Made by a program: the position numbers and the translations under genes. From Nitrospirota bacterium (GTDB taxonomy: Bacteria > Nitrospirota > UBA9217): DNA of 64,000 nt. Where the stretch lies: the NCBI GenBank assembly GCA_963663225.1, contig OY760142.1, positions 448,001 to 512,000 on the forward strand. The letters run 5' to 3'. The notes under the pieces were generated by a model. That model searched no databases. It was not told the DNA's origin and worked only from the letters and a program-made list of their open reading frames with translations. This document shows positions 1 to 64,000 of the stretch, one piece after another; the stretch's first letter is position 1, and the number at the start of each line of letters is the position of its first letter.

Positions 1-316
1 CGTCCAGAAGCACCAGAACCTGCGAAACCGTGGAGCCGCGCAAACTGACTTCAACCGCGGAACCCGGCGTGCCGTTGTCATGCACATCAGCGCTTGCGGT
101 CCGCTCTATTACCTGTGCCGCGGTCGTTGCCCCGGATTTTCTGATTTCATCGGCAGTGATCACCGTGACCGACTGCGTAACATCCTGCAAGTTCTTTTCC
201 GTCTTTGTTGCGGTAACGACAATTTCTTTCAGCTGCGTGCCGGCCTCTTCCGCCAAAACCATGGGCGGACAGAGCATCAGGCCGCACAGCACGGCTGCTG
301 CGAAACGACTGTTCAT
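1..316 (-). CDS. btuB: TonB-dependent cobalamin receptor, N-terminal part (runs off window)
   Basis: Read by hand (not in the ORF track): ATG at 316 after GGAGA; signal peptide, then EIVVTATKTE (TonB box) and plug motif VSLRGSTVSQVLVLLD; lies downstream of a B12 riboswitch. Confidence 0.85.
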   Translation of the reverse strand, partial: MNSRFAAAVLCGLMLCPPMVLAEEAGTQLKEIVVTATKTEKNLQDVTQSVTVITADEIRKSGATTAAQVIERTASADVHDNGTPGSAVEVSLRGSTVSQVLVLLD

Positions 317-343
317 TATTGTTATCTCCTTCCGTCGAGGTTG

Positions 344-491
344 TGGGAATGCGAGGTTTCCTGGCTTCGGACTTCCTACTTGCCGGCCTTCCCATCCGGA
401 CTTTTCCGGACAGTGGCACGCTCGGCGTTCGTTTCCTTCACAGTTGCGCGACAGCAGGGGAATTGCACCCCTTTCCGCTCCAGCATTCCCA
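344..491 (-). ncRNA. Cobalamin riboswitch upstream of btuB
   Basis: Minus strand carries GGAA-AGGGGTGCAATTCCCCT, ACTGT, GCCACTG, GGGAAGGC and AGCCAGGAAACC; closing stem TGGGAATGC/GCATTCCCA. Confidence 0.9.
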
Positions 492-582
492 GGGTTATAA
501 ATAGCTGCTTACCGTCATCGTGTTTTTCCTTTATTCTCTCCTTTGGCCGCTCACCTCCCTTCAAGATTGTGCGAAAACATCT

Positions 583-1356
583 TTAAAAATTATGTTCGTA
601 TGTGATGTGCAGGCCGGAACCGCTTTTCTTGATATCAACGTCCACATCAAATGCCTGCTGTATCCGTTCGCGGGTCAAGACGCTCCCGGGATCTCCGGCG
701 CTGATGATGCTTCCTTCCTTGATCAGCATGACTTTTTTGAACTGGAGTGCCATATTGATGTCATGGAGCGCCATTACGATGGAAATATGCTGCCTCTCGC
801 AGAGGCTTTTCAGCAATTTCACCAGCTCAATCTGGTACTTGATATCCAGGTTCGCGAGCGGTTCGTCGAGCAGCAGCAGTCCGGCACCCTGCACGAGCGT
901 CATGGCAATAAACGTCCGTCTCCGTTCGCCGCCGCTCAAGTCAATGAGCCGCGACCCGGCCTTCTCACGTAGCCCGACCATGTCAAGAGCCTCATCAATG
1001 TCCATGACCGGCGGAATATCGTACGGATAGAGCCCCATGCTTACCAGGTCACGGACCGTAAACGGCACGCTGATATCGAGCGCCTGCGGAAGATAGCTGA
1101 TCAGCTTTGCCCGGTCCCGCCCCTTCTCCCGCAGAAGATCGTTGCCCCAGAGGGCAATGCTGCCTGACGACGGCCGCAAAAGCCCGCTTGCCAGCTTCAG
1201 GATCGTGGACTTGCCCGACCCGTTCGCGCCAAGTAAACCGATGAAATCTCCCTCGCCTATGGAAAAAGACAGGTCGCGGATAAGGAGTTTGTCTTTCTCA
1301 TAGGAAAAGCAGACGTTTTTAAGATCCAGAATATGCACGTCAGAGGTTGAGGACAT
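583..1356 (-). CDS. btuD: Cobalamin/iron-chelate ABC transporter ATPase
   Basis: GANGSGKS Walker A, LSGGE signature, LLLDEP, HD switch. Confidence 0.85.
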   Translation of the reverse strand: MSSTSDVHILDLKNVCFSYEKDKLLIRDLSFSIGEGDFIGLLGANGSGKSTILKLASGLLRPSSGSIALWGNDLLREKGRDRAKLISYLPQALDISVPFTVRDLVSMGLYPYDIPPVMDIDEALDMVGLREKAGSRLIDLSGGERRRTFIAMTLVQGAGLLLLDEPLANLDIKYQIELVKLLKSLCERQHISIVMALHDINMALQFKKVMLIKEGSIISAGDPGSVLTRERIQQAFDVDVDIKKSGSGLHITYEHNF

Positions 1357-2305
1357 CTTTTCTCCTGAGAAGATACAAAAAATAAGGCGCGCCGATGATC
1401 GCCGTGACCATGCCTGCCGGAAGTTCCGCAGGCGGCAAGACAGACCGGCTGGCCAGATCAGCGATGCACAGAAGGGCGCCGCCTCCCAGGGCGGACGCCG
1501 GGATCAGCGCGCGGCTGTCCGCGCCGAAGAAAAACCGCATGATATGCGGCATCAAAAGACCGATAAAACCGATCATGCCGCCGAGCGACACGGACGCCGC
1601 TGTCAGAAGCCCTACCGAAGTAAACAGAATGAACCGCTCGCGCTGGGGTGCAAAACCGAGGCTATGGGCCAGTTCATCTCCGAGCATGAGCGCATTAAGA
1701 GCCTTTGCCCTGCAAAGGGAAATGGCCACGCCGGCAAATACCAGCACGACTCCGTACGGTATTCGCTGCCAGTCCGACATGGACAGGTCCCCGAATATCC
1801 AGAGCATTGCCCGCCGCAATCCTTCATCAGTCGATAAACTCATCAAAAGCATCAACAGCGCGGAAAACAAGAAGCTCAGGCCCACGCCGGCAAGCAGCAA
1901 TCGCTCAGGCCAAAAACCGCCCCGCTTAAGCCCCATGACGCCCACAATCCCTCCCGTGATGATTGCACCAGAAAAAGCGAGCACAGGCACGGTAAAGCTG
2001 CCGAGGAACGACAATCCGCCGATAATGCCGAGGGCCGCCAAGAGCGATGCACCGCTGGATATTCCCAGAATGTACGGATCAGCCAGGGGATTCCTTAAAA
2101 TACCCTGCAGCACCGCACCGGACGCGCCTAAAGCCATACCCATGAGAAACGCAACCAGAACGCGCGGCAGCCGGATGTCCATCAGTATCTCCTGGTCCAC
2201 ATCGCTGAGCGCACCGGGCAGAATCATGTTCGGCCCCAGAAAGAGCGCACAGCAAAAAACAATCAGCACAAGAACAGCTAAAAACGTCATTTTTACTTGA
2301 GGCAT
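1340..2305 (-). CDS. btuC: FecCD-family cobalamin ABC permease
   Basis: IRLPR, LRNPLADPYILGISSGA, GFIGL and ELPAG...GAPYF motifs; hydrophobic. Confidence 0.88.
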   Translation of the reverse strand: MPQVKMTFLAVLVLIVFCCALFLGPNMILPGALSDVDQEILMDIRLPRVLVAFLMGMALGASGAVLQGILRNPLADPYILGISSGASLLAALGIIGGLSFLGSFTVPVLAFSGAIITGGIVGVMGLKRGGFWPERLLLAGVGLSFLFSALLMLLMSLSTDEGLRRAMLWIFGDLSMSDWQRIPYGVVLVFAGVAISLCRAKALNALMLGDELAHSLGFAPQRERFILFTSVGLLTAASVSLGGMIGFIGLLMPHIMRFFFGADSRALIPASALGGGALLCIADLASRSVLPPAELPAGMVTAIIGAPYFLYLLRRKDVLNL

Positions 2306-3144
2306 GCCGAAAGCTCCTTAATTCCCGGAACAATCCGCGGACCAAGGCGGTACAGATTGTCCCCGACATAGCACACGGCGCCGTTTTTGACCGCGGGTGT
2401 AGATGCCATCCGGGCAAGCACTCCGCGCGACACCGCGCGCATGTCCATCCCCGATCCTTTGCCGATCACGATCTTGTCAGGGGGATGCCGGACCACTTCC
2501 TCGAGAGAGTATTTCGGATAGGCGCTCTTCGCTTTTCCCGCAATGTTCTCGTACTCTAGGAGATTAATGACATCATTCATCGCGGTACGGGGGCCCGCAA
2601 CAATAAGCGGTTCAGGCCAGACGATGAAAAGCACCCTTCCCTTCCTCTTATTATTGCCGCCTTCGAAAGCGTCTTCTCGTCCCAGCGCTCCTTCGATTTC
2701 ACGTGCAAGCGCTTCCGCCCTTTCCGGCACCCCGAGCACCGTGCCGAGCTGTCTGATCCCCTGCGGAAGCTCGGAAATCCTGCGCGCCGTGAATACCACA
2801 ATCGGAACACGCAATGATCGAAGCCTTTCCGCAAACTCCCGGGGATTGCCGTCTGTGGTCATGACTACCACATCCGGCTTGAGCGACACGACAGCCTCAA
2901 GCGACGGATTGGACATGCCCCCGATCCGGGGTTTTTTCTTGACCGCCTCCGGATAGTCGCAAAAACTCGTGACCCCCACGATGTCCTTCTCCAGACCTAA
3001 TGCAAACAAAATCTCCGTCACGTTCGGCGCAAGGGAGATGATCCGTTTCGGGGGAACGGCAGTTTCCGCGCCGGAAAGACCCGGACAGGCCGTCGAAACC
3101 GCAATAAAAAGAATGAGAGTATATTTTTTAATTGTGCTCATCAC
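2293..3144 (-). CDS. btuF: Cobalamin-binding periplasmic protein
   Basis: RIISLAPNVTEILFALG...CDYP, class III binding-protein pattern; riboswitch upstream. Confidence 0.88.
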   Translation of the reverse strand: MMSTIKKYTLILFIAVSTACPGLSGAETAVPPKRIISLAPNVTEILFALGLEKDIVGVTSFCDYPEAVKKKPRIGGMSNPSLEAVVSLKPDVVVMTTDGNPREFAERLRSLRVPIVVFTARRISELPQGIRQLGTVLGVPERAEALAREIEGALGREDAFEGGNNKRKGRVLFIVWPEPLIVAGPRTAMNDVINLLEYENIAGKAKSAYPKYSLEEVVRHPPDKIVIGKGSGMDMRAVSRGVLARMASTPAVKNGAVCYVGDNLYRLGPRIVPGIKELSACLK

Positions 3145-3173
3145 GGACTAGAACAGAACGCCTGCTTCCGCTC

Positions 3174-3213
3174 AAAATAAAAATCCCCAGTCTTCTCGAA
3201 AAGACTGGGGATT
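3174..3213 (-). terminator. Intrinsic terminator in the riboswitch expression platform
   Basis: 13-bp stem AATCCCCAGTCTT/AAGACTGGGGATT followed by a T tract on the minus strand. Confidence 0.85.
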
Positions 3214-3267
3214 AATACGGAATATTAACCCACACATGGTCTTAACGCCGAAGACTGTGCGAGAACA

Positions 3268-3426
3268 TACAGGCAGGTTTTCTGGCTCTCCCTCCCTGCC
3301 TGCCTTCCCAGCCCCATAGGGCCAGTGGCGTTTGTCCGGCAGAGAATTATGGCTTCGCTCTACGCAAAGCCGGGATCACAGCGGCGGGTCCGCTCCCGAT
3401 TCTCACGGGATTCCCTTCTCCTGTGT
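3268..3426 (-). ncRNA. Cobalamin riboswitch upstream of btuFCD
   Basis: Minus strand carries AAGGGAATCCCGTGAGAATCGGGA, GCTGT, GCCACTG, TGGGAAGGC and GAGCCAGAAAACCTGCC. Confidence 0.92.
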
Positions 3427-3466
3427 GTGGTCGCGTATGATTATTTTTCCTTATACCATACGGCAC

Positions 3467-5227
3467 CTAAAAAGACAGCTCTTTAAGAAAAAGGTCTTCG
3501 AAACTTTTATCTCCAGCAAGCTCAATATATTGAATATTTTCCGCCACCTCTTGGGCGATTTTTCTCTCTTTAACAGATAATAGGGCATTTTGAGCCCCTA
3601 CGCCTGCAGCATTGCCCACAGGAACTATTTTTTCACAAAGGTCATCAGGCAACAACTTGATGCTTTTTAAGCTCTCGAATTTTAAATACATTCCGAATGC
3701 TCCCGCCAAAATTACTTTTGTGACGTCGGCTGTCTGCACTCCTGCTTTACGAAGCAATATTCTGATTCCCGTAGAGATGGCACTTTTTGCAAGCTGCAGT
3801 TTGCGAATATCTTGCTGTGTTATATAAATACTGCGTCTATCTGCTGTCTGCTCTTCTGGAACAAGCAGAAAAGCCAACGATCCCTCCTGTTCGATAATTC
3901 TTTTTTGTTGCAATTCGGAGGCATCGGAGGAAACAAGTCTGCCTGAAAAATCTATATTCTTATTTTGCAATAAACCGGCGACAGCATCAACAAGACCCGA
4001 ACCACATATACCTTGAGGTCTTACATCACCAATTACATGAAAGGAAACTTCCTTATTATTTATCTGTACACTGTCAATTGCACCGGCTTGAGCGCGCATG
4101 CCGCATGATATTGAATAACCTTCAAAAGCGGGTCCCGCCGCTGTCGAACAAGCCCAAACTTTTCCATTTGCAGCAAGAACAATTTCTCCGTTAGTACCGA
4201 TATCTATCGCGAGCACTATATCTTTTTCTTCCCATAACGGATGAGCCAACAGCATTCCAAGAGTATCTGCTCCGACAAAACCGGATACGCCCGGCAACCA
4301 GAAGATATTTGCCACGTTATTGACGAGAATGCCTGTTTTATATGAGCGATAGGAGACGGCATTGCGAATAATCGGCGTATAGGGATATCGTCCGATTGAA
4401 ACGGGCTGAACGCCCAGGAACAAATGTTCCATGCAGGGATTGCCAACAAAAACCAGGTCGTAGATGTCCTCACGGCTTATATTTGCCTGATCATTCGCTT
4501 TATCAATTAATCCGTTTATACAATCCACAATGGATGACTGGAGCCGTTCAAGTCCTGAGGGAACTTCTGTGGCGTAGGTGATGCGGGAAATAACGTCTGA
4601 TCCGTATTCAACCTGCGGGTTTAAAGAAGAAACCGCGGCACACAGGCGGCCATTCACAAGATTAAACAAATACCCTGCTATTGTCGTTGTTCCGATATCG
4701 AAGGCCATTCCGTAGAGGTTCGGACGTGTATCTCCTCGTTCTATCGCCACTATTTCATTATTTTGTATGACAGCAGTAAAAGGAATTTTTTCATGCACCA
4801 TCAAGGAAAACGACAACAGAATATCGATCTCTGCAATTATTCCTCGGCCGACATGAATTCCCGATCTCAAACAGAGATCTTCCCAAGTAAGCATGACGCT
4901 ATCAAACGACGGTGGGAAATATATCTTTTTAACTACAGGTGATAATTCGACTTTCTTTCCGCAGCCTTCTTGCAGACAAACAATACCCTTCTGACCACCC
5001 TTAAACAGATCTATTGCAATGTTTGATTCAACCGCAGTCTGGCAAGCCAGGACATCATTCCATTGCCCGTTACTCTTGATCCTTACCTGACACTTGCGGC
5101 AAACTCCTTTTTTTCCACAGGGGAAATCATGCTTCATAAGTCCTGCATTTAGCAACGCATCAATAAGAAGCGTCCCTTGCGGGGCAGAAATTTTATTGCC
5201 GTCACTATCTGTTATAGTAAAAACCAC
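3467..5227 (-). CDS. ATP-dependent reductive activator of corrinoid enzymes (RACE/RACo; 2Fe-2S plus ASKHA)
   Basis: N-terminal CGKKGVCRKC...LACQ; DIGTTT, DIGTNGEI, TAAGPAFEG, GICGSG, AGAFG and GNAA motifs. Confidence 0.92.
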   Translation of the reverse strand: MVFTITDSDGNKISAPQGTLLIDALLNAGLMKHDFPCGKKGVCRKCQVRIKSNGQWNDVLACQTAVESNIAIDLFKGGQKGIVCLQEGCGKKVELSPVVKKIYFPPSFDSVMLTWEDLCLRSGIHVGRGIIAEIDILLSFSLMVHEKIPFTAVIQNNEIVAIERGDTRPNLYGMAFDIGTTTIAGYLFNLVNGRLCAAVSSLNPQVEYGSDVISRITYATEVPSGLERLQSSIVDCINGLIDKANDQANISREDIYDLVFVGNPCMEHLFLGVQPVSIGRYPYTPIIRNAVSYRSYKTGILVNNVANIFWLPGVSGFVGADTLGMLLAHPLWEEKDIVLAIDIGTNGEIVLAANGKVWACSTAAGPAFEGYSISCGMRAQAGAIDSVQINNKEVSFHVIGDVRPQGICGSGLVDAVAGLLQNKNIDFSGRLVSSDASELQQKRIIEQEGSLAFLLVPEEQTADRRSIYITQQDIRKLQLAKSAISTGIRILLRKAGVQTADVTKVILAGAFGMYLKFESLKSIKLLPDDLCEKIVPVGNAAGVGAQNALLSVKERKIAQEVAENIQYIELAGDKSFEDLFLKELSF

Positions 5228-5413
5228 ATCTCACCTTTTCACGTTGGTTCTCTTATTATAGAGTGAAAACAACTATACACCGAAAACTGGATATATTATA
5301 TATAGATGTGGCTTTAGTCCACTTTCTATTTTTCATTGGCGTACCAAATTTACTTGATTATAAGAATTTATCCGATTTATGTTTACAATTTTACGTATCG
5401 TCCAGAGAATATA

Positions 5414-6097
5414 TTAACTGCATAAAAACTGATCTTCCGTAACTTCACCCCATGGAGGGATAATAATAAAATCTTCTTTTTCGTACGGGCCATGCATAAT
5501 TTTTTGGAAGTATTCTTGGCTCCCGAGAAACTCTGAATATTCTTTACCAAAAATCGCGCAATTTTCTTTGGTTCTGGCTTTCAAGCGTTCCGTATCGCCG
5601 ACCCCGGTATTAATAAACGATATATGCGTATAGTGCTGAAGTTGTTTTTTAACTACTCTAGTTGCCATTTCAATACCGTGCTTCGGAGCGTAGTGATTAT
5701 TGAGAATGCCCAACGGGTCTACCTCTGTAGCTATCCACCCCGGGGTCAAGTAATACGTCCCGGGCCTCGCTCGAAAATTCTCACGATAGGCCTTCTGTGA
5801 CCCCATAAAAATCGTAATACAGTCATGACACCGGGGAATCACGAGGTCCTGGCAACCTGCTTTTATTCCTTTAATTCCGCCGGAACAGAATCCATATCCC
5901 AGTACGACCCTGTTTGCTGAATTTCCAATACAATTTATTTCCTCCTGGATTAAGGAAGTCATTTTTTTAGGATTTTCGTGCAATCCCTGACCAAGAAAAC
6001 GTACCTGCACATCAGCGTCTTTCGCTACCATTTCAAGCTCGTGCTGAAAAATCCCACAAGCGATAACTACGGTTTTATAAAGTGGCTGTTTTGTCAT
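5414..6097 (-). CDS. DUF1638-family protein (corrinoid methyltransferase-associated)
   Basis: IACG, GLH.NP, LGYGFC, HDCI, TYYLTPGW and INTG motifs. Confidence 0.8.
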   Translation of the reverse strand: MTKQPLYKTVVIACGIFQHELEMVAKDADVQVRFLGQGLHENPKKMTSLIQEEINCIGNSANRVVLGYGFCSGGIKGIKAGCQDLVIPRCHDCITIFMGSQKAYRENFRARPGTYYLTPGWIATEVDPLGILNNHYAPKHGIEMATRVVKKQLQHYTHISFINTGVGDTERLKARTKENCAIFGKEYSEFLGSQEYFQKIMHGPYEKEDFIIIPPWGEVTEDQFLCS

Positions 6098-6282
6098 TTT
6101 ACATGCTAGGGATTTTATTATTAATTAAATCGGGCGACTATGGAGACAATGCAGGCGATATTTTAGTTAATGTCCTAGAAGAAATTACCGTTGTTGAAAA
6201 ACATCGCTGTTTTTTCTGCTTTGCATCTCATAGTCGCCCGTGATACTGAACAACTTATCGTATTTAGCTGATAATTAATTTA

Positions 6283-7677
6283 TTACTTAACCCCTAACGC
6301 CGGATTCGGGTAATTTCTGTTAAATACATGACTTACGAGCATCACAGCGAGAGGAGTACATAATGCTATATACATGTTGTCAATTCCGAAAGGATTTCCC
6401 ATGGCAAACCATAGCGTCGTAAATATTACACTCAACACCAAGCCAATGGTTGCACCTGCTTTATTTCCAATTTGCGGGCCATAGAACATAAACAGAGCAA
6501 TAACCGCAACACTGGTGCGCAGCGCTCTCGCAAAAAAAACCGTCTTGAGCAATCCAGGCACATACAGCGCAAATGGTATGGGAAGCAATCCAAGTATTAT
6601 CGCTAATACTCTCACAATTACCATTTGGCGCTTCTCATCGGGCTTTGCCAGCGGAATAATGAAATCTCGCATCACTAAAGCGGTTGCACCAAGATTACAT
6701 GCCAGAATTGTCACAAATGCCACTGCCAAAATTCCTGACGTAACAAGACCACCTAACCATGGATTCATATATCTGAGAAACTCGGGTAATGCCTGAACAC
6801 TCTTGATCGTTGGAAATAGCACCTTCGCTGCCAATCCAATGTAAGCCGCAATAAATCCTAACGGGAGAAGCCAGAAACTTGCAAAGATACTAGCTTTTTT
6901 GGCATCTTTGGCACTGCTCAAGGAACTTATACTTTGGATCACATACTGAGTGGAAAAAACTGCCCCTATGTTTCCGACTGTCCAGGCTATAATTTGTGGA
7001 ATTCCAATGCCTGACATATCAAAAAAGGAATCAGGCAATACTGAAACCGTCAGGTTTCGCTCATGGAGCAAACCCCACGCTACCAGTGCAGTGACAATAA
7101 TCGCAACATATTTTACAAAAAAATGAATTAAGTTCGCAAATCCGACGCCCCGAATACCGCCTGCAGCGACGCTGGCCGTTGCTAAAAGTGAAATTATGAA
7201 AACCGCGGGCGTCGTGGAAATGCCCAACACAGATGCAACCACAACAGCGCCGGCGGTGTAAGCAACGACATTAACGGTTATTAAGGCATAGACCATTATG
7301 GCCGAAACTACCATTCGAGCGTTATCACCATATTTTTTGCTGATAATCCCCGATATCGTATATTCGCCTGTTTCGTTGTATTTACCAGCCAAAAGGTATG
7401 CATACAAGAGGAAACCTACAGCCAGCGATATAAAGTTCCACGAAGCAGAGATGCCTTTCTCAAATGCTACCTGAGATGTTCCCAACGTTGACGCTGATGC
7501 TATAAACTCAGAGACCAGAAGAATGCCGATAATATATACACCCATTTGATTCTTTGCGCTCATAAAGCTATTCGTATTTTTTGCATATTTGACGGACCAC
7601 ATGCCAACGAGCGTAGTTATTATCAGATAAACGACTGCTATGCCAAATATTATACCTGCACCATCTACCGCATTCAT
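6283..7677 (-). CDS. Sodium:solute symporter family transporter
   Basis: Many transmembrane segments; SEFIASASTLG, YTISGII.KKYG, GGIRGV; start chosen at the ATG after GGAGG. Confidence 0.82.
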   Translation of the reverse strand: MNAVDGAGIIFGIAVVYLIITTLVGMWSVKYAKNTNSFMSAKNQMGVYIIGILLVSEFIASASTLGTSQVAFEKGISASWNFISLAVGFLLYAYLLAGKYNETGEYTISGIISKKYGDNARMVVSAIMVYALITVNVVAYTAGAVVVASVLGISTTPAVFIISLLATASVAAGGIRGVGFANLIHFFVKYVAIIVTALVAWGLLHERNLTVSVLPDSFFDMSGIGIPQIIAWTVGNIGAVFSTQYVIQSISSLSSAKDAKKASIFASFWLLPLGFIAAYIGLAAKVLFPTIKSVQALPEFLRYMNPWLGGLVTSGILAVAFVTILACNLGATALVMRDFIIPLAKPDEKRQMVIVRVLAIILGLLPIPFALYVPGLLKTVFFARALRTSVAVIALFMFYGPQIGNKAGATIGLVLSVIFTTLWFAMGNPFGIDNMYIALCTPLAVMLVSHVFNRNYPNPALGVK

Positions 7678-7965
7678 GAGTAACCTCCTCCACATCCATA
7701 AGGATGGTTCTGCTAGCGTATTATGCTAACAAAGTGTCGTATTGGACTACTCTTTAGCTGTTTGCAGATCGATACTTGCATTAATTAATAAAAAAATTGC
7801 AATACAGTACAAATAACCCTTGGGAAAGACTTTTCCACAACGAACGAAACTAATATTTTAAATACTCCTGATAGCCATTGCAACAATACCGTGATTCCGG
7901 TCCCTTTTTAAAATCCTATTTACGTCCTCCTTTCCCTATAAAATTATACTCTTAATATATTTAAT

Positions 7966-8002
7966 GTGTACCTAATGTATACAAAATGTATTAGTTTGTC
8001 AA
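7966..8002 (-). promoter_or_regulatory. sigma70 promoter TTGACA-N17-TACATT with TGTATACA operator
   Basis: -35 at 7997-8002, -10 at 7974-7979, palindrome at 7976-7983. Confidence 0.75.
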
Positions 8003-8289
8003 GGTTAAAATCGTCACTAAAGTTTTTTGATTTCTCTCGTTTGATTGACATTTGGGGGCATAATACGGCAGGGGCCAGACTCTTGGCAGGGCAATATGAT
8101 GTCTTTAAGCTAGTAAAACTAGTTTTTTACTTTCATACAAGTATTGTTCGCTTACGATGCATGATTATTTTTTACGCATGTATGGTACGAGAAGAGAAAT
8201 TCGGCAGGCAGGATTTGAAGTGAATTTTGACAATATCTGAGACACCAGTACGAATGTCCAGAAGACTTTTGAGATGTTGCCGAAGGATT

Positions 8290-8934
8290 TTATTGCTTAA
8301 ATATGTGGTGGTAATTTGCAGTATCCATTAAATCATGCATATTAGACTCGATGTGATAACGCATCTTATTTGAAGCCATTACGGGATCACCTGACAGAAT
8401 GGCATCAATAATCTGGAGGTGCTCTTCTAAAGAGCGATTTACTCTTCCAGGAATATATTCAGACGGATTGAGCAGCCGCACGATTTGGTTATTGAGGTTG
8501 TTCATAATAGTTATCAATCTTCTGTTGCCGGTGGCCTCAATAATAAGATGGTGCAAATCGTGAATATTCTCCGTATACGGTTGTTTTTTTTGTTCAAGAA
8601 GTTTTTTGGTTATTTTTTTTATTTCAAGAAGATCTTCTTTCTTAATTCTATTAACACATACTGCAGCTGCATAAGGCTCAAGCAGAAGACGTAGTTGAAA
8701 AATTTCATGAATATCAACGGGCGAAACAGTCGTTACTATCGCGCGATTATTGATAACGGTAATTAATCCTTCAGATTCGAGTCGAATCAACGCTTCGCGC
8801 ACAGGTGTGCGACTCATGTCGAGATTATCTACAAGCCACTTTTCGGTCACCGGGGAACCAGGTTTTAAGTCAGACTTGTAAATGGCATTTCTGATATAAT
8901 CATATGCAATTTTTACATTATTTTGACGTTTCAT
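8290..8934 (-). CDS. GntR-family (FCD) transcriptional regulator
   Basis: MSRTPVREALIRLESEGL HTH; FCD domain with H...GN and EH motifs. Confidence 0.92.
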   Translation of the reverse strand: MKRQNNVKIAYDYIRNAIYKSDLKPGSPVTEKWLVDNLDMSRTPVREALIRLESEGLITVINNRAIVTTVSPVDIHEIFQLRLLLEPYAAAVCVNRIKKEDLLEIKKITKKLLEQKKQPYTENIHDLHHLIIEATGNRRLITIMNNLNNQIVRLLNPSEYIPGRVNRSLEEHLQIIDAILSGDPVMASNKMRYHIESNMHDLMDTANYHHIFKQ

Positions 8935-8950
8935 CTTTTGTCTTCACCTA

Positions 8951-8985
8951 TGTACTAATGTAGCAAAATCATATGTATTTTTCAA
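8951..8985 (-). promoter_or_regulatory. Promoter TTGAAA-N17-TACATT with a variant operator
   Basis: Same layout as the promoters at 7966 and 12763. Confidence 0.55.
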
Positions 8986-9089
8986 TAACAATTGCTTTCA
9001 ATATTTTACCGGTAGGCAATGCGCCTACCTTATCCGGTTGTTATCGTACACAATGGTTTTAAAAAGCCCGCATGCATTTCTAATCTGTT

Positions 9090-9128
9090 AAAAAAAAAGA
9101 AGCAACGTCCGAAATTGCACGTTGCTTC
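9090..9128 (-). terminator. Intrinsic terminator after the methyltransferase operon
   Basis: GAAGCAACGT/ACGTTGCTTC stem plus T tract on the minus strand. Confidence 0.8.
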
Positions 9129-9181
9129 ACAATAGTTACAGAACATTTTGGAGGCTAGAATCGTCTATCCGCTCGATTCAC

Positions 9182-10555
9182 TTAAGAAAGTGTCTTCAAT
9201 CCCATTCCTTTAAGTTCTTTTTTGACCGTTTGATAAATATTCGCGTACTCTTCCTTCGGCTGGTGATGAATCAGGTCATAGCAGTCAGTAATATCATAGC
9301 CGACAAGCGGCTGCCTATTTTCAAATTTCTTTGCAATGCGGCCGAGAAGTTCGTTTCCGCCCTCCCGGTCAAATCCCTGCTCTATGACGGCATCTGATAC
9401 TTCTATCATCCACTCGGCCTCAACGGGTGTTTGGCCATGGTTTACCGTCGTGCGGCAGTGCCGGGGAGCATAGAGATTCATACCATTAATAGGAGCTTCC
9501 ACCGATTGCATTGCTCCTTCCCAGAGGCAAAGATCAGTTCCCGGCCCTGATGTCGGGATCACCCACCGCATGCAGATCGTGTTGCTATACCGGTTAAGCG
9601 CCTGATTGACCACGGAACGTGCCCAGTTTACATTCGGAACCAGAATCTGACGGCCATTCAGCATATGAACATGTTCTACGCCCGTATAGTTTATGTAGTC
9701 TCTATATGCAATCATTGCAGCAATGGGTTTCGCTATACCTTCTATTATTGCTCCTTCAATCCCACCGCAGAACCCGCCGATAATGGCAAAACTGCCGCTG
9801 AGCCTGAATGGTCCATATTCCTCGAACACGATTGCCGCGGAAAGCATGTTTTGCTCCATTTTCAGATCCGGCAACAATGAGAGCAGCACCCCGTCTGTTG
9901 GGCGAAGACCGTTGTCGGGATCTATCGTTCCAATCAGGTCTTCAGCCCTCGTATTTATCGGATAATACACTACGGCCAGACCGGGGCGGCCGGCCTTTCT
10001 GACCCCTTCACGCATCCAGTTGATCTGACGCCGGGACGCGTAAACTTCCATGGGAGAGCCCATAATTTCTCTTCCGTCGACATGCGTGAAATTGAATCCT
10101 TCGATAAAATCCGTTCTCTGTATCTGCGCAAAATTATGCACAACGAGCCCGGCAAGATCCTCCGTAAAGGGGGTATGATGCCCTGGGCATACATTCAGTT
10201 TTTCCCTGCCTTCAATTTTTCTTTGCTTCCACACACGCCTATCCCGTCCGCAACCCATAAGTATTTCTGTCGGTGCTTCCTTGATTGCCGTCAAAATTTC
10301 GTCTCGTGTCAAGGCGACTCTGCGGCGCGTGGTAAGACAATATATACCCATTGTTTCTAGAAATTCCAGAGCAGCCTCGAAAGCTCTTTCCGGGAGTCCA
10401 TCATCCACATTAATATAGCGATGCTTCTTAGGAACGGTGATACCGTATTTTTTTACCATCTTGGTGATGTTTTCATAAAACATCTTATCCCACTGTTTAT
10501 CTTCGATTTTTTCACCAGTCTGTGTTCTCTCAGCAATTTCCAACAGTGTTAACAT
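9182..10555 (-). CDS. MtmB-family corrinoid methyltransferase, no pyrrolysine (paralog 2)
   Basis: AGRPG, LKM, IGGFCGGIEG, SGPGT.LCL.E, TPVEA and CYDL...PKEEY pattern; 457 aa, no amber codon. Confidence 0.82.
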   Translation of the reverse strand: MLTLLEIAERTQTGEKIEDKQWDKMFYENITKMVKKYGITVPKKHRYINVDDGLPERAFEAALEFLETMGIYCLTTRRRVALTRDEILTAIKEAPTEILMGCGRDRRVWKQRKIEGREKLNVCPGHHTPFTEDLAGLVVHNFAQIQRTDFIEGFNFTHVDGREIMGSPMEVYASRRQINWMREGVRKAGRPGLAVVYYPINTRAEDLIGTIDPDNGLRPTDGVLLSLLPDLKMEQNMLSAAIVFEEYGPFRLSGSFAIIGGFCGGIEGAIIEGIAKPIAAMIAYRDYINYTGVEHVHMLNGRQILVPNVNWARSVVNQALNRYSNTICMRWVIPTSGPGTDLCLWEGAMQSVEAPINGMNLYAPRHCRTTVNHGQTPVEAEWMIEVSDAVIEQGFDREGGNELLGRIAKKFENRQPLVGYDITDCYDLIHHQPKEEYANIYQTVKKELKGMGLKTLS

Positions 10556-10569
10556 GTAATCCTCCGTCC

Positions 10570-11238
10570 TTATTCAACCGATAATAGTTTTTTTGCCACT
10601 TCTACTGCTTCAATGGCGTCTTTTCCGTATCCATCAGCACCAATTTTGGCGGCATATTCTTTTGTGACAGGTCCCCCTCCAATCATTACTTTAAAACGAT
10701 CCCGAAGCCCCATACTTGCCAGGTCGTCAATAACTTCTCTCTGGTAAGGCATTGTGGTCGTTAAAAGCGAGGACAGTGCTATCATATCGGCATTTAGGTC
10801 TTTAGCTTTTTCAATAAATGTGGCACTCGGAACATCGACGCCAAGGTCTACAACCTGGAATCCGCCGGCTTTCAACATCGTGGATACGAGATTTTTGCCT
10901 ACGCTGTGCACATCGGCCTGCACCGTTCCTACGATGATAATTTTTTTCCTTTGAGCGTCCGCTTTTGATATGTTTTTTTCCAGCACTTTGCTTACCGTAT
11001 CCATCAGGTCGCCGGATATGACCAATTGCGGCAAATAGTATTCGCCTGAATCGAATTTCTCTCCTACGACGATGGCGGCATCTGCAATGGCATACCGAAT
11101 TGCCACTGATGGGTCAACACCAGCCGCCAGCACTTTTTCAGCCGCCGCTACTGCGTCTTCTTCATTCAGGTCGATAATCGCCGACTTCAATGCGTCCAGC
11201 AGTGTCCGTTCTTTTTCCGATAATTTTTTCGCATCCAT
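10570..11238 (-). CDS. Methyltransferase cognate corrinoid protein (MtmC/MtbC-like)
   Basis: DVHSVGKNLV (DxHxxG), DLGVDV, SSLLTTT, IGGGP and IGADGY motifs. Confidence 0.93.
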   Translation of the reverse strand: MDAKKLSEKERTLLDALKSAIIDLNEEDAVAAAEKVLAAGVDPSVAIRYAIADAAIVVGEKFDSGEYYLPQLVISGDLMDTVSKVLEKNISKADAQRKKIIIVGTVQADVHSVGKNLVSTMLKAGGFQVVDLGVDVPSATFIEKAKDLNADMIALSSLLTTTMPYQREVIDDLASMGLRDRFKVMIGGGPVTKEYAAKIGADGYGKDAIEAVEVAKKLLSVE

Positions 11239-11256
11239 AATTCAAACCCTCCTGTT

Positions 11257-12639
11257 TTATTTTCTAAAATTCAAGCCCATGTCGCCCAGTTCTTTTTTGA
11301 CTTCATCATATATGTTCTGATATTCAGGAATCGGCTGTAAAGTTCTTTGATCATACAATTTTTCAAACACGTCGCCGGCCGGAGCATTTTGGAGATTATT
11401 TTCGTATTTGCTGAGGAGGAATTTGACGATTTTTTCCGCCGTTTTTCTGTCAACACCGGCGCTGGCCTTGCATACCTCACCCATCCAACGAGACTCAAGC
11501 GGTGTTCCATAATTACAGGTGTTGCCGACTACATATTTTCTTGTCCCCTCAGTTGAGTGTGCACCCATGACGGTTGATACGAGAAAACCGGCGGCAGCTT
11601 CGTACAAATATTGCTTGGTTCCCGGACCGGCAGCCGGATGGTCACCCATGCAGCCGACAATCATCAATTTTGTATTGCGGCTCATTCCTTGAATGGCAGT
11701 TCCTGCTACCCACAATTCGGCGCGGGTAACCCTGCTTTTGATACGCGATTCAACAGCTCCGCAGCGGAAGCACATTGCCTTATGAACTACGAGAAGCTGG
11801 AGTGCTCCGGCTACCGAAACAATTGACGCACCTTCTGTCGTCCCAGAAAAACCGCCTATAACGGCACTATGCGTTCCATGAATTGGAATATCCTGTGCCA
11901 ATCCGTATGCAGTCCGGCAAAGGTCATCGTAGGCAACCTTTAATTCCGACATTCCGGTCGATTCAATGAAGTCTGAACGCCTCAACCCATTTTGTTCATC
12001 AAACATTGCAATCGTAGCGGGAGCAGTTGGCGCATTACTAATTGTTATCATCCCGGGTCTGCCGGCCGCTTCTACCGCCCGCCGCATAATGGAAATTGTC
12101 TTGCTGTATTGATATATTTCCGAGGGAGTGCCAGCTACTACATCATATTTTCCATCAATATCAAGAAGTATTCCACCCCAAATACCATCCACGCAGCGGT
12201 CTTCTGCACAAAGCTTATAGATGGTAAACATCTTCGATTCGTCGCTGTATGGAGTCGTCTGAATCCCCGCAATTACTATAGGATTCTCAGTTCCCTCCAC
12301 AGACCGATGCTCCATCTTGACTTTGTCCGCTCCTTGTCCAAGCACAATTGACTTGGGACATGCGGCTATTTCATCATCCAGTTCCTTTTCGGTTACTTTA
12401 ATTGCTCTTCGTGTCGTCGTCGAGTACGTACCCACTGAAAGAAACAATTCACGGCCTGCCTGGTATACTCGGTCTGCCAAATCTCCCGTTTTGTCAAGTG
12501 GGTTCTCCGGATCATACTTGATACCGTACTTCTTCTGGAGTTCCTGAGTTTTTTTAAAAATTGACATATCAAACTGTTTTTCTTCTAAAATTGGGCCTTC
12601 TTTAGATCTTTGAAGAATATCGAATAATGGCAGTCTCAT
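11257..12639 (-). CDS. MtmB-family corrinoid methyltransferase, no pyrrolysine (paralog 1)
   Basis: AGRPGM, SELKV, IGGFSG, AGPGT..YLYEAAA, TPLESRWMGEV and APAG..FEKLYD pattern; 460 aa. Confidence 0.85.
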   Translation of the reverse strand: MRLPLFDILQRSKEGPILEEKQFDMSIFKKTQELQKKYGIKYDPENPLDKTGDLADRVYQAGRELFLSVGTYSTTTRRAIKVTEKELDDEIAACPKSIVLGQGADKVKMEHRSVEGTENPIVIAGIQTTPYSDESKMFTIYKLCAEDRCVDGIWGGILLDIDGKYDVVAGTPSEIYQYSKTISIMRRAVEAAGRPGMITISNAPTAPATIAMFDEQNGLRRSDFIESTGMSELKVAYDDLCRTAYGLAQDIPIHGTHSAVIGGFSGTTEGASIVSVAGALQLLVVHKAMCFRCGAVESRIKSRVTRAELWVAGTAIQGMSRNTKLMIVGCMGDHPAAGPGTKQYLYEAAAGFLVSTVMGAHSTEGTRKYVVGNTCNYGTPLESRWMGEVCKASAGVDRKTAEKIVKFLLSKYENNLQNAPAGDVFEKLYDQRTLQPIPEYQNIYDEVKKELGDMGLNFRK

Positions 12640-12762
12640 TCAGATCCTCCTTTTAGATTTCAAATTTTACTAAAAGTGCATTGAACAGTTCATATATCCT
12701 ATCCTGTAGATATGTTCATTCACCCCCCCTCTATTTAAATCGGCCCAGCGCGTTACACATAT

Positions 12763-12800
12763 TGTGTACTTAATGTATACATAAAGTATGTAATTGTCAA
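12763..12800 (-). promoter_or_regulatory. sigma70 promoter TTGACA-N17-TACATT with TGTATACA operator
   Basis: -35 at 12795-12800, -10 at 12772-12777, palindrome at 12774-12781. Confidence 0.75.
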
Positions 12801-13045
12801 GCAAAAAAATACTGCTCTTTTGCAGGCAAAACCTATAGTTTTCTAGTATCTTATATCTGGTTTTTTTGGTAGCAGAGAGACAGTTGTGCGACTTGGAGAA
12901 TTACAGACGGCATTTGATGGGTTATTTTAGAGCGGATGAGATAACAGGGAGCGGCGTCTGTGCAATAGTTGTTCTTTCCAAGATGTTAACAAAGAATATG
13001 AGCGACTTGCGATAATTCCACGACGGCTTTATCCTATCCAAGCGC

Positions 13046-13618
13046 TTATGTATTGCCTTTTAAATAAATGTCAGTGTCAATACATTGCACGCCAATGTTT
13101 TTCATATCAAGAATATTGGCGTCCGCGACTTCCTTTGTCTGTGCAGATGCGGCATCAGTGACTAATATAACCTCGTAATCGAGTGCCACTCCATCGAATA
13201 CTGTTGTTCTCACGCAAACCGGATATTGAGTGCCGCAGACCACGATTGTTCGTATTCCGAGTCTGCGCAATATAAAATCCAGTTCAGTATTCATAAAGCT
13301 GCTGTACCGGTTTTTCATGATTCTATATTCACCCGCCAGCGGCTTAAGCGCCTCAACGATTTCACATCCTTTGGTTCCGGGCACGCAATACTTTTTACCG
13401 TTTAAAAAAGCTTTCTGACGTGTTATTTCTATGTCGGATCCATCTTCGCGATATTCTCTCATTATGTAGATAACCGGCATTTTTTGCTCTCTAAATCGAT
13501 TGAGAAGCTTTTGAATTTCCGGGATGGTGGCCATAGCACCGGCTATGCATGCCGGCGCACCCGGCAAAACGAAATCATTCTGCATATCTACAATAATCAA
13601 AGCACTCTTATTAGGCAT
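13046..13618 (-). CDS. Isochorismatase-family cysteine hydrolase
   Basis: ALIIVDMQNDF, KNRYSSF and VCGTQYPVCVRTT (Asp-Lys-Cys triad). Confidence 0.9.
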   Translation of the reverse strand: MPNKSALIIVDMQNDFVLPGAPACIAGAMATIPEIQKLLNRFREQKMPVIYIMREYREDGSDIEITRQKAFLNGKKYCVPGTKGCEIVEALKPLAGEYRIMKNRYSSFMNTELDFILRRLGIRTIVVCGTQYPVCVRTTVFDGVALDYEVILVTDAASAQTKEVADANILDMKNIGVQCIDTDIYLKGNT

Positions 13619-13672
13619 TAGATTCTCTCCATGTTTGTGCAATATTTTCGCGGAATATAAAGAAATCTATTT

Positions 13673-14581
13673 TCAGGTATTAACAGATACTTTGGCATTT
13701 GTCTGATTAGCAATCATGTGCGCAACTTCATCAACCAGAGACATATTCGGAGGATTAACATTTATCAACTCATATTTTTTCCCGAGCTTTTCATATTTGT
13801 CGCTCCCAAGACGATGGTACGTTAGTAAATCAACAAAGTTAATATTCTCATTGTTCACAATTTTGATTATTTTATCATAAAAATCATGATCCATGTTAAA
13901 CCCAGGTATAATGGGTATCCGTAAAATAAGATTTTTTTTAATGGCTGATAGTTTGGATAAATTGTCAATTATTTGGTCGTTGTTTACTCCTGTGCTCTCA
14001 AGGTGCTTTTTTCTATCAAGATGCTTAATATCAAATAAAACCCAATCGAGCAACTTGCATAATTCCTGGATAACATCCCAGGGACCAATTCCGGATGTTT
14101 CAATTGCAGTGTTAATCTCATTCTCTTTTAATTGCTTTAATAGATCGAACAGGAATTCCGGTTGAAAAAGCGGTTCACCGCCTGAAATAGTTACCCCGCC
14201 GCCGGAAGTTTGATAGAACAATCTGTCGGCTTCAACTATATTCAGTATTTCCTTTGCGGTCATTTCTTTTCCCAAAATCTGGAGGGCCGTCGTCGGGCAC
14301 TGCGTCGCACACACACCGCACTTGCTGCATCGATCTCGGTCTATGCTCACTCGTTTGTCACGCGTTACGGTTACTGCTGCAATTGGACAGACGGCTACAC
14401 AACCACCACAGTCAATGCATAGTTTTGCATCATAAATAATTTCCTTTTTTCCGCTTTGCGATTCCGGATTGCTGCACCATCTGCAGTGTAGCGGGCAACC
14501 TTTCATGAATATGACTGTTCTTATACCGGGCCCGTCATGCAAGCAAAATTTTTGTATATTAAAAATACAGCCCTTTATCAC
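13673..14581 (-). CDS. Glycyl-radical enzyme activating enzyme with ferredoxin insert
   Basis: HDGPGIRT..F.KGCPLHCRWCSNPE, two CxxCxxCxxxC motifs, SGGEP. Confidence 0.95.
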   Translation of the reverse strand: MIKGCIFNIQKFCLHDGPGIRTVIFMKGCPLHCRWCSNPESQSGKKEIIYDAKLCIDCGGCVAVCPIAAVTVTRDKRVSIDRDRCSKCGVCATQCPTTALQILGKEMTAKEILNIVEADRLFYQTSGGGVTISGGEPLFQPEFLFDLLKQLKENEINTAIETSGIGPWDVIQELCKLLDWVLFDIKHLDRKKHLESTGVNNDQIIDNLSKLSAIKKNLILRIPIIPGFNMDHDFYDKIIKIVNNENINFVDLLTYHRLGSDKYEKLGKKYELINVNPPNMSLVDEVAHMIANQTNAKVSVNT

Positions 14582-14602
14582 TTCTTATACCTCCGCAGGC
14601 CG

Positions 14603-17038
14603 TCACACGTTATGCGAACCAGACTCATGCTCTGTTCGTTTGATAATATCTTCCTGTAAAACGGGATCTATTGTTGTGAATAGTACGCTAAAACCTGCAA
14701 CTCTTACGGTAAGTGTAGGGTAGCGTTCTGGATGTTTCATTGCCTCTCTCAGGGTCTGCGCATCTATTACATTAAACTGAACATGCTGCCCTTTCATTAT
14801 AAAATATGTTTTTACCAAGTCGCATATTTTTGAAAAACATTCACCCTGAAGGAGCGAAGGATTAAGTTTTACATTGAGAAGCGTACTTCCTATTGCTTTC
14901 TGAGGATCAAGTTTTACAACGGATTTAAGCAAGGCAGTCAACCCGCTTTTATCCATTCCATGTGAGCAGGATACCCCTCCATCCGCTATTACGGTGCCCT
15001 TTTTTCTTCCATCCGGCGTAGCTCCGGTCCAACGGGCAAAAAGCACATTTGTTGCTATTGTGTAAAGCGCTATATTGTATTTACCGCCTCTGGGATTTTT
15101 ATGCTTGGCCGCTTCTATACAGAGTTGATTTAATACGCGGTTTCCGAGCGAATCAACGTAATCTATGTCGTTGCCATATTTGGGGACTTGATTGATCAAC
15201 TTCAGCCGGAAGCTCTCTGATCCTTCATAATCAGCCAACAAGGTTTTTTTGAAGTCATACCACGTAAGTGCCCTATCTTCATAAATATACTTTTGAATGA
15301 CTGCCAACGAGTCTGCGACATTCGCTACCCCGACCGCCTCCAAGGTTGTAAAATTATACCTGGCTCCGCCCTCAAGTGAACTTTTTCCATTGTGCATGCA
15401 ACCATCTATTAAAACAGATTCAAAGGGCGTGGGACAGAGGGCTCCATGCAATCGGTCCAAAATATTGTCGCAGGCTATTTGTAAACCCAGATAATGTCCG
15501 AGTTGTTTAAAATATGCATTCAGGAAATCATCGAAAGTTGATGCATTACTCACATCGCCCGTATTAAAATCATATTGTTTCTTCAGTACGGGATCGTATC
15601 CATTGAAAATCGTAAGCTCCAGAATTTTAAGCAGATTTAAAAACCCACCGGTTAACCATGGCTCTGTAACACCTGGGACCGTACTTTCGGTACAGCCGAC
15701 TACAGCGTAATTGCGCGCGTCTTCGATGGTATAGCCGAGTTGAAGCATATTCGGTATAAGCACTTCATCATTAAACATTGCTGGCATTCCACCGCCATAC
15801 GAAATCACCCGAAGAGCATGATTCAAAAAATCTTCTGGACACCCTGAGAACCAACGCATTGAGAGCGATGGTTGTGGAAGACCAACCCGTGCGGTAGTTT
15901 CCAAACAAAGGTGGGAAAGCTCATTTACTGCACTCGTTCCCTCCTTAGTTTGTCCGCCTAAGATCAGGTTCTGAAACATAGGATATCCGCCAAAAGCAAC
16001 CGTTGATATTTTATCTCTAACCTTATTGATTTCGAAAAATTTCAGCCAAAGGCATTGCACGAGTTCTTCTGCGTTTTTTTCAGATGCAATCCCGTTGTCC
16101 AGACTGTGCCTGTAGGACGGATACATGTATTGATCGAATCGACCCGGTGATACGCTATGCCCGTTTGATTCAAGGTGCAGTATTAAGTGCACGAACCAAA
16201 AACTCTGCAGTGCCTCCCAAAATGATCGCGCAGGATATGCGGGGACTATTTTGCAATTTTGCGCTATATCATACAGCTCTTTTTTCCTGCGTTCATCTTT
16301 TTCAGCTTCTGCCTTTTTTTCAGCCAATATTGAAAATCGCTTGGCAAAATTTATTGCCGCAGAGCATACGATGGCTACAGCATCGTAATAATTTGCCTTG
16401 TCTACGTAATCTTTATCATCTATGCTCAGCGTCTTTTTCTGTCGTTCCGCTTGTTCAATAAAATATTGAAGACCTTTTTTTATACACTGCTCATAATCTA
16501 CAACAACATGCCCTACGCCAGATCTAAAAGCTGTCAGTATAAATATTAAATCTTCTGCTGCTTCCTTTGCTTGTTCTGGAATTACTCTCAAAGCATTGCT
16601 TGTTATGGTGTTTACATCCCACTTCTTATATATTTCCCGGAGCTTTTCTTTAGTTTCTTCACTTATATAAAATTTATCAGCAACTCTGCCATTAAATGAG
16701 TCCAGCTCATCAATGACAAATTTCATATCATACTCAGGAAATATTTGACAACCCCGTGGTTTTCCAGCGTAACTGCCGACAATAAGTTCATCATCATTAA
16801 TACAGATGTTCATATTGTTTAATATTTTTTCAAGGGCTTTAGCTCTCCGTATGATATACGGTTGGCCGGCAGTTTCGAAATAACTCGCTGTTATTAGCAA
16901 TGCCCGATCTGCAAAAATTTCGGGCACCGTATTGAGCATAAACTCTCTGAGCTTTCTGATCCTATCAGAGACACTATCTGTTATCTTATTCCTACTAGAT
17001 TTGTTTTCTAAAGAATCATGAGATGTAAGGGTTGTCAT
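14603..17038 (-). CDS. Glycyl radical enzyme, diol/glycerol dehydratase-like, substrate unknown
   Basis: GVGHV, ESNGHS, FGGYPMFQNL, Cys loop GCTE, glycyl motif VRVAGFS. Confidence 0.92.
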   Translation of the reverse strand: MTTLTSHDSLENKSSRNKITDSVSDRIRKLREFMLNTVPEIFADRALLITASYFETAGQPYIIRRAKALEKILNNMNICINDDELIVGSYAGKPRGCQIFPEYDMKFVIDELDSFNGRVADKFYISEETKEKLREIYKKWDVNTITSNALRVIPEQAKEAAEDLIFILTAFRSGVGHVVVDYEQCIKKGLQYFIEQAERQKKTLSIDDKDYVDKANYYDAVAIVCSAAINFAKRFSILAEKKAEAEKDERRKKELYDIAQNCKIVPAYPARSFWEALQSFWFVHLILHLESNGHSVSPGRFDQYMYPSYRHSLDNGIASEKNAEELVQCLWLKFFEINKVRDKISTVAFGGYPMFQNLILGGQTKEGTSAVNELSHLCLETTARVGLPQPSLSMRWFSGCPEDFLNHALRVISYGGGMPAMFNDEVLIPNMLQLGYTIEDARNYAVVGCTESTVPGVTEPWLTGGFLNLLKILELTIFNGYDPVLKKQYDFNTGDVSNASTFDDFLNAYFKQLGHYLGLQIACDNILDRLHGALCPTPFESVLIDGCMHNGKSSLEGGARYNFTTLEAVGVANVADSLAVIQKYIYEDRALTWYDFKKTLLADYEGSESFRLKLINQVPKYGNDIDYVDSLGNRVLNQLCIEAAKHKNPRGGKYNIALYTIATNVLFARWTGATPDGRKKGTVIADGGVSCSHGMDKSGLTALLKSVVKLDPQKAIGSTLLNVKLNPSLLQGECFSKICDLVKTYFIMKGQHVQFNVIDAQTLREAMKHPERYPTLTVRVAGFSVLFTTIDPVLQEDIIKRTEHESGSHNV

Positions 17039-17247
17039 TTATCCCTCCACTATACAAGCATGCGACGTTCAGGCTCGTATTTGATTACAGATTCATAGAC
17101 ATAATCGTTTGCAAATATTCGTTTAAAAAAATCGCCGAATAGTTTACATTTATTCCACCCTGAGTAGCAATCGTCCTCATGCCGACCAGCCTCGCTTTTC
17201 TTACTGTTACTCAGCTATAGACCAAGACGAATTTGCCTTATGACTTA

Positions 17248-18267
17248 TTAGATGGCTGCCGCCTCTTTCGCTTTCGCAAGATCATAAGCAACCTCGATAC
17301 AAATATGCTCTTGACCTTCCGTGCATTGCCGCTTGCCTATCTCCTTGATAATATCTCGTGGATCTACACTATACTTAGCTCCTGCTCGTTGTGCAAACAA
17401 AAGAAAGCTAGAATAACATCCAGCGTAGCCGAGCATGATACGATCATTATCCAACTCCATTGGTCTAACCATCAAAGGCTTTAAATATTTGTCTCCTACA
17501 TCCATTGCCTTGTACAAATCAATTCCCGTTTCTATCCCTTTTCGATCACAGACTGCCACAAGCACCTCTGTCGGACAGTTCCCCGCGCCTGCACCGAATC
17601 CCTTCAAACAAGCATCGATATATTCTGCACCTGCCTCGATCGCAGCCATTGAATTGGCCACTGCAAGTTGAAGATTGTTATGTCCATGGAAGCCTATTCC
17701 AACGTCCAGTGCTTTACGCATTGCAGATATTCGTTCGAAAACCTGTTCTGGCAGCATATAGCCGCCGCCGTCAAGCAAATACACGACTTCTGCACCGTAG
17801 GACTCGGAAAGCCTGGCATAATGGACCGTATCTTCAACACTAATCACTGAAGCACAGGGCAAGACGGCTCTCGGTTGCATTCCTAATTGTTTTGCCATCT
17901 TTATGTGCTGTTCTGCAATATCACTCTCTGTAATTTGGGTGCATAATCGAGCAACTTTGACGCCATAATCTACCGCCATTTGCAGTTCTTCCCGTGTGCC
18001 AATACCAGGCAGAATAATAATTCCTAACTTTGTCTTCTTAACCGCCTGGGATACTGCTTTGATATAGTCTATATCGCGGGCTGGGGCAAAGCCATATTGA
18101 AATGACGATCCAGCCAAACCGTTTCCATGTCCAAATTCAATTACGTCTACACCTATTTCATCAACTTTTCCTGCTAGCTGTGCCATTTGTTCCGGCGATA
18201 GTTGATGGCTTACGGCATGCATTCCATCCCGCATTGTGACATCCAGGATCCGAATTTTTTTTGACAT
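17248..18267 (-). CDS. dmpG: 4-hydroxy-2-oxovalerate aldolase
   Basis: DVTMRDGMH, HGNGLAGSS, GFHGHNNL, GAGAGN and GYAGCYSSFL motifs; start at the ATG after GGAGG. Confidence 0.9.
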   Translation of the reverse strand: MSKKIRILDVTMRDGMHAVSHQLSPEQMAQLAGKVDEIGVDVIEFGHGNGLAGSSFQYGFAPARDIDYIKAVSQAVKKTKLGIIILPGIGTREELQMAVDYGVKVARLCTQITESDIAEQHIKMAKQLGMQPRAVLPCASVISVEDTVHYARLSESYGAEVVYLLDGGGYMLPEQVFERISAMRKALDVGIGFHGHNNLQLAVANSMAAIEAGAEYIDACLKGFGAGAGNCPTEVLVAVCDRKGIETGIDLYKAMDVGDKYLKPLMVRPMELDNDRIMLGYAGCYSSFLLFAQRAGAKYSVDPRDIIKEIGKRQCTEGQEHICIEVAYDLAKAKEAAAI

Positions 18268-18281
18268 CGTATGCCTCCAGG

Positions 18282-19166
18282 TTAGTTTAAGGTTTGTTTT
18301 AAAAGATTTCGCGCTAGACCATCGCCGACAGCCATTGCAGCGCATGTCATGATATCAAGATTTCCACTATATTTTTGCAAATAATCACCTGCTCCCTCTA
18401 CTTCGATCATGACTGTCACCTTGTCGCCGTCAAACGTGGGAGGAATTTTAAGTCGATACCCTGGCACATACTGTTGAACAGCTTTTATCATATCTGCTAC
18501 AGATCGAGTTATGCCCGCTTCGTCTTTATTTTCTACCTTCGCGTAAATTATGCAGTTCATGGTCATTGGTGGAGTTGCCGGATTAAGCAGGATAATTGCT
18601 TTCCCTTTTTCTGCGCCTCCTATCTGAACTATCCCTTTTGCCGTTGTTTGTGTAAACTCATCAATATTCTGGCGAGTGCCCGGGCCGGCACTTTTGCTTG
18701 CGATTGTAGATACTATCTCTGCGTATGGAACGGCGCATACGCGGCTGATTGCTTTTACGATTGGTATAGTAGCCTGTCCGCCACAGGTAATTAAATTAAC
18801 ATTCTGTGCAGAAAGGTGTTCATCAAGATTAACAACCGGGATTACATAAGGTCCGACAGCTGCCGGGGTCAAATCCACCGCGATCTTTCCCGCTTCCTTG
18901 AGAAGAGGTGCATGTTTTGTATGCGGTGCGGCACCTGTCGCGTCAAAAACAATTTTAATATTCTTTTGCTGAATAACTGAATCTATCCCAGCGGCCGATG
19001 TAGCTATACCCTCCTGCTTCGCAATTTTTAAGCCCTCCGACTCTGGAATTATTCCTGCCATTAACTTCAAGTCAAGGTACCGGCTTCGTCGTAATATTTT
19101 AAACATAAGATCGATACCGATGTTGCCCGGACCAATAATAGCTGCTTCAACTTTTAGGTTATCCAT
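18282..19166 (-). CDS. dmpF: Acetaldehyde dehydrogenase (acylating)
   Basis: [30 protein letters not shown] and GNLDIMT motifs. Confidence 0.93.
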
Positions 19167-19322
19167 TGCTTATTTCTCCAGTATTGTTTGACTTCTTTAT
19201 AACAAGTTTGCCAGATGGATAAAAAATGATTGCTGCCTCAACATTAACGACGTGGCGACTCAAATTTCAGTACCGCATGTTAACATTGAGACAGCAATGA
19301 CACATTTGAATGCAGTTCCGTA

Positions 19323-20681
19323 CTAAGGAGAAAGTTCCTCTAAAACTCTTCCTTTTGTTTCTTCTCCCAATATTCCTATAGCAACAGCTGTTATTATGAA
19401 ACAGCCGGCGCCAAAAATAAATACTCCCGTATTTCCTACGTGCGGCAAAATTGCTCCAATCAGAGCAATGCCTAGTAACGACCCTATGCGACCTACTCCT
19501 GAAGCAAAGCCTGATCCAGTTGTTCTTGCTCTCGTCGGATAAAGTTCTGGAGTATACGCATAAACCGTTGACCATGTACCCATCATGAAAAATTGCATAC
19601 AAGATCCAAATATGATCAGGGTTGACATACTCCCGGCATTACCGTAGAGATAAGAAAAGAATGCACATCCAAGAAGTGCGACTATTACAGAGGGTTTACG
19701 ACCAATTTTTTCAACTGTGTAGGCTGCCGTTATAAATCCCGGTATGCCGGCTAACGAAATTGCAATTGTGTAGTAAACGGATTTCGTGACCGAGAAACCA
19801 GCTGCCTGCAATAACGTACTCAACCATGTCGTTAATGCATAATAACCTAAACAAAATCCAAACCACATTATCCATACCATTACCGTTCTTTTTGCATATC
19901 CAGGCGCCCAAAGCATGAGAAATGAAAATTTTTGCTCTTTTTTACGATGCGAGTATTCTACTTCTGGAATCGGAGGAAGTTCTTTTCCATAGGCCTTCTT
20001 TACTTTATTCTCAACCAGGCTCATAACTTTTTCCGCCTCGTCATGTCGGCCTACATCATCCAGCCATCTGGCAGATTCCGGTACTATTCTTCGAAAGAAA
20101 AAAATAAATATAGCCGGAATTGCTTGAGCAATAAATACCCAACGCCAACCGCCTATTGGCAAAATGAAATATGCCTCTAAACCTGCAAAAATAAAGCTGA
20201 TGGGCCACAGTCCTTCAAGTAGGGCAATATAACGGCCTCGGTTCTTGGCTGGAATATACTCAGATACTAAAGCTTGTCCTATTGGAAATTCCATTCCTAT
20301 ACCAAAACCTAGTATTACTCTGTATATTCCTAGTTCAAATGGCGTGCTTGCAATTGAACAGAGAAAACTAGCCGTTCCCCATATGAGCATACTTACTTGG
20401 AATATTGTGCGACGCCCGTAACGGTCTGCTGCCATGCCCGCGAGCGCTGCACCTACAGCCATGCCCCAAAAACTCGCACTTGCTAAAACACCTGCTTCCG
20501 CTGTGCTTAAGCCAAATTCAGTCTTGATAGATCCCAAAAGAAATGTAAGGGAAGCTAAGTCAATCGCATCAAACAGCCAACAGGTAACGATTGCACTAAA
20601 TATTAACTTCTGATAAAAAGTTAATGGCAACCTTTCCATCCGCTGTGCAATTCGAAGATTTATTGTCTGCGTTTGCGGCAT
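19323..20681 (-). CDS. MFS transporter
   Basis: GMAADRYGRR, PESARWL and YTPELYPTRAR motifs. Confidence 0.92.
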   Translation of the reverse strand: MPQTQTINLRIAQRMERLPLTFYQKLIFSAIVTCWLFDAIDLASLTFLLGSIKTEFGLSTAEAGVLASASFWGMAVGAALAGMAADRYGRRTIFQVSMLIWGTASFLCSIASTPFELGIYRVILGFGIGMEFPIGQALVSEYIPAKNRGRYIALLEGLWPISFIFAGLEAYFILPIGGWRWVFIAQAIPAIFIFFFRRIVPESARWLDDVGRHDEAEKVMSLVENKVKKAYGKELPPIPEVEYSHRKKEQKFSFLMLWAPGYAKRTVMVWIMWFGFCLGYYALTTWLSTLLQAAGFSVTKSVYYTIAISLAGIPGFITAAYTVEKIGRKPSVIVALLGCAFFSYLYGNAGSMSTLIIFGSCMQFFMMGTWSTVYAYTPELYPTRARTTGSGFASGVGRIGSLLGIALIGAILPHVGNTGVFIFGAGCFIITAVAIGILGEETKGRVLEELSP

Positions 20682-20941
20682 TATCTTTTCTCCTTAATTT
20701 TTTCAATTAGTTGTATAAAAAATGGTAATATACAACACATCAAGGGATGCTTCTACACTCTTATCAAAACATCTGTTACTTTGAATGCTATTTCTTAAAA
20801 AATAAATATCTTAAATTTCAGACTTTACCTCCTTTCTGATAGACCGAAACACTTTTTTCTGTTTTATCTGTTCTGGCGGTTTATCATGAAGCATTTATGG
20901 TCTAACAGTTTTATTGCATTTACTTCTAACAATCATTTACT

Positions 20942-20973
20942 GTATACTGTATACAATATTGTATACAGTATAC
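20942..20973. promoter_or_regulatory. Perfect 32-bp palindrome of GTATAC units, putative GntR operator
   Basis: GTATACTGTATACAAT-ATTGTATACAGTATAC, just downstream of a minus-strand TTGACA at 21000-21005. Confidence 0.75.
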
Positions 20974-21521
20974 GCATACAATACACTTTTATTCTTATTT
21001 GTCAAGTCTCTTAGTCTAGAGAAAGTTGTCAATATGTGCACGTTAAATTATTTAATTAAATCAATCGATTATTAAAAAAACGGGGCTTGCCAGGAAGGAT
21101 TAAAATTAACTAACTACGCCGAACATATTTCATCAGGTTGAGGATTGGAAGAAATTTTTAGGTTTTTTTGTTGCGTCTGGGTGCTTCTGTATCTCTATAT
21201 TCCTTAATAGCTCCTTTCAGTAAATCGTATTAATAAACAAGGTGGTCTTTAAAGCGAAAGCTCTGCTATGAGTTCCAGCATAAAGCTACCGTTAACATTT
21301 CACCAAGTCTGTACCAATATACAAATTAGTAAATTACAAGCAGTATGAGTTGTTCCACTATGGATTCAGTGCACTCTTTCACTTAACAAGTAACCGAAAA
21401 TACTATCTATGAAGTACTCTGATAATATTTTCGATGCCATAATTTATTGAGAAAATTGATTATCATTGTAATGTAAAATCTATTCTGCTAAAATAAAAGA
21501 ACTTATAACGGAGGACAAAGC

Positions 21522-22169
21522 TTGGGGAAAATATTAAATAATGGGCAATTTGCTTATAAATATATTAGGGATGCAATTTGCCGGTGGGATTTAAAACCAG
21601 GTTCTCCTATCACAGAAAAATGGATCCGAGAAAATCTTGATATGAGCCGTACCCCAGTGCGTGAAGCATTGATCCGCCTTGAATCCGATGGCTTGATCAC
21701 GGTTACTAACAATCGTGCAACAGTAACTACCGTTTCTTTCGAAGACATTAATGATATTTTCCGTCTGCGTCTTCTTCTTGAGCCTTATGCAGCCAGTGCC
21801 TGTATCAAACGGATTGCTAAAGAAAAACTCATCGAAATTCGTAAGGCAACCGTTGAATTGCTTCCTCAGAAAAGCCAAACATTTGATGAAAATATCCATG
21901 ACCTTCATCGCTTTATTATTGATTCAACGGGAAACAAAAGATTAATCGCCTTCATGAAGACGCTTGATTACCAGATCATGCGGCTCTTACACGTTTCGGC
22001 ATATATACCAAATAGAGTAACGCATTCTTTAGAAGAGCATCTTCCAATTATTGACGCTATTTTAGCAGATGATCCAGCAATGGCAGAAAAGCAAATGAAA
22101 ATCCATATTGAGTCTAATATGAAAGATGCATTAGAGTCCGCAAATTTTCTTTTTTTATTTAAAACATAA
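21522..22169 (+). CDS. GntR-family (FCD) regulator, paralog of 8290-8934
   Basis: Shares DLKPGSP, NLDMSRTPVREALIRLES, LRLLLEPYAA, ENIHDLH and SLEEHL with the other copy. Confidence 0.92.
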   Translation: MGKILNNGQFAYKYIRDAICRWDLKPGSPITEKWIRENLDMSRTPVREALIRLESDGLITVTNNRATVTTVSFEDINDIFRLRLLLEPYAASACIKRIAKEKLIEIRKATVELLPQKSQTFDENIHDLHRFIIDSTGNKRLIAFMKTLDYQIMRLLHVSAYIPNRVTHSLEEHLPIIDAILADDPAMAEKQMKIHIESNMKDALESANFLFLFKT

Positions 22170-22222
22170 CCGTAGTGTGTAACTCTAAAACCGAAAATTT
22201 GTATTTTTGACCGGATCAGTTT

Positions 22223-22435
22223 TCAAGGGTTCTTCAACTGCCTGTTGTTCAAAACAGAATGTGGTCTCAATTGTGGTGCCTCATCTGAACGTTTTTCCAT
22301 TACCAACTGGTTTTTTGCACATACGACCATTTTTTTGCTTTGCAATTTTACTTCATCCTCAATCAGCTTAATCCTTTTTTCAATTGACTCTAGTTCACTC
22401 TCAAGCTGTTTAATTCTCTTATTGACAATACTCAT
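22223..22435 (-). CDS. Small hypothetical coiled-coil protein
   Basis: RBS GAGAGG upstream; heptad-like charged sequence. Confidence 0.4.
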   Translation of the reverse strand: MSIVNKRIKQLESELESIEKRIKLIEDEVKLQSKKMVVCAKNQLVMEKRSDEAPQLRPHSVLNNRQLKNP

Positions 22436-22566
22436 TAGACTTATCCTCTCACAAAAATCGCAATTTATTGCTCAAATTATCCCAACCAAATTACTTCCCG
22501 TCTGACCGATAAAAGACAGTTTCTGTTTCTGTCATCGCTGTTTTGAGTTCATATGCAACGGTGGTG

Positions 22567-23448
22567 TCATCGGACAACGGCAAATCCGAACCTAACATTA
22601 ATGTCCTGTTTCTGATTATATGTTAAGAGAGTTTCACCGTAGCCATAAAAAGACTGGATGTATAAATATCCTCCCGTTCGGGCGAAAATCTTCTTTCTGA
22701 TCGGATATGAAAAATCTAATTGAATAGTATTTTTATTGTCTATCCCATACCTCCACATGGCAGCGATAAACCAACTGTCCTCGCGTCCATACCGTACAAT
22801 TAGGTCGGCATAACCTCGATACTTTTCTATGTCTGCGTTTTCACTATCCCGGCTGATGTAGACGTACAGCTTGGTGCCGACAGCCAAATCTCTGCCTCCA
22901 GCCTGAATGATCCATGCAGGAAAGATGAAAAGAGTGTTGATACCTCGGGATTTATCCCCGCCCTGTCCATTCGATTCGTGTTCATAGCCTATACGAAGAA
23001 AATTAGGCATATTTTTCACTTTTATATTTATATTCTGAAATTCCCAGAAGAAGCTGGGGCGGTAACTCGTGTCTTCAAAGGCAGTGGAATTTGAGCTCAA
23101 ATTCCACATTGATGTCTGTGTGTACGCAAAATGTAAGTTTTCTAACCAAGGAAGTTTATCTACAACGATTCCGTCCTTTTCAAAAAGCCTGTATTTAAAG
23201 CTGACCTGGAATCGCGCTTTCGTATCTCCACCATGTCTTCCAACGACAAAGTACATCGGTTCATTTATATAAAGTGCCGGTTCATCTCCGTTATTTCGAG
23301 AACTCCATTCTCCAATCGCACTGCTATGGCTAATATATTCTTTCCCAACACTCTCAGTGTCAGCTGCCGTTACGACGATAGGAATGCTCCATAAAATTAA
23401 AACTAGCGTGATAAAAATAAATCGTGCCTTTAATAGTATTAAAAACAT
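22567..23448 (-). CDS. pldA: Outer membrane phospholipase A1
   Basis: FQVSFK, AYTQ.S.W, HESNG catalytic motif, GYGETL. Confidence 0.88.
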   Translation of the reverse strand: MFLILLKARFIFITLVLILWSIPIVVTAADTESVGKEYISHSSAIGEWSSRNNGDEPALYINEPMYFVVGRHGGDTKARFQVSFKYRLFEKDGIVVDKLPWLENLHFAYTQTSMWNLSSNSTAFEDTSYRPSFFWEFQNINIKVKNMPNFLRIGYEHESNGQGGDKSRGINTLFIFPAWIIQAGGRDLAVGTKLYVYISRDSENADIEKYRGYADLIVRYGREDSWFIAAMWRYGIDNKNTIQLDFSYPIRKKIFARTGGYLYIQSFYGYGETLLTYNQKQDINVRFGFAVVR

Positions 23449-23518
23449 AAGGAAATTCGCCGTTTATCATTTTTGTTATAAAAAATGAAAGCAATGCAGA
23501 AAAGCGCTCGTTGTTTAT

Positions 23519-26035
23519 TCATAGGTCCGTGCTAGGTTTAACTTTCCATATTTTTTCTGCATACTCCCGGATTGATCTGTCCGAGGAAAAGAAGCCAGAA
23601 CGTGCGGTATTAAGAATCGATCTGCGCGTCCATTCATCCTGATTCAGAAAAAGTTTGCTTATTTTTTCCTGACAGGCAATGTAATCGTCAAAATCGGCCA
23701 GGACAAAGAAAGAATCTCTTTCAAGCAAATCGTCTAATAAAGGACGGAAAAGGTTTTTATCATCAGGTGAAAAATCCCCTCTTGCTAGAGACTCCAGGAC
23801 CAAATTCAATTCTGGACAGGAATTTATACTATCCCGCGGTTGATATCCCTGTTTTTTGATCTTTTCAACCTCCGTAACTTTTAATCCGAAACAGAAAAAA
23901 TTTTCAACTCCAACCTCACTCTGGATTTCGATATTAGCTCCGTCCATCGTTCCGATGGTAAGTGCACCATTGAGCATAAACTTCATATTGCCGGTCCCAG
24001 AAGCCTCCTTGCCGGCCGTGGATATTTGTTCAGAAAGATCAGCAGCCGGATAGATCCGCTGTCCTACCGTGATGTTAAAATCAGGTATAAATGCTACCTT
24101 GAGTTTTTCATTTACATCTGGATCATTGTTGATCTTAAATGCCACTTCGTTGATGAGTTTGATGATCAATTTTGCCATACTGTAGCCAGGAGCGGCCTTG
24201 CCTGCAAAAATAAAGGTGCGCGGGGCAATATCGTAGGCCGGATTCTGCTTGATTCTTAAATAAAGCGCGATTATATGAAGCACATTCAGATGCTGACGCT
24301 TATACTCGTGAATCCGTTTGGCCTGTACGTCAAAGAGAGTTGCGGAATCCGCTATCAAGCCGCAGTGCTTCCGAACATAGCCTGCAAATTCAACTTTTGC
24401 CTTATTCTTGACTTCACGCCACTTTTTTTTAAATTCACTGTCGCCAACTAACGGTTCAAGTTTCCGCAGTTCTTCACTATTGCGAATCCACCCTTTCCCT
24501 ATAACTTCAGTAATAAGTGCGCTTAATCTCGGGTTGCTGAGAAGTAGCCAGCGCCGTTGCGCAATGCCATTGGTAATGTTCACAATCTTTTCAGGCCATA
24601 AGGCATGAAAATCTTTGAGGACATTTTTTTTAAGCAGCGCCGTGTGCACTCTGGACACCCCATTCACAGCATAGCTTCCTACTGTTGCAAGGTGCGCCAT
24701 CCGGACAGAACGCTCGCCATTTTCTTCGATCAGAGACAAGCGCCGTACCCGCTCTTCATCATGCGGGAATCGTTGACGAACTTCACTTAAAAATCGCGCA
24801 TTAATCTCGTAAATAATCTCCAGATGGCGCGGAAGAAGGTCGGCAAAAAGAGCCACAGGCCAAATCTCTAATGCCTCAGGGAGGAGAGTGTGATTCGTGT
24901 ATGAAAATGTCTGCCGCGTAATGTCCCAGGCCTTTTCCCATTCCATGCCATTTTCATCAACTAAAAGACGCATTAGTTCTGCAATAGCAATAGACGGATG
25001 TGTGTCGTTAAGTTGCACAGCAAAATTAGTGTGAAATGTTTCCAACCCCCTGCCACGAAGCAATTGAATACGGATAAGGTCTTGGAGAGAGCATGATACA
25101 AAGAAAAACTGCTGCGCAAGGCGCAGTTTTTTCCCCAGATGACCGCCTTCATTAGGATAGAGTATTTTTGAAATCGTTTCGGACACGATTTTCTCGTGCA
25201 CGGCTCCCAGATAATCGCCTGTGTTAAAAGCCTGCACATCGAATGATTCGCACGCCTCTGCTTTCCAAAGCCTCATTGTGGACATTGCCAATGTTTTATA
25301 CCCAGGTATGAGCGTATTGTAAGGAACACCGCATATGATCCGTTCAGGAACCCATTGAACACGGTAGTGTCCTGACGCATCCGTGTAATTCCTCGTATAT
25401 CCGCCCAATTTAACTTCAACTGAACTACCAGGATGACAGATTTCCCACGGGTTGCCATTAGACAGCCATTTGTCGGTCTTTTCCACCTGCCAGCCATCTT
25501 TAATCTCCTGGTCGAAAATGCCGAATTCATAACGGATGCCGTAGCCGATGCAAGGAATGTTCAGATTTGCCATCGAGTCAAGAAAGCAGGCGGCCAATCG
25601 CCCTAATCCCCCGTTGCCCAACCCGGGTTCCTGTTCCTGGCCAAGCAGCACGTCCAGATCCTGCCCGCATTCTTTCATGGCTGATCTGGCTTGATCCATG
25701 ATCCCCAGGTTTACCAGGGCATTGCCTAGATGCGATCCCGGAAGATATTCGGCTGAAAGGTAACAGACTGCCCGGTTGTTTCTGCTCAGCTGGTCATCGG
25801 TGTTCTCCAGCCAGTTCTGCAGCATCCGGGCTCGCACGGCGAAGGCCAGCGCGAGGTAATGATCGTTGGAAGTGGCTGCCTGCGGCAGCGCTCCCTGAAG
25901 AAAATGAAGACATGCAAGATAGTCTTTTTTTAATGAGTTTGCCGTGTTGCCAGTAAAATGAAATTTCGATGTATTCTGTTTCAATGAGAGCTCCTTTCGC
26001 ATCAAGCAGGGTTCCGCGAGACAATCTCCGGTCAT
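23519..26035 (-). CDS. glgP: Glycogen/alpha-glucan phosphorylase
   Basis: LGNGGLGRLAACFLDS, QLNDTHP, KRIHEYKRQ and EASGTGNMKF motifs. Confidence 0.96.
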   Translation of the reverse strand: MTGDCLAEPCLMRKELSLKQNTSKFHFTGNTANSLKKDYLACLHFLQGALPQAATSNDHYLALAFAVRARMLQNWLENTDDQLSRNNRAVCYLSAEYLPGSHLGNALVNLGIMDQARSAMKECGQDLDVLLGQEQEPGLGNGGLGRLAACFLDSMANLNIPCIGYGIRYEFGIFDQEIKDGWQVEKTDKWLSNGNPWEICHPGSSVEVKLGGYTRNYTDASGHYRVQWVPERIICGVPYNTLIPGYKTLAMSTMRLWKAEACESFDVQAFNTGDYLGAVHEKIVSETISKILYPNEGGHLGKKLRLAQQFFFVSCSLQDLIRIQLLRGRGLETFHTNFAVQLNDTHPSIAIAELMRLLVDENGMEWEKAWDITRQTFSYTNHTLLPEALEIWPVALFADLLPRHLEIIYEINARFLSEVRQRFPHDEERVRRLSLIEENGERSVRMAHLATVGSYAVNGVSRVHTALLKKNVLKDFHALWPEKIVNITNGIAQRRWLLLSNPRLSALITEVIGKGWIRNSEELRKLEPLVGDSEFKKKWREVKNKAKVEFAGYVRKHCGLIADSATLFDVQAKRIHEYKRQHLNVLHIIALYLRIKQNPAYDIAPRTFIFAGKAAPGYSMAKLIIKLINEVAFKINNDPDVNEKLKVAFIPDFNITVGQRIYPAADLSEQISTAGKEASGTGNMKFMLNGALTIGTMDGANIEIQSEVGVENFFCFGLKVTEVEKIKKQGYQPRDSINSCPELNLVLESLARGDFSPDDKNLFRPLLDDLLERDSFFVLADFDDYIACQEKISKLFLNQDEWTRRSILNTARSGFFSSDRSIREYAEKIWKVKPSTDL

Positions 26036-26127
26036 GCGCTCTGCATTCTTACGGACTCATAACGGGAATCAACTCCCGTCTGAAAAATAGTGATAGGACA
26101 ATTCTTATTTCCTGCTGTGGTCAAATA

Positions 26128-26934
26128 TCATTTGTTGGCCACAATGTTTCTCCGGTACTGGACATACGCATTTTTCAACGCAGCGTATGGTTCGATCGAA
26201 GACTTGACCAATTCTTCGTATTCATGCGCGTCGAGCGAGGCCCGATTAAAGTAATCGTATAGGCCGATAGCTGCCGCGACCGCATCAGGTTGAACGAACC
26301 TCCAGGGCGTAAGGAATAATTCGATAATCGAGCCGACTGTCTCCCTTGCCGTAGAAGGCCCGGCAAAGGGCCAGACCAGATACAATCCTTCCCCGATACC
26401 ATACCTGCCCAAAGCCTGGGCAATGTCTTTTTCCTGTGGTTCGAGAGAAAACGAACTTTTTGCCACATCAAACAAACCGGCAACGCCGATCGTAGAATTT
26501 ATCGTGAAGCGCGCAAGCTCTATTCCCATGGATTTTACCTGCGCCTGCATCAGAGAGCTGACGAATCGTACAGGCATCTCAATGTTGTAAAAAAAGTTTT
26601 TCACCGATTTTCTGGCGACTTCCGGAACAGCCCAGTTATAACCCGTTGTCGCCGGCTTAATAAACCAGAAATAAAACTTGTCATTAACCGCAAACATCGT
26701 TTTATTCACGGGTTCAAGGGGATCGTAGATATCTTCTTCCGTGTCATCAAATCCGGGGATTGCTTCTTCTGAAGCCTGTTCGGATGCTGAAACCAGCGTT
26801 TCATCCGCGGGAGGCAATCCGGACGGCTGCTGCAAATCCGTTTCCAGGTGTTTCCCTGCAGAACAAGCTGAAAGCAGTATGATAAAAACGATGACCAGAT
26901 ATTGACTATAATTTGCACGTGGTGATATTTTCAA
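26128..26934 (-). CDS. mlaA: VacJ/MlaA lipoprotein
   Basis: Lipobox LSAC; DPLEP.N, RF.INSTIG, YLVWPF.GPS motifs. Confidence 0.88.
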   Translation of the reverse strand: MKISPRANYSQYLVIVFIILLSACSAGKHLETDLQQPSGLPPADETLVSASEQASEEAIPGFDDTEEDIYDPLEPVNKTMFAVNDKFYFWFIKPATTGYNWAVPEVARKSVKNFFYNIEMPVRFVSSLMQAQVKSMGIELARFTINSTIGVAGLFDVAKSSFSLEPQEKDIAQALGRYGIGEGLYLVWPFAGPSTARETVGSIIELFLTPWRFVQPDAVAAAIGLYDYFNRASLDAHEYEELVKSSIEPYAALKNAYVQYRRNIVANK

Positions 26935-26999
26935 TCTTGTCTGCCTGTTTGGTATAAAGTATTATTAAAAGGTGCATGGCTTCCCGGCTTCAAGGCTCT

Positions 27000-28148
27000 T
27001 TAGCCAAATGAACGGTCCTCTTTGATGCGTCCGTCCCTCAATATCCTGTACGGTATTCCCTTCCAGGTGATTTTATTGCCGACGAAGCTCCAAACCCAGA
27101 TTACAAAGCTCAGAACATCCTTTACCGGCAGTAAAACAAGCCATCTTCTCCATTTTCTAGAAGGGATGACCAGCCGGTGCAGCAACGCTGCAAGACAATA
27201 CCGTAAAAACTGTGCGGCAATGAGCAAAGACACCGCAAGCGGACTGAAACCGCTCACGGCCAGACAAAACAGAGAAAGAACGAAAAGATGCGTGATCCCA
27301 TAGCCGGCATAGCCATAGGGTCTGGACACGCGGCAGGTTCTGGACCACCGCAGCTGATGACTAAAATACTCGGCAAAGCTCATTGGACCGACAACATTTT
27401 CTATGACAACATTTGAAAGAACAATTTTGTATCCGCGCTGCCACAAACGGTTTCCAATCTGGTAATCATCAGCAAGGTAATCGGCAATCGATGCCATTCC
27501 GCCAATCTCTTCTATCGTTTTTTGGGAAACAAGCAAGGTGGCGCCCAATCCAAACGTAACGCCTTCGAGCTTACGGGCGATAAGCACCGAGGGAATGAAA
27601 TCGAGAGCTATGCTGAGCGACTCTAGTGCAGCTCCCACAGACGGGGGGTCTGATATCTTATAAAGACAAGTTACCAGTCCGGTGTTTTTCTCTGCTGCAT
27701 ATTCTGTGGTAATTTTTCTCAGATATTCACTGTCTGCACGCATGTCGCTGTCGCTGATAGCAAGCAGGTCATATTTGGCTGATTGAAGAAGTCCAATGAG
27801 ATTTGATACTTTCCTGTTGGCGCCGCGCTGCTCAGTACTCTTAACTTTTCGGATTTTGTTCCCGGCCGGAATTGATGAAATTTCCTTGGCGGCGTTTCTA
27901 TCATCGGCGTCATTTGTCACTCCGAGCAGTACCTCATATTCCGGGTAATCCTGATCGCAAAAAGTTCCAACGTTTTCTTTGAAGTCTTTTCCTATTCCTT
28001 TGATCGGTTTTATGACGGAAACCGGTTCATATATCAGGAGGTGTGCATGGTCTTTTTTTTTGCCGAAAAAATCCCACACGCAATACAACGCGATAACGCT
28101 GTAAGCAATCGACGCGGCTGTCAAAACGTAGATAAATATGCTTGTCAT
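27000..28148 (-). CDS. hpnI: Hopanoid glycosyltransferase
   Basis: KPIKG, QDYP, GANRKVSNL, SDSD, LADDY and HQLRW motifs; hpn context. Confidence 0.85.
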   Translation of the reverse strand: MTSIFIYVLTAASIAYSVIALYCVWDFFGKKKDHAHLLIYEPVSVIKPIKGIGKDFKENVGTFCDQDYPEYEVLLGVTNDADDRNAAKEISSIPAGNKIRKVKSTEQRGANRKVSNLIGLLQSAKYDLLAISDSDMRADSEYLRKITTEYAAEKNTGLVTCLYKISDPPSVGAALESLSIALDFIPSVLIARKLEGVTFGLGATLLVSQKTIEEIGGMASIADYLADDYQIGNRLWQRGYKIVLSNVVIENVVGPMSFAEYFSHQLRWSRTCRVSRPYGYAGYGITHLFVLSLFCLAVSGFSPLAVSLLIAAQFLRYCLAALLHRLVIPSRKWRRWLVLLPVKDVLSFVIWVWSFVGNKITWKGIPYRILRDGRIKEDRSFG

Positions 28149-28223
28149 GGCTCCAATTCTTAAAAGAGAAAATAATTATTTGTCCGGGATTCTTTGCAGC
28201 AAGGCCAGCTTCACGTGCAGCGA

Positions 28224-29249
28224 TTAGGCACTGTAAACGTCGCATTTCGGATGCGAGACAACATAGCCGTTGTTCTCGTACCACCGTATTGCTTTCTCTA
28301 TCGTTATTTCTAATGGCGTTTGCGGCATCTGCAGTTCTCTTACTGCTTTTCTGCTGTCAAAATACATGTACTTTTTAGCCATTTTTACGCTTGGAAGCGA
28401 TATTCTGGGCTGCTTGTGCGTAACCCACTTGGATATGGCTTCATTCACGTACGCTGCAATTACCACAGGCGCATAGGGGAGACGGATGTTTGGCGCTTTT
28501 TGTTTCGCACATCCGGCCAGACATTCAAAAAACTTCTTAAGCGTAATGTTTGCATTCCCCAAAATATACCGCTCACCAATTCTTCCATAATCGGCCGCCA
28601 TCAGATGTCCGACTGCAACGTCTTCTACATCAACAATGTTAATTCCTGTCTCTATGTACGCGGGTATCCTGCCATTCAGAAAATCCACAATAATTTGTCC
28701 GCTCGGCGTAGGTTTTCTATCGACAGCACCTAGCGTAGTGGTAGGATTTACAATGACAATGGGTAAACCTTTCTTGATGAACGCAAATACGGCTTCCTCT
28801 GCAAGGAACTTGGTTTTTTTATAAAGATTCACCATGTCATGAAGGTTCACCGTGTCATTTTCGTCGGCGGGTTTTGTCTTTGAGCCGCTGGAAAGGACGC
28901 CGGCGCTGCTCGTATAAATAACTTTTAGCAACCCTGCAGCATGAAGAGCGGACTTCATGACATTTATCGTTCCGGTTACATTAGTCGCATACATGGTTGA
29001 TGCGTCTGGAACCCAGTATCTGTAATCTGCGGCAATGTGGTATACATATCTGCAATTTTTCATCGCCCTGGCAACTGTTTCTGATTCCCTTACGTCTCCC
29101 GTAATTAGCTCACAAAAACTTTTTAACAACGTAATATCACTTTCAGGTCGCACCAACGCTCGGACCGAGTACCCTTTTTCGTGTAGCAGTTTTGCCACGT
29201 GATAACCTATAAAACCGGTTGCTCCAGTCACTAAAGCTCGCATAATCAC
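28224..29249 (-). CDS. hpnA: Hopanoid-associated sugar epimerase
   Basis: TGATGFIG, AADYR.W, YxxxK and KPTPSG motifs. Confidence 0.85.
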   Translation of the reverse strand: MIMRALVTGATGFIGYHVAKLLHEKGYSVRALVRPESDITLLKSFCELITGDVRESETVARAMKNCRYVYHIAADYRYWVPDASTMYATNVTGTINVMKSALHAAGLLKVIYTSSAGVLSSGSKTKPADENDTVNLHDMVNLYKKTKFLAEEAVFAFIKKGLPIVIVNPTTTLGAVDRKPTPSGQIIVDFLNGRIPAYIETGINIVDVEDVAVGHLMAADYGRIGERYILGNANITLKKFFECLAGCAKQKAPNIRLPYAPVVIAAYVNEAISKWVTHKQPRISLPSVKMAKKYMYFDSRKAVRELQMPQTPLEITIEKAIRWYENNGYVVSHPKCDVYSA

Positions 29250-29280
29250 ACCTCAGTAATTTAGATGTAGAACGACAAGT

Positions 29281-29733
29281 CTATTTATCAATTAATGCCC
29301 CGGAATCAGACGAACTTTGCGCCAAAAAATGCTTTTTTGCCGCGTGATCCGTTGTCCGTTTATTATCATCGAGAGAAACGAGGACAATTCCGATCACTAT
29401 GACAATGGTGCCGAGCCAGCGATACCAGGATATGTCTTCTTTCAGAAAATATTTGGCCAGGAAAACTGCAAACAGATACGATACGGCGGTAAGCGGCAGC
29501 ACGAAGCTCAAGTCAGCCCAGGAAAGCGCTGCGAGATACAGAAAGAAAAAGACCGCGAGAAAGACTACTCCCGCAAAAATATATGGATTTTTCACGACGG
29601 ATGAAACGAGCGTCAGCCAGTGCTCCGAGCTGGACAAGTTAATCGCGCCGTATGAGCGCATGCCGTAGCTTAACAATGTTTCGCCCACCGCAGCACATGC
29701 TGCAGCTATCATGACAACAAGGAAGGTTTTCAT
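29281..29733 (-). CDS. EamA/DMT small membrane transporter
   Basis: Four transmembrane segments; ALSWADLSFVLP, LKE.IS..RW.G. Confidence 0.8.
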   Translation of the reverse strand: MKTFLVVMIAAACAAVGETLLSYGMRSYGAINLSSSEHWLTLVSSVVKNPYIFAGVVFLAVFFFLYLAALSWADLSFVLPLTAVSYLFAVFLAKYFLKEDISWYRWLGTIVIVIGIVLVSLDDNKRTTDHAAKKHFLAQSSSDSGALIDK

Positions 29734-29799
29734 ATTTCCTCTTTCTAAACTGTAACTCGGTATGTTTAATCCGGCAGATTTGCCTCTAATTTTCTATAA

Positions 29800-30651
29800 T
29801 CAGTCCTTTTTCATATTTAACATTTCTTTTCTGTTTAATACGCATATGTCGAGAGATTCCAGCGCGGCCCTTACTGCGTTTGAGGTGAGAGCGCCCAGCT
29901 CTTTTTGCCCACGGTCTGTCGATATGTCAGGATGAAGAAAAATCTCTGCTCTCCGGGGAAGATATCTGATCATATTGAGCATATATTTTTCGTCAATATG
30001 TCCTGTCCTTGCAAGACCGTATGCGGAAGGCAGCATATCTAGTCCATATAGCTCGGCCGTTTCAATATTGAACTTCCGTACCGCTCTGAAAACGGCCCAT
30101 TCTAGAAACGGCATGACGCCGCGAGAAAGCCTGAGAGACCGGAGAAGAACCTGAATCGGTTCATGAGGGATCCTGATAGATCGTATGCCTCTTCTTGCTG
30201 CCTGACGGCAAATTATCGCGCATACTGCGGGATGCATGTGAAGGTGATGGTGGCTGTCCACATGGTCCGGTTGTATATTTGCATTTATCAGGCAATCGAA
30301 TTGCGCCTCAATTTCCGCTTCCAGCTGTTTGTGCAAACCCGTGTTTGTGTACCGTATCCACGCGCAAGAAGGGCTCTTGCAAAATAAGCCGGCTTCATCT
30401 ACCAAATCCGGGATCTCTGCGCGGGAAAGAATGCTTTTGCCGTCACAGAGCGTCACATGCAGTCCTACGGACAGATTCCTGTGCTGTTGCGCGATGCGGA
30501 CTGATTCTTTAAAAGCATTGCCCGACACCATCATGCTCGCGGCGCTCAGAATGCCCCATTCATGCGCAAGCGCAATTGCTTCGTTTACTGACGAAGATTT
30601 ACCAAAATCATCTGCCGTAATGACTGCGTATTTTTTGGCAACGTGCTGCAT
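29800..30651 (-). CDS. hpnK: ChbG/HpnK-family deacetylase
   Basis: TADDFG, GLH, HVDSHHHLH and EIFLHP motifs. Confidence 0.85.
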   Translation of the reverse strand: MQHVAKKYAVITADDFGKSSSVNEAIALAHEWGILSAASMMVSGNAFKESVRIAQQHRNLSVGLHVTLCDGKSILSRAEIPDLVDEAGLFCKSPSCAWIRYTNTGLHKQLEAEIEAQFDCLINANIQPDHVDSHHHLHMHPAVCAIICRQAARRGIRSIRIPHEPIQVLLRSLRLSRGVMPFLEWAVFRAVRKFNIETAELYGLDMLPSAYGLARTGHIDEKYMLNMIRYLPRRAEIFLHPDISTDRGQKELGALTSNAVRAALESLDICVLNRKEMLNMKKD

Positions 30652-32075
30652 TAGATACGATCATCCCCTTTTCGTGTTGCCATGAAGGAAAAAAATTCCT
30701 TTCCCTCCCTGACTCGACGAAAGAATTCATGCCTGTCCTGAAGCATTTCTTTCAAAATTCTGAGAACAGGGCGCGGCCTCAAATAAAATCTCCGGTAAAA
30801 CCGCTCCATCGATTCAAAAATATATTCAGCCGGCAGATCTTCATATGAAATCACCGCATTCTGCACTCCATTATTCAGCAGCTGTTCTCCTTCCTGTTTG
30901 ATCCATCCTTCCTGCATTCCTTGTTTGTAAATCTCGGTGCCTGGATAGGGAGCTACCAAAGACACCTGGATACTATAGGGATCAAGCTCCAGTGCAAATT
31001 GCATCGTTTCTTCTATTGTCTCGGCCGTTTCTCCCGGCAAGCCAAGAATGAAGGCTCCATGCACAAGGATCCCCAGCTCTTTTGTCGCTTTCATAAATTC
31101 GCGCGCTTGAGTGAGATGAATACCTTTTTTTATATTATTTAAAATTTTTTGATTACCGGACTCAAATCCAACAGTAAGCAATCTTAGCCCGCTATCTTTG
31201 AGTGATTTAAGTGCATCTTTACGCACGTTCGCCCTCGCGTTACAAGACCACGTGATACCCAGCGGTTTCAGCATCTTCGACAGTGCCACAACCCGTTCTG
31301 GTTCTTCTGTCAGCGTATCATCATCGAAAAAAAATTCTTTCACCGCCGGAAATAATTGTTTGGCAAGCAGCATTTCCTCATATACATTCTGAATGCTTCT
31401 CACCCGGTATGCATGGCCTGATATTGTTTGGGGCCACAAGCAATAGGTGCAGCGGGCGCGACAACCGCGGCCGGTATAAATGGAGACGTAGGGATGCTGC
31501 AAATAGCCGTTGTAGTAATTTTCGATATTAAGATCCCTGGCATAAATGGCGCTTGCAAAAGGAAGGGCATCCAGATTTTCTATAAGCGGCCTGTCAGGAG
31601 TTCGTATCAGCCCTTTTTTATCGCGAAAAACAACCCCTTTTACTTTTCGAAATGACGTTCCCGACGCTATTTCAGCAATGGAATAGTCGAATTCTCCCGT
31701 CGTTACGAAATCCAGATCCCATGACAGGTCCATTGTTTCAAGGGGACGTACCATCGTGTGCGGACCAACAAGGCCAATTTTTACCTGGGGATATTTTTTT
31801 TTCAGGGTTTCCGCCAATTTGACATCATGTGAAACTGTCGGCGTGCTCGTGCTTATTACGATCAAATCAAAACCTTCTGCAAGACGCACAACATCCACAG
31901 CGTTTAGCCCATCAGCCGGAGCGTCGACCAACCTGCTTTCTTTAATCATGCCTGCGGGATATGCCAGCCACGTCGGATACCAGAAAGATCGAATTTCACG
32001 CCTGGCTTGGTAGCGGGAGCCAGCGCCTCCATCAAATCCTTCATATGAAGGCGGATTAAGAAGTAATGTGCGCAT
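30651..32075 (-). CDS. hpnJ: Hopanoid biosynthesis radical SAM protein
   Basis: LNPPSYEGFDGGAGSRYQA, CRARCTYCLWPQT. Confidence 0.92.
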   Translation of the reverse strand: MRTLLLNPPSYEGFDGGAGSRYQARREIRSFWYPTWLAYPAGMIKESRLVDAPADGLNAVDVVRLAEGFDLIVISTSTPTVSHDVKLAETLKKKYPQVKIGLVGPHTMVRPLETMDLSWDLDFVTTGEFDYSIAEIASGTSFRKVKGVVFRDKKGLIRTPDRPLIENLDALPFASAIYARDLNIENYYNGYLQHPYVSIYTGRGCRARCTYCLWPQTISGHAYRVRSIQNVYEEMLLAKQLFPAVKEFFFDDDTLTEEPERVVALSKMLKPLGITWSCNARANVRKDALKSLKDSGLRLLTVGFESGNQKILNNIKKGIHLTQAREFMKATKELGILVHGAFILGLPGETAETIEETMQFALELDPYSIQVSLVAPYPGTEIYKQGMQEGWIKQEGEQLLNNGVQNAVISYEDLPAEYIFESMERFYRRFYLRPRPVLRILKEMLQDRHEFFRRVREGKEFFSFMATRKGDDRI

Positions 32076-32149
32076 TATAGGTCTCCAGACAAAGACATAA
32101 TTAGTGTTTGAATTTCATCCAATATTCGCGTTGATGCTTTACAACTGCG

Positions 32150-33154
32150 TTAAAAGAAGTAACTGATGCCGCCAAGAACCACATCGGCATCGCGATCGTA
32201 TGTAGTCACGATACGGTCCCAAGAAGCTCTTATCCCCCAGTGCTCGAAAAACTTATAATTACCTGATAAGGTAACGATTCCTGACAAGCATCCATCATGC
32301 TCACCATCTTGTTGTCTGGCTTGATGGTTTATGCTTAAATAAACGCCGCCCCCGATGCCGATCGAAAAACGGTCATCGAAAAACGATCTCACACCCCATA
32401 ATTCGGAAACGATCCCGTTTCTTCGGAGCACCTCATTCCCTCCTTCGTTCAACCAGGAAATGGTCCAATCCATATACGGGAAAAGGCGTCTGCGGTATTC
32501 AATGCTTCTTGCGTTGGCAAGTTCCGACCCAAAGCTATTGACAATAGTTCTGCCCAAAAATAGAGTGATCTCATTTTTTGCCGGTTCTATCCGCCTGGAC
32601 GGTGGTGAACCGCCGGTTGTCGTCAACGACTTAGAGAGAGGGTCAAACCTGTATCCAATTCCGGTAAGCAAAGATACCGTGTCGTAACTTGATATCGCCT
32701 GGCTCCAGTTTGAGCGAACCAGGACATACCATCTGTCCGTCAAGTACCAAAGCGCGTCGCAGCTCATAATGATGCCCCAGGCATGTTCGTTGCTCCAATC
32801 GGCATTTTCTGTGGCTCTGGTCGTGTCGTAATAAAAAAAAGGGCCGATCCCCGCTGAAAGAACTAGGCGCTTGTCAAGCAACGGCGCGCGAGCCCATACT
32901 TGAACGGCATGCCCATCTCTGTGATGGCGCTCAAGATGACCCTCGTTCAGGTAAGAGATGCTGAACGCGTAATAGTCGCCGAATCCTTCGCGATATTCTA
33001 CCTGCCACGCATAGGAGCGATCATATGAATTGGTGTAGTCGTGCATAGCGCCGCCCAGAACAGACAGTTCCTGGGCTCCAACTGGACACACGCCAAGTAA
33101 AGCAATAAAGCTCCATAGCGCTGCTATTTTAATTTTTGCTATAAAATCACTCAA
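32150..33154 (-). CDS. Putative outer-membrane beta-barrel protein
   Basis: Signal peptide; alternating aromatic strands; two similar halves (SYLNEG/SWLNEG); terminal Phe. Confidence 0.65.
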   Translation of the reverse strand: MSDFIAKIKIAALWSFIALLGVCPVGAQELSVLGGAMHDYTNSYDRSYAWQVEYREGFGDYYAFSISYLNEGHLERHHRDGHAVQVWARAPLLDKRLVLSAGIGPFFYYDTTRATENADWSNEHAWGIIMSCDALWYLTDRWYVLVRSNWSQAISSYDTVSLLTGIGYRFDPLSKSLTTTGGSPPSRRIEPAKNEITLFLGRTIVNSFGSELANARSIEYRRRLFPYMDWTISWLNEGGNEVLRRNGIVSELWGVRSFFDDRFSIGIGGGVYLSINHQARQQDGEHDGCLSGIVTLSGNYKFFEHWGIRASWDRIVTTYDRDADVVLGGISYFF

Positions 33155-33182
33155 TTCTTCTAGAAATATTCCTTTATTTTTT

Positions 33183-33821
33183 TTAAAAATATTTCGCAGC
33201 TATTTTTGCTTCTTTTACCGCGCTGATCATGGTTCTTCTTAACTGTTCCGATTCAGGATGTATTCCGTCGCATTGAATAATTATTGACTCTATATTCTCA
33301 ATCCCCATGAAGTTCATAATGAAATTGAAATAGGAGACCGTAAATTTTTCATGCTTTCCGGCGTAAAAACCATTCGACGAGTGAATATGCAGACATTTCT
33401 TACCCTGATCTTTTAACAAACCTTCATGCCCTGATGCCGTAAATTTGAACGTTTTGCCCGCAACGCAGATGGAGTCAATATAAATATTGAATTGCGCGGG
33501 AAAGCCTATGTTCCACTGCGGTGTGGCAAATACGTATTTGTCTGCTTTGGCAAATTGCTCGCTCAACCGCCAAATGCGGAATATCTTATGTCTTTCATCT
33601 GCTGTTAATGCTGCTATCGCTTGATTGTGCAGCAGCTTCTCATGAGCATTTAAAACATCTTCGTCGACTCTTTGAATATAATCTCGATAAATATCAAATT
33701 GATCGATCTCATCATGACCATTCCATTTCATATATTCGGTCAAAAATTCAGAACCGACAAAAAGGCTCGGGGATTTATCCAAGGGCTTTAGGTCACAGGT
33801 GATATAAAGAAGTTTTGCCAT
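33183..33821 (-). CDS. azoR: FMN-dependent NADH-azoreductase-like protein
   Basis: ADKYVFATPQWN, YID...AGKTFKFT..G..GLL motifs. Confidence 0.75.
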   Translation of the reverse strand: MAKLLYITCDLKPLDKSPSLFVGSEFLTEYMKWNGHDEIDQFDIYRDYIQRVDEDVLNAHEKLLHNQAIAALTADERHKIFRIWRLSEQFAKADKYVFATPQWNIGFPAQFNIYIDSICVAGKTFKFTASGHEGLLKDQGKKCLHIHSSNGFYAGKHEKFTVSYFNFIMNFMGIENIESIIIQCDGIHPESEQLRRTMISAVKEAKIAAKYF

Positions 33822-34058
33822 GGAGGTCGCCTCCTTACTTCCATATTGTTTCTTCCCGATCTTTAATCAAGGAAGTCGTCTGGCAAAAAATTTATTGCGC
33901 TATTGTTTTCCCCGTCTATCCACCGTCCGCCACTCAGTACGATCAAGGCGTCTCCATGTTCAGGCAAATCCTGATAGATGCACGGTTCCGCATAGCGTTG
34001 AAATTTACTTTTTTTTGCTGATACGATGCACAGGAATCTGCTTTTTTGTGAAATCTAT

Positions 34059-34075
34059 AGCCATTATTGTGCCAA
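34059..34075 (-). promoter_or_regulatory. sigma54 promoter for the azoR-hpn genes
   Basis: TTGGCACAATAATGGCT (GG-N10-GC); divergent sigma54 activator next door. Confidence 0.6.
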
Positions 34076-34214
34076 TAATTAAATCAATAAAAACAGCAAT
34101 TTATAATTCTATTTTCATTTTAAATACGCTATTACGTAAAAGTATTGTTATATATAGTAAAAAGGCATACAATTACCTCATAACGTAATTTGCATTTATT
34201 ACTACTGAGGTGGA

Positions 34215-35792
34215 GTGATGAAAGAAGTAAACAGAGAGGAATTTTTCCGTGAAATAACTGTCAGAATTTGCAGCAGCCTTCAAATTAAAACTGCGTTAGA
34301 GAACGTTTTCGAATACCTAAAAAATCACATTCCTCTCGATGATCTCATCCTTGGCATCCGCGATGTTAACCTCTCGGCAATAAGAATGATCAGCGATGTT
34401 ACAACAGGAATGATTGAACCCTTCGATGAAATAATTCCTATTCCCAAAGACCTCTGGGCGCGGGTTATGTCTTGGAATAAAAGAGGCCCCGTTATTATCA
34501 ATTCACTAGAAGACAGAGGCGATATCCAGCGCGCTCTCTTCTCTCTTTTAAACAAGAAATATGTGCCGTGCTCTGAAATTACTTTGCCGATCTGGATAGA
34601 AGATGAGAATCTTGGCTTTTTGCTGCTTCGTGTAAAGGGAGAAGGAAAGTATTCGTACTACCATGCGAAGTTGATGGAAAGCGTTTCTGAACCCATAGCC
34701 ATTGCACTAGCAAACGCGCTGGCTCATGAAAAATTGCTGCATTATCGGGACATTCTCATTGATGACAACCGGTTCTTAAAAAATGAGCTTCATCCGCTAA
34801 TGGATGATGAAATCATCGGCGGTAATTCTGGGCTTAGGAACGTTCTCGAGATGGTCCGGCAGGTCGCACCGCTCAACAACTCAGTCCTGCTGTTCGGAGA
34901 AACTGGCACAGGCAAAGAAGTGATAGCCAACGCCATACATTATGCATCTCATCGTAAAGACGGGCCCTTTATCAAGGTAAACTGCGGTTCTATCCCGGAA
35001 ACACTTATTGACAGTGAGCTGTTTGGTCATGAGAAAGGATCTTTTACCGGCGCTATTGCCGAGAAACGAGGACGGTTTGAACGAGCAGACGGTGGTACAA
35101 TTTTCCTGGATGAAATAGGTGAGTTGCCGCAACAAGCGCAAGTGCGGCTTCTTCGCGTGCTTCAAACGCGGGAAATAGAACGAGTCGGCGGAAACAAGCC
35201 TATCAAAATTGATATACGGGTAATCGCCGCCACTCACCGAAATTTGGAAAGTATGGTGTCCGAGAACAGGTTCCGCGAAGATCTCTGGTTCCGCTTAAAT
35301 GTTTTCCCCATCGTGATCCCTCCACTTCGGCAACGAAAAGAAGATATTCCATCACTCGCCCGTCATTTTGCTGCCCAAAAATCAATCGAACTTGGCATTT
35401 CCAACCCTCCAGTTATTGCTCCGGGCGCGTTGCAACACCTTATGGATTATGACTGGCCGGGAAACGTTCGAGAATTGGAAAATCTAATAGAAAGAGAATT
35501 AATTCGCCTCCGCGGTGGCTTGGAGGGGTATATTACCTTCGACTCCCTGCTGCCAGTTCGAAAACAGTCACCAACAGTCACCCTACAGAAGGATACAGTT
35601 GCCCTTGCAGTGTTAAACCTTGATGATGTCAATGCTATGCACATTAGTAATGTCTTAAAAATAACCAAGGGTAAAATTCACGGCCCGGGCGGTGCGGCAG
35701 AGCTGCTGGGAATTAATGCCAATACACTAAGAGGACGAATGGATAGACTGGGTATAAAATATGGCCGCACCAGAGGAAGTTATTTTTTATGA
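34215..35792 (+). CDS. sigma54-dependent activator (GAF-AAA+-Fis HTH)
   Basis: GETGTGKE, GSFTGA, LDEIGE, FREDL.FRL, WPGNVRELEN and GAAELLG motifs. Confidence 0.93.
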   Translation: MMKEVNREEFFREITVRICSSLQIKTALENVFEYLKNHIPLDDLILGIRDVNLSAIRMISDVTTGMIEPFDEIIPIPKDLWARVMSWNKRGPVIINSLEDRGDIQRALFSLLNKKYVPCSEITLPIWIEDENLGFLLLRVKGEGKYSYYHAKLMESVSEPIAIALANALAHEKLLHYRDILIDDNRFLKNELHPLMDDEIIGGNSGLRNVLEMVRQVAPLNNSVLLFGETGTGKEVIANAIHYASHRKDGPFIKVNCGSIPETLIDSELFGHEKGSFTGAIAEKRGRFERADGGTIFLDEIGELPQQAQVRLLRVLQTREIERVGGNKPIKIDIRVIAATHRNLESMVSENRFREDLWFRLNVFPIVIPPLRQRKEDIPSLARHFAAQKSIELGISNPPVIAPGALQHLMDYDWPGNVRELENLIERELIRLRGGLEGYITFDSLLPVRKQSPTVTLQKDTVALAVLNLDDVNAMHISNVLKITKGKIHGPGGAAELLGINANTLRGRMDRLGIKYGRTRGSYFL

Positions 35793-36353
35793 TTTCATAA
35801 TGCCACCATTTCGTTTATAAGCGACGTACGCTATCAGGACATGTAAATTACCCTTGCAATTTTAACAATCATGATCATACGATAACTTTATTTTATTTCC
35901 TTTGAACTGGTCTTAAAATATTTCTAATTATTTATTTGTTTAGCATAATCAATGTTTACCCTTACAATGTCAGGGACGTTACGAAACATTCGAAAAATGG
36001 TAATAGCCGTTTACGGCTCGCCTTTTGGCTTGTAGCTGCTGTCGCAGCCAAGATGGCGCGTGTCTTATATGGCCTTATAAAGACTAGGCCCTTTCTGAGA
36101 TAATCTTTTCCCTTTGATAATCTGGCGAATATTTTCTTCAAAAGTATGACAGTCACATTACTTTTTATTAGCATATTTTAGCCCCTGTTTTATTGGGCTG
36201 CGGTTATTTAACAGTTTGTCCAAGACCTCGACTCTATAGAAGTATTCTGATTGTATTTCATACGTAACATAGCTTCGCGCAATATCCCATATAATAATGT
36301 TACAATTTTCACTTAAACAAAGGTGAACAAATTCTATCTATATAATAGATAGC

Positions 36354-36692
36354 TCAGAGCGCTGATGAAGATAACGATATATTCAATACACACTCTATGC
36401 AATCTTTTAAGGAGCATATTCCGCACGAATGCGACATCACGACCGGTATTTTTTTTGATTTGGCTACGCTCAGGGCTATTATTTTGGTCCCATGCGATAT
36501 CTTGTTAGTAAAAATCACAACTGCATCCTGATTTTGAATTTTTGTGTCAAGTTTTACAGCTTTCTTTGTATATACCGTCAGCTTGACTCCTGATTGCTCA
36601 GCGGCACTGACATAGTGCCTGCGCAGCCGATCTATTCCTCCGATAAGGGCGATATTGATTAAGTCTTTTTTGTCTGGCTCTGTTTTAGTCAT
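36354..36692 (-). CDS. DUF2325-family protein
   Basis: IGG..RL...Y, VIFTNKISH, SHSCG pattern. Confidence 0.7.
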   Translation of the reverse strand: MTKTEPDKKDLINIALIGGIDRLRRHYVSAAEQSGVKLTVYTKKAVKLDTKIQNQDAVVIFTNKISHGTKIIALSVAKSKKIPVVMSHSCGICSLKDCIECVLNISLSSSAL

Positions 36693-36712
36693 GGCATCAT
36701 ATTCTTGGTCAT

Positions 36713-37861
36713 TTAGTCTTTTGCGACATCCAGCGCTCTTCGTAAATCATTTTTGATGTCTTCTACATCTTCAAGACCTACTGACAATCGAATCAATCCG
36801 TCGGTAATACCCCTCTTTAAACGTTCTTGCTTCGGCATGGCAGCGTGAGACATGGTCGCTGGATAGGAAAGAATGCTTTCCACACCACCGAGACTGACTG
36901 CTACAAGAGGAATTTTCACACTACGGAGAAATGACCGGGCCGTTGCGCCGTCCTCTAGCTCAAACGAAACAACAGCACCGCCACCGATTGATTGCTTTAA
37001 ATGAATTTCCCGTCCGGGATGATGAGGAAGCGTGGGATAATAGACGCTCACTATATCAGCCTGCTCCAGGAGCCAGTGTGCCAGCTCCACCGCAGCCTTT
37101 TGCTCTGTTTCAACTCGCGGCACCAGAGTCTTTATTCCCCGCATTAAAACCCAGCTGTCAAATGGCCCGAGTACGGCGCCGAAAGCATTTTGTATTTTTT
37201 TTATCTTGTCCGCGATACCATTATCCTTCACCACGACAACACCAGCGAGAAGATCACTGTGCCCTCCGAGAAATTTTGTGGCGCTGTGTATCGAGATGTC
37301 AAACCCGATTTCGAGAGGACGCTGCAAATACGGCGTCATAAATGTGTTATCAATAATAGTCAGAAGCTTTTGTTCGCGCGCAAGCTGGACTGTTGCGTGA
37401 AGATCCGTAATCTTCAGGAGCGGATTCGACGGAGTTTCCACAAAAATCGCTTTTGTTTCTGAAATCAGGGCTTTCTTTATGTTATTTATATCAGTTGTAT
37501 CTACAAACGTGCTCTTAAGGCCCCACTGCTCAAAGAGCGTTGTCAGAACGCGGTAGGTTCCTCCATAAACATCGGAAGATACCACAAGATGATCTCCCGG
37601 TTTAAAAAGCATGAATACGGACGAGATGGCCGCCATCCCAGAAGAGAATGCAAATCCACGGCAGCCGGATTCAAGAATAGCAACCGTGTGTTCAAGCGCT
37701 TCTCTTGTCGGATTATTACCGCGGCTATATTCATATGATCCGAAATCAACCGGGTCTTTTTGTGCGAACGTCGATGCCGTATATATCGGTACACTAGATG
37801 CTCCGGTATAGGGATCGATATCCTTTCCGGTATGAAGTATCTTTGTTCGGTAATCCATCAT
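36713..37861 (-). CDS. Cys/Met metabolism PLP enzyme (cystathionine beta/gamma-lyase-like)
   Basis: YSRGNNPTR, ETPSNP, DNTF, HSATKFLGGHSD, SLGG.ES motifs. Confidence 0.88.
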   Translation of the reverse strand: MMDYRTKILHTGKDIDPYTGASSVPIYTASTFAQKDPVDFGSYEYSRGNNPTREALEHTVAILESGCRGFAFSSGMAAISSVFMLFKPGDHLVVSSDVYGGTYRVLTTLFEQWGLKSTFVDTTDINNIKKALISETKAIFVETPSNPLLKITDLHATVQLAREQKLLTIIDNTFMTPYLQRPLEIGFDISIHSATKFLGGHSDLLAGVVVVKDNGIADKIKKIQNAFGAVLGPFDSWVLMRGIKTLVPRVETEQKAAVELAHWLLEQADIVSVYYPTLPHHPGREIHLKQSIGGGAVVSFELEDGATARSFLRSVKIPLVAVSLGGVESILSYPATMSHAAMPKQERLKRGITDGLIRLSVGLEDVEDIKNDLRRALDVAKD

Positions 37862-39054
37862 TTTAGTCCTTGCTTCCCGGCCATTCCGCCCAATGCCTGT
37901 GCCAAATCATCGATCAGGTCATCGACATGCTCAACTCCGATTGAAAGGCGTAGTAGACGGTCATTTATTCCGAGCCGTTCGCGTGTGCCTACGGGAATGT
38001 CGGCGTGCGTCTGTACTGCGGGAAACGTAATCAAAGATTCAAGTCCTCCCAGGCTTTCCGCATAAAGGAATATCTTCACCCGTTCAAGAATCTCGGGTAT
38101 AAGTGCGGCGTTATCGACTTCGAACGATATAACGGCACCGAAACCTCTGAACTGTCTACCGAACAGATGGTGCATCGGACCGTTTTCCAGCCCGGGATAA
38201 TAGACGCGCCTGACCCTTAGTTGATCCTTTAGCCAACTTGCGATCAGCATCGCGTTTTCCTGTTGCCTCGACAGTCTGAGTGGCAGGGTCTTGAGCCCTC
38301 GCAGAACGAGCCAGGAATCCAGCGGTCCCAGCACCGCTCCTGCTGCATTCTGAAAAAAACCTATTTGCTCGGCAAATTCTGGTGATTTTACCACGATAAT
38401 TCCTGCCACAACATCGTTGTGACCCGAAAGATACTTACTGGCGCTGTAAACAACAATATCGGCACCAAGATCAAGCGGTTTCTGGAGTAGCGGCGTACAG
38501 AACGTGTTGTCTACAATTGTAAGGACGCCATGATCTCTCCCGAATGCCGCAATGGCGCGGATGTCCGCAATCTTCAGCAGAGGATTCGTCGGGCTCTCGA
38601 TAAAAATCGCCTTGACACCGGTTGCCATAGTCTGTTTCACAGTATCCGTATCTGACGTGTCAATACAGACGGATTTGATACCGAAATGAGCATACCCCTT
38701 TTCAAGAAGACGAATGGTTCCTCCGTAGGGGTCCTCGGTAATTGCGATCTTGTCACCGTGCTTGAACAACCGCAGAACACAGTCGATTGCCGCCATCCCT
38801 GACGAGAAGGCAAAGGCTTTGCTGCCATTGTCAAGCGTAGCCATGGTCTCTTCCAGCGCCTGCCGGGTAGGATTTACCGTCCTCGAATAGTCATATCCTG
38901 TGCTTTTCCCAAGGCCCGGATGTCTGAAGGTTGCCGTCTGATAGATGGGCATCGAAACCGCTCCCGTCCGCTCCTCCCACCTGCTGCCGGCCTGGGCCAG
39001 CAGTGTTTCTATCTTCATCGTGTTTACTATCCTTTCATGAATTTGTTGTTCCAT
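37858..39054 (-). CDS. Cystathionine gamma-synthase-like PLP enzyme
   Basis: PIYQTATFRHP, YSRTVNPTR, SASKYLSGHND, QTHADIP motifs. Confidence 0.88.
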   Translation of the reverse strand: MEQQIHERIVNTMKIETLLAQAGSRWEERTGAVSMPIYQTATFRHPGLGKSTGYDYSRTVNPTRQALEETMATLDNGSKAFAFSSGMAAIDCVLRLFKHGDKIAITEDPYGGTIRLLEKGYAHFGIKSVCIDTSDTDTVKQTMATGVKAIFIESPTNPLLKIADIRAIAAFGRDHGVLTIVDNTFCTPLLQKPLDLGADIVVYSASKYLSGHNDVVAGIIVVKSPEFAEQIGFFQNAAGAVLGPLDSWLVLRGLKTLPLRLSRQQENAMLIASWLKDQLRVRRVYYPGLENGPMHHLFGRQFRGFGAVISFEVDNAALIPEILERVKIFLYAESLGGLESLITFPAVQTHADIPVGTRERLGINDRLLRLSIGVEHVDDLIDDLAQALGGMAGKQGLK

Positions 39055-39142
39055 TCACGAGAAATCCTCATAATGTACAGAAAAAAAACGGCGGCAATCG
39101 AATGCACAAACAGAAAATGCACGTTTAAAAAGGCGGTTATAT

Positions 39143-40072
39143 TCATAACTCCTGAAACATCGGCGTACTAAGATATCGCTCGCCGGTGTCCGGAAGCACT
39201 GCTACAATTAATTTGCCCTTGTTTTCAGGCCGTTTCGCAATCTGAAGCGCCGCGAATGTTGCGGCTCCTGATGATATTCCAACAAGCAATCCCTCGGTCC
39301 TGCTCAAAAGCCTGCCTGTTTCAATTGCTTCTTCATTCTTTACCTTGAACACTTCATCGACAATTTTTGTATTCAATACCTGTGGAACAAATCCGGCACC
39401 GATGCCTTGAATTTTATGCGGTCCCGGCTGTCCTCCAGACAATACTGGAGAATCGAACGGCTCAACAGCCACCACTTTAAATCCGGGTTTCTTTGCTTTA
39501 ATGATTTCTCCCACACCGGTAATAGTGCCACCCGTGCCCACACCGCCCACGAGAATATCGATCGCCCCATCAGTGTCTTCCCATATCTCTTGTGCGGTTG
39601 TTTCTCGGTGGATCTGGGGATTGGAAGGATTTTTGAACTGCTGCGGTACAAATGAATTAGGAGTCTGGGCAGCAAGCTCTTCGGCTTTTTCTATCGCCCC
39701 TTTCATGCCTTTTGCACCGGGAGTCAGAACAAGTTCTGCACCGTATGCCTTCAGGAGATTCCGGCGTTCCACGCTCATAGTGTCAGGCATGGTCAAAATA
39801 AGCCGATACCCGCGCGCCGCTGCGACAAACGCAAGGGCAATCCCGGTATTGCCGCTCGTCGGTTCAATAATCACCGTGTCTTTCTTAATTAATCCTTTTT
39901 CTTCCGCATCCTTAATCATGCTGAAACCGATTCTATCTTTTACACTTCCGCCAGGATTGAATGATTCAAGCTTCGCCACCACTTTTGCATCAATTCCTTT
40001 GCTTACTCGCTGCAAATGAAGCAGCGGAGTTTTGCCGATGATATCTGTCAGATTACTGTAGATCTTGCCCAT
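39143..40072 (-). CDS. cysK: Cysteine synthase A
   Basis: [40 protein letters not shown] motifs. Confidence 0.96.
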
Positions 40073-40162
40073 TACAGTCTTCTCCTTTTTTGTTGGATTT
40101 TTGATTAAACCGTATTCTACAAAAACTGCACATTATGTATCTTTCGCTTTAGTCTTCTATTT

Positions 40163-40178
40163 AGCAAGCGCCATGCCA
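40163..40178 (-). promoter_or_regulatory. sigma54 promoter for the cysK operon
   Basis: TGGCATGGCGCTTGCT on the minus strand. Confidence 0.8.
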
Positions 40179-40307
40179 CAAAAAACCACAATTAAACAAT
40201 ACATTTGATAAATACCCTGACTCTAAGTTGATTGTTTTTAATACAACATATTATTCCATAAACATCACTCCTTTCAAAGGAAGCTTCTATTTCCTCTCCT
40301 GAGTCTT

Positions 40308-41192
40308 TCAAGACCGCATTCCCCATTTATAGACGGTATATCGCTCAAGAACGCGAAAAATGAAGTTCTCAAAGAGAAAACCTACAAGGATAACAGTAAA
40401 CAGCCCAGCGAACACGGAGTCTGTTTCAAGCTGGTTCTTTTTTTCATAGATAAACCAGCCCAGCCCGCCGGATCCGGAACTCACGCCAAAGACTAGTTCA
40501 GCGGCAATCAGAGTGCGCCACGCAAATGCCCAGCCGATTTTCAGACCGGTAACAATACTCGGAAATGCCGCAGGTATCAATATTTGGACAACGTAGCGCA
40601 GACCGGTGAGTCCGTAGTTTCTTCCCACCAGGCGCAGTGTGGGAGTAATGCCGGAAAAACCGGAAAGCGTATTGAGCGCTATCGGCCAGAGTACAGCATG
40701 AATAAGAACAAACACGATGCTGGGTGTACCGAGGCCGAACCACAGCAGTGCCAGCGGCAGCAAAGCAATGGCCGGCAGAGGATTGAACATGGACGTAAGC
40801 GTATCCAGCAGATCGGCGCCAATACGGGAGCAGATCGCAAATATGGAAAGTGTGGCAGCCGCAAGAATGCCGCCTGCATAACCGGTAAACAGAACTTTGA
40901 GCGATACAAAAATCCGAGATATAAGCTCTCCGCTTGCGAGCGCATCAAAAAGGGCCATTATCATTGTACTAAAACTCGGAAGCAGCAGGTCGTTGTTCAG
41001 CCAGCCAGCGTAGATTTGCCACAGAAATGCCATCAGGACAAGAAGAGCAATTTTTCTGACCAGCCCTATCTCCCAGACACGCCTTCCCAGTGACAGTGGC
41101 TGCTTCGTTTCTTCGGAGGTCGTGAATTCTTTTTCTGAAATAATATGTTCTTTCACCAAAACATCTGCTGCTATCGATTCATTTCTGCTCAC
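40308..41192 (-). CDS. NitT/TauT-family ABC permease
   Basis: NPLPAIALLP and AWRTLIAAEL...GLGW motifs. Confidence 0.9.
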   Translation of the reverse strand: MSRNESIAADVLVKEHIISEKEFTTSEETKQPLSLGRRVWEIGLVRKIALLVLMAFLWQIYAGWLNNDLLLPSFSTMIMALFDALASGELISRIFVSLKVLFTGYAGGILAAATLSIFAICSRIGADLLDTLTSMFNPLPAIALLPLALLWFGLGTPSIVFVLIHAVLWPIALNTLSGFSGITPTLRLVGRNYGLTGLRYVVQILIPAAFPSIVTGLKIGWAFAWRTLIAAELVFGVSSGSGGLGWFIYEKKNQLETDSVFAGLFTVILVGFLFENFIFRVLERYTVYKWGMRS

Positions 41193-41207
41193 ACCGCTCC
41201 CCCCAGC

Positions 41208-42008
41208 TCATATACTGTAGTCAAATGCATCTTTAAATAATATCTTTCGTATCCGCTCACTGATGCTATTAAAAAGTTCATTCCCTGCCCTGCCGAGATC
41301 GGATACATTTACCATAAGTTCGGCCCGAATCCTTCCCGGGTGCGGCGAGAGCAGAATAATGCGATCGCCAAGCAGGACTGCTTCCGGAATGGAATGAGTG
41401 ACAAAAAGCATTGTGAATTGTATTTCATTCCAGAGTGCCAGAAGTTCATCCTGCATCTTTTGGCGTGTCAAGGCATCGAGAGCCGCAAAAGGTTCATCCA
41501 TCAAAATTATTTCCGGTTTCATGGCCAGACAACGCGCAATGGCAACACGCTGTTTCATGCCACCCGACAATGTATGAGGGTAGGCATGAACAAATTTTTC
41601 AAGTTTCACCTTGCGCAGAAAATGCAGAGCCTGCTCTTCTGCCTCCGGTCTCTTCATCTTTCCGCTTGCGGTCAACGCGAACACCACGTTTTCCTTGACT
41701 GTTTTCCAGGGAAACAGCTGGTCGAACTCCTGAAAGACCATGACCCTGTCCGGACCGGGCCCGCTTATTATGCGGTTTTCCCGCAGGATACAACCTACAG
41801 TCGGTTTTAGATGTCCGGCGATTGCTTTTAACAAGGTCGATTTTCCGCAGCCTGAGGGCCCCAGGAGTACAAGGCGGTCCGAGCGAAATACATCAAAGCT
41901 TACATCCCGTACTGCAGTGACCAGATGATCCCGGGTCTTGTACTGCAACGTAACGTCCTTTGCGCTCAGGACCGGATCTGTCCTGTCGGATGCAATGATA
42001 TCGTTCAT
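41208..42008 (-). CDS. NitT/TauT-family ABC ATPase
   Basis: GPSGCGKST, LSGGMKQR, DEPFAALD, VTHS motifs. Confidence 0.92.
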   Translation of the reverse strand: MNDIIASDRTDPVLSAKDVTLQYKTRDHLVTAVRDVSFDVFRSDRLVLLGPSGCGKSTLLKAIAGHLKPTVGCILRENRIISGPGPDRVMVFQEFDQLFPWKTVKENVVFALTASGKMKRPEAEEQALHFLRKVKLEKFVHAYPHTLSGGMKQRVAIARCLAMKPEIILMDEPFAALDALTRQKMQDELLALWNEIQFTMLFVTHSIPEAVLLGDRIILLSPHPGRIRAELMVNVSDLGRAGNELFNSISERIRKILFKDAFDYSI

Positions 42009-43027
42009 CAGCTTCCTTTCTTGCCGTGAACATTGGGGAAAAAGAGGTCTTTCCAGTTCTTCGGTTTTGTTTTGATCGATCCTGTTTGGTACATGAAATC
42101 CGAAAACTTCGTGATGTTAAGAGGCGTGGTTGTATAACTGAGTGAAGGATGGTTTATCTGCGCGAACAGATCATTCGGGCTTTCCTTCGTTTTGCTCGAT
42201 TTGATATAAATATCCACCGCTGCACGTTTGTTCTTTTGAATAAACGAGATGGCCTCCTCAAGCGCAGCAAAGACAGCAGCGTATGTGTTTGGATTTGCTT
42301 CATAAAATGTCTTTGTTGTGGAAAGCACATTAAACGTGTGCGGCCCTCCTAGGACGTCGAATGAGTTCAACACGGTATGCACCCGTTTGTCATCCAGTTC
42401 CTGGAACATGAATGGAGGGCTGGTCAGATGTGCGATAACCTCCGACCTGCCGGACAGGAGAGCGGCCATTCCATCAGGATGTTTCATTGAAACAGTTAAA
42501 CGGTCTAGTCTGGCATAATTCTGATTGCCGAATGCCTTTGCAGCGGCCATCTGCAGAACGATTGCCTGGATGGATACTTTAACGGTCGGCAGCGCAATCC
42601 GGTCTTTGTCGGTAAAATCATTGATTGATTTAATCGCAGCATTATTGGTATTCAGATAGAGAGGAGAACTGTCCAAAGCAGCCACCCCCTTGACTTTACC
42701 GTTGGTCTTCGCCCAAAGTATGATCAACGGAGCTACCCCGCTTGAAACGTAATCCACACTTCCTGAGAGAAGAGCATCATTGACCGCTCCGCCTCCGCCA
42801 AGCGTAGCCCAAATTACCTTAATATCGCCCAATCCTGATGCCTTCGCATGCTTTTCTACGAGTTTCTGCTCTTCCATAACAATAAGAGGCAGGTACCCTA
42901 ATCCGTACTGCTTTGCTATGCGCACTTGTGTCACTTCTGCTGCCGCGATTGGTATCATGACTGCCAACATCATGATTGACAGCATAAGTGATCCCAATAT
43001 TCTGTAAATATGTTTTATTTTAGACAT
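42008..43027 (-). CDS. Sulfonate-type ABC substrate-binding protein
   Basis: Signal peptide; QYGLGYLPL, NDALLSG, IALP.VKVS.QA motifs. Confidence 0.85.
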   Translation of the reverse strand: MSKIKHIYRILGSLMLSIMMLAVMIPIAAAEVTQVRIAKQYGLGYLPLIVMEEQKLVEKHAKASGLGDIKVIWATLGGGGAVNDALLSGSVDYVSSGVAPLIILWAKTNGKVKGVAALDSSPLYLNTNNAAIKSINDFTDKDRIALPTVKVSIQAIVLQMAAAKAFGNQNYARLDRLTVSMKHPDGMAALLSGRSEVIAHLTSPPFMFQELDDKRVHTVLNSFDVLGGPHTFNVLSTTKTFYEANPNTYAAVFAALEEAISFIQKNKRAAVDIYIKSSKTKESPNDLFAQINHPSLSYTTTPLNITKFSDFMYQTGSIKTKPKNWKDLFFPNVHGKKGS

Positions 43028-43502
43028 ATTTTTTTTCCTTTCGCGTAATTTTATCGAGATGCTTGAAATAGGGCCGTGCGGTTTCTTCCTCAGACTTCCG
43101 TGCCGAGAATGTTTGATCGATCACCTCGTCTGGAGTGATGATCCAAACAGCAGCGAGGTCCGCATCCTCCAGCGTTTCCCTCACTTTTGTGTAGTATTTC
43201 CGGAACACGGGTCCGGCAACATGCGCTTTGACCGGCCGGCCTTTAATCTGATAGCTGATGTCATCCTCTCCATAAATCGACACCGCAACATTCCGGCCGA
43301 ACCAGATGCTTCTCACCATGTTTTTGTTGCTTTTTGACGATTCCAGCAGCTCAAGGCACACAAGATTTCCATCTTTATCAGCATGGATCGATTGTTTAAC
43401 AACTGCATGGGGATTACCGTTCTCATCCGAGGTGGCCAGAACTTTGACCGTGGATTTATCTTCCAACAGCTTCGCAATAGACTGAGTAATTTTTTGTGGC
43501 AT
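43020..43502 (-). CDS. Pyridoxamine 5'-phosphate oxidase-like FMN-binding protein
   Basis: KVLATSDENGNPH, SYQIKG; start at the ATG after AAGGAG. Confidence 0.75.
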   Translation of the reverse strand: MPQKITQSIAKLLEDKSTVKVLATSDENGNPHAVVKQSIHADKDGNLVCLELLESSKSNKNMVRSIWFGRNVAVSIYGEDDISYQIKGRPVKAHVAGPVFRKYYTKVRETLEDADLAAVWIITPDEVIDQTFSARKSEEETARPYFKHLDKITRKEKKYV

Positions 43503-43515
43503 CTTTCTCCTTTCC

Positions 43516-44769
43516 TTATAACAACCGTGCGAGATCGGAATTGGGATGATTGCCGCAACGGCGGTAATCATCGAAATCAAGGCCTACGTTGTACTTTTTC
43601 TGTTGTTCATGCAGACCTTTAGTCAACCGAATGAAATACTCCAGTGAAGGATTTTTCTGACCGGCAAAGAATGAACCGGGACGCGGTATCCATACCGTAA
43701 AAACAGTTCCAACACCACGCTCGGCAAGAGACTCGGCCTCTGCAAGCGTTGCAGCCAAGGCATCATCTTCGTTTTTAAAGCCGTGAGGCCTCGCCATTTC
43801 AGCTCCGGCCACAATACAGGTGTCCACCATGCCCCTTCCAAAAACATCAACTGCTCCTATCAAACGGTTTTTCCATTCCTGATACCCAACCCATTTCGCT
43901 TTTCCAGGGCAGATCCAGTTAAATGCTTTTTCGTCCAGGATTTCAATATCAGACGTATAGCTCAGTAAGCCCGTTTCTTGATGGAGCCGTTCGAGCTGTT
44001 TAACGGTAAAGGCCGTGGCTATCAATTGGCTCGGAAACTTGGGCACGGCAAAAGCATCTCCTACAGCCTTAAGCAAATCAATATAATATTGTACTTCAGC
44101 ATCGAATGGTTCCGGACCATGCGGATTCGATCCGGAGGTAAGGCAGACCGCGCTGAATCGACCCGGTTCTTTCAACGCTTCCCTGGTTGTTTCTGTAACA
44201 TCCGCAGGCTTTATCCGCGTGGGCAATCCTATTTCGCTTTTCTGCTTTTTTAGGTTGTTCACAATATCGCAAAATCGGCATTCTTCGCCGTCTTTCCAAA
44301 AGTGGCAAAACCGGTCCGCCATTATATAGAGGCGTTGCGGCCGTGAACTCGCCACATGCTGCATAAGCACGCCTGAACTCGTTTTTTTATCGTAGTAAAA
44401 GGGTTTTGGCCAGAACTCTACCTCTTCTATGGTTTCCTCATCATCAATCAGAACCAGTTTCCCTTCGCGGTAATCCACAATATACGGATTCTCAGCAATA
44501 GACGTAGGCGTCGATATGACCGATGTGCCGTCGCGAAGCAAAAGCGATTCAGGACGATGGGTAAGTTTGCCGTCCCTCGTGCCGAAAATATGTGTGCCGC
44601 CGGTCTGGTGAAGCGCGGGATCGACCCGGTCGAGAGCCCGGTCCGTGTAATAGACGCCCCGGCGGTGTACATCTGTCTTGATGATGATCAACCGCGGTAT
44701 TTCAGGATATTTATCCGCCACTTCCTGTAATGTCAGTTCCTGTCTTCCGAGAGACAACAGTATTGCCAT
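43516..44769 (-). CDS. Uncharacterised radical SAM protein (C-x8-C-x2-C)
   Basis: CHFWKDGEECRFC, LTSGS, ICPGK, C-terminal YRRCGNH. Confidence 0.75.
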   Translation of the reverse strand: MAILLSLGRQELTLQEVADKYPEIPRLIIIKTDVHRRGVYYTDRALDRVDPALHQTGGTHIFGTRDGKLTHRPESLLLRDGTSVISTPTSIAENPYIVDYREGKLVLIDDEETIEEVEFWPKPFYYDKKTSSGVLMQHVASSRPQRLYIMADRFCHFWKDGEECRFCDIVNNLKKQKSEIGLPTRIKPADVTETTREALKEPGRFSAVCLTSGSNPHGPEPFDAEVQYYIDLLKAVGDAFAVPKFPSQLIATAFTVKQLERLHQETGLLSYTSDIEILDEKAFNWICPGKAKWVGYQEWKNRLIGAVDVFGRGMVDTCIVAGAEMARPHGFKNEDDALAATLAEAESLAERGVGTVFTVWIPRPGSFFAGQKNPSLEYFIRLTKGLHEQQKKYNVGLDFDDYRRCGNHPNSDLARLL

Positions 44770-44835
44770 GATGGCCTCCAGTAGTTTTTATTGTGTTCAT
44801 GATTCCTGTTTTGAATCCTATACAGCCAAGCCGAC

Positions 44836-44911
44836 AAAAATAGCTGACCGAATCAACAGAGAGCACAGGGGATTTACGTCACCCTTGTCGCCTCCAGTTG
44901 ACTGGTCAGCT
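44836..44911 (-). ncRNA. Putative attenuator leader RNA, copy A
   Basis: GCTGACCAGTCAACTGGAGGC...GTTGATTCGGTCAGCTATTTTT; near-duplicate at 48842-48915. Confidence 0.6.
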
Positions 44912-45013
44912 TCCTGAAGATGTTTATTTAAAATGCCACTTTGAGTATTACAAACGTGTATTAATAAATAATTTCCTCTTACAGAATAAATAATAAATTT
45001 CTTATTTATTATG

Positions 45014-45331
45014 TTATATGCAACCCGTAGGTTTTGGGAGTCCGGCCACTTTATAAACACCTCGAATGCAGCTACAAGAAAACAGTGCGCGAATTTCTTT
45101 AAAGGTAAAACCTGTCTCTTTACAAAGTTTTCGTGTCATAGGTGCAGAGCCAAATTTATTGAAATAATCACGCAAGTAATAAATCACTTTCCAGTGATCC
45201 GGCGTCAACAGGTAAATTTTATCGAGCGCTGCCAGGTATGCAGCAATTTCGACAGTCCAGTCATTTAACTCTATGAGAAATCCATCTTCGTCGATTTCAA
45301 TGTTCATTTTATTCACCTCCATAGCATCCAC
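45014..45331 (-). CDS. TusE/DsrC-family sulfur relay protein
   Basis: DEDGFL, LTPDHW.VI.YLR, C-terminal AGLPKPTGCI. Confidence 0.88.
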   Translation of the reverse strand: MDAMEVNKMNIEIDEDGFLIELNDWTVEIAAYLAALDKIYLLTPDHWKVIYYLRDYFNKFGSAPMTRKLCKETGFTFKEIRALFSCSCIRGVYKVAGLPKPTGCI

Positions 45332-45475
45332 ACAGAGTTATCCTCCTGACTGATTGCCTTTAAAACGTGCATAAAAGCGATGCTCATCACAAAAAAAACC
45401 CGGCTTGAACTATACAAACCGTTTCGTCAAAAAAATGATTCAGTTGGTTTAAAGGCACTATATTTAAAAGCCTCC

Positions 45476-45805
45476 TCAGACTTTCTGTATCAGCAGAACC
45501 CAATGATCTTTGATTTTTTCCCGGTTCAAGACGATGTTCCCCTGCTGCACCACCGACGCGGGAACACTTTCCGCCGGAACTCCGTCATCAAGCAAGACTT
45601 CAAGTATTTCGCCTGATTTCATGGAAGCCAAGTCGAGTTTTATTTTTACGAAGTTCATGGGACAGACAACCCCACGATAATCCTTGAACCGACCTGCGGT
45701 ATTGGTGGATTTTGCAGCTACCATCTGTTTCGTTTCAGCAGTCGCTTCCGCATTTGCCTTAACCTCGTCGGATTCATTCCTTCGCAAATTTTTAGGACCG
45801 ATCAT
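45476..45805 (-). CDS. TusA/SirA-family sulfurtransferase domain protein
   Basis: DYRGVVCPMNFVKIKL and LDDG.P.ESVP motifs. Confidence 0.8.
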   Translation of the reverse strand: MIGPKNLRRNESDEVKANAEATAETKQMVAAKSTNTAGRFKDYRGVVCPMNFVKIKLDLASMKSGEILEVLLDDGVPAESVPASVVQQGNIVLNREKIKDHWVLLIQKV

Positions 45806-46203
45806 TAATCTATTACCTCCAGGTCTTCATTCTCTACTATGCCATTTCTTATTTTGAATGCCTTCACTTGTTCCTTTCTTTCTGCAAGTGATACGATGAC
45901 ATAACTGACGCAGGGATCGACGGCAAGTTTTATATCCTCTCTAGATGGCCGAGCAGGTGTTGTCGGATGTGAGTGATATACTGCCAGGAGGGTCAAACCC
46001 CGTACACGAACTTTTTTTAAAACAGAGAACTGTTCCCGAACGTCGAACGTAAAATGTTCAAAAGAATTGTCAATATTTTTCATTTTATGATGAACACTAA
46101 TAATCCCGCCATCACCTGCGAGATAACCGCAAGCTTCAATCGGCAGTTCCTCCCGTGCATGTGCAAGAATATTTTCCAGCACGCTTCTATATATCTTGAG
46201 CAT
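45805..46203 (-). CDS. JAB/M67 metalloprotease (Mec/HcyD-like)
   Basis: EACGYL and YHSHP...ARPS.ED (JAMM motif). Confidence 0.9.
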   Translation of the reverse strand: MLKIYRSVLENILAHAREELPIEACGYLAGDGGIISVHHKMKNIDNSFEHFTFDVREQFSVLKKVRVRGLTLLAVYHSHPTTPARPSREDIKLAVDPCVSYVIVSLAERKEQVKAFKIRNGIVENEDLEVID

Positions 46204-46207
46204 CTCT

Positions 46208-47017
46208 TTATCCTTTTTTCAAGTCACAGACTGCCTGTTCTCCGTCTACAAGCTCATGTATGCTCGGTCTTTCACCGCACACCGGGCAGTGATCGTTCTT
46301 CTTCACAGCCACTTTGCGAAAATCCATTTTTTTTGCATCAAAATGAAGCAGACTGTTATAAAGCGGCATACCTGCACCCGTTATATATTTCAATGCCTCT
46401 GTAGCCTGGATTGTTCCCAGCATACCCCCAATTGCTCCTAAGACTCCGGCGGAAGAACACGTGGGCACACTGTTTGTGGGTGGCGGCTGTTCAAATATGC
46501 AGCGATAACAGGCAGTTTCGCCCGGTTTAACAGTTATGGCCTGCCCGGAAAAGCGCAGAATACCCCCATGAGAAAACGGTATTCGGTTCAATACGCAGGC
46601 ATCGTTAATAAGAAATTTCGATGCAAAATTATCCGTGCCGTCAACAACAAAATCATATTCCCGAATGATAGCTGAAATATTCGCAGCACATAAATACTCT
46701 TTATACACGTTAACCCGTACATGAGGATTTATTGCCTGTATTTTTGCGGCGGCCGAAACGGCCTTGGCAGAACCGACATCCGATGTAAAGTGAACAATCT
46801 GCCTCTGCAGATTGGATATTTCCACATTATCGGCATCCGCAATCCCAATGGTACCCACGCCAGCTGCGGCAAGATAGAGCGCAACCGGCGAGCCGAGCCC
46901 TCCAGCGCCGATAATAAGTACCCGGGCTGAGCTGATTTTTTCCTGACCATCTATCCCCACTTCTTCAAGAATAATATGCCTGCTATAGCGCTCAAGATAT
47001 TCCTCGCTGACTTCCAT
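46208..47017 (-). CDS. MoeB/ThiF adenylyltransferase (HcyF-like)
   Basis: RYSRH, GAGGLG, SNLQRQ, DGTDNF, CYRC...CPVC motifs. Confidence 0.92.
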   Translation of the reverse strand: MEVSEEYLERYSRHIILEEVGIDGQEKISSARVLIIGAGGLGSPVALYLAAAGVGTIGIADADNVEISNLQRQIVHFTSDVGSAKAVSAAAKIQAINPHVRVNVYKEYLCAANISAIIREYDFVVDGTDNFASKFLINDACVLNRIPFSHGGILRFSGQAITVKPGETACYRCIFEQPPPTNSVPTCSSAGVLGAIGGMLGTIQATEALKYITGAGMPLYNSLLHFDAKKMDFRKVAVKKNDHCPVCGERPSIHELVDGEQAVCDLKKG

Positions 47018-47019
47018 TT

Positions 47020-48255
47020 CTATCCTTTCATCGCAAGAGCCTGTTCAATATCATGGATTAGGTCCTCTCTGTCTTCAATCCCCACACTCATCCTAATCAA
47101 CGAGTCACTGACGCCTGCAGATTGTTTTTCCTGCTCGCTCAATTGCGCCATGATAGTCGATCCGGCATGTATACAGAGTGTTTTATTATCATGCAGATTC
47201 GTTGATCTTCGTATAATCTGGAGAGCATTAATAAATGCAAAACAGTCACTCCGTGATTTCAACTCAAAACTGACTACACAGCCTGGAAAAAGCAGAAATT
47301 GTTTTTGTGCAATGCCATAAAACCGTGACTTCCTAAGTCCTGGGTAATGAACCGTTACGACTTCTTTTTTTCCCGCAAGGTACTCCGCGATATCCCGCGC
47401 GTTTGAACAAGCCCGTTCCATTCTTAGTGCTAGCGTTTCAAGTCCTAGAGACAACAGGTAGGCATTGTGTGGGGCCAAGCATCCGCCAAGATATCTGCTA
47501 ATTTGTTTTCTAATTTTTGCTATCAAAGCAAATGGACCAAATTTTTTTGCATACTGGGCAAGCATTCTGTTGTTGTTCCAGTCATAGCTTCCATTATCAA
47601 TAATAAGCCCTCCCAATACTGTTGCGCCGCCGGAGATGGCCTTTGTTGCCGACAGCACTTCAATATCAACTCCATAATCTTTTGAATTGAAAAGATAAGG
47701 AGGTGTCATGGTCGTATCTGCGATAAGAACCAAATTATATTTCTTTGCAAGTTCCGAAAAAGCTCCGATATCCGGCACAGTAAGAAGGGGATTTGAGATC
47801 GTCTCAACATACAGTGCTCGCGTATGATCGTCGATAAGTGCTTCGCACCCTTTCAGATCCAAGGGATCTATAAAACGTACTTCTATGCCAAGTTCTCCTA
47901 ATGTGTCCTTAAAAAAAGAATACGTATCGCCGAAGAGAAACTTGCTTGCAATCAGGTTGTCCCCCGCTCCGGCTACCGCCAAAATTGCGTTCGTAATAGC
48001 AGCCATGCCCGAAGACAATGCAGCGACTGCAGAGGACCCTGTCACATTTTTAATACGCCGTTCGAAGTCCTCAACTGTCGGATTAGTAATCCGGGTATAT
48101 GCGTGAGCATTTTTCCGTCCCAAAAAAGCCGCTTCCATTTCCTCAGCACTTTCGAGTTCGAAAGAAACACAGTCATATACCGGCATTCTGAGTGCTCCAT
48201 GCCGATCAACAGTAGAAAATGGTGAATGAATTGCCTTTGTAGTAAAACCAATCAT
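47020..48255 (-). CDS. O-acylhomoserine sulfhydrylase-like PLP enzyme
   Basis: YTRITNPT, SSGMAA, ETISNP, SATK, TNL.DNKTL motifs. Confidence 0.85.
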   Translation of the reverse strand: MIGFTTKAIHSPFSTVDRHGALRMPVYDCVSFELESAEEMEAAFLGRKNAHAYTRITNPTVEDFERRIKNVTGSSAVAALSSGMAAITNAILAVAGAGDNLIASKFLFGDTYSFFKDTLGELGIEVRFIDPLDLKGCEALIDDHTRALYVETISNPLLTVPDIGAFSELAKKYNLVLIADTTMTPPYLFNSKDYGVDIEVLSATKAISGGATVLGGLIIDNGSYDWNNNRMLAQYAKKFGPFALIAKIRKQISRYLGGCLAPHNAYLLSLGLETLALRMERACSNARDIAEYLAGKKEVVTVHYPGLRKSRFYGIAQKQFLLFPGCVVSFELKSRSDCFAFINALQIIRRSTNLHDNKTLCIHAGSTIMAQLSEQEKQSAGVSDSLIRMSVGIEDREDLIHDIEQALAMKG

Positions 48256-48473
48256 ACAATCTCACTCTCCCCGCCGCCCATAAAATACACAAACTCCACC
48301 TCATCCCCATCTTTCAAAAGTGTTGCTAAAAATCGTTCCTTCTTTACAAAAGCACCGTTCACCTGTACCGCAACGGTATCGAGATTCTTAACCCGCTCAA
48401 TCACAAGCAATTCGGAAACAGGGATCTCCTTTTTCTCTATGTTTCGCTGCTGACCATTTATCTTGATATTCAA
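48252..48473 (-). CDS. ThiS-like sulfur carrier with C-terminal extension (HcyS-like)
   Basis: Ends VEFVYFMGG-GESEIV; TTG start after GGAGG. Confidence 0.85.
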   Translation of the reverse strand: MNIKINGQQRNIEKKEIPVSELLVIERVKNLDTVAVQVNGAFVKKERFLATLLKDGDEVEFVYFMGGGESEIV

Positions 48474-48485
48474 TTTCTAGCCTCC

Positions 48486-48660
48486 TCAGCCTATATCTTT
48501 TGCTTCCCAATGCGGAAACCATTTTCGCACAAAAGCATTTAATTCCCGTTTAAACTCATCGCGCCGCGTTGTACTGTCCATCGGACTTCCGTCGACCGCT
48601 GCTAGTGATGCAACAATGATTCTATCGCCGGTAATCTGATGATTATCCACGATTACTCAT
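48486..48660 (-). pseudogene. cysN: Remnant of sulfate adenylyltransferase subunit 1 (C-terminus only)
   Basis: RBS-ATG (MSNRG*) is out of frame with VIVDNHQITG...ELNAFVRKWFPHWEAKDIG*, which resembles the CysN C-terminus as I recall it (ELNALVR.HFPHW.A.D). Confidence 0.7.
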
Positions 48661-48841
48661 CCTCCTGTCTTATCAAAATCACTGAACAGATCAAAGGTAA
48701 AGGATGCAGAACCTTAGCTTGCAGATAGCGATGCAACTCTCAATTACATGTTTTCCCCACATTTCTGTCTATATTAGATTCTCTTTTTTAAATATTGGGT
48801 TGTCCATCCCAAAAACTAGCACTACTTTTTCTCCTGAAAAT

Positions 48842-48915
48842 AAAAAAGCTGACCAAATCAACAATTAGCACAGGGGATTTACTACACCCTTGTAGCCTCC
48901 AGTTGACTGGTCAGC
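48842..48915 (-). ncRNA. Putative attenuator leader RNA, copy B
   Basis: GCTGACCAGTCAACTGGAGGC...GTTGATTTGGTCAGCTTTTTT, just downstream of yezD. Confidence 0.62.
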
Positions 48916-48995
48916 CGATAATTAGTGTTGCGTTGATATAGTATGTGGCAGTGTGTCTGCTGGTTTTTATCCTTTGCAGAAGTAAAAATTATTCT

Positions 48996-49187
48996 TCATA
49001 TTTGATAATCCCACGAGTTGTACTTGTCATATCTTATTTTTTCTGTTTTATCAATCTGCACTACCTTGGAATCGTGGATAGTTATTTCGACACTTCCATA
49101 TTGCAGACTTTTGATGGCTTTCAAAATACTCAACAGAAGCTTTTTTTCATGGTTTTCAAGACTATTTATATCAGCCGTTTTTTGCAT
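48996..49187 (-). CDS. yezD: YezD/OscA (DUF2292) small sulfur-starvation protein
   Basis: LQYGSVEITIHDSKVVQIDKTEKIR. Confidence 0.85.
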   Translation of the reverse strand: MQKTADINSLENHEKKLLLSILKAIKSLQYGSVEITIHDSKVVQIDKTEKIRYDKYNSWDYQI

Positions 49188-49260
49188 TTAGATACTCACT
49201 TGTAAACTTCTGTCGATATTTATTAGTCTATGTTTCGTCATAAAATTCTGCTAATTATAT

Positions 49261-49276
49261 TGCAATAGACGTGCCA
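49261..49276 (-). promoter_or_regulatory. sigma54 promoter for the yezD operon
   Basis: TGGCACGTCTATTGCA on the minus strand. Confidence 0.82.
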
Positions 49277-49404
49277 CAAAAAAACTCTGAAATTCGGTGG
49301 TTTTCACAAGAGCACTATCTAACACTGATTAATTTATAAACAATATGTTAATAATATATACAGCTAAAACCAGTCCGTCAATAATGAGCAGGCCTCTTTT
49401 TGTT

Positions 49405-49674
49405 CTATCCACCAGATACAGCTGGGATTATTAAGAGCTCGTCTCCATCTTTTACTACCGTCTGTTCTGATTGTAAAAACCGTATGTCTTCTTCGTTTAT
49501 GTACAGACTGATAAATCTCCTGATTTTTCCATTTTCGCTAATTTTTCCCGCAAGACCGGGAAATTGTCGTTCAAGATTATCTATGATCTCTATCACGGTA
49601 CCGGGTGCGGCCAAAACTTCCTCCGTGCCGATAATACTCCGTAATGGAGCAGGTATTTTTATCTTCACAGTCAT
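49405..49674 (-). CDS. MoaD/CysO-like sulfur carrier
   Basis: KIPAPLR, IN.EDIRFL, ends IIPAVSGG. Confidence 0.88.
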   Translation of the reverse strand: MTVKIKIPAPLRSIIGTEEVLAAPGTVIEIIDNLERQFPGLAGKISENGKIRRFISLYINEEDIRFLQSEQTVVKDGDELLIIPAVSGG

Positions 49675-49711
49675 TTTAGACACCCTTACATGTCGGTCTG
49701 CATATTTTCCA

Positions 49712-50212
49712 TCAATATCGTCTTTGACGCCGTGCAGTGATGATTTCCGTGTTCATGCCTGCCCAGTGCAGTCCCCCAAGATACCGGCCATGTTCCATTT
49801 TTATACATTTATCCATGACTACGGAAAGCCCTGCGTCCAAGGCTTTCTCCGCAGCCTCGAAATTCACTATCTTTAATTGCAACCAGACGGCCTTTGCGCC
49901 AATCGCGATCGACTGCTCGACTATAGGCATCACTTCTGCTGACGGCCTGAAAATGTTCACGAGGTCAATTTTCTCAGGAACACATGTCAGGTTTGGATAA
50001 CATACTTGCTCCAAGATTTTACCTCCACGCGGACTTACGGGAATAACTCTGTAGCCTTCATACAGCAGATACGATCCTACAAAATAACTTGCTTTTTGGC
50101 GGTCTGATGAAAGACCTACTATTGCTATGGTTTTTGTAGTATTCAAGAGGCCGCAAATCGCATCGGTATTCTGATATCGTTCACGCTGTTCTGGTGTGAG
50201 CGTCGTATTCAT
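49712..50212 (-). CDS. CoA-binding protein
   Basis: IAIVGLS, DLVNIFRPS, AVWLQL, VMDKCIKMEH motifs. Confidence 0.85.
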   Translation of the reverse strand: MNTTLTPEQRERYQNTDAICGLLNTTKTIAIVGLSSDRQKASYFVGSYLLYEGYRVIPVSPRGGKILEQVCYPNLTCVPEKIDLVNIFRPSAEVMPIVEQSIAIGAKAVWLQLKIVNFEAAEKALDAGLSVVMDKCIKMEHGRYLGGLHWAGMNTEIITARRQRRY

Positions 50213-50214
50213 GC

Positions 50215-51510
50215 TTATATCGCATGCAGCGCCTGTTCCAAATCCCATAATAAATCCTCCACTGTTTCCAAACCGATCGACAAACGAATCAGTCCCGGAC
50301 CTATACCACCCAGTTTCAGCTCTTCATCCGAAAGCTGCTGGTGCGTCGTTGAGGCGGGGTGTATAACAAGACTGCGGGCATCACCTACATTGGCTAGATG
50401 TGAGAATAGCTGCAATGATTCAATAAACTTTTTTCCTGCCAGCCGCACGTCGCCGGAAGCAGGCTTAATATCAAAAGAAAAAACGGCCCCCGGTCCTTTC
50501 GGCAAATATTTTTTCGCACGGTCATAGTGGGGATGATCCGGCAGCCCCGCATAGTGCACCTGCGCCACCTGCGGGTGCTGTGTGAGAAAATTTGCGACTT
50601 TACGTGCGTTCGCAACGTGGCGTTCCATACGGACAGAAAGTGTTTCCAATCCCTGAAGCAGCAAAAATGAGTTCATCGGAGATATGCAGGCGCCGGTATC
50701 ACGTACTGTTTCAACACGGAGTTTCATAAGGAACCCATAATGGCCAAAAGTATCGTAAAAACGCAGGCCGTGATATGAAGGTGATGCATCCGCAATCGTC
50801 GGATACTGTGAATAATCAAAGTTTCCAGATTCTACTACAACACCTCCGATGCTCGTTCCATGTCCTCCGATGAATTTTGTCGCTGAATGGAGAACGATGG
50901 TAGCACCCCAGTCAATCGGACGACAAAGATAGGGTGTGGCAAAGGTACTATCCACGATGAGCGGAATGCAGTTGCTTTTGGCAAGCGAAGCTAGAGGTTC
51001 CAAGTCCAAAATTCCTCCGCCCGGATTTCCAATAATTTCACCGAATAGCGCCCGAGTTTTCGGCGTTATGGCTTTTTCCCAGGCATTATTATCGGAGGGA
51101 TCCGCAAAATGCACCTGTATGCAAAGTTTATTCAAGGTGTGCGTCAGTTGGGTCATGGTTCCGCCGTAAAGCTGAGAAGAAGCGACTATTTCGTCTCCCG
51201 GAGATAACAGAGTCATAAATGTTGCAAATTGCGCTGCCATACCGCTTGCTACAGCCACAGCACCGGTACCGTTATCCAATGACGCTATTCGTTCCTCAAG
51301 TGCTGCCGTCGTCGGATTGCTGATGCGTGTGTATATATTACCGTATTGCTTAAGATCAAAAAGTTGGGCTGCTTGTTCCGTATCACTAAATACATATGAT
51401 GTTGTCTGATAAATAGGAACCGCGCGGGCTCCCACAACCGGATCTGGTATATGGCCAGCATGAACCATGCGCGTCTCAAATCCAAATTTTCTTTTATCAA
51501 TGTGCGGCAT
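50215..51510 (-). CDS. metY: O-acetylhomoserine sulfhydrylase
   Basis: PIYQTTSY, GNIYTRI.NPT, HSATKFIGGHG, HLANVGD..SLVIHPASTTHQQL motifs. Confidence 0.9.
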   Translation of the reverse strand: MPHIDKRKFGFETRMVHAGHIPDPVVGARAVPIYQTTSYVFSDTEQAAQLFDLKQYGNIYTRISNPTTAALEERIASLDNGTGAVAVASGMAAQFATFMTLLSPGDEIVASSQLYGGTMTQLTHTLNKLCIQVHFADPSDNNAWEKAITPKTRALFGEIIGNPGGGILDLEPLASLAKSNCIPLIVDSTFATPYLCRPIDWGATIVLHSATKFIGGHGTSIGGVVVESGNFDYSQYPTIADASPSYHGLRFYDTFGHYGFLMKLRVETVRDTGACISPMNSFLLLQGLETLSVRMERHVANARKVANFLTQHPQVAQVHYAGLPDHPHYDRAKKYLPKGPGAVFSFDIKPASGDVRLAGKKFIESLQLFSHLANVGDARSLVIHPASTTHQQLSDEELKLGGIGPGLIRLSIGLETVEDLLWDLEQALHAI

Positions 51511-51523
51511 ATCCCTTGTCCCT

Positions 51524-51964
51524 TCAGATTTTTATAAAACGGGCTGCTACATCATTTTTCCGTATTTCATCAAGCGCTGCCCGATCAGGCCGTTCCGGTC
51601 TGTCTCGTTCCACATTCACTATACAGAGAAAGCCAAAAGGTTTCTGCTCTATTGCCTGAAATTGGTGCCACGTATTGGGTGGTATATATACGACATCAAA
51701 CGAGTCCAATAATAATACTTCCTGACCCACAAGTGCTTTGCCTTTCCCGCGGATAATCATAACTACATGCTCATGTGTATGCCGTTCAAGCGTTGAATAT
51801 CCGCCAGACGCAATTTCAAAATACCGAAGCTGCCCGTGAAGATTTTTGGTTCCATCGAACAGTATTTGCCGGGTAACAGCCCGAAAATGTGTTCCTTCTT
51901 CCTTATAATCTAGCATCGGTACATTTTTCCAGGTGAAGTCGCCGTTGTGTTTGTTCAATGGCAT
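51524..51964 (-). CDS. Cupin, methylthioxylulose-5-P methylsulfurylase-like
   Basis: LRYFEI..GGYSTLERH.HEH, WHQF, GFLC.V..ERD.P motifs; in the same operon as the RLP. Confidence 0.75.
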   Translation of the reverse strand: MPLNKHNGDFTWKNVPMLDYKEEGTHFRAVTRQILFDGTKNLHGQLRYFEIASGGYSTLERHTHEHVVMIIRGKGKALVGQEVLLLDSFDVVYIPPNTWHQFQAIEQKPFGFLCIVNVERDRPERPDRAALDEIRKNDVAARFIKI

Positions 51965-51989
51965 GAGGCCTCTCCCATCGATACAGGTT

Positions 51990-52874
51990 TTATTTCTGCC
52001 AGCTTGCCGATTGCAGGGACTCGCTCTGCTTTGGTCCTGGTTTATTCAATAATTTGCTGTTCCCGATCCAGGTTCGCAAATACTGAAACGTTGTCCTGAA
52101 CAGTTCGCCTTCAAAAAAGGCAAAAGAATGCGGTGCGCCTTGAATAACACGCAGCGCCTTCGGCTCTCTCGACGATAAAAACAGTTCCATCGTCTGCTCG
52201 GGCAGCACCTTGGTGTCCGCACTGCCTTGAATGAGAAGTACCGGCCGTGGTGAGAGATCAGCAATATCCTGGAGAGGCCGGTGTTTGGGCAAATCAGAAA
52301 AAAAAGTGGATTTCAGTACGAATTGTTTTGCGTCATTTCTGCACAAAATCTTTTTGCCACGTTTTGCATCAAAAAAGGCTTTTCCCCCCAGGATACTTTG
52401 AAGCACGGTTAATGGACTTGAAACCGGAGCCCATCCCACAAATCCCTGGATATGAGAATCACGTGCCGCAGCGGACAACGCTACTGCACCACCCAGGCTG
52501 TAACCGATTAAAAATATCGGTGATTGTAACAGCACAGTGATAGTCCGGACGTATGCAATCGCGCTTTCAAGGTCTTCTATTTCCCGACTGACCGTCATGT
52601 CAGCAAAATCACCCTCACTATCTCCGCTGCCGGCATAATCAAAACGCAGAACTGCATACCCTTCATGCTGAGCTTGTCGAGCAAACTTTACAAAAAGCCG
52701 GTTGTCGCTCACCTTATCATCCGTAAATCCATGAGACATAATAAGCACCGGAGGACATATTATGTTTTGCGGCATATGCAAGACGCCGGACAACTGCTGA
52801 CCTCGTCTGTTCGCAAATAAAAAAGGACTTTCATAAAGCATAGGGGGTATCCTTCTGCATTCTTTTTCTATCAA
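51990..52874 (-). CDS. Alpha/beta hydrolase
   Basis: HGF, RFDY.GSGDSEG, GYSLGG, G.AD..V and catalytic His in APHSF. Confidence 0.88.
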   Translation of the reverse strand: MIEKECRRIPPMLYESPFLFANRRGQQLSGVLHMPQNIICPPVLIMSHGFTDDKVSDNRLFVKFARQAQHEGYAVLRFDYAGSGDSEGDFADMTVSREIEDLESAIAYVRTITVLLQSPIFLIGYSLGGAVALSAAARDSHIQGFVGWAPVSSPLTVLQSILGGKAFFDAKRGKKILCRNDAKQFVLKSTFFSDLPKHRPLQDIADLSPRPVLLIQGSADTKVLPEQTMELFLSSREPKALRVIQGAPHSFAFFEGELFRTTFQYLRTWIGNSKLLNKPGPKQSESLQSASWQK

Positions 52875-53995
52875 TTCTCATACCGGTCTACCATGTGACG
52901 AAAATACCGGCAGTTTTCTAGCAAATCCGGTCCATGCGTAAACAACCCACCGCCGATCAGAAAGATCACATCGCATCCATATAAATCAAGCATCTCGGGC
53001 ACCCGTTCCAGACTCATACCCCCACCTGGTGCGGGAAAACTGGGCTGTATTGCTCCCATCCGGACCTCAGTCCCCCTGGCAATGCCGGCGCATTCCTCTT
53101 TTGTGAAGCTGAACCTTCCACCGAAGTTGGGATAAATACTTGCGTCAGCACCTGCAAGCCTGGCGATCTGACCGAACAGTGCATAATGTGAGATGCCGCT
53201 TTCAGCATTCAAAACGTACGTGCCTTGAAACGCCGGATGACTGAACACCGGAAGGCCAAGTGAATCATTCTCTGCTATTTTGCGCATGGCATCAAGCCCT
53301 GCCAAACCGGGAGATACGAGAAAACCCAGTGCGCCATGCTTCTTTGCTGTCCGGGCTCGCGCTAACATTTCATCCGGTGCAGCAGTTATATTTGCCATAT
53401 AAATGCAACGATACCCAGTTTTAATGTTCGCTTTCTCAACCGCTCTCGCGCACGCTTCCACCCTTTCCTCAAAAGAAGCAAAGCGCTGGTTGGCGATGCC
53501 ATGGTCGTCCTTGATAATGTCTATGCCGCCGCTGGCAAACTGGTAAGCGAGCGACGCAAGTTTATCCGCTGTCAGGCCCAAAGGTTTAAGCGCAGTAAAA
53601 AGCAACGGCCGTTTGCGAATACCCAAAAATTTCCGCAAGCCCTCTCGGCCGAATCGCGGTCCACTAAACAGTGTCAACAGACTGTCTGGCAGATCAAACT
53701 TCTCCACCCGAACTCCCGGTTTGATGCTGATGTTTCCGAAGAGCACGTTCAGAAACTGGCTGAAGTCTTTACCGCAAATTTCCACATCGAAACTTATTAC
53801 GACACGGCAGCCGATATCATCAATCTGTTTGAGCGATTCAATTCTTCCAACGATATGCTGTTTGATCGCCTGATCCGTTATCAGTGCGGCCGGGAACTCT
53901 ACTGTTTGTTCATAGCAGATATCCTGCGCCCTGTTCAATGCCTCTTGTTCGTTGCCTTTAATGTGGTATTCGACTGAGAAACGATCACCAAACAT
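52871..53995 (-). CDS. RuBisCO-like protein (form IV, KDDH type)
   Basis: EQTVE, GNIS, GPRFG, LKPLG, IIKDDHG, PGGGM, LIGG motifs. Confidence 0.9.
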   Translation of the reverse strand: MFGDRFSVEYHIKGNEQEALNRAQDICYEQTVEFPAALITDQAIKQHIVGRIESLKQIDDIGCRVVISFDVEICGKDFSQFLNVLFGNISIKPGVRVEKFDLPDSLLTLFSGPRFGREGLRKFLGIRKRPLLFTALKPLGLTADKLASLAYQFASGGIDIIKDDHGIANQRFASFEERVEACARAVEKANIKTGYRCIYMANITAAPDEMLARARTAKKHGALGFLVSPGLAGLDAMRKIAENDSLGLPVFSHPAFQGTYVLNAESGISHYALFGQIARLAGADASIYPNFGGRFSFTKEECAGIARGTEVRMGAIQPSFPAPGGGMSLERVPEMLDLYGCDVIFLIGGGLFTHGPDLLENCRYFRHMVDRYEN

Positions 53996-54118
53996 GCTTT
54001 GCCTTTATTATTTGCAATGACTGCCCACAAGACTGAACTATTGATTTTTATTCCATTGCTCGCAAAAATTACTTTCGGTACCCTACAGGTACCGCTACAC
54101 TGTTACAGGCACTTATCT

Positions 54119-54134
54119 AGCAAACCATATGCCA
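54119..54134 (-). promoter_or_regulatory. sigma54 promoter for the RLP operon
   Basis: TGGCATATGGTTTGCT on the minus strand. Confidence 0.78.
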
Positions 54135-54383
54135 TCAAAAAAAACTGCATAAACAGGCACTATGCATGGAGGGCTCTATCGACGTTGGTTATTATTTTAA
54201 CAAATTGTATATTTTATAATCATTGAATATATTAATTTTTCCAGAAACAAGTATTGCCGTTTTGACTATAGCTGTAAATAATCTGTAGTATTATACTCAA
54301 ATGGTTGCTATACTGTTATTTGAAATCGCCAAAACATCTTTGCCTAGACTGATTTTTTAGGAAATCTGAGCATTCACTCCGCC

Positions 54384-55388
54384 ATGAAACGTAAAGCAAT
54401 TGCACTCTACTCTGGGGGATTGGACAGTACCCTTGCCATCCTTCTGGTCCTCAAGCAAAACATTGAAGTAACAGCGATTACTTTTCTAACCGACTTCGGC
54501 TGTGATGCCAGTGATACTTCGTCGTGTTCAAGGAACCCGGCGCCAGCCGCTGCACAGTTTGGATTCAGCCTAAAGCTTTGCCATCTTGGTGAAAAATTTA
54601 CCGAAATCGTAAAATCTCCACGCTTCGGCCATGGCAAGAATATGAACCCGTGTATCGACTGCCGAATACTTATGCTCCGGGAAGCGGGGGAATTGATGCA
54701 AATCACCGGAGCGGACTTCATCATTACCGGTGAAGTATTAGGTCAGAGGCCCATGTCGCAAAGAAAAGACACGCTTAATATTATCGACCGTGAAAGTGGC
54801 CTGAAAGGCCACATCGTGCGGCCATTATCAGCCAAGCTTTTGCCAACAACCACTCCTGAAAAGCTTGGAATTATTCATCGTGAGCAACTTCTCGGTTTAA
54901 ATGGCCGTTCAAGAAAACCGCAGATCACTCTTGCGCACGAGTTCGGCTTAACCGATTATCCCAATCCTGCCGGCGGGTGTCTTCTCACTGATCCTATCTA
55001 CTCCCGTCGCCTCCGCGACCTCCTTCATACTGTTCGCGACCCCAACCCAGAAGACCTGGCCTTGCTTCGCATCGGACGGCACTTCCGACTATCGGACAAC
55101 TGCAGGATTATTGTCGGACGAAACGAAGGGGAAAACGACATGATCGCGCGAGTAAGAAAACCGGAGGACGTGTTAATCAGTACGTGCACAGTAGCTGGAC
55201 CTATTGTCCTGCTCCGAGGTTCAGATGCAGGAATGTTTATCGATTTTGGAGCATCGCTCTGTGCGCGTTATTCTGATGCAAGAGGATTTCCTGATGTTGA
55301 AGTTAAAATTTTAAAGAATACAGAGGAGAAGGTACTGAGTGCGGTTCCTACACCGGATCATATCATTGAACGGCACATACTTCGATGA
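54384..55388 (+). CDS. PP-loop tRNA thiolase-like protein (ThiI/MnmA-like with C-terminal DUF814-like domain)
   Basis: SGGLDS, NPCIDC, TGEVLGQRPMSQ, PAGGCLLT, GRHFR motifs. Confidence 0.78.
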   Translation: MKRKAIALYSGGLDSTLAILLVLKQNIEVTAITFLTDFGCDASDTSSCSRNPAPAAAQFGFSLKLCHLGEKFTEIVKSPRFGHGKNMNPCIDCRILMLREAGELMQITGADFIITGEVLGQRPMSQRKDTLNIIDRESGLKGHIVRPLSAKLLPTTTPEKLGIIHREQLLGLNGRSRKPQITLAHEFGLTDYPNPAGGCLLTDPIYSRRLRDLLHTVRDPNPEDLALLRIGRHFRLSDNCRIIVGRNEGENDMIARVRKPEDVLISTCTVAGPIVLLRGSDAGMFIDFGASLCARYSDARGFPDVEVKILKNTEEKVLSAVPTPDHIIERHILR

Positions 55389-55590
55389 CTTGGTTGTAAG
55401 CTGTAATTTCAAACATATTGTTCATTTTGAAAAGATACAGAAATTCAATGCCATGAATCCCGATCTGGGGTACAGGTCGATTTCCATTTATTCCCCAAGG
55501 GAGGTAACAACAAATGTCAGTGAAGGCAGTTGAAATGGTTCGCAAAATCAGAGATCAGCATTACTAAGAAACGAAAGATATCTCGGTTAG
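55387..55590 (+). pseudogene. Decayed PIN-domain toxin C-terminus plus small partner gene with premature stop
   Basis: VSCNFKHIVHFEKI.KFNA.N...GY..I.IYSPREV, then MSVKAVEMVRKIRDQHY*ETKD. Confidence 0.55.
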
Positions 55591-55872
55591 CCATGCTTCT
55601 TTCTATTGTCTTACAAGAAAGGAGCGTGAATAATTAAAAAAATAAAGACAGAGCAGTCGCTCTTCTTTGAAAAGCCCGATTCTACACCCGATACAATAAC
55701 TCGAGGTGGTCAGTCTAAACCACTTAAAATCAGTTTCACATTGCAGCTCGGTTGGATATTCCGCAGCGTTTCACAAACTCTTTTGTGCAGTACTGCGGAT
55801 GCGTGTGAAACTCTTGTAAAACTGTTCGGAAAAGCTATAAAAGAGTATTCGCGAAGCTCACGTTTTTTAAAT

Positions 55873-57090
55873 TCACCCGATGACGGCACTTAACGGAACA
55901 GCCCATATTTTTTCTCCGAGCGGAACAGTTTCAGTCCCGTTATAAGCCAGGACAGCAGCAACGCAATCAGGAGTGTTCGCAAGAAACGCTTTAAGCCCGG
56001 CAATATCACGTTCCTCCCATCGCGCCGACATCTTGACTTCAATTGCTATACATCTGTTTTCTGACTCAATAACAAAATCCACCTCATAGCGGCCCTGCAC
56101 ATTCCAAAAATGGATGGATGCGTGAGGCAGCCTGGCATCGATGATACCAGTGAGGTTTTGGGCGACATAGGTCTCCAGCAATGCTCCCCTGGATGGGCCA
56201 CTACTGAGTTTTCGAACGCCAGCAAGATAACCGGCAAGACCTGCGTCGGAAAAATAGAACTTAGGAGACTTGATCAGCCTGCTTGCACGATTTTTTAGAT
56301 AGGGAGTTAAACGATACCCAATAAAAGAAACTTCCATTAAATCAAGATGCCGCGATACCGTTACTGCATTCATCTTCGCGTCCCTTCCGAGTTCACTGGG
56401 GCTTAGTAGCCGTCCTGTCCGCAAAGCGGATAACTCAAGAAGGTTTTTGAAGAGAATAAGATTGTCAAGGCGACTAAATTGCCTGATATCTCTCTCAAGA
56501 TAGGTTTGCTCATATCCCTTAAACCAGAGCGTGCGGTCTTTCACCTCCCCAAGACAAACGGATGGCATCCCCCCTGCAAGGATTTCGTCGTCCTTGATGG
56601 CAGACAATATATGCTTTCTTGGCGGTTTGCCATCGTCGAGCAACCGTTCCACGAAAGACGTGTCTTCCAACGAACCGGCAATCTCCCGCCGAGTAAACGG
56701 GTGCATCGTAAAATAGATAGCCCTTCCCGCAAGGCTCTCGGTGATTCCTTGCAAAACCGCGAAATTTGCCGAACCTGAAAGCAAAAACTGACCGGGTTTT
56801 CGATTCTGATCAACTTGTTTCTTGATTGCGGTCAGTAGCTCAGGGCATTTCTGCACCTCATCGATGGTAAGTGGCTCATCACTCTCGATAAACTGCTCTG
56901 GAGCTTCCTTGGCAGCGCTTAGTTGAACAATATCATCAAGAGTCACATACCGCCGTTTTCCCAATCCGGGTTCTTTTTGCAAAAAAGTACTTTTTCCGGT
57001 CTGCCGCATGCCGGTTACTACTACAACCGGCATATTTTTCAGTGCATTAATAATTGTCCCCGCGATATCGCGTTTTCGATATTTTGTCAT
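55873..57090 (-). CDS. AAA_14 ATPase with DUF4143 domain
   Basis: GMRQTGKST, IDEVQK, LSGSA, ESLAGR, KSPKFYF.D.GL, EVDF...IEVK motifs. Confidence 0.88.
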   Translation of the reverse strand: MTKYRKRDIAGTIINALKNMPVVVVTGMRQTGKSTFLQKEPGLGKRRYVTLDDIVQLSAAKEAPEQFIESDEPLTIDEVQKCPELLTAIKKQVDQNRKPGQFLLSGSANFAVLQGITESLAGRAIYFTMHPFTRREIAGSLEDTSFVERLLDDGKPPRKHILSAIKDDEILAGGMPSVCLGEVKDRTLWFKGYEQTYLERDIRQFSRLDNLILFKNLLELSALRTGRLLSPSELGRDAKMNAVTVSRHLDLMEVSFIGYRLTPYLKNRASRLIKSPKFYFSDAGLAGYLAGVRKLSSGPSRGALLETYVAQNLTGIIDARLPHASIHFWNVQGRYEVDFVIESENRCIAIEVKMSARWEERDIAGLKAFLANTPDCVAAVLAYNGTETVPLGEKIWAVPLSAVIG

Positions 57091-57303
57091 AATACAACAT
57101 ATATTAGTGACAATATGACAGGATGTCAAGAGCTTATTGATGCTTAAGCAGAATACCTTTTTCCTGTCTGTTTAGCCATCACCGTACCTATCATCAAAGA
57201 TTTAAGACCGCAGAAAAGGCATATTTGGAGGATTTTTTAAACAGATTATTGCTACTAACTATTATAAGGTGTTCCGTCTGTCGAGACGAGTGGACTTGCA
57301 CTG

Positions 57304-57354
57304 TGTATGTCAAATACCCCTGCATCAGGCTTGGCACTGATTGATTGACATACA
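57304..57354. repeat. Nested inverted repeat
   Basis: TGTATGTCAA/TTGACATACA enclosing ATCAG/CTGAT. Confidence 0.6.
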
Positions 57355-57660
57355 GGAATTTAAGGAGATAGCGGAAGCCGGTTTAAGTGAATGGCGGAAT
57401 GAGTTGGAACAGGAGGATAAATAATGATCAGCGTTTCTTGAACCGGTAAAAGGTTACGAGCAGGGCAGTATCCTGATTTGAGCGCTTTTACCACTACAGT
57501 CCTTTGTATCCCGCTAACGTCCAAAATGACACGCGCTGGTTTACCCGGGACATGTTTTATAAATTTATGCCAGTGTCTACAGCCGTTTGACATAAACTTA
57601 CTACGATTCACTTTGGGCCCACACGGCTTGCATGCACAGTGGTCTATGAAAATTCTCAAT

Positions 57661-57906
57661 CTAACAATCATTTTTCCTCTTAAAGCTTTTTTTTGCATCT
57701 TTGATGATGGCCAGCGTCTCTCGATTCTGCTCTTCTTTTGGTTTGGAAAGATACTCTTTTATGTACCTGATTGCGTCTTCTTCTGTCTCACAAGCGTTTA
57801 AATCGGCAAAGAGTGCTTCAAGAATGTGTTGCAGTTCCGCAAGGCCGCGAGGTGAGTTGTCCACAGGCTCTACTTCAAAAACCTTTGTGATTTTTTTCTT
57901 TCTCAT
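57661..57906 (-). CDS. Hypothetical protein
   Basis: ORF with GGAGA RBS at the end of the integrase-side gene run. Confidence 0.55.
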   Translation of the reverse strand: MRKKKITKVFEVEPVDNSPRGLAELQHILEALFADLNACETEEDAIRYIKEYLSKPKEEQNRETLAIIKDAKKSFKRKNDC

Positions 57907-57992
57907 CCGAGTTAATCTCCATAAAAATGGAGAGGCGGGTAGCAATTAAAAATAAGCGGCAATGCTGCCCACCTCTCGATTATATCCGTATG

Positions 57993-58493
57993 TTATTTAC
58001 ATTTCGCATCCGGGCATTTTGATCTAAACTCACACTTCCGGCATTTTTGAGAATAAGGGTTCCCCCGCGGTGCTGTTCTGTTTTTTAAAAGCTTTAGCAT
58101 CATAGGACTCTGTTTTATTACCTCCCTTATGTGAGATTGCATTTCTGGATTATTTTTAGATAGATTGAAGGTCTTATTAGCATATTGAAGTGCGGCGTTA
58201 TCAACACCGGTTGCCACCATAAGTGCTGCAACCTGCCGTAAGTCGCCCTTTTTGGCGCTTCCATGAACAATAGCGCTCTTATGCTCAATCACCCTGCCGC
58301 GTTCCAGGACATCGGGCCTGCCTGAAATTCTATACTGATAGTTCCGGTAAATCCTGCTCCGCATGTCATTCTGGTCGTGGTCAATGACCCAACCCTGAAG
58401 GTTGCCGGCATTTATCCGTTCTCTTTTTAACTTCTTGAATAAAAAGATCATTATTATAGTTGCGATAAAACAGCCACAGAGAATCCCAGCCAT
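57993..58493 (-). CDS. Cas4-like PD-(D/E)XK nuclease, C-terminal half with N-terminal TM helix
   Basis: ISGRPD, IEHK, Q(xxx) motif, terminal CRKCEFRSKC; hydrophobic N-terminus. Confidence 0.72.
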   Translation of the reverse strand: MAGILCGCFIATIIMIFLFKKLKRERINAGNLQGWVIDHDQNDMRSRIYRNYQYRISGRPDVLERGRVIEHKSAIVHGSAKKGDLRQVAALMVATGVDNAALQYANKTFNLSKNNPEMQSHIREVIKQSPMMLKLLKNRTAPRGNPYSQKCRKCEFRSKCPDAKCK

Positions 58494-58705
58494 ATTAGTC
58501 CTCCCATTATGATTATGTTTTTGAAAACGTTTTGTGTATTTATCACCCGCTGAACCTGCCTGCTTCGTTGCCGATGATAGTCCATCCCCCGCTTTACTGC
58601 ATGATTCTGGGTATTACTGCCTAAGGTCTGGCTGTAAAACCATTTTCTCGGGCAATATTCATACGTTTTAAATTCTGACGATCCGATGAAGTTTTTATTC
58701 TTCAT
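58454..58705 (-). CDS. Cas4-like N-terminal half with C-terminal TM helix
   Basis: IGSSEFKTYEYCPRKWFY...G..YH; hydrophobic C-terminus. Confidence 0.68.
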   Translation of the reverse strand: MKNKNFIGSSEFKTYEYCPRKWFYSQTLGSNTQNHAVKRGMDYHRQRSRQVQRVINTQNVFKNIIIMGGLIWLGFSVAVLSQL

Positions 58706-59885
58706 TGTTTGCGTTTTCCTCCTTTTCTGGGTTGTTTTGCTCTTCAAGTTTCCTGTCGAGGAACCTCTCGAACGCTGAACCATCCATTCTGGTTAGGTTC
58801 GGTATGAACTTCGAATAGACCTTGAAGAGCATCTCCGTATTGGAGTGGCCCAGTTGCCGGGCCACCCACTCAGGATTCTCGCCGGAGGCGAGCCACATGG
58901 TGGCTGCCGTATGGCGTGTCTGGTATGCCGCCCGTGGAGCCAATCCTGCTTTTTTTAATGTCGGATACCAGGTCCTTTTGGTAACGTTGTTGTGGTCGAG
59001 CGGACCTCCCTTTCTTGTCCGAAATACCATCTCACCGTCACCAGTTCTCTCCTTCTGCTTTTTTAGAGCATCGAAAACAATTTTCGACATATCAATGTCA
59101 CGCACGGAACTCTCTGTCTTCGGGGAAACCCACTGCTTCCTCTGCCAGGTGTCCCGTACGAGTATTTTCTTGTTCTTGAAATCCACATATTCCCATTTAA
59201 GACCGTCTATTTCGGCGGTTCGCATGCCAGTAAAGAACCTCACGACATAGTAGTCGTGGAAATCTTCCGGCACGAGTTCGAGAAACTTAAACACTTCCTC
59301 CGGTGAAAGGGGCATGATTTGGGGCTTCCTCACCTTGAGGGGCTTCAAATTCGCGAAAGGTGTATTAAAGTCATGTTCTTCCGCAGCCTCGTTCATGATA
59401 AGCCGCATTACCTGAAGAATGTTGTTGATGCGTTTATTGCTTATTTTCCTTCCTTTTTTACCTTCCAGTTCTGCCAGATTTGTTCTAAATTCTTTAATCT
59501 GCCATTTGGTTATTCCCATAATGGCCTGGTCCTTAAAAGCCGGAATCAAGTGCCTGTCCAGTGTGGAACGAAAATCCATCTGGACAGATGGCTTCCAAGA
59601 TATCTTGTTGTTTTTATACCAAGTCTCGGCATATTCCCCGAAGGTAATGCCTTGACTTATTCTTTTCTCCCCTGCAAATTTCTTTGCATTAAAGCTATTA
59701 GGGAAGTATTTCGAATAATCAAATGTTCCAAGCCGGATTTCGCTTTCGATTTTACTTAAGGCGTCTTCCATAAGCTTTCTATTTTCCGGCGTATTTTTAA
59801 GCTCAGTATGTTCCCGGCATCGGATACCTTTATAATAGAAGTCAAAATACAAATATCCTGACCGAGTGTATCTGATCTTACCCAT
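58695..59885 (-). CDS. int: Tyrosine integrase with arm-binding domain
   Basis: N-terminal LYFDF.Y.G.RCRE; TGMR..E, PKT, YQTRH, LGH...M..VY catalytic set. Confidence 0.95.
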   Translation of the reverse strand: MGKIRYTRSGYLYFDFYYKGIRCREHTELKNTPENRKLMEDALSKIESEIRLGTFDYSKYFPNSFNAKKFAGEKRISQGITFGEYAETWYKNNKISWKPSVQMDFRSTLDRHLIPAFKDQAIMGITKWQIKEFRTNLAELEGKKGRKISNKRINNILQVMRLIMNEAAEEHDFNTPFANLKPLKVRKPQIMPLSPEEVFKFLELVPEDFHDYYVVRFFTGMRTAEIDGLKWEYVDFKNKKILVRDTWQRKQWVSPKTESSVRDIDMSKIVFDALKKQKERTGDGEMVFRTRKGGPLDHNNVTKRTWYPTLKKAGLAPRAAYQTRHTAATMWLASGENPEWVARQLGHSNTEMLFKVYSKFIPNLTRMDGSAFERFLDRKLEEQNNPEKEENANNEE

Positions 59886-60114
59886 TACTATTACCTCTTC
59901 GCAGCGTTATCTTAGACATGGGATTACTCTCCTCTTCTTTATGATTAATAATTTTTTCAATCTCGTTCCAAATAAACAGAATTTTCCTGCCGCCGAAAGG
60001 TTTGATGTAATGAATCCCTTTTTTAAATATCTTGTCCTTCATGCGCTCGCGGATATACTTGGGATCGTATTTAATCCGTGTGCTGAGTTCCTCCGTAGTG
60101 AGGTATAAGCTCAT
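59878..60114 (-). CDS. Excisionase/recombination directionality factor-like protein
   Basis: YLTTEELS.RIKY, GIHYIKPFGGRKILFIW; overlaps the integrase start. Confidence 0.72.
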   Translation of the reverse strand: MSLYLTTEELSTRIKYDPKYIRERMKDKIFKKGIHYIKPFGGRKILFIWNEIEKIINHKEEESNPMSKITLRRGNSNG

Positions 60115-60166
60115 TTTTCTCCTTTCTCGTTTCTTTCTCGTTTGTTTGTCGTGATACCTTTCTTAA

Positions 60167-60433
60167 TTATCTGTTAAGCTTTGTTTCTTCCCTGACCGTT
60201 TCATAAGCTCTCCTGATCATGGTTTTAGTTATGAACTTGTTATTCGGATTTTTCTGCAGTTCCTCGTATACATCATCTGGAATGATTTGGATCTTTTGAT
60301 TTTTGTTACCAATTTCCTCACCTGCCATTTTTCTTGCTAAATCTAGAAGTCTCAATTGACATGCCCTATCAAGACTTCCAATAATCTTTTCAAAATAAAG
60401 GTATTCCGTTCCTTTGATGCATATTTGGTTCAT
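60167..60433 (-). CDS. Hypothetical protein
   Basis: AAGGAGAG RBS; first gene after a consensus promoter. Confidence 0.6.
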   Translation of the reverse strand: MNQICIKGTEYLYFEKIIGSLDRACQLRLLDLARKMAGEEIGNKNQKIQIIPDDVYEELQKNPNNKFITKTMIRRAYETVREETKLNR

Positions 60434-60576
60434 TTAATCACTCTCCTTTTTTCTAATGGTTCATTTTATTTGACTACTAATACTTCCTGCCGTTTAGATC
60501 CTAGTTTAGTAATTGAGAACTTTTTTTCTATATGCTACCTCCTTTTTAGTACTATACTACTTTACTACTTGATTTA

Positions 60577-60605
60577 ATTATATAGCGCCCTATTATTTAT
60601 GTCAA
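60577..60605 (-). promoter_or_regulatory. Consensus sigma70 promoter for the xis-int-cas4 operon
   Basis: TTGACA (60600-60605), N17, TATAAT (60577-60582). Confidence 0.8.
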
Positions 60606-60673
60606 GTAATATTTATTGACTTACTACAAGTAGTATGATAAAAAACGTCATAATATGCGTAGAGAGGTGGAGC

Positions 60674-60841
60674 ATGGCGGAAAGACGAACGTTTTCTGTG
60701 AGAGTAGATCCCGATATTTGGAAAGAAGCAAGAAAACTCGCTGTAGATAAGGAAACTACTTTGTCAGAATTGGTCGAGGAAGCGATTCAGGACGTGCTAA
60801 AGAAGAACGGTGTTGAAATCAAAAAGCAATCGAAAAAATAA
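60674..60841 (+). CDS. Ribbon-helix-helix DNA-binding protein
   Basis: TFSVRVDPDIWKEARKLAV....LSELVEEAI; RBS GAGGTGG. Confidence 0.8.
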   Translation: MAERRTFSVRVDPDIWKEARKLAVDKETTLSELVEEAIQDVLKKNGVEIKKQSKK

Positions 60842-60873
60842 CGTTTTTTTTAAGACATAGCATAGTATTATGA

Positions 60874-61093
60874 TTCCAGAGGGGCGACATCATCGTGAGC
60901 CCGCACGACAAGGCGATGTCCGGAGATTATGTTGTTGCGAAGAATGACGAAGATGAGGCGACGTTCAAACAGTGCAAGAGGTTCAGCGACACCAGAATCC
61001 TCCATCCCCTGAACCCGAAATACCAAGACATCGTGCTTAACAAAAACCTGGAGTATCGAATTGCCGGGTGGTGATGGAGAAGAAGAGGTATAA
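60874..61093 (+). pseudogene. Remnant of S24 peptidase domain of a CI/LexA-like repressor
   Basis: GDIIVSP...SGDYVVA..D.DEATFK....ILHPLNPKY...YRIAG, then a frameshift to VVMEKK; no start, no HTH. Confidence 0.7.
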
Positions 61094-61104
61094 ACAAGTT
61101 GCTA

Positions 61105-63687
61105 TCAAATTAAAACCATCTGCTTAGAAACAATCTCTTTCATCCAATCCGGTATACGGCCGAGAGGTAAATTTTTAAGCTCGCCTGGCTCCACTTTGTG
61201 CAGCCCTCCACCATATGCCCGCCCAACACGCAAGAATTCCTCGGATGATATCGCATTAAGAATAGCAAAAAGCTCTTTCATGCGTTGCGGCTCGGCGTTG
61301 AGCAGTGTCATGAGCGCCGGCTTCGGATAAAGATGTAAGAAGACATTCGTTGTGATTGCCTGAGAGTAATTTAATATAAAACGAATAGGAGCTTTGCTGT
61401 CTCCATTTGTACGACCCATGTATGTCACCATAAATGGCGACGGAGCTCTCTTCTCCTGAAAGTACCATACCTCTTTATTTGCACATAAGTAGTGTTCATG
61501 TATGCCTTCTTTCCGCCCCTTTTGAAAGTAAGACCATAAACCAGAAAACCGAGCACGCACCACACTAGGCGGAAGATTGCAGTCCAAGAGATATTTATAG
61601 TTTTCAATATTCGGTGATCCGTCCGGCTTCGCCTCAATGATGTCCTGAGTCAAATAACGAGGACTTGGAAGTATCGGCTTTAGAAATTGCCAGGGTATTG
61701 AATATTTTTCAATGAGATTCCGAGAGATTATGAAATATTCATTTGCTCCCGTTGCGATTCCACGCCGAACCATGAAGAAGTCGTCTATGGTAAATTGATC
61801 CTGTAGCGCTGTTTCATCCTGTTCAAAATGAAGGAGCGTCCACTTTTGGACACTATCGCGGCCACAAAGATCAACAACTTTTTCCTCCTCGGGGTGGGAG
61901 ACATTTCCGCCAAATGAAAAATTAAATAATGTTGTACCCTCCGGTCGGCTCTTCCTGTAAGTAACGATACAGGAAGACACGAGCGCATCTTCAAACTGAA
62001 CGGATTCAGGGTTAAATTGATGAATATTCAGTAAAGTAACATGCTTACTTAGATACTCTCTTAACGGCTGGCCGTAGTTTACATATAGGAATTCGGAGGG
62101 AATTAACCAGGAAGCGATAGCATCTTTAGCTAGTAGCGGATCGGAGAGCAAAATGAAATAAATATACAAGCCGGACAGGCCACTCGCATTTAATCCAAGA
62201 TTAGAGCGAACGAGTGATTGCAACTCTTGCTTTAATGCAGGATCAATATGATGGTGCCTGACGTAAGGCGGATTGGTGCAAAGTAGATTGAACCGAGTTC
62301 GGTTCTCGGTTGCTCGCGTAAATTCGAAATAATCCTGAATGAGGACATCAAGCTTCTTGTCCTTGAAAAGCTGTATGGCTATTCTTGCATAGGCTCCGTC
62401 TCGCTCTACACCGACAGCTTCGCGAAGCTGCCGATCACCAATCTCCCGCATTAAAGCCGAATAAAAAACTCCTGATCCGAGTGCTGGTTCAAGAAAGGAA
62501 ACGGGTTGAGCCTGAGGAAGTTCTGCGAGCGAACTCGATACTATTTGGCAAGCAAGAGGATACGGCGTTGAAAACTGTCCAAGAATGTTTCTTTCTTCCC
62601 GTGATTTTTTTTCATCAACGCTTAATTGAAATTTAAACCTTTCTTCTTCGGATACATCCAGCCTTGCTGATTCATGGACCGGATTGATTTCTTTTATACT
62701 GGACGTTTTTTTTTTATCCTTACTCAAAAAGCCATTCAAATCATCAAGTCGATGTTCCCATACCCAGTCTATCCCCTCCGATGCTTCATATCCAAGATAA
62801 CCAGGCTCAAAATAACCACATAAAAGAAGGATAAATTCTACATGGCGACCATAACGCTCCTTCAACTGCGCAAACTTCTGCGCTTCTTCCTTACGCCTCT
62901 TATTTGTATTTGTTGAGTCACCAGCGGATTTGGCTTCTATCAACAATGGAAGTTCTCCTTCGCTTCCATGCTGTGGTTTTACAACGCAATCAATAGGAAT
63001 GTTGACGAGCGACTTTTTCTTACCCGCTGGAACGTTGAGGCGAAAAGTGAAGGTTCCAGCTGGCATAGTGGCTATGTCACGAGCCTTTGCTGTTTCAATC
63101 TCTTTATAACCTTTTCGACGTAGCCATCTTTTAAGCGAAGCAAGCTGACGTTTCTCCTGCGCATTTCTTATGATCGGATCGGCAGTTGCGCCACAAAGTC
63201 TGTCAGCTATCACAGTAGCTGCGCGGTCTCTTTCCGAATCTGAAGGTTCTTCTCCCGAAACAAGCCATGTGAGCAAATCTCTGTCCGCGAGTTCCATTAT
63301 GATCTCGCAAATACTCTGCAGCCCCGCTGTGAGTGCAGTTTTGTCCATTCGGACAGGCAGACGAGGTACTCGTTCATCGCTACCTTCCATCGCTCCTACC
63401 ATAGCCTTATTGAGATGTGCAAGACCGATAAGACGATCTCGCGCTAAAGGCGGTGCAGTGACCATCCGTAGAATAGGAAGAATTCCAGGATTGTCTTTAA
63501 GAACGGCGGGGGTTATTTGAGAAAGGTTCAGAGTCTTCTCAAAAGTATCGAGAACTTCCTTAGTACGAATGATTCGTTGCTTGCGGTAGGTATCGGGGGC
63601 AAAACGTAGAAACCAGTCATTATAGAAGTCAATCGATTGTGCAACATCTGCCTTCCAAAGATGAGTTTTGTCAGAATTTACGGCCAT
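61105..63687 (-). CDS. Fused XamI-family restriction endonuclease and amino-methyltransferase
   Basis: N-half PIIRNAQEKRQL, IEAKSAGD.TNTNKRRKEE, WVWEH; C-half GQFSTP, EPALGSG, NPPY, YGGGLHKVEPGEL. Confidence 0.82.
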   Translation of the reverse strand: MAVNSDKTHLWKADVAQSIDFYNDWFLRFAPDTYRKQRIIRTKEVLDTFEKTLNLSQITPAVLKDNPGILPILRMVTAPPLARDRLIGLAHLNKAMVGAMEGSDERVPRLPVRMDKTALTAGLQSICEIIMELADRDLLTWLVSGEEPSDSERDRAATVIADRLCGATADPIIRNAQEKRQLASLKRWLRRKGYKEIETAKARDIATMPAGTFTFRLNVPAGKKKSLVNIPIDCVVKPQHGSEGELPLLIEAKSAGDSTNTNKRRKEEAQKFAQLKERYGRHVEFILLLCGYFEPGYLGYEASEGIDWVWEHRLDDLNGFLSKDKKKTSSIKEINPVHESARLDVSEEERFKFQLSVDEKKSREERNILGQFSTPYPLACQIVSSSLAELPQAQPVSFLEPALGSGVFYSALMREIGDRQLREAVGVERDGAYARIAIQLFKDKKLDVLIQDYFEFTRATENRTRFNLLCTNPPYVRHHHIDPALKQELQSLVRSNLGLNASGLSGLYIYFILLSDPLLAKDAIASWLIPSEFLYVNYGQPLREYLSKHVTLLNIHQFNPESVQFEDALVSSCIVTYRKSRPEGTTLFNFSFGGNVSHPEEEKVVDLCGRDSVQKWTLLHFEQDETALQDQFTIDDFFMVRRGIATGANEYFIISRNLIEKYSIPWQFLKPILPSPRYLTQDIIEAKPDGSPNIENYKYLLDCNLPPSVVRARFSGLWSYFQKGRKEGIHEHYLCANKEVWYFQEKRAPSPFMVTYMGRTNGDSKAPIRFILNYSQAITTNVFLHLYPKPALMTLLNAEPQRMKELFAILNAISSEEFLRVGRAYGGGLHKVEPGELKNLPLGRIPDWMKEIVSKQMVLI

Positions 63688-63814
63688 CTAGACCCCTCGT
63701 ACATTCAATCATCATGTGCTTAAACACATTGCGGCATGACCACCAATTCCTCAATTATTCTGCACTTTACTACAGGTCAGGAAAAATGTCCAGAAAAGAG
63801 ACGCGGAAACTTAA

Positions 63815-64000
63815 TCATTCGATGAAAACACCAAATTGAGTTTTGTGACTCAAGCGCTGATGTGTGTATACCTCGATGATCATAAAATGCAAGCCGCGAT
63901 AGGCTGTGTCCTCCCAATGGACAATGTTCTCATGTTCTTTCACCGTAGACACGATTTTGTCAGTAACATGATTCCCGCAGATATCTCCCGCTTTGTTACG
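63815..64000 (-). CDS. Possible 3' end of a hypothetical CDS entering from the right edge
   Basis: Open frame from the window edge to TGA at 63815; no recognisable motif. Confidence 0.3.
   Translation of the reverse strand, partial: RNKAGDICGNHVTDKIVSTVKEHENIVHWEDTAYRGLHFMIIEVYTHQRLSHKTQFGVFIE

Follow-up and report, generated by a model that had tools for sequence, protein, structure and literature searches.

Do the glycyl radical enzyme (GRE) genes and the corrinoid methyltransferase genes that adjoin one another in this 64,000-nucleotide stretch of Nitrospirota DNA, hereafter called the window, serve one anaerobic pathway or two? The first-pass annotation had proposed a single substrate route in which demethylation and/or hydrolysis of an amide precede radical elimination and then aldol cleavage. 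We compared the genes, their promoters and their neighbourhoods with those of foreign loci, and the results favour, by a modest margin over even odds, two self-contained anaerobic modules that act on different imported substrates, are both under related repressors and lie on a laterally acquired island.

Gene content and origin of the island

Pfam and NCBIfam searches recovered the entire gene set that had been annotated: an MFS carrier, DmpF, DmpG, the GRE, its activase and an amidase-type hydrolase; an MtmB/corrinoid protein/MtmB triplet; and SSS, DUF1638, RACE and two GntR proteins (Table 1). All of these genes are on the minus strand, GntR2 alone being on the plus strand. The genes from MFS to the activase, together with the hydrolase and GntR2, are referred to as module A, and the triplet together with GntR1, SSS, DUF1638 and RACE as module B.

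Table 1. Features of the island and the adjoining B12 uptake genes in the window.
Feature	Position	Strand	Evidence
BtuD	583-1356	-	Pfam ABC_tran
BtuC	1340-2305	-	Pfam FecCD; top NCBIfam name BtuC, below equivalog cut-off
BtuF	2293-3144	-	Pfam Peripla_BP_2; top NCBIfam name BtuF, below equivalog cut-off
Cobalamin riboswitch, upstream of btuF	3255-3485	-	Rfam RF00174, 74.3 bits (gathering score 31.5)
RACE/RACo-type corrinoid reductive activase, N-terminal 2Fe-2S domain	3467-5227	-	Pfam RACo_C_ter 270.8 bits, Raco_middle 188.9 bits, Fer2
DUF1638 protein, role unknown	5414-6097	-	Pfam PF07796, 133.6 bits
SSS, divergent sodium:solute symporter	6283-7695	-	Pfam SSF, 52.1 bits
Promoter and predicted operator, SSS-DUF1638-RACE unit	7943-8002	-	TTGACA, 17 nt, TACATT; TGTATACA palindrome at 7976-7983 over the -10
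GntR1, FadR-subfamily repressor	8290-8934	-	Pfam GntR + FCD
MtmB2, non-Pyl MtmB-family methyltransferase	9182-10555	-	Pfam MtmB, 211.5 bits
Corrinoid (B12-binding) protein	10570-11238	-	Pfam B12-binding + B12-binding_2
MtmB1, non-Pyl MtmB-family methyltransferase	11257-12639	-	Pfam MtmB, 283.5 bits
Promoter and predicted operator, MtmB1-corrinoid-MtmB2(-GntR1) unit	12772-12800	-	TGTATACA at 12774-12781
Isochorismatase-family cysteine hydrolase, amidase type	13046-13642	-	Pfam Isochorismatase, 147.9 bits
GRE activase, radical-SAM glycyl-radical activating enzyme	13673-14581	-	TIGR02494, 365.8 (cut-off 174.35)
GRE, 1,2-eliminase type, uncharacterised DmpFG-linked clade	14603-17038	-	Pfam PFL-like + Gly_radical
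DmpG-type 4-hydroxy-2-oxovalerate aldolase	17248-18267 (longest ORF to 18345)	-	TIGR03217, 436 (cut-off 286)
DmpF-type acetylating acetaldehyde dehydrogenase	18282-19166	-	TIGR03215, 438.5 (cut-off 282.25)
MFS organic-acid:H+ symporter	19323-20681	-	Pfam MFS_1 + Sugar_tr
Promoter, MFS-DmpFG-GRE operon	20938-21005	-	TTGACA, 16 nt, TATTGT
GntR2, FadR-subfamily repressor, divergent from the GRE operon	21522-22169	+	Pfam GntR + FCD

The GC content of the island is 0.42 compared with 0.494 for the genome, and just 1.7% of equal-sized genome segments are equally low. Its GRE was found in 2 of 64 genomes of the host family and its MtmB1 in 2 of 401 genomes of the host phylum. From this low GC content and the rarity of both genes, we conclude that the island was acquired laterally; it is a real unit, and it is preserved complete in approximately 97%-identical relatives from other studies. 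Neither cassette nor their combination was found described in the published literature, and the accessible part of a 2026 GRE review lists no pathway with this combination, in agreement with the earlier statement that it does not match a described pathway.

Structure and conservation of module A

The GRE scored 763.5 against TIGR01774 of NCBIfam (cut-off 678.2) and reached no NCBIfam equivalog cut-off. It contains Cys449-x-Glu451 and Gly782, and its best matches among solved structures were glycerol dehydratase (GD; 1r8w, 731.8 bits) and propanediol dehydratase (5i2a, 687.4 bits), while HpyG (8id1, 447 bits), HpzG (8iof, 412 bits) and IslA (7kq3, 404 bits) were more distant. The residues aligned with GD His164, His281, Ser282, Cys433, Glu435 and Tyr640 are conserved, and the position of GD Tyr339 is occupied by Phe, as in propanediol dehydratase. 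In contrast, the His446-Asp447 pair of GD, which propanediol dehydratase also has, is replaced by Leu-Thr across the GRE clade, followed by Gly-Gly (Leu462-Thr463-Gly464-Gly465 in the window's GRE). The signature F355, C449, E451, L462, T/P463, G464, G465 and Y659 was present in all 17 foreign loci of the clade, which was defined by an identity of at least 52%; by these residues, the GRE of the window is typical of its clade.

DmpG and DmpF each score above an NCBIfam equivalog cut-off and look canonical. The DmpG start is probably at 18267, where it is preceded by a GGAGG site, and the alignments to 1nvm and 8ih7 start at residue 27. Residues aligned with DmpG Arg17, His21, Leu88/Leu90 (here Ile/Leu) and Tyr291, which we take to be catalytic, are conserved.

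DmpF-DmpG adjoins GRE-activase in 15 of the 17 foreign clade loci, the remaining two having less than 260 bp of upstream DNA. The hosts bear names of several phyla, including Desulfitobacterium, Desulfosporosinus, Syntrophobacter, Desulfovibrio, Desulfocapsaceae, Victivallales and rumen Clostridia, and Limiplasma is also among them. The genes around the cassette vary from host to host. TRAP DctPQM genes lie near it in four loci (L003, L008, L016 and L017), and in L006 and L007, both from Desulfosporosinus, it is adjoined by a 72%-identical ortholog of the window's MFS carrier, which presumably imports the substrate of the GRE; the nearby regulators are of the CdaR, GntR, AraC or two-component type. 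An FSA-like aldolase and Fe-ADH adjoin the cassette in three loci (Fe-ADH in L004, L009 and L016), which suggests that the route may be more complex in certain hosts. A neighbourhood search of the kind suggested in the first pass gave no MtmB, corrinoid protein, RACE, DUF1638 or SSS gene within 10 kb of the GRE in any of 32 foreign GRE loci. As judged from these neighbourhoods, module A is conserved independently of module B.

The cysteine hydrolase gene begins 30 nt past the activase gene, at the border between modules A and B. Its Asp, Lys and Cys line up with the family triad, and the closest structure is 3hu5, a protein of unknown function. No counterpart adjoined the GRE or MtmB genes in the foreign GRE and MtmB loci examined, where the sole match was a 35%-identical homologue approximately 9 kb from the GRE (L019); by this comparison, the hydrolase is specific to the island.

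Structure and conservation of module B

MtmB1 and MtmB2 are 29% identical, and neither frame has an internal stop; both are thus non-Pyl enzymes, as had been claimed. The MtmB1 family is widespread, environmental and unnamed, with members that are 68-83% identical. The corrinoid protein (223 aa) has the shortest frame and the top score among the genome's 12 B12-binding matches, and scored 194.4 against TIGR02370, below the cut-off of 215.3. The RACE protein likewise fell below the NCBIfam cut-offs for AcsV (368.7 against 800) and RamA (131.9 against 500), and the DUF1638 protein matched no NCBIfam family. SSS is presumed to import the methylated substrate.

Foreign contig L040 carries SSS-MtmB1-corrinoid-MtmB2 at 55-88% identity, the 55%-identical SSS ortholog lying immediately upstream of the MtmB1 ortholog, and contig L044 carries MtmB1-corrinoid-MtmB2 at 62-75% identity. 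The MtmB2 orthologs, in the same position in both, are 88% and 75% identical, respectively. No GRE or DmpFG was found on either of these two foreign triplet contigs, which have short flanks; on the evidence of these two short-flanked loci, module B is also conserved on its own. The genome encodes AcsD, an AcsE-like protein and a second MeTr-like protein elsewhere, so a sink for methyl groups exists.

The B12 uptake genes annotated as adjacent do adjoin the island: BtuFCD (583-3144) is a corrinoid ABC uptake system. However, it forms a separate transcription unit and is controlled by its own cobalamin riboswitch, not by GntR. The riboswitch overlaps the 3' end of the RACE gene and is accompanied by a terminator-like hairpin with a 14-pair stem (3213-3182).

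Promoters and regulators of the island

Three separate promoters divide the island into separate transcription units. The sequence TGTATACA occurs five times in the window against 0.63 expected, a count reached in 0 of 100 shuffles, and at only 33 sites in the whole 3.26-Mb genome. Four of the five sites (7976, 12774, 20948 and 20960) lie in the three island promoter regions, each beside a perfect -35 TTGACA, which bears out the shared operator that had been annotated. The SSS-DUF1638-RACE and MtmB1 promoters are near-identical across approximately 45 nt, and after the MFS operon promoter comes a 36-nt palindromic array (20938-20973) with four GTATAC hexamers. In L040, the same promoter/operator design precedes the MtmB1 ortholog.

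GntR1 and GntR2 are 66% identical and have near-identical recognition helices. Their family seems to be native to MtmB1 cassettes, with six GntR matches presumed to be MtmB1-linked because the lengths of their contigs equal those of contigs with MtmB1 matches; GntR2 groups with three environmental sequences as a clade of its own, apart from GntR1 and all six of these. From the shared operator and -35, the similarity of the two repressors, the occurrence of their family with MtmB1 and the operator in L040, it follows that the GRE operon in this lineage was drawn into the regulator family of the methyltransferase system, which fits some functional tie. Outside the window, 5 kb to its left, there is a third GntR paralog.

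Functional interpretation

In the reading as two modules, the MFS carrier of module A would import an organic acid, and the activase would place a glycyl radical on the GRE. The GRE, which has the catalytic Cys, Glu and His residues of GD but not its His-Asp pair, is predicted to be a 1,2-eliminase that eliminates water or some other beta leaving group beside a hydroxylated carbon to give a 4-hydroxy-2-oxopentanoate-type acid. In the order that we infer, DmpG would then cleave this acid to pyruvate and acetaldehyde or propionaldehyde, and DmpF would convert the aldehyde to acyl-CoA; the hydrolase probably acts on an amide or carbamoyl precursor to release the acid. In module B, SSS would import a small N-methylated compound, and MtmB1 would move its methyl group(s) onto the Co(I) corrinoid protein. 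MtmB2 may handle a second methyl group or act as the off-loading methyltransferase. RACE would re-reduce oxidised corrinoid, the DUF1638 protein has a putative place in this module, and the methyl group would enter the Wood-Ljungdahl pathway via a MeTr-like enzyme whose gene lies in another part of the genome.

A joint pathway, in which an N-methylated hydroxylated (amide) compound is imported, demethylated and/or hydrolysed, and then passed to the GRE and to DmpFG for cleavage, appears unlikely to us; a more far-reaching version would have the GRE release a methylated amine by elimination, for the MtmB-like enzymes to consume. The modules do adjoin on the same strand of one low-GC island that is restricted to one lineage and stays whole in the approximately 97%-identical relatives, their three promoters have a common operator, their repressors are paralogs from a family found with MtmB1 elsewhere, and a hydrolase gene unique to the island stands between them. 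Nevertheless, the two modules did not co-occur in any of the 32 foreign GRE loci or on either short-flanked foreign MtmB contig, each of the two modules has an importer, a regulator and at least one promoter of its own (three promoters in all), and the GRE active-site signature is the same as in clade members with no methyltransferase neighbour; the single route proposed at first is therefore not supported. The separate clade of GntR2 also argues against it. GREs that act on N-methyl substrates are known, namely HpyG and HpzG according to the available part of the 2026 review, but by their scores GD is a far closer match to this GRE than either of them.

We regard as improbable an ordinary small-diol route, with 1,2-propanediol, ethylene glycol or glycerol as the compound that the GRE dehydrates, DmpF in place of the usual CoA-acylating aldehyde dehydrogenase, and DmpG as either a supplier of hydroxy-aldehydes derived from 2-keto-3-deoxy sugar acids or no more than a structural partner. 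The two top structural matches, the conserved GD residues with the Tyr339 to Phe change, and the Fe-ADH neighbours in three loci are in its favour. However, the His-Asp pair of both dehydratases is lost clade-wide, the partner importers are carriers for carboxylates (TRAP, MFS) instead of diol facilitators, and DmpG is kept, with intact catalytic residues in the window's copy. Moreover, alcohol dehydrogenase is absent from the window's island and from L003, L005, L007, L008 and L017, and no microcompartment shell genes were seen in the window or the neighbours scanned.

There is a similarly slim chance that the GRE is a C-S lyase that cleaves a hydroxy-sulfonate acid and so supplies sulfite for respiration: many clade hosts are named as sulfate/sulfite reducers (Desulfitobacterium, Desulfosporosinus, Desulfovibrio, Desulfocapsaceae and Syntrophobacter), TRAP importers occur near the clade as in known isethionate and DHPS systems, and the known GRE C-S lyases share the CXE chemistry, but no sulfite reductase or sulfite exporter genes were seen among the neighbours scanned, the HpsG (559.9) and HpfG (554.8) scores are below the cut-offs of 1000, IslA is among the distant structures, and the clade also extends to rumen Clostridia, Victivallales and Limiplasma.

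Gene content and organization of the island

Pfam and NCBIfam scans found every gene named in the first-pass annotation where that annotation had placed it, which confirmed the observation of the island. The window itself corresponds to positions 448001-512000 of one 3.26 Mb contig. The island consists of two gene sets: module A, which comprises an MFS carrier, DmpF, DmpG, a glycyl radical enzyme (GRE), its activase and a hydrolase together with the regulator GntR2, and module B, which comprises MtmB1, a corrinoid protein, MtmB2 and the regulator GntR1 together with an SSS carrier, a DUF1638 protein and a RACE-type activase. All of the listed genes lie on the minus strand, and GntR2 alone lies on the plus strand. 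Of the two DmpG starts in the table, the downstream one is more likely, because its ATG follows a GGAGG site and coincides with the beginning of the homolog alignments; with this start, the gap between DmpF and DmpG is 14 nt.

Upon alignment to 3hu5 and 3irv, the isochorismatase-type hydrolase showed Asp, Lys and Cys at family-typical places; these residues, picked by eye, are its putative triad. The RACE protein matched the Pfam families RACo_C_ter, Raco_middle and Fer2, corresponding to the ASKHA C-terminal, RACo middle and Fe-S domains, and scored under the equivalog cut-offs of AcsV (368.7 versus 800) and RamA (131.9 versus 500).

Positions of the features discussed. Plain numbers are window positions; G000 is the genome of the window, L050 and L053 are loci of the same genome, and L004, L009, L016 and L019 are foreign loci.
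Feature	Position	Strand	Evidence
BtuB-like TonB-dependent receptor	2-316 into L050:18448-19998	-	
Cobalamin riboswitch upstream of BtuB-like receptor	334-526	-	70.7 bits
BtuFCD	583-3144	-	Pfam, NCBIfam scans
Cobalamin riboswitch before btuF	3255-3485		
RACE-type activase	3467-5227	-	Pfam, NCBIfam
DUF1638	5414-6097	-	Pfam, NCBIfam scans
SSS carrier	6283-7695	-	Pfam, NCBIfam scans
Promoter-like site, SSS	8002-7974	-	
GntR1	8290-8934	-	Pfam GntR + FCD
MtmB-like 2 (MtmB2)	9182-10555	-	Pfam MtmB 211.5 bits, cut-off 25
Corrinoid protein	10570-11238	-	Pfam B12-binding, B12-binding_2
MtmB-like 1 (MtmB1)	11257-12639	-	Pfam MtmB 283.5 bits, cut-off 25
Promoter-like site, MtmB1	12800-12772	-	
Isochorismatase-family hydrolase	13046-13642	-	Pfam 147.9 bits
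GRE activase	13673-14581	-	TIGR02494 365.8, cut-off 174.35
GRE	14603-17038	-	TIGR01774 763.5, cut-off 678.2
DmpG	17248-18345, start more likely 18267	-	TIGR03217 436, cut-off 286
DmpF	18282-19166	-	TIGR03215 438.5, cut-off 282.25
MFS carrier	19323-20681	-	Pfam, NCBIfam scans
Leader of MFS-DmpFG-GRE operon	20682-20977	-	
Promoter-like site, MFS	21005-20978	-	
GntR2	21522-22169	+	Pfam GntR + FCD
Third GntR/FCD paralog	G000:C1:442610-443245 (L050:14604-15251)	-	
Second MeTr-like methyltransferase	G000:C1:1073694-1074281 (L053:1480-2262)		122.6 bits, cut-off 259
Second GRE of the genome	G000:C1:1638107-1640467	-	
FSA-like/Fe-ADH genes, L004	L004:5773-7712		
FSA-like/Fe-ADH genes, L009	L009:4539-6328		
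FSA-like/Fe-ADH genes, L016	L016:2539-3870 and 7280-7978		
Distant GRE locus with DmpFG	L019:8857-14300		

Family and active site of the GRE

A scan with one genome per species revealed 33 GRE loci, one of which belongs to the window's own lineage; the 17 foreign loci whose GRE is at least 52% identical to that of the window are the foreign loci of the GRE clade. The GRE contains a Gly_radical domain (Pfam, 99.9 bits), and its C-terminal RVAGFS motif (RVxG type) with Gly782 was invariant in 26 clade sequences. Its Cys449-Thr-Glu451 aligned with Cys433-Val-Glu435 of glycerol dehydratase (GD), and this CXE loop, by which the catalytic Cys is recognized in the accessible text of a GRE review (PMC13450708), was kept in all 33 loci. 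The protein cleared TIGR01774, the model of the PFL2/glycerol-dehydratase subfamily of 1,2-eliminases, and its cognate activase is adjacent. No named GRE equivalog in NCBIfam reached its curated cut-off, as evident from the scores and cut-offs of HypD (615.4/1100), CutC (493.9/1050), HpsG (559.9/1000), HpfG (554.8/1000), PRK09983 (641.8/1109), IAD (437.8/1100), HPAD (345.2/1150) and PFL (162.8/994.2). The nearest structures were glycerol dehydratase (1r8w, 731.8 bits) and 1,2-propanediol dehydratase (PD; 5i2a, 687.4 bits), and HypD, HplG, HpyG, HpzG, CutC and IslA gave 404-481 bits.

The residues aligned to His164, His281, Ser282, Cys433, Glu435 and Tyr640 of GD are kept, and Tyr339 is Phe. 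The full active-site set of GD and PD, which includes the His446-Asp447 pair, was not found, as GD His446-Asp447-Ser-Ala corresponds to Leu462-Thr463-Gly464-Gly465 in the GRE and its clade. The Leu-Thr-Gly-Gly signature was present in 17 of 17 foreign clade loci (with Pro463 in two Desulfosporosinus loci) and in none of the 15 more distant loci. Since this signature is common to the clade and the GD pair is absent, these alignments make the window's GRE typical of its clade and set it apart from plain glycerol or propanediol dehydratases. The small Thr-Gly-Gly loop may give a carboxylate space and donor groups. We also found a second GRE in the same genome, which is 34% identical to that of the island.

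The DmpFG-GRE cassette in other genomes

Both DmpG and DmpF, which are encoded by adjacent genes, scored above their NCBIfam equivalog cut-offs. DmpG could be aligned in full with 1nvm and 8ih7; it keeps Arg17, His21, His200/His202 and Tyr291 of 1nvm, with Ile and Leu in place of Leu88 and Leu90. We take these positions to provide the catalytic Arg and His, the metal-binding His pair and the hydrophobic aldehyde pocket. The kept pocket points to a small alkyl aldehyde and therefore to 4-hydroxy-2-oxopentanoate or -hexanoate as the predicted aldolase substrate.

DmpF-DmpG directly adjoined the GRE and its activase in 15 of the 17 foreign clade loci, and the other two start at most 260 bp from the GRE, so that they contain no upstream DNA. 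Among the more distant loci, DmpFG was present in only one (L019, GRE 41% identical), and 14 others were without it. In L019, DmpF and DmpG are adjacent, the active-site signature is Tyr-Asn-Ala-Gly and Gln occupies the position of Tyr659; by this locus, a second GRE clade may likewise be coupled to DmpFG. The importers in ten clade loci were carboxylate-type TRAP DctPQM and MFS systems, and the MFS carrier of the Desulfosporosinus loci was 72% identical to that of the window. The regulators of these ten loci were unrelated and included CdaR-type, GntR, AraC and two-component proteins.

Three clade loci (L004, L009 and L016, from hosts named as Feifaniaceae, Victivallales and Limiplasma) additionally contained a fructose-6-phosphate aldolase (FSA)-like gene and an Fe-ADH, and two of them (L004 and L009) also contained PfkB and DHDPS-like genes. 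The FSA/TalC-like aldolase was divergent, with about 110 bits where the cut-off is 246, and its gene and that of the Fe-ADH lay directly upstream of DmpF-DmpG-GRE. This hints at a sugar-derived substrate of the cassette in these hosts; the NCBIfam names of all four kinds of neighbor were below cut-off, and none yielded a pathway name. In a public contig of 4.7 kb (P0078), one called ORF combined residues 1-214 of a DmpG homolog with a GRE homolog. We rejected a natural fusion, as about 125 of the last DmpG residues are missing and 45 unmatched residues lie at the joint; the ORF probably results from a deletion or from faulty assembly or gene calling.

The methyltransferase module

The reading frames of MtmB1 and MtmB2, which share 29% identity, were open without an internal stop or an in-frame UAG, and the two proteins are therefore non-Pyl homologs. 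MtmB1 falls into a large environmental family that has no name (68-83% identity). Two contigs with MtmB1 homologs revealed a conserved order: SSS-MtmB1-corrinoid protein-MtmB2 in L040 (55%, 84%, 84% and 88% identity), beside PPDK-like and Glu/Leu-type dehydrogenase genes, and MtmB1-corrinoid protein-MtmB2 in L044 (68%, 62% and 75% identity), beside an aldehyde:ferredoxin oxidoreductase and ThiS. GRE and DmpFG were absent from both contigs, which are only 8.7 and 5.9 kb long. Conversely, an MtmB-family gene was found in two of five genomes holding the GRE cassette (one 37% identical and one of the Pyl type, 33% identical); the Syntrophobacter gene and the cassette are on separate contigs, and the homolog in the Desulfosporosinus genome is of the Pyl type with one TAG. 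MtmB1 alone as a metagenome query returned one locus, whereas across the phylum it was detected in 2 of 401 genomes by one search and in 1 of 401 by another, and within the order in 1 of 17. Because MtmB1-bearing genomes are few, the MtmB side rests on few loci.

The corrinoid protein belongs to the class of about 220 aa; it matched B12-binding (95.5 bits) and B12-binding_2 (55.4 bits) and scored 194.4 against TIGR02370, just below the cut-off of 215.3. No methylcorrinoid:tetrahydrofolate or coenzyme M methyltransferase was found in the island, and no MtbA-type methyltransferase in the genome, where the sole URO-D match has a HemE-like score. Outside the island, the genome encodes AcsD, an AcsE-like protein and a second MeTr-like protein, so that the methyl group has a way into the Wood-Ljungdahl pathway. 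The gene of the second MeTr-like protein is located apart from those of acetyl-CoA synthase, and this pterin-binding methyltransferase is a candidate for off-loading the corrinoid protein of the island. MtmB2 itself may be a second methyltransferase I or an off-loading enzyme.

According to the accessible text of a 2026 report, MtqB, which acts on tetramethylammonium and choline, is the sole non-Pyl MtmB with a demonstrated function, and the function of the remaining ones is unknown (PMC13044021). In strain DCMF, another non-Pyl MtmB showed strong induction on dichloromethane and, in the part of that paper available, was guessed by its authors to be a methyltransferase II (PMC9768040). Like MtqB and MtqC of Methanococcoides methylutens, module B combines a non-Pyl MtmB with a cognate corrinoid protein, a likeness drawn from the available description only (PMC13044021). 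In contrast to that system, two MtmB paralogs here flank one corrinoid protein in a conserved triplet, the host is a bacterium, an SSS importer and RACE are linked, and an MtbA-type enzyme is lacking. A conserved Met/Cys/aromatic pocket characterises the MtqB clade. In the accessible text on MtgB/MtgC/MtgA and the MttB-superfamily quaternary-amine demethylases, a methyltransferase I, a corrinoid protein, an activase and an importer likewise occur together, and the methyl group passes to tetrahydrofolate and the Wood-Ljungdahl pathway (PMC9768040). Those systems differ in that the methyltransferase here is a PF05369 MtmB rather than MttB, the importer is SSS rather than BCCT and the island contains no MtgA-type gene. 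A bacterial paired MtmB triplet with its own importer and repressor is a tractable entry into a family without known functions save that of MtqB.

Promoters, operators and regulators

Three promoter-like sites with a perfect TTGACA -35 element were found on the minus strand. The operator proposed to be shared by the island's promoters was recovered at all three as the palindrome TGTATACA, located over or just after the -10 element of these predicted sites. It occurs five times in the window against 0.63 expected, a count that none of 100 shuffles reached, with four of the five at the three promoters, and it has 33 sites genome-wide. The SSS and MtmB1 promoters were near-identical across about 45 nt, and the MFS promoter carried an array of four GTATAC hexamers. 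In both regulators, Pfam recognized a GntR HTH at the N terminus and FCD at the C terminus, which assigns them to the FadR subfamily. Operators of FadR-subfamily GntR proteins are palindromes of the GT..AC type. A single TGTATACA 70 nt upstream of DmpF in one foreign locus (L015) was taken as chance, because it is the only site there and no GntR gene is nearby. The untranslated leader of about 290 nt between the promoter and the MFS start matched no Rfam family.

GntR1 and GntR2 were 66% identical (137/209) with near-identical recognition helices. A third GntR/FCD paralog (67% identity to GntR2) is encoded 5 kb to the left of the window, where its neighbors are a BtuB-like receptor, TonB, a beta-carbonic anhydrase and an MFS gene. 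The gap that separates it from a MarR gene contains a further TGTATACA (L050:14188). The local expansion of the regulator family goes past the reported stretch. In L040, the promoter and operator of the MtmB1 ortholog follow the same design, and six GntR homologs, whose longest contigs equal those of MtmB1 homologs in length, presumably share these contigs with them; from this, both regulator family and operator appear native to the methyltransferase cassette. Other regulators were encoded at the foreign GRE cassettes, and any GntR there was only 27-28% identical. In a tree of 56 homologs, GntR2 fell in a fully supported clade with three environmental sequences, separate from GntR1, the third paralog and all six presumed MtmB1-linked sequences, so that the GRE operon of this lineage would be under a specialised offshoot of the MtmB-type GntR family. 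The regulatory kinship of the two modules is real, yet it is no proof of a shared substrate.

B12 uptake, which had been noted as adjacent to the island, does lie next to it. However, cobalamin riboswitches precede btuF and the BtuB-like gene, and uptake is therefore controlled by B12 and not by the GntR proteins. The BtuB-like receptor gene crosses the left edge of the window, and its best names were B12 and heme receptors.

Possible routes and comparison with known systems

We lean towards two self-contained modules under related repressors. The route proposed for module A is the simplest one that uses every conserved gene: an acid would be imported, the GRE would eliminate the C3 group from a 2-hydroxy acid that also bears a 4-hydroxyl to give a 4-hydroxy-2-oxo acid, DmpG would cleave this to pyruvate and an aldehyde, and DmpF would convert the aldehyde to acyl-CoA. 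Candidate substrates, none of which is favored, are 5-deoxypentonates, pentonates, 6-deoxyhexonates, threonate, 3,6-anhydrogalactonate, carnitine-type amines, creatinine/N-carbamoylsarcosine, trigonelline and pantothenate.

The aldolase half of this route resembles DmpFG/BphIJ/MhpEF of aerobic aromatic meta-cleavage, with equivalog-level DmpG and DmpF and aligned catalytic positions, but there are no genes for a meta-cleavage dioxygenase, hydrolase or hydratase here, the host is an anaerobe with Wood-Ljungdahl genes, and the upstream enzyme is a GRE. The 4-hydroxy-2-oxovalerate aldolase/acyl-CoA branch is known from aerobic aromatic degradation, and a substrate, once found, would mark its first anaerobic, oxygen-independent entry. 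YbiW and PflD with fructose-6-phosphate aldolase ("anhydroglycolysis") offer a parallel, as in the accessible text of the review a GRE makes a deoxy-keto compound that a neighboring aldolase cleaves (PMC13450708), and FSA-like genes flank the DmpFG-GRE cassette in the same three clade loci. Nevertheless, YbiW (8yjn, 502 bits) and PflD (8yjo, 543 bits) are farther from the GRE than glycerol dehydratase, a class II pyruvate aldolase, together with its aldehyde dehydrogenase, forms the constant partner here, and the importers point to a carboxylate rather than a sugar phosphate.

One joint pathway through both modules, with which the kinship of the repressors would be consistent, appears unlikely. 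A related reading, in which one regulon with both modules serves N-methylated hydroxy(amino) acids or amides, we consider improbable. Here, the GRE would perform the elimination, because PLP enzymes cannot process such amines, and yield the 4-hydroxy-2-oxo acid for DmpFG; a two-enzyme non-Pyl MtmB system would take the N-methyl group before the GRE step or from the released amine, and GntR1 and GntR2 would sense successive intermediates. HpyG and HpzG, N-methyl-cis-4-hydroxyproline dehydratases, are in the accessible text of the review the only characterised GREs on N-methylated substrates (PMC13450708), and such chemistry is what the first-pass interpretation envisaged, but they are far from the window's GRE (447 and 412 bits). 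If true, this reading would give the first pathway coupling corrinoid demethylation to glycyl-radical chemistry and the first function for bacterial non-Pyl MtmB pairs.

An ordinary diol route is a minor rival that we rate as very unlikely: the GRE shares with GD and PD the glycyl radical motif, Cys-x-Glu, the equivalents of His164/His281/Ser282/Tyr640 and an adjacent activase, whereas its partners are carboxylate importers and DmpFG and not DhaT/PduP-type genes or microcompartment shells. A sulfonate route, the other minor rival, is equally remote, the GRE scoring well under the cut-off of HpsG.

A full-text search, from which subscription journals are mostly missing, returned no publication that pairs a GRE with DmpG-type aldolase genes or joins corrinoid demethylation and a GRE in one pathway; in the literature accessible, the two chemistries are named together only as rival choline or carnitine routes. 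The accessible text of the GRE review (PMC13450708, mid-2026) lists C-O eliminases (GD, PD, HpfG, HypD, HpyG and HpzG), the C-N eliminase CutC, C-S eliminases (IslA/IseG and HpsG) and isomerases (HplG, YbiW and PflD), with whole clades unassigned, and the GRE-DmpFG cassette is absent from the functions given there. The first-pass interpretation of a single new pathway thus holds in part: the combination is undescribed and its halves are uncharacterised variants of known systems, but two modules are likelier than one pathway. The GRE-DmpFG cassette is conserved in genomes named from several phyla, and its substrate would add a new GRE reaction. One repressor family and operator type spread over both modules amounts to a natural experiment, and the ligands of the three paralogous repressors could therefore name both substrates.

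Stability and flanks of the island

The GC content of the island was 0.42 compared with 0.494 for the genome, and 1.7% of equal-sized genome windows were as low. An island-type GRE was present in 2 of 64 genomes of the family, a third at the search threshold being only 31% identical; for the GRE and MtmB1 alike, the genomes were that of the window and one of the same genus. In two runs, each of a different study, single contigs of about 17.6 kb covered 3404-20971 with about 3% differences, and pieces from two further studies spanned both modules, including the MtmB1-hydrolase junction. The island is intact in these contigs of relatives and hence stable within the species, a finding that has no bearing on its function. 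The contig ends at 3404 and 20971 were rejected as mobile-element ends, since they lie in the riboswitch and the operator palindrome and probably reflect assembly breaks at repeats. The right flank (window 22567-28148) contained ordinary Gram-negative housekeeping genes, namely those for phospholipase A1, glycogen/maltodextrin phosphorylase, an MlaA lipoprotein and an HpnI-type hopanoid glycosyltransferase, the last of which cleared its equivalog cut-off (313.4 versus 310).

What the first reader, a model, noticed from the sequence alone, without database searches (positions are those of the whole stretch)
40308..44769. Atypical radical SAM, flavoprotein and sulfonate-type ABC transporter: possible oxygen-independent organosulfur scavenging
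Seen: a radical SAM protein with C-x8-C-x2-C and an extra C-terminal Cys, a PNPOx-like protein and a TauABC-like transporter in a tightly spaced run between sulfur-relay genes and cysK. Known: aerobic desulfonation uses SsuD or TauD oxygenases, which are absent here. Inference: a radical route to liberate sulfur from an imported organosulfur compound.
Basis: partly seen in the sequence, partly recalled or inferred. Interest (0 to 1): 0.7.

Follow-up and report, generated by a model that had tools for sequence, protein, structure and literature searches.

The report
Anaerobic sulfur-scavenging radical SAM cassette
A five-gene operon pairs a sulfonate-type importer with an uncharacterised two-subunit radical SAM enzyme inside a sulfur-assimilation gene island, and probably lets this anaerobe take sulfur from organosulfur compounds without oxygen, a step whose enzymes are still largely unknown.

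Summary
Window 40308-44769 (- strand) is one tightly packed operon of five genes. They are a variant radical SAM protein (CX8CX2C; NF045502 above cut-off), a small split-barrel PNPOx/FMN-binding-like protein, and a TauA/SsuA-family binding protein with its ATPase and permease.

The cassette is conserved across phyla. Of 74 full-length rSAM copies with flanks, 60 have the small protein adjacent and 62 have an SsuA/TauA-like binding protein within 4 kb.

The rSAM and the small protein are predicted to form a complex (ipSAE 0.86; best control 0.01).

Recurrent neighbours are sulfur genes: MetY, CysK/ThrC-like, MetK, nitrogenase-like sulfur-salvage genes, a small sulfite reductase, and in Campylobacteraceae a bona fide SsuD in the same gene string.

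A 20-nt hairpin-plus-terminator leader that matches no Rfam family precedes both this operon and the ThiS/MetY operon. In other phyla it precedes metY, metK, NifH/NifB-like, sulfite reductase and sulfate-binding genes.

The own genome has no SsuD or TauD.

My searches found no paper on this family. Best reading: an oxygen-independent organosulfur, most likely sulfonate, scavenging module. The chemistry is inferred, not shown.

The parts
43516..44769 (-). Variant radical SAM protein, 417 aa. Carries CX8CX2C (C155/C164/C167) and invariant C209, C287 and C405. Has an N-terminal domain of about 135 aa.
   Evidence: NF045502 189.6 bits (cut-off 125), no Pfam hit. Motif read; invariance. AF2 model pLDDT 82.4. 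Fold matches: LipA Z 16.2, HydE 15.8, HydG, PylB, BioB, ThiH.
43020..43502 (-). Small split-beta-barrel protein, 160 aa, PNPOx/FMN-binding-protein-like. Predicted partner subunit of the rSAM.
   Evidence: PF01243 21.5 bits, below the 28.1 cut-off; 8 of 16 family members hit it at E <= 0.01. AF2 pLDDT 88.3. Foldseek top hits: HupZ TMt 0.82-0.86, D. vulgaris FMN-binding protein. Complex score 0.86 against best control 0.01. Adjacent to 60 of 74 rSAM copies.
42008..43027 (-). Periplasmic/lipoprotein-type substrate-binding protein of the NitT/TauT (SsuA/TauA/NMT1) family.
   Evidence: PF13379 37.5 bits (cut-off 24.7). TIGR01728 SsuA_fam 85.6 bits, below the 163.5 cut-off. A profile of cassette-linked binding proteins hits TauA at 6.6e-71 and SsuA at 7.4e-60. 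The window protein alone has no PDB hit.
41208..42008 (-). ABC transporter ATPase.
   Evidence: PF00005. Best NCBIfam hit is TauB, 211.3 bits, below the 357 cut-off.
40308..41192 (-). ABC transporter permease.
   Evidence: PF00528. SaoP 119.1, SsuC 102.8 and TauC 89.2 bits, all below their cut-offs.
44836..44910 (-). Leader element. Conserved 20-nt core CUGACCAG-UCAA-CUGGAGGC (44890-44909), embedded in a 68-nt stem that ends in a U-run. The small hairpin and the long terminator stem exclude each other.
   Evidence: Sequence. Fold -37.5 kcal/mol, z -5.2. Motif family. Covariation. No Rfam match.
48842..48915 (-). Second copy of the same leader element (core 48895-48914), upstream of a small ORF and the ThiS-like/MetY/ThiF/JAB/TusA operon.
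45014..48473 (-). Sulfur-carrier operon: ThiS-like carrier with a GG+6-residue tail (48255-48473), MetY-like sulfhydrylase (47020-48255), ThiF/MoeB E1 (46208-47017), JAB peptidase (45805-46203), TusA-like (45476-45805), and a DsrC/TusE-like gene (45014-45331).
   Evidence: Pfam and NCBIfam. Carrier C-terminus read.
39143..40072 (-). cysK, followed by cystathionine gamma-synthase/lyase and beta-lyase genes (36713-39054).
   Evidence: TIGR01139 483.7 bits (cut-off 350.95); PF01053.

Best explanation
The five genes form a portable sulfur-scavenging operon that works without oxygen. An SsuA/TauA-type ABC importer brings in an organosulfur compound, most likely an aliphatic sulfonate. A two-subunit enzyme, made of the CX8CX2C radical SAM protein and the small split-barrel (probably flavin-binding) partner, releases its sulfur as an inorganic or simple species. 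That sulfur feeds the adjacent ThiS/MetY and CysK routes to homocysteine and cysteine.

Proposed chemistry (inferred). The SAM-derived 5'-deoxyadenosyl radical abstracts the C1 hydrogen of the sulfonate. The carbon radical is oxidised by one electron through a second Fe-S site, for which the invariant C209, C287 and C405 are the candidates, and/or through the partner's cofactor. Water adds, and the 1-hydroxysulfonate collapses to aldehyde plus sulfite. The products would be those of the SsuD reaction (aldehyde plus sulfite), as I recall it. A reductive cleavage to alkane plus sulfite is the alternative.

Expression is probably set by sulfur status through the shared hairpin/terminator leader.

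My odds: sulfur-scavenging role about 0.8; the rSAM pair is the C-S-cleaving enzyme about 0.55; the substrate is a sulfonate about 0.45.
For: Shown by computation:

1. Operon structure follows from the gene spacing.
2. The rSAM has the variant cluster motif and three further Cys, all invariant in 12 of 12 sequences from several phyla at 59-67% identity. It has the radical SAM barrel fold.
3. Of 74 full-length rSAM copies with at least 700 nt of flank, 60 have the small protein adjacent on the same strand, 62 have an SsuA/TauA-like binding protein within 4 kb, and 51 have both.
4. The pair is predicted to bind: ipSAE 0.87/0.86/0.83 against a best control of 0.01, at least 93% contact agreement, partner pLDDT at least 88. 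The mark was reached by 116 of 157 solved complexes and 2 of 215 mismatched pairs; these counts hold only roughly because my own alignments were used. Invariant residues of both proteins sit in the interface (R79-D80-G81, G203-R204, R403; W67, G97, Y104).
5. A profile of the binding proteins hits TauA (6.6e-71) and SsuA (7.4e-60, 1e-49).
6. A gene that passes the SsuD equivalog cut-off (543.2 bits against 518.2) lies directly upstream, on the same strand, of the partner/rSAM genes in 5 Campylobacteraceae loci. That is the layout expected for an O2-dependent and an O2-independent enzyme sharing one importer.
7. Recurrent neighbours among the 79 loci: MetY 16, CysK/ThrC-like 18, SAM synthetase 12, NifH-like 8, Rrf2/CymR-like 6, small sulfite reductase 5. 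MetK next to the rSAM fits stoichiometric SAM use.
8. The same leader motif precedes this operon and the ThiS/MetY operon. In other genomes it precedes metY, metK, NifH/NifB-like genes, a small sulfite reductase, a sulfate-binding protein and other rSAM cassettes.
9. The own genome lacks SsuD and TauD. It has two adjacent NIR_SIR proteins that could reduce sulfite.
10. Several rSAM paralogues, each with its own divergent binding protein, occur in single loci such as L003. Binding proteins are only 17-59% identical while the rSAMs are about 60% identical. This pattern fits one chemistry applied to many imported substrates.
Against: - No member of the family, and no close relative, has a known reaction. 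PDB sequence searches found nothing, and source names are only 'radical SAM protein' or 'hypothetical'.
- The window's own binding protein is a divergent family member: below the SsuA_fam cut-off and without a PDB hit on its own. Its ligand may therefore not be a sulfonate.
- The enzymes found most often next to the cassette (MetY, CysK, ThrC-like) use sulfide or methanethiol. A sulfite reductase is nearby in only 5 of 79 loci. That fits a thiol or thioether product at least as well as sulfite.
- Fourteen of 74 rSAM copies lack the adjacent partner.
- The partner's invariant residues are largely acidic (E51, E54, D150, plus H148). Flavin binding is not shown, and its closest structural match, HupZ, binds haem.
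- Synteny counts rest on my crude ORF caller, on the best 80 of 224 matches, and on many related MAGs that are not independent.
Confidence: 0.55

Rival explanations
1. Same scavenging role, different substrate class. The importer brings in a thioether or S-alkyl compound (S-methyl or S-alkyl cysteine, methylthio-alkanols, DMSP-like compounds). The rSAM pair releases methanethiol or sulfide, which MetY, ThrC-like or CysK enzymes use directly.
For: MetY (16 loci) and CysK/ThrC-like (18 loci) are the commonest enzyme neighbours among the 79 loci; sulfite reductase is rare (5 loci). NifH/NifB-like genes lie in the same neighbourhoods and share the leader motif. Nitrogenase-like systems release methanethiol or sulfite for sulfur salvage (PMC13474568 and PMC11423573, passages read). 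A GNAT follows the partner gene in 9 loci. As I recall, N-acetylation starts aerobic S-alkylcysteine salvage in Bacillus. The window also holds a RuBisCO-like protein/cupin/MetY cluster just upstream.
Against: The binding-protein profile matches TauA and SsuA best. SsuD, a sulfonate enzyme, sits directly upstream on the same strand in 5 loci. No thioether-specific enzyme recurs next to the cassette.
Confidence: 0.2
2. The rSAM pair is biosynthetic, not catabolic. It would be a BioB/LipA-like sulfur-inserting or cofactor-forming enzyme whose product is needed when sulfur is scarce, and the transporter would import its precursor.
For: The closest folds are LipA, HydE, HydG, PylB, BioB and ThiH, several of which handle sulfur or Fe-S sacrificially. 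Three extra invariant Cys could hold a sacrificial cluster. JGI names some members 'biotin synthase-related'.
Against: The fold matches are generic (12-15% identity, Z 14-16 for many unrelated rSAM functions). The LipA N-terminal Cys motif is not seen in the alignment. The distribution is patchy: 3 of 61 genomes of the same family. Several paralogues occur per locus, each with a different binding protein. This fits an accessory nutrient module better than a cofactor pathway.
Confidence: 0.07
3. The cassette scavenges a nutrient other than sulfur, such as nitrogen as in the Nit1C cluster that holds the distantly related rSAM. Its place among sulfur genes would be incidental.
For: The only named distant relative is the MSMEG_0568 family (64.4 bits, cut-off 303.7). 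I recall this as the rSAM of the Nit1C cluster. That cluster's rSAM is said to be nearest to 'biotin synthase-related' COG2516 genes (PMC1199592, passage read). NitT/TauT importers also carry nitrate, bicarbonate, HMP and other ligands (one search lists such chains lower down).
Against: Sulfur genes recur next to the cassette in several phyla, and the leader motif is shared only with sulfur genes. No nitrilase or AIR-synthase-like neighbour appeared among the families found in 5 or more loci.
Confidence: 0.05
4. The small split-barrel protein is simply the flavin reductase (SsuE substitute) for an SsuD-type monooxygenase, and the rSAM has an unrelated or maturation role.
For: In 5 Campylobacteraceae loci the order is ssuD, small protein, rSAM, binding protein, permease, ATPase, with no SsuE-like gene seen. 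Split-barrel proteins include flavin reductases (recalled).
Against: Most loci, and the whole genome of this window, have no SsuD, yet they keep the pair. The small protein is adjacent to the rSAM in 60 of 74 cases and is predicted to dock on it.
Confidence: 0.05

Closest known systems
SsuEADCB / TauABCD aerobic sulfonate-sulfur systems (E. coli type)
   Same: An ABC importer with an SsuA/TauA-family binding protein is coupled to a desulfonating enzyme and placed among sulfur-starvation genes. A true SsuD sits directly upstream on the same strand in 5 related loci.
   Different: No SsuD, TauD or SsuE is present in this genome. The enzyme slot is filled by a radical SAM protein plus a split-barrel partner. 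The transporter parts score below the SsuABC/TauABC cut-offs.
IsrBHDK isethionate reductase with SsuCAB (Rhodobacter capsulatus; PMC11423573, abstract and passages read)
   Same: Anaerobic assimilation of sulfonate sulfur that needs an SsuABC-type importer and involves a radical SAM protein. NifH/NifB-like genes occur near the cassette and share its leader motif in Geobacter-type loci.
   Different: Isr is a nitrogenase-like enzyme, and its rSAM (IsrB) is reported as BciD-like. Here there is no nitrogenase-like component in the genome (best PF00142 hit 50.5 bits), and the rSAM is a different, CX8CX2C family.
Glycyl radical sulfonate lyases (IslA/IslB, HpsG/HpfG)
   Same: Oxygen-independent radical C-S cleavage that releases sulfite, started by a SAM-derived radical (PMC6453916, PMC8473560: search listing and abstracts only).
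   Different: No glycyl radical enzyme is among the recurrent neighbours. The rSAM has a full barrel plus an N-terminal domain and resembles LipA/HydE/BioB more than the activase PflA (Z 16.2 against 13.9).
MSMEG_0568 family rSAM (TIGR04043); Nit1C-cluster rSAM, COG2516 'biotin synthase-related'
   Same: The only named sequence relative (E 8.5e-18). Per PMC1199592 (passage read), the Nit1C rSAM also sits next to a GNAT. A GNAT follows the partner gene in 9 of the loci here.
   Different: It scores far below the family cut-off (64.4 against 303.7 bits). The Nit1C context is nitrilase and cyanide/nitrogen, not sulfur, and its function is also unknown. The identity of MSMEG_0568 with the Nit1C rSAM is recalled, not tested.
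LipA, BioB, HydE (structural neighbours)
   Same: Full radical SAM barrel, with extra Cys that could hold a second cluster. A C-terminal conserved motif reaching back into the barrel is reminiscent of LipA's C-terminal ligand (recalled). Z 14.5-16.2.
   Different: Only 12-15% identity, a different Cys spacing in the SAM-cluster motif, and no LipA or BioB auxiliary motifs seen in the alignment. The genomic context is catabolic or scavenging.

Membership tests
Radical SAM superfamily | Three-Cys motif for the SAM-binding [4Fe-4S] cluster (canonical CX3CX2C) | tested here: inconclusive
   The motif is CX8CX2C, not the canonical spacing. It is invariant in 12 of 12 sequences. CX8CX2C variants are recognised inside the superfamily (PMC9477430, passage read).
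Radical SAM superfamily | Partial or full (beta/alpha) barrel fold | tested here: met
   AF2 model with pLDDT 82.4 and pTM 0.87. The top 45 VIA rows are radical SAM enzymes: LipA Z 16.2 (rmsd 3.5, 245 aligned) and HydE Z 15.8. Foldseek probability 1.00.
Radical SAM superfamily | Match to the Pfam Radical_SAM model PF04055 | tested here: not met
   No Pfam family at E <= 0.001 for the window protein. A minority of homologues carry a precomputed PF04055 hit.
NF045502 'variant_rSAM' (NCBIfam domain model) | Score above the curated cut-off | tested here: met
   189.6 bits against a cut-off of 125, covering residues 29-386.
Radical SAM superfamily | Reductive cleavage of SAM to the 5'-deoxyadenosyl radical | not testable with these tools
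   Needs anaerobic enzymology.
SsuABC / TauABC sulfonate importers | Binding protein above the SsuA_fam (TIGR01728) or SsuA/TauA equivalog cut-offs | tested here: not met
   TIGR01728 85.6 bits against 163.5; PRK11553 19.3 against 299. The superfamily relation is clear: PF13379 is above its cut-off, and a profile of cassette-linked binding proteins hits TauA at 6.6e-71 and SsuA at 7.4e-60.
SsuABC / TauABC sulfonate importers | ATPase and permease above the TauB/SsuB and TauC/SsuC cut-offs | tested here: not met
   TauB 211.3 against 357; SsuB 159.6 against 395; SsuC 102.8 against 347; TauC 89.2 against 342. They remain the best or near-best named hits.
SsuABC / TauABC sulfonate importers | Binding of a sulfonate ligand | not testable with these tools
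   Needs a thermal shift or ITC screen.
PNPOx-like / FMN-binding split barrel | Match to PF01243 above the gathering score | tested here: not met
   21.5 bits against 28.1. Eight of 16 family members hit at E <= 0.01; the best is 1.1e-6.
PNPOx-like / FMN-binding split barrel | Split beta-barrel fold | tested here: met
   AF2 pLDDT 88.3. Foldseek: HupZ E 2.2e-7, TMt 0.82-0.86; D. vulgaris FMN-binding protein TMt 0.70; Swol_0183 FMN-binding protein.
PNPOx-like / FMN-binding split barrel | Bound flavin (or haem/F420) cofactor | not testable with these tools
   The cofactor is unknown. The invariant residues are E51, E54, S56, W67, G97, Y104, H148 and D150.
Glycyl-radical-enzyme activase system | A partner glycyl radical enzyme encoded nearby | tested here: not met
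   No PFL-like family among the neighbour clusters present in 5 or more of 79 loci. The GRE in this window lies 26 kb away and has its own activase.
Rfam riboswitch/leader families (for the leader motif) | Match to any of 4227 covariance models | tested here: not met
   No hit at gathering score. In E-value mode there were only chance-level hits far below gathering on both window copies and one Geobacter copy.

The most novel reading that the evidence does not exclude
The CX8CX2C radical SAM protein and its split-barrel partner are a new class of two-subunit radical SAM desulfonase. It would be the missing oxygen-independent counterpart of SsuD for unactivated sulfonates, spread by horizontal transfer across anaerobic phyla. 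It would be switched by a previously undescribed small, terminator-embedded riboswitch class that senses a sulfur-status metabolite such as SAM.
Probability: 0.3. Interest if true: 0.88.

Novelty: new variant of a known kind. Interest (0 to 1): 0.74.

Why it matters
Strict anaerobes have long been reported to use alkyl- and arylsulfonates as their sole sulfur source (recalled literature on Clostridium). The known oxygen-independent enzymes cover only activated C2/C3 sulfonates: Xsc, the glycyl radical lyases, and since 2024 the nitrogenase-like Isr.

A widespread, highly conserved radical SAM pair is here wired to SsuA/TauA-type importers, and in some genomes to SsuD itself. It is a concrete, testable candidate for the general anaerobic route. 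It would also give a function to a large orphan radical SAM family with an unusual cluster motif.

The shared leader motif offers a handle on how anaerobes outside the S-box and CysB paradigms sense sulfur status.

Practical angles include sulfur cycling in sediments and guts, and anaerobic desulfonation of xenobiotic sulfonates.

Tried and rejected
- Rfam: no family matches either leader copy or a Geobacter copy. The sul1 motif (PMC5737381, passage read) is in Rfam and did not match.
- Known riboswitches next to cassettes elsewhere: I scanned 17 of the 79 loci. SAM riboswitches were found in 3 loci (L076 twice, L067, L005). They precede metY, metK or other genes, not the rSAM itself.
- PDB by sequence: nothing for the rSAM profile or for the window's binding protein.
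- Fused rSAM-partner proteins: none found. The only long homologue among the 120 listed (P0086, 562 aa) has an N-terminal extension unlike the partner. The 'longer' search gave nothing at E <= 1e-30, which the tool itself calls weak evidence.
- Sao naming: the SaoA/SaoP NCBIfam hits are far below cut-off. They belong to a selenoprotein/organometallic system (bioRxiv 10.1101/2022.07.06.499078, listing and abstract only). Rejected as a label.
- IsrB identity: rejected on the paper's description (BciD-like). I did not compare sequences.
- Extra motif copies in the own genome: the two further 2-mismatch hits lie inside long ORFs and are chance.
- Literature: nine full-text searches found no paper that assigns a function to this rSAM family or describes the leader motif. 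Subscription journals are not covered.
- Earlier scan notes: nothing relevant.
- ESM Atlas: only 'hypothetical' or 'radical SAM' clusters.

Full report
**What is there**

On the - strand, window 40308-44769 holds five genes:

| Gene | Coordinates |
|---|---|
| 417-aa radical SAM-like protein | 43516-44769 |
| 160-aa split-barrel protein | 43020-43502 |
| NitT/TauT-family substrate-binding protein | 42008-43027 |
| ABC ATPase | 41208-42008 |
| permease | 40308-41192 |

The split-barrel gene's conserved start is the ATG at 43502, 26 codons inside the listed TTG ORF. The genes are separated by a 13-nt gap, an 8-nt overlap, a 1-nt overlap and a 15-nt gap, so they read as one operon.

Upstream lie these genes:
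- a DsrC/TusE-like gene and a TusA-like gene;
- a JAB peptidase and a ThiF/MoeB E1;
- a MetY-like sulfhydrylase;
- a ThiS-like carrier whose GG is followed by six residues. As I recall it, this is the layout of the protein-thiocarboxylate routes to homocysteine and cysteine, with the JAB peptidase presumably trimming the tail.

Downstream lie cysK and two cystathionine enzymes.

Further upstream (49.4-54 kb) sit a RuBisCO-like protein, a cupin, a hydrolase, a second MetY and a second ThiS. The cassette is therefore in the middle of a roughly 18-kb sulfur island. MlaA and phospholipase A1 genes in the window suggest a diderm Firmicute.

**The radical SAM protein**

It reads C155-x8-C164-x2-C167. 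It has no Pfam hit but passes NCBIfam NF045502 'variant_rSAM' (189.6 bits, cut-off 125). CX8CX2C variants are listed within the superfamily by RadicalSAM.org (PMC9477430, passage read).

A search found 1008 homologues at E <= 0.001 among 8000 scored candidates. The 120 listed are 59-91% identical. Where a source names an organism, it is Bacillota, Geobacter and other Deltaproteobacteria, Campylobacteraceae or Candidatus Contendobacter; the loci add Chlorobiaceae and further groups. All are named only 'radical SAM protein' or 'hypothetical'.

In a 12-sequence alignment the cluster motif is invariant, and so are three further Cys: C209 in CLT(S/A)GS, C287 in CPGK, and C405 in DDYRRCGNHP. Many Arg and Lys are also invariant.

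The AlphaFold model (pLDDT 82.4, pTM 0.87) is a radical SAM barrel with an extra N-terminal domain of about 135 residues. The best structural matches are:
- LipA (Z 16.2, rmsd 3.5, 245 aligned) and HydE (Z 15.8);
- then LIAS, HydG, PylB, MqnE, BioB, ThiH and NosL.

All are at 11-15% identity, so no match singles out a function. A profile search of PDB sequences found nothing.

The only named sequence relative is the MSMEG_0568 family, far below cut-off (64.4 against 303.7 bits). I recall that family as the rSAM of the Nit1C cluster. PMC1199592 (passage read) says the Nit1C rSAM is closest to 'biotin synthase-related' COG2516 genes. JGI gives that same label to members of the present family.

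**The partner**

The small protein is weakly PNPOx-like by sequence (21.5 bits against 28.1; 8 of 16 members hit at E <= 0.01). By fold it is clearly a split barrel (pLDDT 88.3; HupZ TMt 0.82-0.86; Desulfovibrio FMN-binding protein and Swol_0183 FMN-binding protein also match).

A complex prediction with controls supports binding to the rSAM:
- ipSAE was 0.87, 0.86 and 0.83, against a best control of 0.01.
- Contact agreement was at least 93% and partner pLDDT at least 88.
- The mark was reached by 116 of 157 solved complexes and 2 of 215 mismatched pairs. These counts hold only roughly, because my own alignments were used.

This is a model's confidence, not a measurement.

The interface uses the rSAM's N-terminal domain (residues 25-28, 77-81, 120-121) and segments 201-204, 403 and 415-416. 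These segments flank the invariant C209 and C405. On the partner it uses the invariant W67, G97 and Y104. I read the pair as a two-subunit enzyme. Whether the partner carries flavin is open.

**Conservation of the cassette**

From 224 genomic matches, the best 80 (79 loci) were fetched with flanks.

With HMMs built from my alignments run over six-frame translations, I counted 86 full-length rSAM copies, of which 74 have at least 700 nt on both sides. Among those 74:
- 60 have the partner adjacent on the same strand;
- 62 have an SsuA/TauA-like binding protein within 4 kb on the same strand;
- 51 have both;
- 14 lack the partner. Most of these are second copies in multi-copy loci or belong to a Campylobacteraceae subgroup.

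A cruder ORF clustering over the 79 loci gave these neighbour counts:

| Neighbour family | Loci (of 79) |
|---|---|
| permease | 57 |
| ATPase | 49 |
| PALP enzymes | 18 |
| MetY | 16 |
| SAM synthetase | 12 |
| GNAT | 9 |
| NifH-like | 8 |
| acyl-CoA synthetase plus 2-oxoacid:ferredoxin oxidoreductase subunits | 6-8 |
| Rrf2/CymR-like regulator | 6 |
| luciferase-like monooxygenase | 6 |
| small sulfite reductase | 5 |
| B12-rSAM | 5 |

- About 12 of the 18 PALP proteins are roughly 400 aa. The one I tested is threonine-synthase-like (PRK08197, 613.7 bits). About 6 are CysK-sized.
- The tested luciferase-like representative passes the SsuD equivalog cut-off (543.2 against 518.2 bits). In five Campylobacteraceae loci it lies directly upstream, on the same strand, of the partner and rSAM genes.
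- Single loci can hold up to three rSAM paralogues, each with its own binding protein (L003).
- The binding proteins are far more divergent than the rSAMs (17-59% against about 60% identity).
- A profile of these binding proteins hits TauA (6.6e-71), E. coli SsuA (7.4e-60) and a Xanthomonas SsuA-type protein (1e-49). The window's own binding protein gives no PDB hit on its own.

Caveats: the loci are the top-scoring subset, many are related MAGs, and my ORF caller is simple.

**Distribution**

Within the window's own taxonomic family the rSAM was found in 3 of 61 genomes searched, the own genome included. Yet it is 60-67% identical to copies in other phyla. This marks an accessory, probably horizontally moving module.

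The own genome (99% complete) has:
- one copy of the rSAM;
- no SsuD and no TauD;
- no convincing NifH (best hit 50.5 bits);
- two adjacent NIR_SIR proteins of 402 and 356 aa that could reduce sulfite.

**A shared leader**

The 244-nt gap before the rSAM, and the region before the ThiS-like operon, share a 75-nt element. It folds well (z -5.2 and -3.5).

Its core is CUGACCAG-NNAA-CUGGAGGC. The core recurs in intergenic position, each time followed at once by a terminator hairpin and a U-run, in Geobacter-type, Syntrophomonadaceae and Pelotomaculum loci. It also occurs in 12 of 401 genomes of the window's phylum: 17 places, against 1 for the reversed control pattern.

The genes downstream of it are:
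- NifB-like and NifH-like genes;
- metY and metK;
- a small sulfite reductase (3 genomes);
- a sulfate-binding protein;
- a porin-like protein;
- rSAM cassettes (window, L012, L063, L081, and the permease-first cassette of L005).

In a 29-sequence alignment the 4-bp hairpin is paired in 98.3% of cells. Three of its four pairs show one double-sided change each (CCGG/CCGG, CUAG/CUAG, UCAG/CUGA). No shuffle out of 500 reached this. The instances were found with a pattern that contains both arms, and each change is a single event, so this is modest support.

In this genus the core's 5' half is also the 5' arm of the long terminator stem, so the hairpin and the terminator exclude each other.

No Rfam model matches. 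In Clostridial loci without the motif, classic SAM riboswitches sit before metK and metY. The motif therefore occupies a comparable regulatory position before metK and metY.

I read it as a sulfur-status attenuator, either a small terminator-embedded riboswitch or a protein-binding site. It ties the cassette to a sulfur regulon independently of gene order.

**How it most likely works**

Shown by computation:
- the operon structure;
- the variant cluster motif and the barrel fold;
- the conserved pairing with the partner and the importer;
- the predicted docking;
- the sulfonate-type binding-protein family;
- SsuD directly upstream on the same strand in some genomes;
- the sulfur neighbours;
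- the shared leader.

Inferred:
- The importer supplies an organosulfur compound, most likely an aliphatic sulfonate.
- The 5'-deoxyadenosyl radical abstracts the C1 hydrogen.
- The radical is oxidised through a second Fe-S site (C209/C287/C405) and/or the partner's cofactor.
- Water adds, and the 1-hydroxysulfonate falls apart into aldehyde and sulfite. These would be the products that I recall for the SsuD reaction.

The H-abstraction-then-oxidation logic is that of radical SAM dehydrogenases such as the anaerobic sulfatase-maturing enzyme (recalled). SAM would be consumed per turnover, which fits metK next to the rSAM in 12 loci. Sulfite would be reduced elsewhere, and the sulfide would be taken up by CysK, MetY or the thiocarboxylate carrier next door.

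The main rival keeps the scavenging role but makes the substrate a thioether or S-alkyl compound and the product methanethiol or sulfide. The prevalence of MetY and ThrC-like neighbours, and the scarcity of sulfite reductase nearby, favour that rival.

**Comparison with known systems and novelty**

The module works like ssu/tau operons, and like the recently described IsrBHDK-SsuCAB system of Rhodobacter (PMC11423573). Its enzyme belongs to neither, nor to the glycyl radical lyases.

My nine full-text searches and the source annotations turned up no functional study of this rSAM family, of its partner or of the leader motif. The library lacks most subscription journals, so 'not in print' is provisional.

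I rate it a new variant of a known kind: a known type of operon with a new enzyme and a new regulatory element. Interest is high, because it turns the old question of oxygen-free sulfonate-sulfur assimilation into a short list of experiments.

Noticed in passing
window 44836-44910 (-) and 48842-48915 (-); also L010:14316, L010:6572, L012:3081, L012:7868, L017:3619, L018:423, L060:6167, L063:7662, L065:6160, L081:7857, L086-L101: A conserved leader motif, CUGACCAG-NNAA-CUGGAGGC plus an immediate terminator, with no Rfam match. It lies upstream of sulfur genes (rSAM cassette, ThiS/MetY operon, metY, metK, NifH/NifB-like, small sulfite reductase, sulfate-binding protein) in Bacillota and Geobacter-type genomes. 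Three compensatory changes occur in the 4-bp hairpin. It is a candidate riboswitch or attenuator for sulfur status.
   Followed up: partly
window 49405-53995 (-): A cluster of a RuBisCO-like protein (form IV; best hits MtnW-type but below cut-off), an alpha/beta hydrolase, a cupin, a second MetY-type enzyme, a CoA-binding protein and a second ThiS. It resembles methylthio-sugar salvage routes that release methanethiol for MetY (recalled).
   Followed up: partly
window 49005-49276 (-): An exact sigma-54 promoter consensus (TGGCACgtctaTTGC, 49262-49276), followed by a DUF2292 small protein (49005-49187) just upstream of the second leader copy. A sigma-54 activator with a GAF domain lies at 34215-35792 (+).
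   Followed up: no
window 48255-48473 (-) with 45805-46203 (-): The ThiS-like carrier ends in GG followed by six residues. A JAB peptidase is encoded in the same operon, as in the CysO/Mec+ and HcyS/HcyD thiocarboxylate systems (recalled).
   Followed up: no
window 13673-21000 (-): A glycyl radical enzyme (PFL2-3 subfamily, 763.5 bits; no specific equivalog passed) with its activase, an HMGL-like aldolase, an MFS transporter and GntR regulators. Substrate unknown. The sulfopropanediol dehydratase models score 555-560 bits, below their cut-off of 1000.
   Followed up: partly
window 3467-12639 (-): Two MtmB-superfamily methyltransferases with a corrinoid protein, a RACo-type reductive activase, DUF1638 and a sodium:solute symporter. 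This looks like a corrinoid-dependent methyl-compound demethylation locus.
   Followed up: no
L003 (three rSAM paralogues), L036, L052, L055, L071: Several paralogues of the variant rSAM lie side by side, each with its own divergent binding protein. This suggests diversification of substrate range.
   Followed up: partly
L012, L015, L017, L018, L031, L036, L038, L040: Downstream of the cassette in Geobacter and Chlorobi loci lies a conserved string: a C45/AAT-like acyltransferase, an acyl-CoA synthetase and 2-oxoacid:ferredoxin oxidoreductase subunits. This could be carbon-skeleton disposal or a source of low-potential electrons.
   Followed up: no
window 55873-63687: An integrase, an AAA/DUF4143 protein and a XamI/Eco57I-type restriction-modification fusion border the sulfur island. 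Together with the cassette's patchy distribution (3 of 61 family genomes), this hints at horizontal acquisition.
   Followed up: no
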